Positions 1-32,000 are shown, numbered from the stretch's first letter. The stretch is DNA of 32,000 nt from Candidatus Saccharimonadota bacterium (GCF_029232205.1 NZ_CP107255.1:630001-662000), one strand, 5' to 3'. Made by a program: numbers and translations. The notes: generated by a model from the sequence alone, not told the origin.

Positions 1-155
1 GCCAGGTAAAACATGTCATGCTCTGAATCCACCAGTACATCACATAGCTGGCTGGAGAATCGGTGCTGTTTCTTTCGGTGAGCTATTCCATTTAGTTCTT
101 CCTCATCGAAAAACTGGTTGAAAGAATTCACTAAGGCCCTTTCAAAGTCTGTCAT
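1..155 (-). CDS. Partial ORF (first 51 codons, continues past the left window edge). Hypothetical, possibly the N-terminus of a PD-(D/E)xK / Hjc-like nuclease.
   Basis: My translation of the reverse strand from ATG at 155..153 gives MTDFERALVNSFNQFFDEEELNGIAHRKKQHRFSSQLCDVLVDSEHDMFYLA..., open to the edge. It is below the size cut-off of the ORF track. The E-R ... R ... S ... D-V-L-V spacing resembles archaeal Hjc, but the E-x-K part would lie outside the window. Confidence 0.3.
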   Translation of the reverse strand, partial: MTDFERALVNSFNQFFDEEELNGIAHRKKQHRFSSQLCDVLVDSEHDMFYL

Positions 156-220
156 AAGGAAATATGGGGGATGGTTGAATAAAAATCATTCTCAATTTTG
201 CTGAGATCTCCTTAAAACCC

Positions 221-3169
221 TTATTTGAATGCTAGAGCTTGAACTTCCTCTTTTGGAAGACTGCGATTATAGATCCTTAGCTCATCAGCTTTTCCTTCTA
301 GATTTTCGCCCATAATTAATTTTCCAGAGGAATTAGAGTCCATTCCAACCTGCTTTGAGGATCTTTCTTGGCCTCCGATATACAGTTTTTGAGTTGAGCC
401 ATTGAAGTTTAAAGATACGTGCCGCCATGAGGCCCCAATCTCTGCGGTTGTTATGCTTTTTCCAACAGAACCAACAACTACTTCGTCATCAATACCTAGA
501 TAATAGTCTCCTTCATTTACAGAGGCAACAGTACCTACAGGATAGCGAACTAGAACAATACCAGAACCTCCGTCACCACCGAGGCCTCCACCATCACTTC
601 CTCCGCCGCCACCTCCACCAGTGTTCGACATGCCGTCATATCCATTGTTATGCGTCTTGTCGCCTCCACCTTCACCACCGCCTCCTAATCCGCCTAGGCC
701 TCCATAACCAGAACCATCTCCACCTGTATTTGCTCCTCCGCCACCTCCACCGGCGAAATATCCTTCGTCTCCGTATCTCATACCGAACTCTTCAGAGAAG
801 TTTAGGCCTTTACCACCGTCTCCACCGTCGGTAGGATTAGTTATTACGATAGTCTCGCCCTGCTCTCCTGCTCCGCCTCCTCCAGCACCAAAGTCTCCGT
901 TAGTGGTAGGTACGTCTCCACCATCGCTGCCTGAGCCTCTTGAAGTAATATCTTGCTGGGTTGAGTTTCCTCCTAAACCATTATCGTTGCCTGCTCCACC
1001 GCCAGATCCGCCGCTAAGACCATCTGAACCATCATCAGATCCTCTACCACCGCCTCCGCCTCCGATAGCTTTTACATCTTTAAAGCTCGAGTTTTCGCCG
1101 TTATTGCCGAAAGATGGCGTAGTTGTTCCTCCACTACCTCCATCTCCAACTTTAACGGTGTAGGCGCCTGAATTTAGACTATAATTATTCAGATATACGA
1201 GGCCTCCTGCTCCACCTCCTCCTGAGCCTCCATTATTATTTCCAGTATTTGAGGATCCTCCTCCGCCACCACCTGCAACTATAAGGGCGTCTACGTCTAA
1301 TTCTCCACCAGTGACATTTAGAGAAGATTCTCCTACGTTTGTAAATGCATGAACCTTGTAGAGAATTCCATTATCCTTGACATAATACTTATCTTCGCCT
1401 CCTATCACGTCAATGGAATCTTGATCAGATTTTACCCAGGAAGAAATAGTTACTTTACTATCAACGCTGGTAAGACCGAATTTCTTTATATTGCCGCTAT
1501 CTAAACCCACAGAATAGCTATCTAGAACTCCTCTTCTATTCATGTCTGAAGTATCATAAGCTGTTTTCCTATCACCTTCCTCAAATCTCCATCTGCCAAT
1601 TAGTCTATCATTAACCTGTTTGCCATTGTATAGAGCCCTAACTTCAGAAGTAGAAAGGGCCTTTGAGTATATTCTGGCGTCATCTATCTTACCGTTGAAA
1701 TAACCAGTTGTTCCTTCCTTATCAGCGCCTATTGTAACATCTGCATCAAAAGCTTCAAGGTTTCTATTTGTGGTTTCTGAACCTACTTGATCGCCGTTAA
1801 CATACAACTTCCTGGTTCCTGTCTTCTCTGAATATGTTAATGCGACGTGAACCCATTCATTATCTGGAATACTTGTTGCCGAGCCACAGTCATCCCCTCC
1901 ATCTCCAATGCACCCATATAATCCTCCAGATTTGGTAGCAATGAACCAGAAAAAGTTCCCTTCTCTCTTAGATATAATCTTATCATATGTTCCTGAGATA
2001 GAACTCTGTTTTATCCAGGCCGAAAGTGTCAGCTCTTCCGTCAAATTTAACGAATTAGAACCTGAGAGATCAACATAATCATTATCTCCGTCAAACTTCA
2101 AAGAGTAATCTCCTACTTTGCCTTCTTTCCAACCGCTCGAAGCATTGAAATCGAAATTTTTGAGTTCTCCAGTTTTCCCGCCATAAAATGTTCCAAGATG
2201 CGAATTCTGAGAGTAGTCCTTTATTGCAGGCCTGTTTAGCGGTGTATCCCTGACCCAGCCACTGCCCATTTCCAGCTGATTATTCTCAAATCCTCGAGGA
2301 GTTCCACTATTACCATTTGCAGAATCATCTGTGAGACAGGCATTAGAAGCAGCAATATCACATCTTTTCGGGCCCTCATTGAAGTTTTGATAAAATATAA
2401 GATTTTCGCGTGAAACAGTCTTTTCTTTGTAAAGTTTCTGAACTTCTAGTTCGGTTAAATTAGTTTTATAGACTCTAACGTCATCCACCTTCCCATCAAT
2501 ATTTCCATCAAGGCCTGTTCCTATGGAGGAATTGCTTAAAGAGTTCATCCATGTATCATCGCCATCTGGATCTACAGTATAATCTTTTTGGCCATTAAGA
2601 TATACTGTGTAGTTGTCTCCATTCCAAACATAACCTATGTGGTACCAAGTTCCTGTTGATATACTACTGCCTTCTTCCGAAGTCCTGACACCGTCCGTAG
2701 CAATCTTCACATTTCCACTCGGACTAGCACCTATCTGTTCGTTTTCGCCTTCTTCATCTGTCCATTCGAAAAACGCGGTATACTCATTTTGGAAAGAATC
2801 AAACTTAACCCATCCAAAAACAGATCTGGATTCATTTGCTGGATCAGAAATTTGAGATAGTGGATCTTCTAAAGAGATGTAGTCATCTTGCCCATCAAAA
2901 TCCAGGCTGTAACCTCTAGAAACCTTGGGATCGTCAAATCGCCAGTATCCTTGTAGGCCATCTTGGAGATTTGCTTGGCTGGATTGAACCTCTTTATCTC
3001 CTGTAGTACTTAGTGCTGGGGTCGGACCTGACAGTTCTCCATTATCAAGATATTTTAGTGAATTAGAGGTAGATGAAAGCATAGAAATTGAAGCTACCAT
3101 TAAAACAACAGCAAGAAGAGCCGCACTTTTTTCCGCTGATAAATTTCCTAGAAAATCAAGAGCACTCAC
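221..3169 (-). CDS. Giant surface protein, 982 aa. N-terminal hydrophobic anchor or long signal, three LamG (Laminin_G_3-type) domains, and a glycine-rich domain inserted in the last LamG. GTG start.
   Basis: 982-aa ORF. Hydrophobic segment AALLAVVLMVASISML near the N-terminus. LamG signatures recur: GYWRFDD...FDGQDDYISL...WYHIGYVW...VYLNG...GKVDDVRVYKTNLTELEVQKLY; KFDGDNDYVDL...SAWIK...WVHVALTY...LYVNG...GKIDDARIYSKALSTSEVRALY; and C-terminal ADELRIYNRSLPKEEVQALAFK. Confidence 0.88.
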   Translation of the reverse strand: MSALDFLGNLSAEKSAALLAVVLMVASISMLSSTSNSLKYLDNGELSGPTPALSTTGDKEVQSSQANLQDGLQGYWRFDDPKVSRGYSLDFDGQDDYISLEDPLSQISDPANESRSVFGWVKFDSFQNEYTAFFEWTDEEGENEQIGASPSGNVKIATDGVRTSEEGSSISTGTWYHIGYVWNGDNYTVYLNGQKDYTVDPDGDDTWMNSLSNSSIGTGLDGNIDGKVDDVRVYKTNLTELEVQKLYKEKTVSRENLIFYQNFNEGPKRCDIAASNACLTDDSANGNSGTPRGFENNQLEMGSGWVRDTPLNRPAIKDYSQNSHLGTFYGGKTGELKNFDFNASSGWKEGKVGDYSLKFDGDNDYVDLSGSNSLNLTEELTLSAWIKQSSISGTYDKIISKREGNFFWFIATKSGGLYGCIGDGGDDCGSATSIPDNEWVHVALTYSEKTGTRKLYVNGDQVGSETTNRNLEAFDADVTIGADKEGTTGYFNGKIDDARIYSKALSTSEVRALYNGKQVNDRLIGRWRFEEGDRKTAYDTSDMNRRGVLDSYSVGLDSGNIKKFGLTSVDSKVTISSWVKSDQDSIDVIGGEDKYYVKDNGILYKVHAFTNVGESSLNVTGGELDVDALIVAGGGGGGSSNTGNNNGGSGGGGAGGLVYLNNYSLNSGAYTVKVGDGGSGGTTTPSFGNNGENSSFKDVKAIGGGGGGRGSDDGSDGLSGGSGGGAGNDNGLGGNSTQQDITSRGSGSDGGDVPTTNGDFGAGGGGAGEQGETIVITNPTDGGDGGKGLNFSEEFGMRYGDEGYFAGGGGGGANTGGDGSGYGGLGGLGGGGEGGGDKTHNNGYDGMSNTGGGGGGGSDGGGLGGDGGSGIVLVRYPVGTVASVNEGDYYLGIDDEVVVGSVGKSITTAEIGASWRHVSLNFNGSTQKLYIGGQERSSKQVGMDSNSSGKLIMGENLEGKADELRIYNRSLPKEEVQALAFK
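539..1363 (-). other. Glycine-rich domain (aa ~603-877 of the 982-aa protein) nested inside its C-terminal LamG domain.
   Basis: It starts YKVHAFTNVGESSLNVTGGELDVDALIVAGGGGGGS, has multiple GGGGxG runs, and ends GGDGGSGIVLVRYP. This start/end pattern matches the 'glycine-rich domain-containing protein' family as I remember it. LamG sequence resumes immediately after (GDYYLGIDDEVVVG...WRHVSLNFNGSTQKLYIGG...). Confidence 0.6.
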
Positions 3170-3296
3170 TGCTTTCGTCCCTCTCGTATGACCATTTCCT
3201 TTCCATTAATTTTTACCGGTGTTCTTTGATTCCTTCTTAATGGATATATTTTCTTGGGCATAACACCATGTTATTCTTCTCTATGGCAAAATACTG

Positions 3297-6200
3297 CTAA
3301 CTGAAGCTCAGGCCTTCTACTTCTAATTCGGTCAGGCTTCTGTTGTAGATTCTGAGCTCGTCAATTCCTCCCTGGAATACTGTGATGTTTTCTTCCAGCG
3401 TGCCTCCTAGTATAGGGGGCAAGGTGTCTGCAGCTTTCTGAGATATCAGTTCTTTATGCTGCATTTCGCCGTTTCTGTGTAGTTTGATATTTTGCCCTGC
3501 TTTTCTTGTTGCTGTAAAGTGTGTCCAGCGGGTTAGCGGGGCATCTACATGAGCGGTAACTGTTTTATTAGCTGTACGGTATCTGTAGATAAGTTTTCCA
3601 TCTTCGGTCCATATGTTAAGGCCTTCAGTTTTTTCTGGAGAGGCCTCTGTTTTTGTGTATGGGCCTGCGTATTTTCCTGGTGTTCTCTGTGCGCCCCATA
3701 CAAAGTAGGTGCTGTTGTCTTTTCTATTGAAGAACTGGTATCCTCTGTCTTCCTGAACTGCTTCTAGAGTGCAGGAGTAGTATTGCCAGTAAGTTTTCAG
3801 GTTGAAGAGGCACATGTTTCCGTCGTCGAGGCCGAGTCGGAAGTCATCTCCTCCCGTCCTACTTTTGGCCCATACACTTGCGGTGTAGGTCTTGCCTATT
3901 TCTGTATCTAGATGCTGTATTCTGCCGGTTTTGCTGTCGCATCCAGTACCGTAGCTTACTTTGATGCTTTGCGCAGTGTTTGAACCATCAGGCGCGGTAA
4001 AACCGTTGTTTGTTTCTCCCCATCCACAGTAGCCATTCCAGTAAGAGGATTTGCTGGTGTTTTGAGAGTAGCTTAGAGAGTTATAGCTTGACTGCGATAG
4101 AATTGAGGTAGGCCTTTCTGTTTCAGGTTTTATCCATGCTGATATACTGTAGTTTTTGCTGTAGTCTGCTCCGTAGGTCTGTATTTTGTTGTAGGCCTCT
4201 CCAAAGTTTACTCCTTTACTGTCCAGTATTCCTTCTTTACCTGCTGTTGCTGTATCGTAGACTTTTCCTAGTTCTCCGGAGTCAAAGCTCCATTGAGCTG
4301 TTAGGCCGTCCGTAACTTGTTCGCCGCGGTAAAGTCTCTGCTCTTCGGAGGCCGATAGCGTTTTGGAGTAGAATCTGACATCGTCTATTTTTCCTGTGAA
4401 GTTTGTGTTTACTCCTCCATATGTGTCAGTTATCGCTCCAATATGCGGTTCCCCATAGTTTGGTTTTTCGCACATTACACCTCCGCCGTTATACGCTACC
4501 TCTGTGGCCTTCTTCTCCCCGTTCACATACACGGTGTCAGGCATTGATGTGTTGTAGGCTCCTGTTACACTGACCTGATACCATTCTCCTGGTGTGAAAG
4601 AGTGGTCAACGGTAACCCGTAGATCATTATCGCAGCTGGCCTCTCTTCCCCAGGTAATGTTGCTTTGAGTGCCTTCTATGTAGAAGTACTTTGAGGAAGA
4701 AGACATATCGTAGAGAGTGCTCTCCCAATCAGATTTTTCAGGCTTGAACCAGAGCGATATCGAAAAATTATCTTTATCTATAAGGTCGGGGACCGCCACA
4801 TAATCGTTGGCTCCGTCAAAATCGTAGCTGTTTCCGTATTTTCCTTCACTAGGTATAGGGCCTTCTGTTATATCATCAATTTGAACCCAGTGTCCTACCG
4901 TGTCATCATTGTAGAAGTAAATGTTTGTGTCGGCCTCTGTTTTATCTATCGTAGTAGTGTATGTTTTCCACTCGCTATGGAATTCATGTTGGCTCGTGCC
5001 AGGCCCTGACGAAATACTTGTAGATCCATTGTATACAATCAGTTTGCAGCCATATCCTCTGCAGGCATACTGTATTTCTGTTCCCTGTACAGCGTCATAA
5101 TCGAAGTCTGACATTTTAGCGCATGCCAGGCCGTCTCCACCGGTAGAGTTCATCAGGTAGGAATAGTCGCTTTTGTAGCCTTCTTCAACAATTCTCGAAC
5201 TTGGTTCTCCTCCGCAGTTCGTCTGCCATCCATCACTATTGTTGTCTTCCCAGCCTTCAAAGAATCCTCCGCTGATCAGGCCTTCTCTGTTGTTGAAGAT
5301 CAAGCTTTGTTCATATCCCTTGACGTGATTTTCGAACTTCAACCTTTCGACAGGTCCCTTTGAATTCCAGCCACTGCCCGTGTTGAAGCTATTATCATCA
5401 AAATTACGAGGCGTCCCAGCGTTACCTCTGCCGGAGTCGTCAGTTATACAGGAGTTATTTGACGTCAGATCACAGCTCTGTGGGCCTTTGAAGAGGTAGC
5501 TAAGAACTAAATTTTCTCTTGGTGCGGGCTTGTCTGAGAATAGGGTCTTGGCTTCTTTCTGTGTTATTGACCTGTTATAGATCTTTATGTTCTGTATTTG
5601 GCCCTGGAAGTTTTTGCTATTGCCTTCATTCACCTGTGCACCTATGCCGAATTCATAGCTGTATCCAGAGTTTAGATTTCCCTGTTCAACCAGTTTGCCG
5701 TCGACAAAGAGTTTTCCATTATCTGTTCTAAGTACTGCGATTATATGATGCCACTCAGTAGGATTTGATAGAGTATGGTTCAACGGCGGCGGATTTGTAT
5801 CGCCGTAGTCATTCCTGCTGAAAGCTCTGACTTCTCCATCGACATACTTTATCCCTGATCCCCATCCGTTCCAGTGATTGGTTCCTTTATCCATCCTTCC
5901 TGCAATAGCTGATTCTTGAATCTCTTGAGTTGGTTTTATCCAAACTGAAATAGTCACAGGATTATTGCAGTTATTTCTGCAGTCATCTGAAGGATATTCT
6001 TCTACATTGGCCTCTATGTAATCATCTGTTCCATCAAATTCTATACTATTGCCTGAGGAAATATCAAGAGTGTCAAAGCGATAATAAGCCTCTAGTCCCT
6101 CCTTTAGTGCAGAACTACTAGCGGTTTGAGATAACGGATTTGAAGATGCGGAAAGTCCGGATCTGTTTTCATCAGATAGTGAGGCGGAAAAACTATTTTG

Positions 6201-6302
6201 CTTCTGTAAGGTGTCGAAACCTGCTGAGAATGCTACTATGAGCGTTACCGCTGCGATGAGAATCCTGGCATCATACGGAGTAATAATATTCAAAGAATGC
6301 AT
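3297..6302 (-). CDS. Giant surface protein, 1001 aa. N-terminal hydrophobic anchor, three LamG domains, a Cys-containing ~140-aa module, and a second Cys-containing beta-sandwich-like insert in the last LamG.
   Basis: 1001-aa ORF with ATG start. ILIAAVTLIVAFSAGF hydrophobic segment. LamG C-terminal motifs GQIQNIKIYNRSITQKEAKTLF, GKIDDVRFYSKTLSASEEQRLY, GGIDELRIYNRSLTELEVEGLSFS. FDGTDDYIEA and FDGANDYVAV strands. Confidence 0.88.
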   Translation of the reverse strand: MHSLNIITPYDARILIAAVTLIVAFSAGFDTLQKQNSFSASLSDENRSGLSASSNPLSQTASSSALKEGLEAYYRFDTLDISSGNSIEFDGTDDYIEANVEEYPSDDCRNNCNNPVTISVWIKPTQEIQESAIAGRMDKGTNHWNGWGSGIKYVDGEVRAFSRNDYGDTNPPPLNHTLSNPTEWHHIIAVLRTDNGKLFVDGKLVEQGNLNSGYSYEFGIGAQVNEGNSKNFQGQIQNIKIYNRSITQKEAKTLFSDKPAPRENLVLSYLFKGPQSCDLTSNNSCITDDSGRGNAGTPRNFDDNSFNTGSGWNSKGPVERLKFENHVKGYEQSLIFNNREGLISGGFFEGWEDNNSDGWQTNCGGEPSSRIVEEGYKSDYSYLMNSTGGDGLACAKMSDFDYDAVQGTEIQYACRGYGCKLIVYNGSTSISSGPGTSQHEFHSEWKTYTTTIDKTEADTNIYFYNDDTVGHWVQIDDITEGPIPSEGKYGNSYDFDGANDYVAVPDLIDKDNFSISLWFKPEKSDWESTLYDMSSSSKYFYIEGTQSNITWGREASCDNDLRVTVDHSFTPGEWYQVSVTGAYNTSMPDTVYVNGEKKATEVAYNGGGVMCEKPNYGEPHIGAITDTYGGVNTNFTGKIDDVRFYSKTLSASEEQRLYRGEQVTDGLTAQWSFDSGELGKVYDTATAGKEGILDSKGVNFGEAYNKIQTYGADYSKNYSISAWIKPETERPTSILSQSSYNSLSYSQNTSKSSYWNGYCGWGETNNGFTAPDGSNTAQSIKVSYGTGCDSKTGRIQHLDTEIGKTYTASVWAKSRTGGDDFRLGLDDGNMCLFNLKTYWQYYSCTLEAVQEDRGYQFFNRKDNSTYFVWGAQRTPGKYAGPYTKTEASPEKTEGLNIWTEDGKLIYRYRTANKTVTAHVDAPLTRWTHFTATRKAGQNIKLHRNGEMQHKELISQKAADTLPPILGGTLEENITVFQGGIDELRIYNRSLTELEVEGLSFS
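3624..4049 (-). other. Inserted module (aa ~752-893) splitting the C-terminal LamG of the 1001-aa protein. Candidate carbohydrate-binding-module-like beta-sandwich.
   Basis: SYWNGYCGWGETNNGFTAPDGS...GKTYTASVWAKSRTGGDDFRLGLDDGNMCLF...YYSCTLEAV...FVWGAQ. It is flanked by the LamG N-half (AQWSFDSGELGKVYDTATAGKEGIL...SISAWIKPE) and C-half (WTHFTATRKAGQNIKLHRNG...IDELRIYNRSL). The pattern 'G.TY..SVWAK' resembles CBM4/9-type modules. Boundaries are approximate. Confidence 0.45.
4854..5270 (-). other. Conserved Cys-containing ~138-aa module, copy A (aa ~345-483 of the 1001-aa protein).
   Basis: FFEGWEDNNSDGWQTNCGGEP...NSTGGDGLACAKM...IQYACRGYGCKLIVYNGSTSISSGPGT...NIYFYNDDTVGHW...ITEGPI. By hand alignment 89 of 138 positions are identical to copy B at 8013..8426. 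Confidence 0.7.
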
Positions 6303-6328
6303 AACAGGTTACCTTGGGATTTTGTTGC

Positions 6329-6340
6329 TAGGAATTTAAT
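6329..6340 (-). promoter_or_regulatory. Candidate TATA-box promoter element of the 1001-aa LamG gene.
   Basis: The minus strand reads ATTAAATTCCTA, ending 26 nt upstream of the ATG at 6302. The identical 12-mer lies upstream of the LamG gene at 19704. Confidence 0.4.
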
Positions 6341-6395
6341 ATTATCTTAAAGCCCACAGTGCAACTAATTTGCTTTTATCAGAGCATATCAATCC

Positions 6396-9300
6396 CTATT
6401 GGAATGCCAATTTTTCTATTTCATTTTGATTCAAACTTCGATTGTAGATTCTGACTTCGTCAAGCTTGTTTGCATAGTTTCTTCCCAGTGTTGTGGGCCC
6501 TCTGGCTTTTTTGCTGCTTGAGATATTGTAGTCTTCTTCTATAAGCTGGGTTCCTGAGTAAAGTTTTGCTGTGTTGCCGTCAAAGGTTAACGTGATGAGT
6601 TTCCAGTTCTTGTCAAGTTCGGGGCTTTCCAGGAATCTGCCGTTGACATGGGCCAGGATTTTTCTTTCATGCAGTGTCAGGCCATACCTGTTGTTTTCTG
6701 AAATAGCGGTGTAGGTTTTCATTGATAGGTCGTCCATCCAGAGGCCTGCGTTTCCTCCGGAAGGGCCGTTGTATCCGTTGTTTCCGTCTCCGCCATCTAT
6801 CTGGTATCTTATTGTTCTTGTTCCTTTCGGTGGTTTGTAGGAAGGTGTTATGTGGAACCAGTCGCCGTATTTTTCCACATATTCTTCATTGAGGTTGTAG
6901 GCCTCTCCCATCCACCGAGTTTTGTTTTCTCCCAGAAGTGTTCCATTTTCGCTGTAGTAGTAGAAATGTAGTCGGACATCATCTTCATAGACGTACGGAG
7001 TGGCTTTGAGACCTTCCCAGTTGGCATCGGAGTATGATGGAAGGTTTATCCATGCTGAGGCCTTGAATGCGGAGTTATCCTCTACGCTGACGTTCTGGTA
7101 GATGTATGCGTTTGGCCATGTTCCTGGGCCTTCGTTCCATGGGTTTCCGAATGATTTTGAGCCTTCGGTGTTCGGTGCCAGTCTGTCATCTGTGACGTTC
7201 CAGCCGTTTTCGTCCGGATAATTCCAGTTTTCAGGGTTTGTCTCGTCGTAAGGATCTTCCTCGAATCCCGGATTTTTCAGCATGTTTTCAGAGTTATCTC
7301 CTTCAATCCAGCCTGTGACTGTGAATTCCGGGCCTTTTAGTGTTGTTCGGGAAGTTAGATGCGAGTTCTCGCCTCCCAGTGCTTTTCCTCCAAGTATCCC
7401 TTTGTGGCCTGTAGAGGCGGAGTCAAAGGCCTTTTTGCCGTCTGTGTCTTCAAAATTCCATTTTCCTGCGAGTTCTCCGCTGACGGGTTCTCCACTGTAT
7501 ATTTTCTGTATTTCTTTGTCACTGAGTGCTCTTGTGTAGATTCTTATGTCGTCGACTGAGCCTTGCAGCCATTTTTCGCTGTCTGTTGAAGGCCTTCCGA
7601 TTATTGCCTGTTCCGATCTTATTCTTCCGGAGACATCGTCTCTTGTGGAGGAGGCCTGTTTTTCTCCGTCAAGGTAGAGGCTGAATGTTTTTCCTTCTCT
7701 CTTTATTGCCGCGTGGTACCACTGATTTTCGTTTATGTTTGTTGTCAGGATTGTTGAGTCATTGCTTCCCTGCTCAGGGTACAGGTATCCTTTGAGTTCG
7801 TTGTTGTTTCCTGCGTAGATGGCCCATTCGTAGTCGTCGCGGTTTGCTCTGATAAGAGATGAGCCCAGGTTTCCAGTAGATCGGGAAAGATTCTCGTAGT
7901 TCACCCAGCCAGTTACCGTGAAGTTTTCGACTCCAGTGATGTTTCTGTCTATTTCTATGTAGTCATCGTAGCCATCGAGGCGAAGGCCTTTTCCTCTCGG
8001 TGTTCTGTTCTGTATCGGACCTTCTGTGATCATGTCGTAGATTGCCCAGTGGCCCACTTGATCGTCGTTGTACATGTAGATGTTGGCGTCGGACTGGGTT
8101 TTTTCCACGCGAGTGGTGTAGATTTTCCATTCATCGGAGTATTCGTGGTAGTCGGTTCCCGGGCCTGATGAGATATCTGTGGATCCGTTCCAGACGATTA
8201 GTTTGCAGCCGTACCCTTTACATGCGTACTGTATTGTTTCTCCTTCTACTGCTGAGTATGTATAGTCTGTCAGTCTTGTGCATGCGAGGCCGTCTCCTCC
8301 TGTCGAGTTGAGTAGGTATGCGTAGTCGCTGATGAATGTGTCTTCCACCATTTTGTTCTCCGGTTGTCCTCCGCAGCCAAGCTGCCATCCTTCCGAGTTA
8401 TTTTCCTCCCAGTTCTCCAGAAAGTTTCCGCTCATCTCTCCGTTTTCCATGCCCTGAGTATGCATCTGGAATTCGTTGTCCGAGCTGTCCCGAAGAGAAA
8501 GATTGTTCAGCGGCGAGTCCGTGGACCAACCTGACTGAGTTCCTACGGTGTTGTTGATGTTGTAGCCCGTTGCCGGCCAGTTATATAGAGAATCTCCTTT
8601 CAGGCATTTTTGAGTAGAGGAAAGACCACAGTTTTCCGGGCCTTCGTTGAATCTCTGGTAGAACATCAGATTGTCGCTTTCTACGGGAAGGCCTTTCTTG
8701 ACCTCTCTGATCTGATCTCCGGTGAGAGATTTGTTGTACAGTTTTACCTCATCTATTTTACCGTTGTAGAAGTGGTCTGCGTCATATCTGTATCTGCCGA
8801 ACTGTGTCTTGGTACTATGTGAAAAGTTTCCTACGTTCCTGCCGTTTTTCTCCGGTAGCGTTACCTCACTGTCCAGCTGGCCGTTTATGTAGATCCTGCT
8901 TTTGTCGCCAGGCCCGAAGCTTGTGCAGAAGTGGTACCATTTGTTGAGGTTATCTGAAACCCATTCATTGGCTCCTGAATCGTAATAGCCCAGGCTTTTG
9001 TCAGCAGTGTGGCCATCATTTTCGATTGATGGATCTACCTGGTACCAGTAGGTTGTAGATATGTTTCCTGATGTCGTGAGGCTTATGCTGAAAGTGTGGT
9101 CTCTTTTCTCTATCAGTCTTTGATCTGCTCCCCCAGTTGAGGACAGGGCCTCTGGCTTTATCCATGCGCAGTAAGTGGCCTGACTGAAGTTTGTGACTTT
9201 GCTTGGATATCCGTCGTCATCTACCTCTACGTAGTCATCTGTCCCGTCAAGTCTCAAGCTGTACTGTTCAGTTTTTCCAGAGGATTCAAATCTGTAGTAA

Positions 9301-9545
9301 GAGTTTAGGCCTTCTTCGATGCCCGAAGTTGTAACTTCCTGACCTGACACAGAGTTCTCAGTGCTTCCATCGAATAAAAGAGTATTATTGGATCTTTCAG
9401 ATGTTAAAAATTGTGAATTGATATTCTGGAAATTTGCGGAAAATAGAAACAGCATTAAAATTCCTAATGCAAGGGTTAAGGCCTTGAGAGTTGTTCTACT
9501 AGAACTATATTCTTTTAATCTCTGTTTGAAATGTGTGTAGGCCAT
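6396..9545 (-). CDS. Giant surface protein, 1049 aa. N-terminal hydrophobic anchor, three LamG domains, the shared Cys-containing module, and an 'NPGFE'-type CBM-like insert in the last LamG.
   Basis: 1049-aa ORF with ATG start. LKALTLALGILMLFLFSANF hydrophobic segment. LamG motifs LRLDGTDDYVEV...CAWIKPE...GKIDEVKLYNKSLTGDQI; LRLDGYDDYIEI...TGWVN...WYHAAIKREGKTFSLYLDG...GSVDDIRIYTRALSDKEIQKIY; and C-terminal KLDEVRIYNRSLNQNEIEKLAFQ. Confidence 0.88.
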   Translation of the reverse strand: MAYTHFKQRLKEYSSSRTTLKALTLALGILMLFLFSANFQNINSQFLTSERSNNTLLFDGSTENSVSGQEVTTSGIEEGLNSYYRFESSGKTEQYSLRLDGTDDYVEVDDDGYPSKVTNFSQATYCAWIKPEALSSTGGADQRLIEKRDHTFSISLTTSGNISTTYWYQVDPSIENDGHTADKSLGYYDSGANEWVSDNLNKWYHFCTSFGPGDKSRIYINGQLDSEVTLPEKNGRNVGNFSHSTKTQFGRYRYDADHFYNGKIDEVKLYNKSLTGDQIREVKKGLPVESDNLMFYQRFNEGPENCGLSSTQKCLKGDSLYNWPATGYNINNTVGTQSGWSTDSPLNNLSLRDSSDNEFQMHTQGMENGEMSGNFLENWEENNSEGWQLGCGGQPENKMVEDTFISDYAYLLNSTGGDGLACTRLTDYTYSAVEGETIQYACKGYGCKLIVWNGSTDISSGPGTDYHEYSDEWKIYTTRVEKTQSDANIYMYNDDQVGHWAIYDMITEGPIQNRTPRGKGLRLDGYDDYIEIDRNITGVENFTVTGWVNYENLSRSTGNLGSSLIRANRDDYEWAIYAGNNNELKGYLYPEQGSNDSTILTTNINENQWYHAAIKREGKTFSLYLDGEKQASSTRDDVSGRIRSEQAIIGRPSTDSEKWLQGSVDDIRIYTRALSDKEIQKIYSGEPVSGELAGKWNFEDTDGKKAFDSASTGHKGILGGKALGGENSHLTSRTTLKGPEFTVTGWIEGDNSENMLKNPGFEEDPYDETNPENWNYPDENGWNVTDDRLAPNTEGSKSFGNPWNEGPGTWPNAYIYQNVSVEDNSAFKASAWINLPSYSDANWEGLKATPYVYEDDVRLHFYYYSENGTLLGENKTRWMGEAYNLNEEYVEKYGDWFHITPSYKPPKGTRTIRYQIDGGDGNNGYNGPSGGNAGLWMDDLSMKTYTAISENNRYGLTLHERKILAHVNGRFLESPELDKNWKLITLTFDGNTAKLYSGTQLIEEDYNISSSKKARGPTTLGRNYANKLDEVRIYNRSLNQNEIEKLAFQ
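6711..7283 (-). other. Inserted module (aa ~755-945) splitting the C-terminal LamG of the 1049-aa protein. CBM4/9-like ('NPGFE') beta-sandwich candidate.
   Basis: MLKNPGFEEDPYDETNPENWNYPDENGWNV...YIYQNVSVEDNSAFKASAWINL...GLWMDDLSM. It is flanked by the LamG N-half (AGKWNFEDTDGKKAFDSASTGHKGIL...FTVTGWIEGD) and C-half (WKLITLTFDGNTAKLYSG...KLDEVRIYNRSL). Boundaries are approximate. Confidence 0.5.
8013..8426 (-). other. Conserved Cys-containing ~138-aa module, copy B (aa ~374-511 of the 1049-aa protein).
   Basis: FLENWEENNSEGWQLGCGGQP...NSTGGDGLACTRL...IQYACKGYGCKLIVWNGSTDISSGPGT...NIYMYNDDQVGHW...ITEGPI. Paralogous to 4854..5270. Confidence 0.7.
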
Positions 9546-9596
9546 TCCTAGCTGTGTATTGGCGATGCAGACTTATGAAATCTGAGAAGAGTGTTG

Positions 9597-10391
9597 TTAA
9601 AACGAGTTAAGGCCTTTCTGATCCGGGTTTTTCAGTACTTTTCCTGATGTCATTGCGAGAGCGAGTCTCCCGTTGCCGATGATCTGTCCTTTGACTGAAT
9701 GTATTTCTCCCTGGAAAAGGCCTTTGCGGGAGAACTCTCCCTGTAGTCTGTCGTATAAGGTTAGAGAGTTTACATCGACTATTTCAGCGTCGTAGTCATG
9801 TTCCTCCATTATTTTCTGAAGTTTCCGTGGATCCGAAGGATTGTTTGTCTTCTGTTCTTTCCTTATTCTCTCTGTTATGCCTCGTGAGGAGATGTCCTGT
9901 TCGTTTTCCAGTGCTACTTTTGATGAGAGGCCTGAAAGTATTTCCGCGCCGTAATCCGCTCCCTGTTCAACCCATCTCTTCGGTATTTTCTCCGATCTTG
10001 TGACTCCAACTTTTACTTCTTGCCCGATCTGTGCCAGGTATACTGAGAATTCTCCGTCGAGATCTGTCTGTGTATCTCCTCTGACGTAGTCCGAGTAAAT
10101 GTCTTTTCCACGGCATTCGCTGCACTGAGAACCGGAGTCAATTTCTCTGAACTCCGGGCATGGCGCTCTTTCGCCAGGGCTTGGAGCAAATCCTGTGCAT
10201 CTTCTCTCATTAGTTACTTCGAAAGAAACTTTTCTGCCTGGCTGTAGACCTCTTTTTTCGAAGCCATTCGGGCCTGCTAACAGTAGTTTTGCTTTCCATC
10301 CGTCAGAGGAATTCTTCCACTGTACTTTGACTATCGAATTCACTGAGTTCGTCCTCCAAGTGTTTTCTGTGTGCTGCTCCGACAAATGCAA
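9597..10391 (-). CDS. Zinc-ribbon-containing hypothetical protein, DUF2797-like. Start codon uncertain.
   Basis: 264-aa ORF. Cys cluster CTGF...CPEFREIDSGSQCSECRG, followed by VYLAQIGQEVKVGVTRSEKIPKRWVEQGADYGAEI. I recall this pattern (KVG-TR...RW..QGA) as DUF2797, from memory only. The track start is TTG at 10391 and overlaps the TraB gene by 89 nt. In-frame alternatives are TTG at 10385 and GTG at 10343. Confidence 0.6.
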   Translation of the reverse strand: MHLSEQHTENTWRTNSVNSIVKVQWKNSSDGWKAKLLLAGPNGFEKRGLQPGRKVSFEVTNERRCTGFAPSPGERAPCPEFREIDSGSQCSECRGKDIYSDYVRGDTQTDLDGEFSVYLAQIGQEVKVGVTRSEKIPKRWVEQGADYGAEILSGLSSKVALENEQDISSRGITERIRKEQKTNNPSDPRKLQKIMEEHDYDAEIVDVNSLTLYDRLQGEFSRKGLFQGEIHSVKGQIIGNGRLALAMTSGKVLKNPDQKGLNSF

Positions 10392-10947
10392 CTATGTCAC
10401 TGTCCGGGTTTTCTCTCTGAACCTGTTTCAAGGATTCAGTCATTATAACATTTCTCTCCTCCATCAGCACAGAATAAAGGCCTGGAAAACTGTGTTTCAT
10501 TTCCACACTCATTTGCTGTACAAGTTTTTCATCTGGAATACTTGACACATCAAGACTTCCAGGAAGCACAAGGCCGGCAAGAAGCGATAGACTGGCCTTA
10601 ACCTTCTCCTTCCTCCTAACTTTCCCCAGCTTTCTCATAGTAGTTCGGATATCCTGGTCGATGAGCACTACTTCTCTGTCCTCTCCCAGAGATTTGTGGT
10701 ATGCGTAGAGCATTTCCTGGCCCGGCATCAGGCCTGTTTTGGAACCTATCTTGTTCTGAAACTTTCTCAAAAGCCTAATGAAGATCGGGCCTCCATCAGA
10801 GCTGTTGTCATCGCCTGTTCTCAAGGCCTGAAGTCTTAAAGGATCAAGTTCCAAGGCCACTATCTCAGGGTCGTGTTTTTCAACGGCCTCATTGATTCTG
10901 TCAATGCTTTCGTGAGAAACGTGGGATGTTCCGTATACATGTATCAT
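10303..10947 (-). CDS. TraB/PrgY/GumN-family protein.
   Basis: 214-aa ORF. The N-terminal motif IHVYGTSHVSHESIDRINEAVEKHDPEIVALELDPLRL and the C-terminal VAFVGAAHRKHL are typical of the TraB family. Confidence 0.8.
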   Translation of the reverse strand: MIHVYGTSHVSHESIDRINEAVEKHDPEIVALELDPLRLQALRTGDDNSSDGGPIFIRLLRKFQNKIGSKTGLMPGQEMLYAYHKSLGEDREVVLIDQDIRTTMRKLGKVRRKEKVKASLSLLAGLVLPGSLDVSSIPDEKLVQQMSVEMKHSFPGLYSVLMEERNVIMTESLKQVQRENPDSDIVAFVGAAHRKHLEDELSEFDSQSTVEEFL

Positions 10948-11021
10948 ATCGGTTTAACAAGCAGTATACAGGTTTGAAATGTTAAAAGAGTGGAGTCAGC
11001 CTGCCGTGAATTGATGAAAAA

Positions 11022-11032
11022 GTTAAATTAGG
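11022..11032 (+). promoter_or_regulatory. Candidate TATA box of the 864-aa LamG gene.
   Basis: GTTAAATTAGG ends 20 nt upstream of the GTG start at 11053. It shares the TTAAATT core with the elements at 6329..6340 and 19671..19682. Confidence 0.3.
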
Positions 11033-11052
11033 TTAGAGGCATTTCTATTACA

Positions 11053-13647
11053 GTGAGGTGTGAAAAATTACTGTGGTTACTTCTTGCACTTGTTTTTGTG
11101 GTTTCACTTGTTAATGGCAGTTCTTATTGGAGGTTTGAAGGCAATAGCTCAGTTTTAGCTGACTTTGGAAGCACTAATCAGAACCTGGATTTTAGTCAGC
11201 CTTCACCTTATTTTGACGGCGAGGAAAACTTTGCTGAGGTTCCACACAACCCAATTTATAATCAAACGAATTTTTCTGTTACTTTCTGGGCCTATAGTCC
11301 TTATTTCAAGGACGAATATACATGGATCGGTAAAAAGGACTTTGGTACTGGCGGACCATGGTATTTTTTGACTGCTACTAGAGGAGTTGGTGAGGATGTA
11401 AAGGTTCAGGAATCTGACATCCAATTCCGCTTTACTGATACTTCCTCATCTGTTCAGACATTTACAACTACAGGCGAGCCCTTGAAAGCAGGGCAATGGA
11501 ATCACCTAGCTTTTTCCAAATCAAGCTCAGACCTCAGGCTATTTCTTAACGGCGAGAAAGTCGGCGATTGGGGAGTTTCTAACAAAATGACTTCCTCTAC
11601 CGATCCAATTGTTATAGGACACGAGCATGGCGGTCACGCAAACTGGTTTGAAGGAAGTATGGACGACATCCGTTTCTTTAACAGGCCCCTGAGTTCGTCT
11701 GAAGTTGCTAAGATATATTCAGATAAAGATGAAAATACTCCCGGACTGGTATCCCACTGGTCTGGAGAAAGTTCTGGGAGAAATCTTACCGAGAGAGTGA
11801 ATAATAGCGAGGCCTACTGGCGAACCCCTTCAACAGAACTAGTTTATGATTTTGAGAGCATCGAGACCAGTTCTGCTACGGATGAATCCGATAACAACTA
11901 TGATGGATCAGTTAACGGCAGAGATAATGGTCTTCTAAAGGGCGGAGCGCAGATTGAAGATGGATATTACTTCCAGGGTTTGAACATCAGCGGCGAGGAT
12001 GATTATGCAGAGATTAATAGTTCTGAGGAGTTCTCCAATATGACAAATATCAGTTTTTCAGTATGGGCCCGGCCAAGTTCCAGCGATTTGACTAATGATC
12101 CTTACCTAATTAGAAAATGGACTAATTACGGTTTGCAGATTGTAGGCGGTTCTCCAACACTTTTTATCAATGCAGACTACGATACAAGAGATCAACTTAC
12201 TAGTGAAACACCTAATCTAGAATCTGGGGAATGGCAGCACATTGTCGCTACGTACAGCGGAGTTACTAACACCTCTCGAATGTATATTGACGGCAATCTT
12301 GTCGGTAGTGCAACAGGATCTCAGGGAAAAGTCGAGGACAGTACAGAAGACATAGGCTTCGGAATGACTACTTACTCCAGTCAGTTCGGTGATTCCGAGT
12401 TCAACGGAAGCATTGATCAGGCAAAGATTTTCAGTCAGGAGCTGAACCAGTCTGAAGTAGAGAAACTTCATAGAATGGAGGACGTCAGTGAAGATCTTAT
12501 CGGAGAATGGACTTTTGACAATGAAAACGCAGGCAAAATATATGATAGCTCTCTAAGTTCAAGCGGCATATCAGATAATGCTCTTCACCTTGACGGAATA
12601 AACGACAATGTTACAGTCAGCACATCCCTGACATATCCTGAAGAGTCATTGACAGCCTGTGCATGGATTAAACCCGAATCCACCAGTCAGAGGCCTGGTA
12701 TAATCACTCAGAGAGATCCTCTGATTCTGGACTATCAACATGGTAATGCAGTATTCATACTTGATGAGCAGTGGTCTGCAAACCTGAATTCAGGAAATCT
12801 TCAGACAGGAAAATGGTGGCATCTCTGCGGTACCTACAAAGAGTCGACGAACAATGCATCTCTTTACGTAAATGGAGATATTGTTGACACACAGATCAAG
12901 GATTACAACCTGACAAATGCAGGATCTACGATACAGATAGGTCATAGAGAGACGGGTGATGGCCCTCAATGGTTCAAAGGGAAAATAGACGAGGTTAAAG
13001 TCGAGTCAAAGGCCCTTTCAGCTGAAGGGATAGAAGATATGTATCTCTCCGAGAGATCAGAGCTTGTTCAGCCTACAGGAGAACCTAATCTAGAAAATAT
13101 AGCCGGAGAGCGAGGGGTCCTAGAAACAGATACTTTTGAGTTCAACGGCGTTGACAGCTATGCGATAGACGAAGATCTTTTCTACCCTCATCAGGGATTC
13201 ACAGTATCTCTATGGGTTAAGAATAACGAAAAATGGGGTAAAAACAGGAAGGAAATCTGGACCTCAGGCCCTGGAGAAATACTTATCCGCGGAGATAATC
13301 GTCCGGGATGGGGCAAAGGTAGCGCAATCTTCCACTGGAACGACGGCAATGAGTGGTATGCTATCCAGTCACACAACCTTACCAAAGGAAAATGGCATCA
13401 CCTAACCGGAGTTTACAATGCAAGTTCCGGAGAATACCGGTTCTACGTCGATGGCCAGAAACAGAAGAGATCTCCTCCAAGCTCTGCACCAGTAGACAAT
13501 TCTCAAAGACTTGAAGATACAACCATGAAACAGTACTTCGGAAGACATCCATCAGGAGACAATCTCTGGAATGGAAAAATCGATGATCTACAGATTTACA
13601 GAAGGCCTCTAACAACATCAGAAGTCAGAGAACTCACTTTTAGGTAA
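11053..13647 (+). CDS. Secreted multi-LamG protein, 864 aa (four LamG domains, Sec-type signal peptide, GTG start).
   Basis: Signal-like N-terminus MRCEKLLWLLLALVFVVSLVNG/SSYWRFEG. LamG C-terminal motifs GSMDDIRFFNRPLSSSEVAKIY, GSIDQAKIFSQELNQSEVEKLH, GKIDEVKVESKALSAEGIEDMY, GKIDDLQIYRRPLTTSEVRELTFR. Confidence 0.88.
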   Translation: MRCEKLLWLLLALVFVVSLVNGSSYWRFEGNSSVLADFGSTNQNLDFSQPSPYFDGEENFAEVPHNPIYNQTNFSVTFWAYSPYFKDEYTWIGKKDFGTGGPWYFLTATRGVGEDVKVQESDIQFRFTDTSSSVQTFTTTGEPLKAGQWNHLAFSKSSSDLRLFLNGEKVGDWGVSNKMTSSTDPIVIGHEHGGHANWFEGSMDDIRFFNRPLSSSEVAKIYSDKDENTPGLVSHWSGESSGRNLTERVNNSEAYWRTPSTELVYDFESIETSSATDESDNNYDGSVNGRDNGLLKGGAQIEDGYYFQGLNISGEDDYAEINSSEEFSNMTNISFSVWARPSSSDLTNDPYLIRKWTNYGLQIVGGSPTLFINADYDTRDQLTSETPNLESGEWQHIVATYSGVTNTSRMYIDGNLVGSATGSQGKVEDSTEDIGFGMTTYSSQFGDSEFNGSIDQAKIFSQELNQSEVEKLHRMEDVSEDLIGEWTFDNENAGKIYDSSLSSSGISDNALHLDGINDNVTVSTSLTYPEESLTACAWIKPESTSQRPGIITQRDPLILDYQHGNAVFILDEQWSANLNSGNLQTGKWWHLCGTYKESTNNASLYVNGDIVDTQIKDYNLTNAGSTIQIGHRETGDGPQWFKGKIDEVKVESKALSAEGIEDMYLSERSELVQPTGEPNLENIAGERGVLETDTFEFNGVDSYAIDEDLFYPHQGFTVSLWVKNNEKWGKNRKEIWTSGPGEILIRGDNRPGWGKGSAIFHWNDGNEWYAIQSHNLTKGKWHHLTGVYNASSGEYRFYVDGQKQKRSPPSSAPVDNSQRLEDTTMKQYFGRHPSGDNLWNGKIDDLQIYRRPLTTSEVRELTFR

Positions 13648-13659
13648 AAATTAACTGGA

Positions 13660-13934
13660 AAAACCAGCGGGTTCCCAGTGCTGGAAGCTCTCCAACGGTC
13701 GGTGAATCCAATCCCAGGCCTCAGATCCGCCACCCTCCGAACATGCCACAGACTGCTTAGGGCTGCTCCCGTCAAGGCCTGGCCCGGTTCACAATCTGCG
13801 ACATCCCGGAGGACGGATCATCGACAGCCCGGGAAAGGGCCGAATCCGCCGAAGGAACTCCTCACACTGGTTTTCGGCTCACTGCATGTAGAGGATTTCA
13901 GGTTACAAGCGACCCCGAACCGCCCAGCCTACCC
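13660..13934 (-). ncRNA. Signal recognition particle RNA (archaeal 7S/SRP RNA). Ends approximate to about 10 nt.
   Basis: The minus strand reads GUGAACCGGGCCAGGCCUUGACGGGAGCAGCCCUAAGCAG (13753..13792). This closely matches the universally conserved helix-8 region of SRP RNAs, for example human 7SL GUGAACCGGCCCAGGUCGGAAACGGAGCAGGUCAAAAC. It is closed by a 13-bp helix AUGUCGCAGAUUG / CAGUCUGUGGCAU that includes three G-U pairs. The region is locally GC-rich. The 5' GCGGUUC can pair with the 3' GAACC(C)GC. An oligo-U run follows the 3' end (13659..13663) and a TATA-like CTTTTAAC lies about 30 nt upstream. Confidence 0.8.
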
Positions 13935-14029
13935 ATGCAGAAAAAACAGTGTTGAAAGGTTAAAAGAGGAATGCCAGAGAGAAAAATTATTTCAGTATAG
14001 GGCCTAAATGGTTTTTAGGGGGCAGAGGG

Positions 14030-15043
14030 TTGAGTTTCAATAATATTATAGAAGATGCGCGTGTTCTTTCCGCGGATTATCTTCCGAATAAGATGGTGCA
14101 TAGGGATAGCGAGCGTCAGGTAATTGCAGATAATTTAAGGCCTATTCTTTCTGAGGAGCAGCCTCTTGACATGCTTATTCATGGGCCTCCTGGTACTGGG
14201 AAGACTGCTATGGCTAATTATGTTGTTAACGAGTTGCATAAGCATGCAATGGATCTAGAGTCGGGTTCAATTGATTGTTTCCGTAATCCTTCGCGTTTTG
14301 AGGCCTATTATCAGTTGTTGACTGATATGGGTGAGTTTATTACTCGTGAAGGTACTGCTACTGAGGAGCTTGTTGATAAGCTTGAGAAAAAGGCCCGGAA
14401 GAAGCCTATGGTCGTGATTGTTGACGAAGTTGATCAGATCAAGGAGGAGAGTTTTCTCTACGATATTTCTCGCCTGAACAAGGTTGGAGTAATCATGATT
14501 TCAAACAGGGAGAATGTTTTCGGCCAGCTGGACGATAGGATTCAGTCATCTTTCTCTACACGCGAGGATATTCGTTTTGAAAGTTATTCTGTGAAGGAGT
14601 TGACTGATATTCTTGTTGACCGTCGTGAGTATGGTTTGAAGCCTGGAGCAGCTACCAGAGCCCAGCTTGAGATGGTTGCTGAAAAGTCAAGCGGCGATGC
14701 CCGTGTTGCCATTGGTACTCTGCGTATGGCTGCGAGGAAGGCCGAAAGAGAGGATCTTGAGGAGATTCCTGACAGGATTTTCGAGGAAAGTTTTTCGGAC
14801 GCTGTGGAGAAGAACAAGTCTGTTTCACTGAACAAACTGCATGACCACCAGAGAATACTGTACAACGTGATCAAAGAGGAAGGTGAGGTCCGGCCCGGCG
14901 ATCTTTACGAAGAGTATCGGACACGGACTGACGACCCTAGAAACAGCAGAACTTTGAGAAGGTATCTGAATAAAATGGTTGATTACGGCCTTATAGAGGC
15001 CTCTGGCGAGAAGAGAGGTCGCAAGTATTCTCCGGCTTCGTGA
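14030..15043 (+). CDS. cdc6: Orc1/Cdc6 replication initiator (AAA+ ATPase plus winged helix). TTG start.
   Basis: 337-aa ORF. N-terminal ...LSADYLPNKMVHRDSE, Walker A GPPGTGKT, Walker B VVIVDEVD, sensor-2 GDARVAIGTLRMAA, and a C-terminal winged-helix-like region (RTLRRYLNKMVDYGLIE). Confidence 0.9.
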   Translation: MSFNNIIEDARVLSADYLPNKMVHRDSERQVIADNLRPILSEEQPLDMLIHGPPGTGKTAMANYVVNELHKHAMDLESGSIDCFRNPSRFEAYYQLLTDMGEFITREGTATEELVDKLEKKARKKPMVVIVDEVDQIKEESFLYDISRLNKVGVIMISNRENVFGQLDDRIQSSFSTREDIRFESYSVKELTDILVDRREYGLKPGAATRAQLEMVAEKSSGDARVAIGTLRMAARKAEREDLEEIPDRIFEESFSDAVEKNKSVSLNKLHDHQRILYNVIKEEGEVRPGDLYEEYRTRTDDPRNSRTLRRYLNKMVDYGLIEASGEKRGRKYSPAS

Positions 15044-15287
15044 GTTATCGGACATATCGGACAGGTGAGAGACGGTTTAAATAACGAGTCTGACCTATTT
15101 TTTCTATACGCGAGAACCGAGAAAAATTGTTCTCGTTGATCATCGATTCCCATTGCTTGCCACCGCAAGAAAAAATCAATCCTTCCTCCCGTACCCCCGG
15201 GAAAGGATTATACAGAAAAAGTCTGGAGAAGCGGCTACAAAGTTTTTCCCTTGGAGGGGTTCTTCGGTAGCTGCTTTTCCAGCAATT

Positions 15288-15665
15288 CTAAATTTTCCTG
15301 AGAAGCCCTATGAATATTCTCTTAGGCATTATTCCAAAGGAGAAAACTACTCCAAGTAGTATACCATAGGCTAGGCCCTGGCTGAGCTCCAGAGTATTCA
15401 GACCAACAAATACTGAGGAGAAAACTGCCGAGAGCGAGAAACCAGTAAGCAAACTTAGAGGAATGATTACTTTACTCTTCATTATTCCGTTGGCCAAAAT
15501 GAAGTAGTATAGAGATCCAAAGACTAGGAAGGATAATAGTCCCGATCCTAGAGTTGAACCTATCGAGGATTTAGTTGCTATCAAAATAGTAGTTAGCAAG
15601 AACATTAATTCCAAGAATCTGAGCTTCAGTTTGAGATCTTTCTCCCATCCCAGATTGAAAATCAT
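15288..15665 (-). CDS. Small integral membrane protein, hypothetical (3-4 predicted TM segments).
   Basis: 125-aa ORF made mostly of hydrophobic stretches (FLELMFLLTTILIA, LLSFLVFGSLYYFILA, IIPLSLLTGFSLSAVFSSVFVG, AYGILLGVVFSFGI). No family recognised. Confidence 0.6.
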   Translation of the reverse strand: MIFNLGWEKDLKLKLRFLELMFLLTTILIATKSSIGSTLGSGLLSFLVFGSLYYFILANGIMKSKVIIPLSLLTGFSLSAVFSSVFVGLNTLELSQGLAYGILLGVVFSFGIMPKRIFIGLLRKI

Positions 15666-15672
15666 CCAGTTA

Positions 15673-16506
15673 TCAAATCTCGAATTCCTGGCCTTCTTCT
15701 ACTACTCCGAATCCTCTTTCCTTAATTTCCTGTCTTTCCTCAGAGTCAGGCCTTAGTGCAGGATTTGTGTGGTTGAGGTGTGTGAAGTAGATTTCTGTGT
15801 CCCAGTCCTCGGTCTTGTGCATTGTCTCCTTCATAACCGGGTGAGGTACTTCCTCATAACGGTCGATTTCTTCCTCATTCCAGAAGGTTCCATCGACTAT
15901 TGCGATATCGGCCTCTTTCACGCTTTCCAGTGTTTCATCGGTCCATGCGTGGATATCGGACATGTAGAAAAGTGTTTTTTCTGGGCCTTTGATCATGAAG
16001 CTTGTAGTATCTGTGTTTAGTCGGCTGTGTTCTGCTTCGCGGGCCTCTATCTCTGCGCCCTGAAGATCAAGTGTTTCGCCGTCGTTGAAATCCATCAGTT
16101 CAACGTTTCCTTTGTCGACCAGAAGTCGGTAAGGATCGTTCCTCTCAATGAAGTTCCTGGTCTTATCGGTGACGTAGACCGGCAGACTGTTCTTATCACA
16201 GCCTTCCTCGCCGAAATCCAGTAGTCCTGTGATGTGCCCTAGCTGGCCGTGACTGATGAATACGCCGTCAAGGTAGTCTCCTTTAATCTGGTATCTGACG
16301 TCAGGAGTTGCATCAACAAGATATCTTACAGAATCGTTATCGGAATTCTCCTTCAGTAGAATAGAAGCCACTCTCTTCCCTTTTCTAGCATCTTTTCTGG
16401 CAGCTTCACAAACATCGCAATCACATTCAAGATGCGGAACTCCCGCGTCCTGAACATTTCCTAGTATTTCAACTTTCAATATTCTCCCCTCAACGGTAAA
16501 CCCCAA
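15673..16506 (-). CDS. Metallo-beta-lactamase-fold hydrolase, PqqB-like subgroup.
   Basis: 277-aa ORF. The N-terminal ILGNVQDAGVPHLECDCDVCEAARKD resembles the PqqB-type motif (GS.QDGG.PQ.NC.C..C). It also has the histidine motif FISHGQLGHITGL and downstream D/H residues typical of the MBL fold. Confidence 0.7.
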   Translation of the reverse strand: MGFTVEGRILKVEILGNVQDAGVPHLECDCDVCEAARKDARKGKRVASILLKENSDNDSVRYLVDATPDVRYQIKGDYLDGVFISHGQLGHITGLLDFGEEGCDKNSLPVYVTDKTRNFIERNDPYRLLVDKGNVELMDFNDGETLDLQGAEIEAREAEHSRLNTDTTSFMIKGPEKTLFYMSDIHAWTDETLESVKEADIAIVDGTFWNEEEIDRYEEVPHPVMKETMHKTEDWDTEIYFTHLNHTNPALRPDSEERQEIKERGFGVVEEGQEFEI

Positions 16507-16613
16507 TTTAACCGTGAATAATAAAAATACGACAGAAAGACAAGGCCCAACCTAAAAACTTAACAAGAAACACCAACACCGATTGAAAACCCGAAAACCA
16601 GAGGCCTCACCGG

Positions 16614-16624
16614 TTTATTAAAAA
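16614..16624 (+). promoter_or_regulatory. Candidate TATA box driving a leader plus tRNA-Cys transcript.
   Basis: TTTATTAAAAA. There is no AT-rich element in the 30 nt directly upstream of the tRNA (GCACAACCAAGGCCCCGAAAAAAC). A start about 25-30 nt downstream of this element would fall at roughly 16650, implying a ~100-nt leader. Confidence 0.3.
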
Positions 16625-16655
16625 CTTCTATCCCACCTATTCACATACACGGACA

Positions 16656-16668
16656 CCGGGTTGGCAGA
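16656..16668 (+). repeat. Exact 13-nt upstream copy of the tRNA-Cys 5' end (CCGGGTTGGCAGA, same as 16753..16765).
   Basis: Direct comparison of the two sites: 13 of 13 identical, 97 bp apart, same orientation. Confidence 0.9.
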
Positions 16669-16751
16669 CTCGATGAACTTTCACGTTCACTCGATCAGAG
16701 AAACTTCCCTTGAAGTTTCGGAAACTGCACAACCAAGGCCCCGAAAAAACT

Positions 16752-16822
16752 GCCGGGTTGGCAGAGTAGTTATGCGACCGCCTGCAGAGCGGTATACCAG
16801 GGTGCAAATCCCTGGCCCGGCT
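16752..16822 (+). tRNA. tRNA-Cys (anticodon GCA), 71 nt, no encoded CCA, no intron.
   Basis: Hand-folded cloverleaf. Acceptor GCCGGGU/GCCCGGC is 7 bp including one U-G pair. Anticodon stem is ACCGC/GCGGU with loop CU-GCA-GA. T stem is CAGGG/CCCUG. The discriminator is U, the known Cys identity element. Atypical points: a 3-4 bp D stem, a D loop AGUAGUUA without GG, and a T loop UGCAAAU instead of UUCRAAU. Confidence 0.8.
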
Positions 16823-17397
16823 TCGCAGCATCAAAAATTCTATATAATTAGATTTAGACAATCACCAAAACATATTGATTTAGCAACTTAGAGACGATAT
16901 TAACGGTTTTAAGCAAATAAAGTATTTAAACGTTTTTCAACAAGTTAAATCTATAACGAGGAAAGTTCCTCGTTTAAAGACTAATCACCATAGTCTGATA
17001 GTTAAAAAGAAAATAAACGGCGTCCCGGGGAGCGTGGTTGAAGGTCAGCTCCGCGGGACTATAAGCCATCTTAACCTTACCAATTCCTATCGTTACGCCA
17101 AACCGAATAAAAATCGGGTAACTTTTTTTGAATGGTTCGGTCATATACTGATGACTCAGCATATGTGTGGACCTTTAGTTGTGTTTTGTCCACACTTCCT
17201 TCTATTCACTTTAGTCTTATAATCCTTCTCCAATTGAAGTCAAGGCATCTCCCCCACCCACCCCTCGGTTTCAACTGAAGTTTTATATAGTGCCTCTAAC
17301 TTGGCCAAATTTAGAAATAAAGCACCCTCTCAGTACTCACCACTTCAAGTCTCGAGAATGGTTTTTTACCTGTAAGCGATAAGTCCTAGATTATAGG

Positions 17398-17889
17398 ATG
17401 TCACGAAAAGATCGGCTTGAGGTCCATGATTTTCCTGGTGAGAAGAATTCTCTGAGGTTCTGGACTGATATTTTTGGTTATACAAGGACCTTCAGGAATA
17501 TTTTGCTGGCCACTGTTTCCCGTTATCTGCCTATCCGGGCCAAGAATTATACTTTGAGAAGGGTTGGCGTGGATCTTGGGAGTAACTGTTCTATTGCTTT
17601 TGATGCGACTATGGATCTTTTCAGGCCTGATCTGATTTCTATCGGCGATAACACTATTGTCGGTTATGATTCTGTTATTCTTACTCATGAGGCCTTGCAG
17701 GATGAGATGAGGATAGGTGAGGTTGAGATAGGTGAGAATGTGATGATTGGTGCTCGGTGTATCGTTCTTCCGGGCGTTAAAATCGGTGATGGAGCTACTG
17801 TTTCTGCTGGCTCTCTGGTCAACCGTGATGTTGAGGAAGGAGAGTTTGTTGGCGGTGTTCCTATCGAAAACCTCGGAGATAGAGAATAA
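17398..17889 (+). CDS. Hexapeptide-repeat (left-handed beta-helix) acyl/acetyltransferase.
   Basis: 163-aa ORF. The hexapeptide-repeat region ISIGDNTIVGYDSVILTH...VEIGENVMIGARCIVLPGVKIGDGATVSAGSLVNRDV...VGGVPIENL is typical of the WbbJ / maltose O-acetyltransferase-like LbH family. Confidence 0.8.
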   Translation: MSRKDRLEVHDFPGEKNSLRFWTDIFGYTRTFRNILLATVSRYLPIRAKNYTLRRVGVDLGSNCSIAFDATMDLFRPDLISIGDNTIVGYDSVILTHEALQDEMRIGEVEIGENVMIGARCIVLPGVKIGDGATVSAGSLVNRDVEEGEFVGGVPIENLGDRE

Positions 17890-18448
17890 TTATAGAGGCC
17901 GCTGTCAGGATTCCTGCAGCGATCATTGCGGGCCCGTTTTCCGGAGTGTAAAGCCGTGTATGAATTCCGAGCGTGTAGTCAACTAGATCGTTGATTATGA
18001 ACCATGATGAGGCTGCGATGAAGGCCTTGATATCGGTTTTTGTTATGTCAAGTATGATTAAGGCCTGTGCTGCCATTCCCACGTGTGAGAGTAGTAGGAA
18101 TAGGTACATCCAGAGAGGATTGCCGGCGTAGAATATTTCGTGGTAGTATATGAGTACGAATACTGTCCAGAGGCCGTATTTGAGGTTCCCTATAACTGCC
18201 AGGGCCTCTACCAGATTATTTCTTTTATCATGCGCTATAAACGCGAAGGTGAGTACTGCAAAGAGTGTTGCGAGAGGGGAGTCAGGTATGAAGGGCCATA
18301 GTTGTATTGGGTTGGCTGCTAGTTGTTCCTGGTAGAAGAAGAATCCGAAGGCTGTTCCTGCTACGTTTATAGCAGCTAGATCTAGAAGAGTGTCTTTCTC
18401 CATCAGTGTTTCTTTGAGTGTCTGCCATTCCGGGATTTTCTGGTTCAC
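17861..18448 (-). CDS. Polytopic membrane protein, DUF1405 (YpjA)-like.
   Basis: 195-aa ORF with about 5 hydrophobic segments. The motifs NVAGTAFGFFFYQEQL and FIPDSPLATLF match my recollection of DUF1405. It converges on the acetyltransferase gene with a 29-nt overlap. Confidence 0.6.
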   Translation of the reverse strand: MNQKIPEWQTLKETLMEKDTLLDLAAINVAGTAFGFFFYQEQLAANPIQLWPFIPDSPLATLFAVLTFAFIAHDKRNNLVEALAVIGNLKYGLWTVFVLIYYHEIFYAGNPLWMYLFLLLSHVGMAAQALIILDITKTDIKAFIAASSWFIINDLVDYTLGIHTRLYTPENGPAMIAAGILTAASIIILYLRGFR

Positions 18449-18480
18449 GGTAACAGTATTGAATTTTAGGTTTCTTTAGA

Positions 18481-19260
18481 GTGATTATGGCTGATACAAA
18501 CCAGGTTGTTCAGACAGTGATCAGGGCAGATGAAAAGTTCTTTATCGCCAGGAGATCCCGTGATGAGAAATGGGAGTTCATCGGCGGAAAAGTTAGAGAG
18601 GGAGAAAGTCTTAGAGAGGCCTCTATCCGGGAGATCGATGAAGAGACCGATGTAGATCTCGAAGGCCAGATCAATAATTTTGAGACTGGTGAAAGCTATC
18701 AGAGCAGAGATAACGAAAAATATACTTTGAATCCTGTGTTGATTGAGGTGAAAGAAGAGTTCGAGGCCGAGCTTTCAGAGGAGCATACCGAGTATGAATG
18801 GATTGATCTCAAGGAGTTCTATCAGTACGATTCTCTCGGCCAGTACAAGGCCCTGGAAAATCTAGAGATCGTGAACGGGGATGTTTCGCTGGCTGTTGCT
18901 CGTAGAGGCCTGATGTATCTTATGTTGGAGAGGTCGGATGAGAACTCAAGTTCCGGGAAATGGACTTTTCCTGGCGGAAAGATTGAGGACGATGAGTCAA
19001 AGCGTGAGGCCGTTCTCCGGGAGCTTCGTGAGGAGACCCAGCTTGACGGCGAGGTTGTAGAGGCCGGTGACCCGTACATCAGCGAGGGCGAGCTAGGTTA
19101 CTGGCGAGTCTACCCTTTCCTAGTAAGCCTGGAAGATGGAGAACCTGTTCTTGACTCCGAGCATTCTGATTTTATCTGGGCTCAGCCACCCGGCCTGAAG
19201 TCTATTGATACTCTTGGAAACCTGAAATCTCTTGAGAAACTAGGTGTTCTGGATGGTTGA
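18481..19260 (+). CDS. Tandem double-Nudix hydrolase (two MutT-like Nudix domains in one polypeptide).
   Basis: Two Nudix boxes (GX5EX7REUXEEXGU): GGKVREGESLREASIREIDEETDV (18583..18654) and GGKIEDDESKREAVLRELREETQL (18973..19044). Each is preceded by KWEF/KWTFPGG. The track start is GTG at 18481, and ATG at 18487 is an equally plausible start. Confidence 0.85.
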   Translation: MIMADTNQVVQTVIRADEKFFIARRSRDEKWEFIGGKVREGESLREASIREIDEETDVDLEGQINNFETGESYQSRDNEKYTLNPVLIEVKEEFEAELSEEHTEYEWIDLKEFYQYDSLGQYKALENLEIVNGDVSLAVARRGLMYLMLERSDENSSSGKWTFPGGKIEDDESKREAVLRELREETQLDGEVVEAGDPYISEGELGYWRVYPFLVSLEDGEPVLDSEHSDFIWAQPPGLKSIDTLGNLKSLEKLGVLDG

Positions 19261-19654
19261 TTTCAGGGCCTCCACAACTGTAGTCTACAACTCGCGGAAG
19301 CAGAAGTTTCTGCTGGTGAAGAGAGCCGACACAAAGGATAGAAACCCAGGCCTGTGGGAGTTTCCTGGCGGCGTGGTAGAGGAAGATGAGACTCCTAGGG
19401 AGGCTGCGATCAGAGAGCTTCACGAGGAGACAGGGCTTAAAGGAGAGATTTTGAAGACTGGTGACTCCGGGATAATCAATGCTGATATTGGAGATATCGA
19501 GATTCATCCGTTCCTGATTCTTGTGCAGAGCACGGATGTGGAGCTTTCCCGCGAGCACACAGATTTCCAGTGGATTTCACGTGAGAAACTTGGAGAATTT
19601 GAAACAGTTAAAGGCCTTGAGAAAGAATTAGATGCGGTAGGGATCGAGAGATAG
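19253..19654 (+). CDS. Nudix hydrolase, MutT-like.
   Basis: LWEFPGGVVEEDETPREAAIRELHEETGL. The ATG at 19253 overlaps the upstream stop (ATGGTTGA), which suggests translational coupling. The track alternative is GTG at 19244. Confidence 0.85.
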   Translation: MVDFRASTTVVYNSRKQKFLLVKRADTKDRNPGLWEFPGGVVEEDETPREAAIRELHEETGLKGEILKTGDSGIINADIGDIEIHPFLILVQSTDVELSREHTDFQWISREKLGEFETVKGLEKELDAVGIER

Positions 19655-19657
19655 GGC

Positions 19658-19663
19658 TTTTTT
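19658..19663 (+). terminator. Oligo-T tract, candidate archaeal terminator after the Nudix gene.
   Basis: TTTTTT lies immediately after the stop (TAGGGCTTTTTTG) and before the LamG promoter-like element. Confidence 0.3.
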
Positions 19664-19670
19664 GAGAAAG

Positions 19671-19682
19671 ATTAAATTCCTA
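19671..19682 (+). promoter_or_regulatory. Candidate TATA-box promoter element of the 1061-aa LamG gene.
   Basis: ATTAAATTCCTA ends 21 nt upstream of the ATG at 19704, which would give a leaderless or very short-leader mRNA. The 12-mer is identical to the one upstream of the gene at 3297..6302. Confidence 0.4.
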
Positions 19683-19703
19683 CACTCTTGAAATCTATAC
19701 AGG

Positions 19704-22700
19704 ATGGCCTTCCAAAAACCTGTATATCTTCTAATGCTTTTTGTAATGTTTATTTCGACTGTTGCAGGTTCTCAGGCCTTTTACAGATTTGATGGCAGTT
19801 CATCCACGGTCTCTGATAGTTCAGCTAACAGTAATGCTCTGGAGTTGTCTTCTTCAGCTATTTCTTTTGATGGAGAGAATGATTACATGCTGGGAGAGCT
19901 TCCTGATTCTGTTGCTGGAAATGAGTCCTGGACTGTTTCTTTCTGGATGAAGTATCAGTCTACAAGCTACAGACAGTGGGTTTCCGTCATAGGTACTGAG
20001 CAGAAGAATAATGCAAGCCACTGGTTGATCAAGTCAGGGAATCAGGCCCAGTTTGGTTTCTGGAGCAGCACTCAGAATGATTTCAGTCTTGATTCTTATG
20101 AGGACGAATGGGCTCATGTCACAACTGTCTACAATAAACCAAACTCAAAGCTGAAAACCTACGTTAACGGAGATTTGAAGGATGAAAACACTGTTAACGA
20201 GGATCCACATCTGAAAGATGGAAAGGTATCTATCGGTAGCGGAATCTACGGTGGCAGAAACAAGTTTGAGGGCCAGATCGGGGATTTCAAGTTATACAGC
20301 GCTCCTCTCAGTTCCAGAGAGGTAGAAGATCTTTACAGGTATTCTGTAGTTTCTGAGAAACCTCTTCTGCACTGGCCTATGGAAGAAGGTTTCGGAAAAA
20401 TTACGGATGTATCAGGTAATTATACAGGCCGGTTTTTCTCTACTGATTCCTCTCTAGTCTATAATTTTGAGGATATAGAGGCCGATAAGGTTGAGGATAG
20501 ATCCTCTAATCAGAATACGGGCCAGCTCAGGAATATTTTAACGGGTTCGGTAAATGGGACTCAGAGAGTGACGGGCCGGAGAGGTAGGGCTCTGGATTTT
20601 GATGGAAGTACTTCTGACAAAGTTGTTCTTTCCGGTGATTCTCTTGACGGCCTTGAAAGCTTCTCTATATCTCTCTGGATTAAGACGAGCAAGTCCGGAA
20701 CACAGGGTATTGTGAGCGGAGCCAACTCAAATACCGATAATGCTCTTGTATTTTATCTTTACGATGATAATCGGCTGCGTACCTACCTGAACAATAATCA
20801 GAATACCTATGCTACTCCAAGCCTTGAGGATGGTTCCTGGCATCATCTTGGCTGGGTTCGAAACAGTTCAGAAAATCAGGAGTACCTGTATGTGGATGGC
20901 GATCTCATGGACGTCAGGACACCAGGATCCTCCAACCCTCTTAACATTTCTACAGATGGCCTGATGCTGGGCCAGGAGCAGGACAGCGTTGGTGGAGGTC
21001 TGACCAGCGGCCAGGCATTCGACGGAAAAATTGACGAGGTCAAGTTCTTCAATGGCACACTTACTAGTTCAGAGATATCACTTCTCTACGAGAGAAGCCC
21101 CGATAATCCTGGTAACTCTACCTCTATGAGTGTGACTATGGATTACAGGAATTCCACGCATTTGTTTGATACTTCTTTCTATGAGAATCATGCTGAGGCC
21201 TCCGCCGGAAGTTCTACCTCCTTGAACAAGTCTGAGTGTGTTGTAGGCCGTTGCCAGAACTTTGATCAGGGCGATTTCTACGAGCTGGATGACAGGCCTT
21301 CGCTTTCAACGGAAAAAGGTTATACTGTGATGTCATGGGTATATGCTGATTCTGCTTCTGCTGGGGAAGAGGAAAGAAGAGTTTTCCGGCATTTTGGCGG
21401 AGACAGTCTTTTCCAGATCTGGAGCGATGATAAAATGCATTTCTACCAGTCAGTTGAAGGGGATCTTTACGCTGTTTCTCATAGCTGGGACTTTCCTCAT
21501 GAGGAGTGGCATCACGTGGCAATGAGTTCTTACTACAATAAGTCATCGAATCAGACTGTTCTGAAAAGCTTTCTTGACGGCGAGTTAAAGGCCACAAGGA
21601 CGGCTGCTGGGAAACCTGATGGCGCCAGTGATAGGCCTTATATTTCATCAAGCTTTGATGGCAGGCTGGATGAGGTCAAGTATTTCAGAGAGTCTTTGAA
21701 CAGTTCCGAGATATCGAATGTAATCCGGCTTAATGGGACGGACAGAGTGCATAGAGGTATGCCTGAGAAAACTCTTGATCTAGGTTTTGACAGGCCTAAC
21801 GGTTCCACGGCTTACAGCCATGCAAATATTGTTTCAGGAGTGAATGGGAGAAGCCTGGAGTTTAATGGATACAACGATGCTGTGGATGTTCCTGACAGCG
21901 GAAGCCTCAAGTTCGGTGATGAAATTACAGTGAGCGCTTGGCTTAACTTGGACAGCTATGACTCCAATAAGGAGCCCGGACGCGGTTCGCATCATATCTA
22001 TAAGTCCGGTTCTTTCGGAATGGTTACCAACAACAACGATATCCATGGATGGATTACAGATAATGGTTCAAGGAGAAATGTTTTCGGAAATAACTGGCCT
22101 AGAAACGAATGGTTTCATACCGCGATAACATTCAATGGATCAGTGGTGAAAATCTATCAGAACGGGAATTTAACCGGTGAAAGAACCTATATCGGCGATA
22201 TCTCAAACAGCACCAATACACTTAGAATAGGTAATGCCGGAGGATTCAACTGGGGAACGGACGGACGACTGGATGAAATCAAGATAATCAGAAAATCCCT
22301 CAACCAGTCACAGATCAAACACCTTTACAGAGGGCAGAAGGCCTCTATAGCACAGTCCACAGGATCAACTCCTATGACTGGCAGAACAGGTCAGGAAGGC
22401 CTATTCAGCTCTTCAAGTTACAGATTTGACAATTCAGGAACTTCTGGAGAGGTCGAAGACATGTTTAATCCTTCTGAAAACTTCAGTATTTCTCTCTGGG
22501 CCAGAAAGAACAGCGAATGGGGCCGCGGTAACGGTTTTCTCTGGAAAAGTTCGGAGGGCAGACTATTCCTGAAAGAGGATTCGCGCGAAATATTTGGTGA
22601 TGGTCTCGTCTTTGGTTATCGGAGGGATGGAAAATATCGTCTTCTGAGCCCGGTTTACAGTCTTGAGAAAGGTAAATGGCACCACATTGTTGCAGGGTAT

Positions 22701-22889
22701 TCTCCGGAAAAAGGCCTTTCTCTGAAGGTTGACGGCAATAGCGTTGATAGCGAGCCCTCTATTTCTGAGAATATTTCGGGCAGTGCAATTGGTTTTGAAG
22801 GGTCTCAGTTCCTAGGAGAGGACTGGAATGGTAATATCGATGAGGTTCGGATCTTTAACAGGTCAAACGCTGAATCAGTCTTTAACTAG
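19704..22889 (+). CDS. Secreted multi-LamG protein, 1061 aa (five LamG domains, Sec-type signal peptide).
   Basis: Signal-like MAFQKPVYLLMLFVMFISTVAG/SQAFYRFDG. LamG C-terminal motifs GQIGDFKLYSAPLSSREVEDLY, GKIDEVKFFNGTLTSSEISLLY, GRLDEVKYFRESLNSSEISNV, GRLDEIKIIRKSLNQSQIKHLY, GNIDEVRIFNRSNAESVFN. Confidence 0.88.
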   Translation: MAFQKPVYLLMLFVMFISTVAGSQAFYRFDGSSSTVSDSSANSNALELSSSAISFDGENDYMLGELPDSVAGNESWTVSFWMKYQSTSYRQWVSVIGTEQKNNASHWLIKSGNQAQFGFWSSTQNDFSLDSYEDEWAHVTTVYNKPNSKLKTYVNGDLKDENTVNEDPHLKDGKVSIGSGIYGGRNKFEGQIGDFKLYSAPLSSREVEDLYRYSVVSEKPLLHWPMEEGFGKITDVSGNYTGRFFSTDSSLVYNFEDIEADKVEDRSSNQNTGQLRNILTGSVNGTQRVTGRRGRALDFDGSTSDKVVLSGDSLDGLESFSISLWIKTSKSGTQGIVSGANSNTDNALVFYLYDDNRLRTYLNNNQNTYATPSLEDGSWHHLGWVRNSSENQEYLYVDGDLMDVRTPGSSNPLNISTDGLMLGQEQDSVGGGLTSGQAFDGKIDEVKFFNGTLTSSEISLLYERSPDNPGNSTSMSVTMDYRNSTHLFDTSFYENHAEASAGSSTSLNKSECVVGRCQNFDQGDFYELDDRPSLSTEKGYTVMSWVYADSASAGEEERRVFRHFGGDSLFQIWSDDKMHFYQSVEGDLYAVSHSWDFPHEEWHHVAMSSYYNKSSNQTVLKSFLDGELKATRTAAGKPDGASDRPYISSSFDGRLDEVKYFRESLNSSEISNVIRLNGTDRVHRGMPEKTLDLGFDRPNGSTAYSHANIVSGVNGRSLEFNGYNDAVDVPDSGSLKFGDEITVSAWLNLDSYDSNKEPGRGSHHIYKSGSFGMVTNNNDIHGWITDNGSRRNVFGNNWPRNEWFHTAITFNGSVVKIYQNGNLTGERTYIGDISNSTNTLRIGNAGGFNWGTDGRLDEIKIIRKSLNQSQIKHLYRGQKASIAQSTGSTPMTGRTGQEGLFSSSSYRFDNSGTSGEVEDMFNPSENFSISLWARKNSEWGRGNGFLWKSSEGRLFLKEDSREIFGDGLVFGYRRDGKYRLLSPVYSLEKGKWHHIVAGYSPEKGLSLKVDGNSVDSEPSISENISGSAIGFEGSQFLGEDWNGNIDEVRIFNRSNAESVFN

Positions 22890-22903
22890 CATAGAAGTAA
22901 AAT

Positions 22904-23320
22904 ATGTTGGATTCTAAACTATTGTGTGAGCAAAAAATGATTGAAGTTGCAAAGGCCGTTACATATCATCCTGAGGACGGCGAGTTGTTGATTGTTAGAA
23001 GGTCAGAAAAGGACTCTAATCCTATGAAGTGGGAGTTTCCTGGTGGAGGAGTTGAAGAGGAGGATGCCAGGATGACAGCTGAAAGAGAGCTGCATGAGGA
23101 GACAGGTCTGAAGGGAGAGATAATTGAGAAATCTGCAGAGGCCGAAATAATTATAGATAATAGACAGTTCCGCTTCCACGTGTTTCTGACACATGTAGAA
23201 TCAAAAGAAGTTGAGCTAAGCCACGAACATGTCGAGTACGAGTGGATAAGTGTTGAAGAGGCCGAAAACTTTGATACCGTGGATGGCTTCGAGAAAGACC
23301 TGGAGGCTGTTAATCTATGA
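22904..23320 (+). CDS. Nudix hydrolase, MutT-like.
   Basis: KWEFPGGGVEEEDARMTAERELHEETGL. The C-terminus HEHVEYEWISVEEAENFDTVDGFEKDLEAV is paralogous to the C-terminus of 19253..19654. By alignment to that paralogue, the internal ATG at 22937 may be the true start. Confidence 0.85.
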   Translation: MLDSKLLCEQKMIEVAKAVTYHPEDGELLIVRRSEKDSNPMKWEFPGGGVEEEDARMTAERELHEETGLKGEIIEKSAEAEIIIDNRQFRFHVFLTHVESKEVELSHEHVEYEWISVEEAENFDTVDGFEKDLEAVNL

Positions 23321-23760
23321 GTAGAGAAAGTTTTCGTACAGTGGTCAAGGCCTTGATCACTTACAGAGGAGAAATTTTGATTGGTAAAAAAGAGGAAGAA
23401 GAAGGCCATCCAATCAGCGGAGAATGGCATCTTCTGGGAGGCCACCTTGAATACGGAGAACAGGTCGAAGAAGCTATTGAAAGAGAGGTGGAAGAGGAGA
23501 CAGGCCTTGAAGTTGATGTGCATCAGACAGTGGATGTAATGACCTTTGCATGGAGTGATGGAGAAAAGGATTCTCTTCAGATAGTTTTCCACTGTGAATC
23601 CGAAGAAAAAGATGCCGAGGCCCTTGATGATCTTTCAGAGGTTAAATGGGTTGAACCCGGCGAGATAACAGATTTTGTTCACTCGGAGGAAGCTGAGAGA
23701 CTTGAGGAACGGAAGGATCAGGCCCAGTTCCTTGAGAAAATGGAGAAAGCTCCTTTCTAG
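23317..23760 (+). CDS. Nudix hydrolase (a subtype distinct from the three upstream genes).
   Basis: GGHLEYGEQVEEAIEREVEEETGL. The start overlaps the upstream stop in an ATGA 4-nt overlap. Confidence 0.85.
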   Translation: MSRESFRTVVKALITYRGEILIGKKEEEEGHPISGEWHLLGGHLEYGEQVEEAIEREVEEETGLEVDVHQTVDVMTFAWSDGEKDSLQIVFHCESEEKDAEALDDLSEVKWVEPGEITDFVHSEEAERLEERKDQAQFLEKMEKAPF

Positions 23761-25358
23761 TGGGAAGATTCCACTCTTCCTTCGTATACATTTCTGGCCA
23801 TGTCTTCTATTTCGGCAGGGTTGAAGTCCAGCCAGCTTGGATCCACTCTGTTGGCGAATTCAAGGAACGAATCTTTTTCCAGGCCTATTCTGAATAGGTC
23901 ATTGATATTCTGGTCAAGTGTGCTTGCCATAATTTCGAGGCCTTCTTCTCTATCTATGTTTTCTTCTTCGACGGAGTCAAGTACGTGTTTGCGGGCCTGT
24001 AGTGAGCCCTGTTTGATCTCTTCCAGCGCCTGTTCTACTGATTCTGTGTCTGATTCCTGGAACTCTATGAAGTCTTTCTCTTCGATCTGAGGCTGGTTGA
24101 TATATCTTGAAGCTTCTTCTTCGATTACGTCCATGCTTTCATTTGCAAATATCGTGTTTCTGATAATATTTGCGCCCAGCTGTCGCTTGGTTCTTCCTCT
24201 GTCTCTTGGCTGGTAAATATTGTTTTCCTCCATCATGCGTGAATTGGCCTTAGAGAAGAATCTCTTCGCCATTGCGGCCTCGTTTTCTATCTCTGCCATT
24301 ACATCAGCCTCTTCTCTAGCATCAGAGTAGTCATGCTGCTGCCCACGAGGCCTTCTGAAGGTATAGCCTTCTCTTTCAGTTCTTAACTGTTCCAGATTGG
24401 TTTCAGGTACATGGTCAAAGTCTTCCTGGATCCTTCTGGCATATTCATCCAGTGACAGGAAATGCATCGTGTTTGGGAAGTATTCTGGATCCCATACACC
24501 ATTTACATCTTCAAGATCGACGTGAGGGTTCCAGAGCTGTTTTTCCTGGTTGGCAGCGACCTTCAGTATAAAGGTAGAGTAGTCCTTTGCTTCTTCAGGA
24601 GAATCATGTTTCGAGAAGAACTCCTCCGCTGTCTCAGATCTCAGGCGCGGTTCATTGTCGCTCGTCATAACCAGGTTTTCTGAAGGAACCTCGAACTCCA
24701 CCATGATAGGGCTAGCATATCCTTCTGCACCATGAATATCTGCACCGTAAACCGCCCACTCGTGAGTACCATCCTCCTGAACACCAGTACCAAGATCTCT
24801 ATGCCTGTTACCTGCCTTAAAATGGCCCTGCTCAAGCACACTATCAGGATTAAACATGTGCCCGATGGTTTTAGGCCTTATACCATCAACCACATTTTCT
24901 TTTCCATATTCTCTGTCAAAGAAGTTATGTCTCTCCCTCCCAGAGTAAAGGACTGCTGAAGAATGCTGAAAAGGGAGAGTAGTAATTTTATCTTCATCAT
25001 AGAAAACCTCTGGATGCCAGGGCACATCAAGCTCAAAATCCCTCATTTTACCCCGACTAACGGCCTCAACAAGCAGTTCCTCCGGTGTATCATACAGGCC
25101 CTCATAGATACTTTCCCCAAAATCATAGTTATCAACTATCTCACGGGCCTCGTCAAAGGCCGCTCTCCTAGTATGCCTGTCAGGCAGCTCATCCTTCCGG
25201 GCCTCGTAAATTGTCTCTCCATATATTCTTGTTAGTTCATCTTCAGAAAGAGATTCCGCTGACTCCATTAACCCTGACTCATCCAAGTAGTCCTGATAAT
25301 CGAAGTCCCTGATTACACCGTGATTGACATCACTATTCTGCTCAACAGCCGACATCAT
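23757..25358 (-). CDS. Large, very acidic hypothetical protein (~533 aa). No family recognised.
   Basis: Long ORF (track: 23757..25379, TTG start). I place the start at the first ATG (MMSAVEQ..., 25358). The acidic composition matches the rest of the proteome. There is no signal peptide or TM segment. Confidence 0.7.
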   Translation of the reverse strand: MMSAVEQNSDVNHGVIRDFDYQDYLDESGLMESAESLSEDELTRIYGETIYEARKDELPDRHTRRAAFDEAREIVDNYDFGESIYEGLYDTPEELLVEAVSRGKMRDFELDVPWHPEVFYDEDKITTLPFQHSSAVLYSGRERHNFFDREYGKENVVDGIRPKTIGHMFNPDSVLEQGHFKAGNRHRDLGTGVQEDGTHEWAVYGADIHGAEGYASPIMVEFEVPSENLVMTSDNEPRLRSETAEEFFSKHDSPEEAKDYSTFILKVAANQEKQLWNPHVDLEDVNGVWDPEYFPNTMHFLSLDEYARRIQEDFDHVPETNLEQLRTEREGYTFRRPRGQQHDYSDAREEADVMAEIENEAAMAKRFFSKANSRMMEENNIYQPRDRGRTKRQLGANIIRNTIFANESMDVIEEEASRYINQPQIEEKDFIEFQESDTESVEQALEEIKQGSLQARKHVLDSVEEENIDREEGLEIMASTLDQNINDLFRIGLEKDSFLEFANRVDPSWLDFNPAEIEDMARNVYEGRVESSH

Positions 25359-25577
25359 GCAACCTTTTGGTGACAACAATTAAGTATTGTTCTTTTCATG
25401 GCATCATTTTTAACGATTAATCAGGTTAGAGAAGTCATGAGCAGCAGAGGTGGACGTTTTTGTCACTGCAGAAATAGGATTTCTGCCTCGAAAAACAGCT
25501 CTCTCAAGTCTGTTTCGACAGGCCTTTAATTCTGAACTTCTAAAACCAGTTATAGCGCTGCTCGGAGCTGAAACTCT

Positions 25578-27038
25578 ATGACACTGAAATTATTCAATAC
25601 ACTGACACGGGAGAAAGAAGAATTCAAACCACTGGAAGAAGGAAAAGTTACTTTTTACAGCTGCGGGCAGACAATCTACGACGACCTCCACATCGGAAAC
25701 GCAAAGGCCTACACCGCATGGGACACACTAACTCGCTACCTGCGGTGGAAAGGATACACAGTACGACACGTACAGAATATTACTGATGTAGGCCACTTGA
25801 CCGATGACGGCGACCAGGGAGAGGATAAAGTCGAGAAACGAGCCAAAGAACTAGGCCTCGAACCCATGGAACTTGTCGAAGACCAGATCGAACGCTACTT
25901 TGAGGACACGAAGGCCTTGAATGTCAAGCGGCAGGATATTGTTCCACGTGCGACAGGACATATTAACGAGATGATTACATACATTCAGCACATTATCAAC
26001 AATGGTTATGCGTATGAGGTTGACGGAAATATCTACTTTGATGTTGAGGCCTTTGCAGAGGATTACCCTTACGGTGAAATGGCGAAGAAGGATATTGAAC
26101 AGTTGAAGGAAGAGGCCCGGAGTCGTGTAGAGCCTGATGAGAACAAGAAAAACCAGTTTGACTTTGCTCTCTGGCTTAACGCCGAGGGAACCGATCATGC
26201 GATGAAGTGGCATGCACACTTTACTATTGAGGGCGAAGAAGTCTACTCAACTGGTTATCCTGGATGGCATCTGGAGTGCTCTATCATGAGCCAGAAATAC
26301 TTGGGAGACGAATTCGATATTCACGCTGGTGGAAAAGACCATATATTCCCTCACCACCCAAACGAGCGTGCGCAGGCCTTTGCAGCGACAGGAAAAGGTC
26401 AGGCCCGTTACTGGATCCACAACGAGTTCATTAATATCGAGGGAGAGAAGATGAGTAAGTCAGAAGGTAACTTCTATACTGTTAGAGAGCTGCTGGAGAA
26501 AGGTTTCAGCGGTGACGCGATCAGGCTTTATCTGATAAGTACTCATTACCGTTCGGAGACTGATTTCTCACTTGAAGGCCTGGAGAAGGCTGAGAAAGAA
26601 CTTAAGAGAGTGAGGAGGACTGTGGAAAAGGTTGGCTACATGGAGGAACCTGAAGGAAAACACAGCTTCGGTGAGCCTGGAGAGTACGAAGGCCTTATCG
26701 GTGATTTCGAGGAAGCGATGGACGATGACCTGAATACGGCAAAGGCCAAACAGGTTTTGATGAAAGCAGTTAACGAGGCGAACTCCATGCTTGAAGACGG
26801 CGATCAACCTGCTGTAGATTACAGCAACGCACTCATTGAGATGTTTGATGTTCTTGGAGTAGATGTAAGGCCCCAGGCCTCTGATTCTGAGTCCGGCATG
26901 GCTGATCTGTTGATGGAGCTTCGTGACGAGGCCCGTGAACAGGAGGACTGGGATACTTCAGATATGATTCGTGATCGATTGGAAGAGCTAGGTTTCGAAG
27001 TTGAGGACACTGATGAAGGCAGTAGATGGCTGAAATAA
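25578..27038 (+). CDS. cysS: Cysteinyl-tRNA synthetase.
   Basis: 486-aa ORF. N-terminus LFNTLTREKEEF, HIGH-type motif DDLHIGNAKAY, KMSKS motif GEKMSKSEGN, and the CysRS-typical WHLECS. Confidence 0.93.
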   Translation: MTLKLFNTLTREKEEFKPLEEGKVTFYSCGQTIYDDLHIGNAKAYTAWDTLTRYLRWKGYTVRHVQNITDVGHLTDDGDQGEDKVEKRAKELGLEPMELVEDQIERYFEDTKALNVKRQDIVPRATGHINEMITYIQHIINNGYAYEVDGNIYFDVEAFAEDYPYGEMAKKDIEQLKEEARSRVEPDENKKNQFDFALWLNAEGTDHAMKWHAHFTIEGEEVYSTGYPGWHLECSIMSQKYLGDEFDIHAGGKDHIFPHHPNERAQAFAATGKGQARYWIHNEFINIEGEKMSKSEGNFYTVRELLEKGFSGDAIRLYLISTHYRSETDFSLEGLEKAEKELKRVRRTVEKVGYMEEPEGKHSFGEPGEYEGLIGDFEEAMDDDLNTAKAKQVLMKAVNEANSMLEDGDQPAVDYSNALIEMFDVLGVDVRPQASDSESGMADLLMELRDEAREQEDWDTSDMIRDRLEELGFEVEDTDEGSRWLK

Positions 27039-27080
27039 GGCCTTTACTCCTTTTCTCTATTTTTAGAAAAAATTGAAGAA

Positions 27081-27440
27081 TTAGAGTTCGAGGTCTCTGA
27101 ATGGTGATGATCCTGGGCCTAGGTGTCTGTGTGTTTGCTGGTTTCTGATCTGTGTTTCTCCTCTTTTCTCGTATTCTTCTTCGGAGAGTTCATGGATGGT
27201 GGTGTACTGTTCGATTGCTTCCTCCACACCCATTCCTCTGACTTCCGGAAACTCTGAGACGTGGATAGCAGGATTGTTTTCCTCGAGGAGTTCGTAAAAC
27301 TCGTCCTCCTCATCCCCACGTGATCTGAACAGTATCCAGCAGTGATCCTCATCAAACCATTCGTAGTCAACTGAGATTTCCCCGTGTTCTTCGGATAAGT
27401 AGTCCGTCACTTCCTTGTATGCATCCAGTACTCGTCCCAT
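27081..27440 (-). CDS. Small acidic hypothetical protein (119 aa).
   Basis: ORF with ATG start and acidic composition like its neighbours. No motif recognised. Confidence 0.55.
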   Translation of the reverse strand: MGRVLDAYKEVTDYLSEEHGEISVDYEWFDEDHCWILFRSRGDEEDEFYELLEENNPAIHVSEFPEVRGMGVEEAIEQYTTIHELSEEEYEKRGETQIRNQQTHRHLGPGSSPFRDLEL

Positions 27441-27607
27441 ACAATTTATTTAGAGAATAACAATTATATTTGGCTCGATACAGGAAGTAAAGCTCTAATT
27501 AAGCGCGAAAGAATTTAAGAAGTAGATTGAGGCTACCTGTATAAGAAAAATCTTGGATGAGAAAAACTAAGGGAGAAAGGCCTTTTGAAGAAGTTATGGC
27601 CTCTAGT

Positions 27608-27751
27608 TTACTTTTGGTCTAGTTCCTTTCTTTTCTTCTGCTTGTGATTGGTTTCGTCGCCGAAGATTTCGTCTGCTCTCTCATCTGAAATTCCTAGCAT
27701 TTCCTTTGCCTCATCTAACTGCTTGCGGGCATTGTCTTCTTTTCTGCTCAT
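27608..27751 (-). CDS. Candidate micro-ORF (47 aa), hypothetical.
   Basis: My translation: MSRKEDNARKQLDEAKEMLGISDERADEIFGDETNHKQKKRKELDQK*. AAGAGGAGAA lies about 16 nt upstream of the ATG. It sits 36 nt downstream of the DHH gene on the same strand and is below the ORF-track cut-off. Coding status is unproven. Confidence 0.3.
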   Translation of the reverse strand: MSRKEDNARKQLDEAKEMLGISDERADEIFGDETNHKQKKRKELDQK

Positions 27752-27787
27752 GGTAAACTATCTAGTTCTCCTCTTTTTAAACAGTTT

Positions 27788-28888
27788 TTATCCTTCCTGT
27801 TTAACCAGCTGTTTGAAGTTCTCCTTGAAATCCTCGAAATATTTTTCTGGCATTGAGGCCCCAGCTGCTTTTCTGTGGCCTCCCGCTTCTGCGCCTTCTT
27901 CAACTGCTTTCTCCGGGAGAGCTTCCTGCATTAGTTCTCCAAGATCTACTCTGCCACTCTGGCATCTGGCGGAGATGTTGATTTCCTCATCTCTCTGAAT
28001 CACGAGGTGGATCCACTCCGGAGTCTTTGTGGACATGTTCGTTGCAATCGATGAGGTGATGTGGAAATCGGAGTCCAGCTCGAAGAAGATTATGCATTGC
28101 TCTCTGTCGATTTCTCTTTCTTCCTCATAGTTCTCCATTACCTCGTTGAACTCATCCTGCATCTCAAGGTATACTTCATAGACCTGTCGGTACTCCTCCT
28201 GGGCCTCAAGTTCTTTGAGATCATTTGATTTCATGAGGGCCTCATATGCCAGTTTTGCGAAGTGTGCTGAATCTCTGTAAGGCTTTATGTTGAGGACTGA
28301 TGAGTATCGGCCGTACTCGCAGTTTTTGGCCAGTTCCTGTTGTGAAAGTTCTTCCGGGAAGAATTCCTTGTAGTCCTGCTTGAGTTCTTCGAAAAGTTCT
28401 GGGCACGAGTCTACGCCGAAGTCCTGTATAATTCCAAGGCCTGCAACCCATTTGAGTTCTTCCTCCAGCTCAAAGCTTTTGGATATGTCAAGGCAGATCT
28501 TGCTGCACGGAACGTATACGTCTGCGTCGTACTGTCTTGGATTTACGAATGGAATGTCCGGTACACGGTCAAAGCCGTGGTGATCGACTACAAGGACGTC
28601 TTGATCCTGGTTGAGTTCCTCAAGTTCGTCGGCCTTAAGGTTAAAGTCCAGAACAATTAGTTTGTCGGCGTCCTCAAGTTTCTCGTGGTCCTTTTCACCT
28701 AAGTGGTATGCTCTTTCGCTTGGAATCATTACTTCGTCTGCTGGACGGCCTCTAACCTTCTTGAGAATTTTAGAAGTAATTACAGCGCTGGAAGTTCCAT
28801 CCATATCCCAGTGATGGATAACTACAACTCTATCGTCTTCCTCGATATTTTGAATAAAGTCTACAGCTGGCCCTACTTTCTCTGTCAT
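27788..28888 (-). CDS. DHH/DHHA1-family phosphoesterase (RecJ/GAN-like or nanoRNase-like).
   Basis: DHH motifs VVVIHHWDMDGTSSAV (H-x-D-x-DG) and VLVVDHHG, plus the DHHA1 motif GGHRKAAGA. The track ORF starts at 28957, but the ATG at 28888 (MTEKVGP...) is preceded by GAGGTGATC, a full match to the canonical anti-Shine-Dalgarno complement. Using 28888 also removes the 53-nt overlap with ileS. Confidence 0.8.
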   Translation of the reverse strand: MTEKVGPAVDFIQNIEEDDRVVVIHHWDMDGTSSAVITSKILKKVRGRPADEVMIPSERAYHLGEKDHEKLEDADKLIVLDFNLKADELEELNQDQDVLVVDHHGFDRVPDIPFVNPRQYDADVYVPCSKICLDISKSFELEEELKWVAGLGIIQDFGVDSCPELFEELKQDYKEFFPEELSQQELAKNCEYGRYSSVLNIKPYRDSAHFAKLAYEALMKSNDLKELEAQEEYRQVYEVYLEMQDEFNEVMENYEEEREIDREQCIIFFELDSDFHITSSIATNMSTKTPEWIHLVIQRDEEINISARCQSGRVDLGELMQEALPEKAVEEGAEAGGHRKAAGASMPEKYFEDFKENFKQLVKQEG

Positions 28889-28904
28889 TTCTTGATCACC
28901 TCTG

Positions 28905-31900
28905 TTACTGTACAGGCCTTGAAAAGCTGTAACTGACTTTTCTGTCTTCGAATTCAACGCTGCCTGAGAATTCCAGTTCTCTACCTTCGAAGTCGATTGA
29001 TTCGACGTTTACTCTGTCTCTGACAGTTTCCACGTTTTCCTCAACCGGTTCAATGTCTCCTCCAAATGAGACATCTACCTTGTCCTCGACTTCAAGTTCG
29101 GCCTCTTTACGGGCTTGTTGTAGTTCTCTGAGAACTTCAGCTACCAGGGCCTCATCCTTGAGCTCTTCTGTCATTTCGTCGTCGATATAGACTGTTCCTT
29201 CGGAAAATTCTTCGCCCTCCATTCCTTCTGGAACAAAGCTTCTGACCTCGAACATGTCAGAGCTCAGCTCGTGGCCTTCGACTTCTATCGATTCGCCGTC
29301 TTCGATTTTATCAGCAAGCTCGTTGTGATCCATATCAGCCAGAGAAGATTCTACTGATTTGACATCTCCACCGAGTTCAGGCCCGGCTTTTGCATAGTCA
29401 AGCTTGACTTCATAGTCAAGTTCGACCTTTTCAAAGGCCACATCCTTGGTATTCAGTCGTTCCTCGAGAAGTTCTTCAAGGCTTTCTACGGCCTCCTTGA
29501 CTTCTGCGTTGCCTGATACAGTTACTTTCTGGACAGGGTGTCGAAGCTTGATTCCTTTCTCCTGTCTTAATCTTGCGACAGCTTCCTCTATGTCCTGAAA
29601 AATGCTCATTTCTCGTTCCAGTGCTTCGTCAATGAACTCTTCCTGTACTTCTGGGTAATCCAGCATGTGGATTGAGTCTTCATCGTCGTAAAGGTACTCT
29701 GTAAGGTATGGCAGGAATGGTGAAAGAACTTGTAGAAGCTCGTCGCATACCTTGCGCAGAGTCCATTCAGCAGCCTTCCTGTCATCTCCTTCGTATCCTG
29801 GACGTAGCCTGTCACGAACCATCTTGATGTATCCACGGGAAAGATCTTCCTTCGTGAATCTTTCTACTTCCTGAGCGGCCTTGAAGGCCTGGTAGTTAGG
29901 CTCGGTAGAGTACTCTCTTACATCTCTGACAAGAGTGTTCAGCCGCGATAGAATCCATTCATCCTCAGTGTTGAGGTTGTCAGGCCTTTCTCTATCCTCT
30001 GTGTACGTGTCTTTGTAGTTGTATGTGTTCCAGAGGATGTTCATGAACTCCTGGTTCTCATCCATCTTGTCCCATGTAAAGTTGAGATCATCTGAAGGAT
30101 CTCCGGACAGGATAAAGAATCTAAGTACGTCACGGCCGTATTTCTCTATGGCCTCTCCTGGAGAGACTACAATACCTTTGGATTTCGACATTTCTTTGCC
30201 GTCAAGCATTACTTTGCCGTGGTAGATGACGTTGTTGAACGGTTTCTGATCGTATGTCATGTGTGAGGTGATGAACTGACTGTTCCACCATCCACGGATC
30301 TGATCGAATCCTTCAAGCTCCAAGTCCACAGGATTGTGGTCCTCGAACGAGAAATCGATCGCTGGGTGTTTGAGCGAGGCCCATGGAGCGACTCCTGAAT
30401 CGAACCATACATCCAGTACGTCAGGAATTCTCTCCATTGTGCCACCACATTCCTCACAGTCAAGCTCTACATTGTCAATGTAAGGCCTGTGTAGGTCGTC
30501 AGGCACTTCCGGTAGCTCGGATCTATCTCCGATAACCTTGGTGTGATCGCAGTCGTTACATTCCCAGATAGGTAGTGGGATTCCCCAGTAACGCTGTCTA
30601 GATACAGGCCAGTCTCCAAGCTGTTCAAGCCATTCATGGAATTTCTGTCCGGCCCAGTCAGGAACCCAGTTTACCTCTTCATTGCTTTCAATCAGTTCGT
30701 CTCTGAACTTTGTAGCTCCGAAGAACCACTGAGGGATCGAAAGCTGTAGAAGCGGAGTATCACATCTCCAGCACTTTGGATACTCGTGCCGGATCTCTCC
30801 CGAGTAAAGCAATGCTTCTCCAAGATCCTCCTTGATCTCTGGGTCGGCATCCTTCACGTATAGGCCTTCGTATGGGCCTGCTTCTTCTGTGAACTCTCCT
30901 TTCAGATTGACTGGAGAGATCTGTTTAATATCATTTTCCTGGCCTACCTCGTAGTCCTCTTTACCGTGTCCTGGTGCTGAGTGTACGAGGCCTGTTCCTC
31001 CTTCAAGGTCGACGTAGCGATCAGAAAGAACTACTTTACCCTGTACGCCTTCCTGTGCCGGAACTTTGTCTTCCAGAGGATGACCATATTCAAGGCCTTC
31101 AAGTTCTTCTCCCGTTACCTCTTTCAGTACTTCATGGTCTTCTACCCCGAACTTGCTCATTATTGTATCTACAAGTTCTGAGGCCATCCAGATCTTTCTC
31201 TCGTTGAATTCTACTAGCGAGTACTGGTAGCTTGGGCCTACCATGATTGCTGCGTTTGCTGGCAGTGTCCATGGAGTGGTGGTCCAAATCAGTAACTCTT
31301 CGTCGGAGTCCTTGACTGGCATTGCCACGTAGACTTCCGGGTCGTTTAGTTTAGTATATTCGATTTCGTTGTATGCTACTGCTGTCTCGCAGCGTGTGCA
31401 GATGTGTACAGGGTACTGATCCTTGTACAGGAAGTCTTTTTCGAAGGCCTTTTGGAATGTCTGCCACGCACCCTCAATGTAGTAGTCGTGGTAGGTTACG
31501 TACGGGTTTTCCCAGTCCATCCAGACTCCCATATCTTCGAAGTCGTGATTCATCTGTTCGATGTGCTGGTCGACGAATTTCTGACATTCCTTGATGAAGT
31601 TCTCCACTCCAAAGTCTTCAATATCTTTTTTCGAGTTGAATCCTTTCTCTTCCTCCACCTTATTTTCGATAGGGAGGCCGTGAGTATCGTAACCCGGCTG
31701 GCTGTGTACATTGTAGCCAAGCTTCCTGTGGAATCGCAGGTAGAAATCCTTCAGAATCTTGTTAAGGCCTGTACCCATGTGAATGTTTCCTGATGCGTAT
31801 GGAGGCCCGTCTAGAAAGTAGAATCGGTCGTTTCCCTTGTTTCTGTTCAGTACTTTTTGCCTTGTATCATTATTGTTCCATTGCTGGAGAACTGTTTCTT

Positions 31901-31928
31901 CAATTTTTTCTGGATTGTAGTCGGTCAT
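28905..31928 (-). CDS. ileS: Isoleucyl-tRNA synthetase.
   Basis: 1007-aa ORF. FYFLDGPPYASGNIHMGTGLNK (HIGH-type motif), KMSKSKG, WPVSRQRYWGIPLPIW, and Zn-binding CWRC / C..C pairs, typical of archaeal IleRS. Confidence 0.93.
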   Translation of the reverse strand: MTDYNPEKIEETVLQQWNNNDTRQKVLNRNKGNDRFYFLDGPPYASGNIHMGTGLNKILKDFYLRFHRKLGYNVHSQPGYDTHGLPIENKVEEEKGFNSKKDIEDFGVENFIKECQKFVDQHIEQMNHDFEDMGVWMDWENPYVTYHDYYIEGAWQTFQKAFEKDFLYKDQYPVHICTRCETAVAYNEIEYTKLNDPEVYVAMPVKDSDEELLIWTTTPWTLPANAAIMVGPSYQYSLVEFNERKIWMASELVDTIMSKFGVEDHEVLKEVTGEELEGLEYGHPLEDKVPAQEGVQGKVVLSDRYVDLEGGTGLVHSAPGHGKEDYEVGQENDIKQISPVNLKGEFTEEAGPYEGLYVKDADPEIKEDLGEALLYSGEIRHEYPKCWRCDTPLLQLSIPQWFFGATKFRDELIESNEEVNWVPDWAGQKFHEWLEQLGDWPVSRQRYWGIPLPIWECNDCDHTKVIGDRSELPEVPDDLHRPYIDNVELDCEECGGTMERIPDVLDVWFDSGVAPWASLKHPAIDFSFEDHNPVDLELEGFDQIRGWWNSQFITSHMTYDQKPFNNVIYHGKVMLDGKEMSKSKGIVVSPGEAIEKYGRDVLRFFILSGDPSDDLNFTWDKMDENQEFMNILWNTYNYKDTYTEDRERPDNLNTEDEWILSRLNTLVRDVREYSTEPNYQAFKAAQEVERFTKEDLSRGYIKMVRDRLRPGYEGDDRKAAEWTLRKVCDELLQVLSPFLPYLTEYLYDDEDSIHMLDYPEVQEEFIDEALEREMSIFQDIEEAVARLRQEKGIKLRHPVQKVTVSGNAEVKEAVESLEELLEERLNTKDVAFEKVELDYEVKLDYAKAGPELGGDVKSVESSLADMDHNELADKIEDGESIEVEGHELSSDMFEVRSFVPEGMEGEEFSEGTVYIDDEMTEELKDEALVAEVLRELQQARKEAELEVEDKVDVSFGGDIEPVEENVETVRDRVNVESIDFEGRELEFSGSVEFEDRKVSYSFSRPVQ

Positions 31929-32000
31929 ACACCGATTTCGGACTTGGAATGTTAAAAGTATTTTGAGGAGGCTGTTTTTACCAGCTAGAATAACAGTGGA

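What the first reader, a model, noticed from the sequence alone, without database searches (positions are those of the whole stretch)
1..32000. The palindrome AGGCCT (half-sites AGGCC/GGCCT) is about ten-fold over-represented in genes, on both strands and in spacers
Scanning every line by eye I counted about 81 AGGCCT and about 240 GGCC; I may have missed a few. An independent-base model at 40-47% GC predicts only about 5-7 AGGCCT and about 50-100 GGCC in 32 kb. About 80% of the GGCC sites carry a 5' A and/or a 3' T, so the enriched unit is AGGCC/GGCCT rather than GGCC alone. It is not a single peptide motif, because all three codon phases occur. Examples are AAG-GCC-TAC (K-A-Y, 25705..25710) and CTA-GGC-CTC (L-G-L, 25853..25858) in cysS, and AGG-CCT (R-P, 13603..13608) in a LamG gene. 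Sites also occur on both coding strands and in non-coding DNA (16602..16607, 25520..25525, and 27038..27043 abutting the cysS stop). Palindromic hexamers that are restriction targets (StuI-type AGGCCT, HaeIII-type GGCC) are normally depleted, so strong enrichment is the opposite of the usual signature. Possible explanations include a DNA-level selected word (protein-binding, architectural, uptake-like or methylation motif) or an unusual mutation or codon-pair bias.
Basis: seen in the sequence. Interest (0 to 1): 0.72.

Follow-up and report, generated by a model that had tools for sequence, protein, structure and literature searches.

The report
Hyper-abundant AGGCCT palindrome in Nanohalovita
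The six-letter palindrome AGGCCT occurs about thirteen times more often than chance in this tiny salt-loving symbiotic archaeon and its closest relatives only. It fills about 60% of the places where the proteins allow it and is conserved between species, so it behaves like the poorly understood "highly iterated palindromes" of cyanobacteria, which I could not find reported for archaea in the paper library I searched.

Summary
It survives every null that could explain it trivially. The base-composition expectation is 6.2, the dinucleotide shuffle gives 7.7, the synonymous-codon shuffle 14.1±3.5, and the codon-plus-dinucleotide shuffle 26.4±4.1. It occurs in all three codon phases, on both coding strands and in non-coding DNA. 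60% of all protein-permitted positions carry it, against 3-17% for other palindromic hexamers.

The window comes from Candidatus Nanohalovita haloferacivicina (Nanohaloarchaeota, DPANN). The excess is confined to that genus: four independent assemblies show 9-13×. The sister genus Nanohalobium avoids GGCC, and about 75 other DPANN loci sit near expectation.

Between two Nanohalovita species, 88% of permitted sites are kept, against 33% for other palindromic hexamers. All six positions are protected. One sub-lineage is losing sites.

The best reading is an archaeal analogue of cyanobacterial HIP elements. It is a DNA word held in place by selection or an equivalent drive. That force probably depends on a lineage-specific trans-acting factor, most plausibly an orphan DNA methyltransferase. 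That link is a literature lead, not a test. The function remains unknown.

The parts
1..32000 (.). Field of 81 AGGCCT sites (242 GGCC). The mean gap is 390 bp and the largest is 1464 bp. Every gene longer than about 450 bp carries at least one.
   Evidence: Counts per 2 kb range from 3 to 7 (variance/mean 0.43). No sequence information extends beyond one base either side of GGCC.
28905..31928 (-). ileS (isoleucyl-tRNA synthetase). 9 of the 13 positions where the protein permits AGGCCT carry it.
   Evidence: Pfam, occupancy, site-by-site comparison across 8 taxa.
25578..27038 (+). cysS (cysteinyl-tRNA synthetase). 8 of 9 permitted positions are used, and a further site (27038-27043) abuts the stop codon.
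221..13647 (.). Four LamG-domain surface-protein genes of about 860-1050 aa (221-3169, 3297-6302, 6396-9545 on the minus strand; 11053-13647 on the plus strand), with DUF2797 and TraB genes between them. All carry the motif. Two LamG genes have lower GGCC occupancy (0.22 and 0.26).
19704..22889 (+). Fifth LamG gene, absent from the syntenic region of strain M3_22, yet with full motif density (8 of 10 permitted positions).
13666..13939 (-). SRP RNA gene containing two AGGCCT sites (13716, 13775) and two further GGCC.
16602..16607 (.). Intergenic AGGCCT site.
25520..25525 (.). Intergenic AGGCCT site 58 bp upstream of cysS.
27578..27583 (.). Intergenic AGGCCT site.

Best explanation
AGGCCT is a genus-specific 'highly iterated palindrome'. 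It is a word written into the DNA itself, not into the proteins or the codon usage.

In the ancestor of Candidatus Nanohalovita it spread, mainly through synonymous changes, into most positions where the encoded proteins tolerate it. Since then individual sites have been held in place by purifying selection, or by a drive that acts like selection, on all six bases.

The force depends on a trans-acting factor that lineages can gain and lose. I infer that this factor is a protein that recognises AGGCCT as two AGG/CCT half-sites. The most plausible candidate is an orphan DNA methyltransferase. The sites would then form a dense, fairly even genome-wide mark, about one per 390 bp, used for a chromosome-wide task such as strand or self discrimination in repair, or nucleoid organisation.

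What is shown: the enrichment, its independence from coding, its limits to one clade, and the site conservation. What is inferred: the trans-acting factor, its identity as a methyltransferase, and the function.
For: (1) The excess survives codon-preserving and dinucleotide-preserving nulls (z = 17 and z = 12).

(2) Codon choice depends on context. Ala is GCC in 84% of motif-permitting contexts against 27% elsewhere. Gly is GGC in 66% of cases before Leu against 27% elsewhere. Pro is CCT in 70% of cases after Arg against 42% elsewhere.

(3) 75 of 124 protein-permitted positions (60%) are occupied, similarly in all three phases. Thirteen other palindromic hexamers show 3-17%.

(4) Non-coding DNA carries 6 sites in 2.9 kb.

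(5) Clade limits. The window is at 13×, M3_22 (L001) at 13×, and metagenome contigs L081 and L082 at 11.6× and 9×. Nanohalobium constans has 0 AGGCCT (4.2 expected) and GGCC at 0.30×. Other nanohaloarchaea and DPANN loci of 10 kb or more lie between 0 and 2.7×. L001's 10 kb that is not represented in the window is equally enriched (29 against 2.2).

(6) Conservation between the window and M3_22, where codon identity given the same amino acid is only 59%. At positions permitted in both genomes, 21 are shared, 3 and 1 are unique, and 11 are empty in both. Retention is 88%, against 33% for all other palindromic hexamers. Synonymous positions inside the motif are unchanged in 57 of 63 cases, against 59% elsewhere (p = 7e-8), and all six motif positions are protected. 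The same codons outside the motif are kept only 56% of the time, against 81% inside (p = 1.6e-4). The full hexamer is conserved better than one-flank sites, which are conserved better than no-flank sites (96%, 84%, 75%).

(7) One sub-lineage (L082) loses sites at about the neutral rate while its sister L081 keeps them. This is what loss of a trans-acting factor would produce.

(8) Literature lead. The REBASE survey lists exactly one restriction-modification gene for strain M3_22, an orphan type II methyltransferase predicted to make m4C (PMC10609329). In cyanobacteria, hyper-abundant palindromes co-occur with cognate methyltransferases (PMC4390886) and are conserved by selection (PMC5861425).
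Against: - No methyltransferase or AGGCCT-binding protein was seen. None is encoded in the window or in the 39 kb of related loci held from this genus.
- The specificity of the M3_22 enzyme is unknown.
- The paper describing this genome reports only a type III Mod/Res pair and four generic SAM methyltransferases, and it did no methylome for this strain (PMC10266531).
- Only about 71 kb of the genus could be examined, so 'genome-wide' is an extrapolation.
- The hexamer count equals the product of its half-sites, so there is no sign of cooperativity between the two halves.
- The even spacing is only weakly supported (p = 0.02-0.1 in the window, not significant in M3_22).
- Selection and a strong site-restoring repair bias cannot be separated with these data.
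Confidence: 0.5

Rival explanations
1. The sites are a by-product of biased DNA repair and have no function of their own. One version is a methylation-linked very-short-patch or mismatch-repair 'ratchet', as Elhai proposed for cyanobacterial HIPs and as Dcm/Vsr does to E. coli k-mers. It converts near-miss sequences into AGGCCT and restores damaged sites.
For: - The motif arose quickly in one lineage while the sister genus avoids GGCC.
- The half-site structure is multiplicative.
- GGCT/AGCC are the most under-represented tetramers against a Markov model (z = -7.5 and -6.0).
- In the decaying lineage L082 the commonest replacements are inner-C transitions: AGACCT/AGGTCT and GACC/GGTC, 6 of 13 single changes.
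- Elhai's model is described in PMC4390886.
Against: - Compared with non-enriched relatives, one-off neighbours are lowered broadly (0.5-0.9×). Transversion and transition neighbours are lowered alike (AGGAC 0.61, AGGTC 0.62, AGACC 0.63, AGCCC 0.52). This is not the T-specific pattern that T:G repair predicts.
- The Markov 'depletion' of GGCT is partly bookkeeping caused by the GGCC excess.
- All six positions are protected, including the A and T flanks, not just one cytosine.
- Permitted but empty positions stay empty in both species, with only 8-12% filled. There is therefore little sign of continuing creation.
- Xu et al. used the same conservation argument to favour selection for HIP1.
Confidence: 0.25
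2. AGGCCT is an uptake or transfer recognition signal, like the USS/DUS of Pasteurellaceae and Neisseria. It would have enriched through preferential import or exchange of DNA carrying it.
For: - Both strands are used equally, the sites are dispersed, and the enrichment is specific to one clade.
- Recent preprints link HIP1 to transformation and type IV secretion.
- The genome paper describes giant surface proteins with VirB4/TraG-like ATPase domains.
Against: - As I recall, known uptake sequences are 9-12 bp and asymmetric.
- Six bases with no information in the flanks give little discrimination.
- No competence machinery was examined.
- Position-specific conservation is not required by a drive based on uptake.
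Confidence: 0.07
3. The excess is an RNA-level effect. Because the word is its own complement, it appears as AGGCCU in every transcript whichever strand is transcribed. It could be selected for RNA-RNA pairing or as the target of an RNA-binding factor or nuclease.
For: - A palindrome cannot tell DNA-level from RNA-level selection by strand.
- Most of the window is transcribed sequence.
- Two sites lie in the SRP RNA.
Against: - Sites also lie in intergenic DNA at similar density.
- I know of no precedent for such an RNA-level effect.
- The closest precedents are DNA-level. Xu et al. found no support for an RNA role for HIP1.
Confidence: 0.05
4. The excess is an artefact of amino-acid composition, codon usage, dinucleotide bias, or a repeated element or paralogous LamG genes that inflate the count.
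For: - GC, GGC and GCC are themselves somewhat over-represented.
- The window holds five paralogous LamG genes.
Against: - Codon-preserving and dinucleotide-preserving shuffles leave z = 12-17.
- All three phases are used.
- Single-copy ileS and cysS have the highest occupancy, 9/13 and 8/9.
- The flanks of the sites are unrelated to one another.
- Four independent assemblies show the excess.
Confidence: 0.02

Closest known systems
HIP1 (GCGATCGC), the Highly Iterated Palindrome of cyanobacteria
   Same: It is a GC-rich palindrome over-represented more than tenfold. It is found in all reading frames and between genes, and it is conserved between related genomes beyond the synonymous background. 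The abundance differs between lineages. The function is unknown. (PMC5861425; PMC4390886.) The tests here mirror theirs, with the same outcomes.
   Different: HIP1 is an octamer from a bacterial phylum and is phylum-wide. This word is a hexamer, in a DPANN archaeon, in one genus. The density is higher (2.5 per kb against roughly 1 per kb). The HIP1 link to the CGATCG and GATC methyltransferases is documented, whereas no cognate enzyme is identified here. The 10-90 kb periodicity reported for HIP1 cannot be assessed in 32 kb.
Alternate HIPs (GGCGCC, GCCGGC and GCSGC in single cyanobacterial strains; CAGGCCTG in Synechococcus sp. PCC 6312)
   Same: These are sporadic, lineage-restricted replacements of one palindrome by another, each tied (Elhai) to a methyltransferase of matching specificity. 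CAGGCCTG contains the same AGGCCT core.
   Different: Here the outer C/G of CAGGCCTG are not part of the word: CAGGCCTG occurs only 4 times, and position -2 carries 0.05 bit. The organism is an archaeon.
GGCC as the target of an orphan m4C methyltransferase (M.Ssp6803II, GG(m4C)C) in Synechocystis
   Same: It is a very frequent GGCC-based mark (one per 185 bp there, one per 132 bp here) made by an orphan enzyme. Its effects are on DNA topology, replication and repair rather than on gene regulation (PMC6560206).
   Different: Methylation has not been shown here. Here the excess requires the A/T flanks.
Dcm/Vsr very-short-patch repair shaping k-mer abundance in E. coli (my own knowledge: Bhagwat and McClelland 1992; Merkl et al. 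1992)
   Same: It is a methylation-linked repair process that raises the frequency of the methylase site and of related words.
   Different: It predicts depletion specifically of T-for-C neighbours, which is not seen here. The effects in E. coli are far smaller than 13×.
Restriction-site avoidance
   Same: It concerns the same class of short palindromes. The sister genus Nanohalobium shows it for GGCC. Nanohalococcus has only 140 GDGCHC sites in its whole genome (PMC10266531).
   Different: The sign is opposite.

Membership tests
Highly iterated palindromes (HIP-type elements) | A short GC-rich palindrome many-fold over-represented against composition and Markov or shuffle nulls | tested here: met
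   13× against composition, 10× against the dinucleotide shuffle, z = 12-17 against codon-preserving nulls. It is the most frequent hexamer.
Highly iterated palindromes (HIP-type elements) | Dispersed as single copies inside genes in all frames and between genes, not part of a longer repeat | tested here: met
   Phases 16/26/33; 6 sites outside CDS; no information beyond ±1 of GGCC.
Highly iterated palindromes (HIP-type elements) | Sites conserved between related genomes more than control words or synonymous background | tested here: met
   88% against 33% retention; 57/63 against 59% at synonymous positions; 81% against 56% for the same codons outside the motif.
Highly iterated palindromes (HIP-type elements) | A DNA methyltransferase of matching specificity is present in genomes with the palindrome and absent from those without | not testable with these tools
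   This is only a lead. REBASE lists one orphan type II m4C methyltransferase in M3_22 with unknown specificity. None lies in the DNA held. The BNXNv genome is not in the gene index.
Highly iterated palindromes (HIP-type elements) | Periodic or even distribution along the chromosome | tested here: inconclusive
   Variance/mean is 0.21-0.69 in the window (p = 0.02-0.1) but is not significant in L001. 32 kb is far too short to detect periods of 10-90 kb.
HIP1 proper | The sequence GCGATCGC, in cyanobacteria | tested here: not met
   The word is different (AGGCCT) and the organism is a nanohaloarchaeon.
Very-short-patch (T:G) repair footprint | Depletion confined to T-for-C (A-for-G) neighbours of the methylated site | tested here: not met
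   Transition and transversion neighbours are lowered alike, 0.5-0.9×.
Very-short-patch (T:G) repair footprint | A C5 methyltransferase plus a Vsr-type endonuclease or T:G glycosylase is encoded | not testable with these tools
The paper lists no Dcm-like enzyme for this strain.
DNA uptake sequences (USS/DUS) | An asymmetric word of 9-12 bp with an extended flanking consensus | tested here: not met
   The word is a 6-bp palindrome and the flanks carry 0.05 bit or less.
Restriction-site avoidance | The palindrome is under-represented | tested here: not met
   The sign is opposite here. Avoidance is met in the sister genus (L083: GGCC 16 against 53, AGGCCT 0 against 4.2).

The most novel reading that the evidence does not exclude
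This may be the first highly iterated palindrome reported in Archaea. The sites would be a selected, probably methylated, genome-wide mark that arose within a single genus of an obligate symbiont with a 1-Mb genome.

Three features would make it a natural experiment on how such palindromes arise and what they are for. The sister genus avoids the same core. One sub-lineage is now losing the sites. The organism can be grown in co-culture. In cyanobacteria the origin and purpose of these palindromes have stayed unresolved for thirty years.
Probability: 0.4. Interest if true: 0.75.

Novelty: new variant of a known kind. Interest (0 to 1): 0.68.

Why it matters
Hyper-abundant palindromes are a long-standing puzzle, and HIP1 has been known since the 1990s without an agreed function. 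This case is small and sharply bounded. The genome is about 1 Mb and the organism can be cultivated in binary culture. The onset falls between 79% and 87% IleRS identity. A sister genus shows the opposite bias, and one lineage appears to be decaying.

Comparing gene content across that boundary should point to the responsible factor. A single methylome run would test the methylation link.

The motif is also a practical signature. AGGCCT density identifies Nanohalovita DNA in hypersaline metagenomes. StuI-type or HaeIII-type enzymes would cut this genome roughly every 0.4 or 0.13 kb unless it is modified.

Tried and rejected
- Codon, amino-acid and dinucleotide bias. Rejected by two codon-preserving shuffles and by the occupancy analysis.
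- A repeat family or inflation by paralogues. Rejected because the flanks carry no information and the single-copy synthetase genes are the richest in sites.
- A very-short-patch repair footprint. I looked for T-specific depletion of neighbours against five non-enriched relatives and found none. The Markov 'depletion' of GGCT/AGCC is largely a consequence of the GGCC excess.
- Looking for a cognate methyltransferase. Pfam scans of all sizeable window ORFs and motif scans of the window, L001, L081 and L082 and of L001-L084 found none in the Nanohalovita DNA held.
- The supplements of the genome paper. They list genes only for the other strain.
- Extending the window through the gene index. This failed because the genome is not on record.
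- Two of the three protein searches, a LamG paralogue search and an FtsZ search. Neither returned other Nanohalovita loci.
- An origin-of-replication cluster of sites near cdc6. Not seen.
- A scan of viral contigs for clustered AGGCCT. It returned mostly chance clusters and tandem repeats. A few contigs have dispersed excess, but none is linked to this organism.

Full report
**1. The observation**

Exact counting gives 81 AGGCCT, 242 GGCC, 139 AGGCC and 139 GGCCT in the 32,000-base window (45.1% G+C). AGGCCT is the single most frequent hexamer. Base composition predicts 6.2 AGGCCT and 83 GGCC. One hundred dinucleotide-preserving shuffles give 7.74±2.69, with a maximum of 16.

**2. Is it explained by coding?**

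I took 21 ORFs as genes. I dropped ORF 13678-14007, which is really the SRP RNA gene on the other strand.
- Shuffling synonymous codons within each gene keeps the protein sequence and per-gene codon usage. It gives 14.1±3.5 AGGCCT against 75 observed in coding DNA (z = 17).
- A stricter shuffle that also keeps every dinucleotide gives 26.4±4.1 (z = 12).
- CCGG, used as a control word, is unaffected by either shuffle.
- Both nulls are conservative, because the codon usage they preserve is itself inflated by the motif.
- The three codon phases hold 16, 26 and 33 sites.

Codon choice depends on context:

| Amino acid and context | Motif-forming codon | In that context | Elsewhere |
|---|---|---|---|
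| Ala, after K/E/Q and before a T-initial codon | GCC | 84% | 27% |
| Gly, before Leu | GGC | 66% | 27% |
| Pro, after Arg | CCT | 70% | 42% |

The clearest summary is occupancy. There are 124 positions where some synonymous spelling of the protein would give AGGCCT, and 75 of them (60%) have it. The three phases show 70%, 57% and 60%. Thirteen other palindromic hexamers occupy 3-17% of their permitted positions. Non-coding DNA (2.9 kb) holds six sites, two of them in the SRP RNA.

**3. What the unit is**

Nothing beyond one base either side of GGCC carries information; position -2 has 0.05 bit. At flanks that are free to vary:
- The fourfold-degenerate third position before GGCC is A in 77% of cases, against 35% in controls.
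- The third base of the Pro codon after xGG is T in 71% of cases, against 41% in controls.

The hexamer count equals the product of its half-sites: the maximal-order Markov expectation is 79.8 against 81 observed.

| GGCC flanks | Observed | Base-composition expectation | Ratio |
|---|---|---|---|
| Neither flank | 45 | 43.7 | 1.0× |
| One flank | 116 | 33 | 3.5× |
| Both flanks | 81 | 6.2 | 13× |

 The two AGG/CCT halves therefore contribute independently. Even so, the full hexamer is the best-conserved form (section 5).

The sites are spread through all genes. Their distribution is Poisson to slightly more even than Poisson. The variance/mean ratio is 0.2-0.7, with p = 0.02-0.1 in the window and no significance in the relative.

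**4. Whose DNA, and how far the bias extends**

The window's IleRS is 100% identical to that of Candidatus Nanohalovita haloferacivicina, on a 1.047-Mb contig. This is a nanohaloarchaeon (DPANN) grown in binary culture with Haloferax (PMC10266531).

I fetched the IleRS neighbourhood from 80 species-representative genomes and four further assemblies.

| Locus | IleRS identity to window | AGGCCT | GGCC |
|---|---|---|---|
| Window | 100% | 13× | 2.9× |
| L001, strain M3_22 | 92% | 13× | 2.6× |
| L081, metagenome contig | 88% | 11.6× | 2.15× |
| L082, metagenome contig | 87% | 9× | 1.87× |
| L083, Nanohalobium constans | 79% | 0 found, 4.2 expected | 0.30× |

- The genome paper places M3_22 in the same genus.
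- L083 shows classical avoidance.
- L084, L002, L050 and all other nanohaloarchaeal and DPANN loci of 10 kb or more lie between 0 and 2.7×.
- The 10 kb of M3_22 that has no counterpart in the window is just as enriched (29 against 2.2).
- The bias is therefore a derived trait of one genus, seen in four independent assemblies.

**5. Site history**

The window and M3_22 are 83% identical in DNA. Where the amino acid is the same, the codon is the same only 59% of the time.
- At positions where both proteins permit AGGCCT, 21 carry it in both genomes, 3 only in the window, 1 only in M3_22, and 11 in neither.
- Retention is 88%. All other palindromic hexamers pooled show 33% (33 of 100).
- Synonymously variable positions inside the motif are unchanged in 57 of 63 cases, against 59% elsewhere (p = 7e-8). 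Each of the six positions is protected: 12/14, 10/11, 5/5, 10/11, 12/13 and 8/9.
- The same codons outside the motif are kept 56% of the time, against 81% inside (p = 1.6e-4). This rules out the idea that motif codons are simply preferred codons.
- The GGCC core is kept at 96% of full hexamers, 84% of one-flank sites and 75% of sites with no flank.
- Empty permitted positions stay empty: only 8-12% are filled in the other species.

The picture is an old installation followed by maintenance, not continual random re-creation.

One lineage differs. L081 and L082 are sisters (90% DNA identity). L081 keeps all eight AGGCCT sites that the window has at positions permitted in both genomes. L082 has lost five of the AGGCCT sites that L081, the window and M3_22 all share. 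GGCC sites present in the other three taxa but missing in one number 8 for L082, against 1-2 for each of the others. The L082 replacements are mostly AGACCT/AGGTCT and GACC/GGTC. The numbers are small. They fit relaxation of whatever maintains the sites, that is, a factor a lineage can lose.

**6. Mechanism**

What is shown is a DNA-level word under a selection-like force on all six bases, specific to one genus. I tested the most concrete repair model, T:G very-short-patch repair coupled to cytosine methylation. I compared k-mer frequencies between the enriched clade (71 kb) and five non-enriched relatives of similar G+C (110 kb).
- All NGGCC pentamers rise: AGGCC 6.4×, GGGCC 6.3×, TGGCC 2.7×, CGGCC 2.4×.
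- One-off neighbours fall broadly and to similar degrees whether they are transitions or transversions: AGGTC 0.62, AGACC 0.63, AGGAC 0.61, AGCCC 0.52, AGGCT 0.81.
- The T-specific footprint is therefore absent. Protection of the A and T flanks is also not what deamination repair predicts.

A methyl-directed mismatch-repair ratchet of the kind Elhai proposed (PMC4390886) is not excluded as the origin of the sites. The conservation pattern is the one that Xu, Lawrence and Durand took as evidence for selection on HIP1 (PMC5861425).

**7. The candidate factor**

No DNA methyltransferase is encoded in the window or in the other Nanohalovita loci held. The genome paper reports a type III Mod/Res pair and four generic SAM methyltransferases for this strain, with no methylome.

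The REBASE-based survey of archaeal restriction-modification systems includes 'Nanohaloarchaea archaeon M3_22'. It lists exactly one such gene for it, an orphan type II methyltransferase predicted to make m4C. M3_22 has no type III system, so the type III pair of BNXNv cannot be the shared cause (PMC10609329). The specificity of the orphan enzyme is unknown. This is a lead, not a test.

I could not reach the rest of either genome.

**8. Comparison with what is known**

The closest known things are the highly iterated palindromes of cyanobacteria. These are HIP1 and the sporadic alternates (GGCGCC, GCCGGC, GCSGC). Notably, CAGGCCTG in Synechococcus PCC 6312 shares the AGGCCT core.

The present case meets the three defining features I could test: over-representation, independence from coding, and conservation between species. 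The fourth feature, a matching methyltransferase, could not be tested. It is not HIP1 itself.

Full-text searches found no paper that links AGGCCT or highly iterated palindromes to nanohaloarchaea or to archaea in general. The genome paper's text does not contain 'GGCC'. I therefore rate it a new variant of a known kind. It is real, strong and apparently unreported, with its function unknown and its mechanism only partly constrained.

Noticed in passing
L083 (Nanohalobium constans CP040089.1, 334993-358013): The sister genus avoids the same core. GGCC occurs 16 times against 53 expected, and AGGCCT 0 times against 4.2. The REBASE survey lists an m5C type II methyltransferase for this genome. 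L007 also has GGCC at 0.37×.
   Followed up: partly
L082 (ENA ERZ1034573 NODE_1828) compared with L081: One Nanohalovita-clade lineage is losing sites while its 90%-identical sister keeps them. AGGCCT is found only in L081 at 7 sites and only in L082 at 2. The replacements are mostly inner-C transitions (AGACCT, AGGTCT, GACC, GGTC). This hints that the inner cytosine is the labile, possibly modified, base.
   Followed up: partly
window 13666-13939 (minus strand): An archaeal SRP RNA gene (Rfam RF01857, 126.8 bits). The 109-aa ORF at 13678-14007 on the plus strand that overlaps it is spurious.
   Followed up: yes
window 9597-10947 (minus strand): A DUF2797 gene overlaps a TraB/PrgY-family gene. 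The annotation of the related strain SVXNc calls DUF2797 a GIY-YIG-type nuclease. In SVXNc the same pair sits next to a 'Vsr-like endonuclease'. Here a LamG gene occupies that position.
   Followed up: no
window 221-13647 and 19704-22889: Five paralogous LamG/concanavalin-like proteins of 864-1061 aa lie in 32 kb. The gene at 19704-22889 is absent from the syntenic region of M3_22, and its only close database match is itself.
   Followed up: partly
window 16656-16668 and 16753-16765: An exact 13-nt direct repeat (CCGGGTTGGCAGA). The second copy is the 5' end of tRNA-Cys (16752-16822). It may be a remnant of integration at the tRNA.
   Followed up: no
window 18481-19654 and 22904-23760: A cluster of four NUDIX-hydrolase paralogues. 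Relatives (L084) have a similar run of NUDIX genes next to cysS.
   Followed up: no
window, whole: GCGC and CGCG are at about one third of expectation (27 and 29 against 83), and CTAG and TTAA at about half. CCGG is at expectation.
   Followed up: no
L171 (IMGVR_UViG_3300031867_007516); L086 and L164 (IMGVR_UViG_3300029432_000018 and 3300045988_144701): A few unrelated viral contigs show dispersed AGGCCT excess in varied contexts. L171 has 22 sites in 10.8 kb at 52.5% G+C (2.9 expected). L086 has 13 sites in 3.6 kb at 36% G+C. Similar palindrome enrichment may exist in other hosts. These contigs were found by a search that required three clustered sites, so the sample is biased.
   Followed up: partly
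literature (PMC10266531): Nanohalococcus occultus SVXNc has only 140 GDGCHC motifs in 948 kb, nearly all m4C-methylated. My estimate of the chance expectation is well over a thousand. If so, three neighbouring nanohaloarchaeal genera treat GC-core palindromes in three different ways.
   Followed up: no
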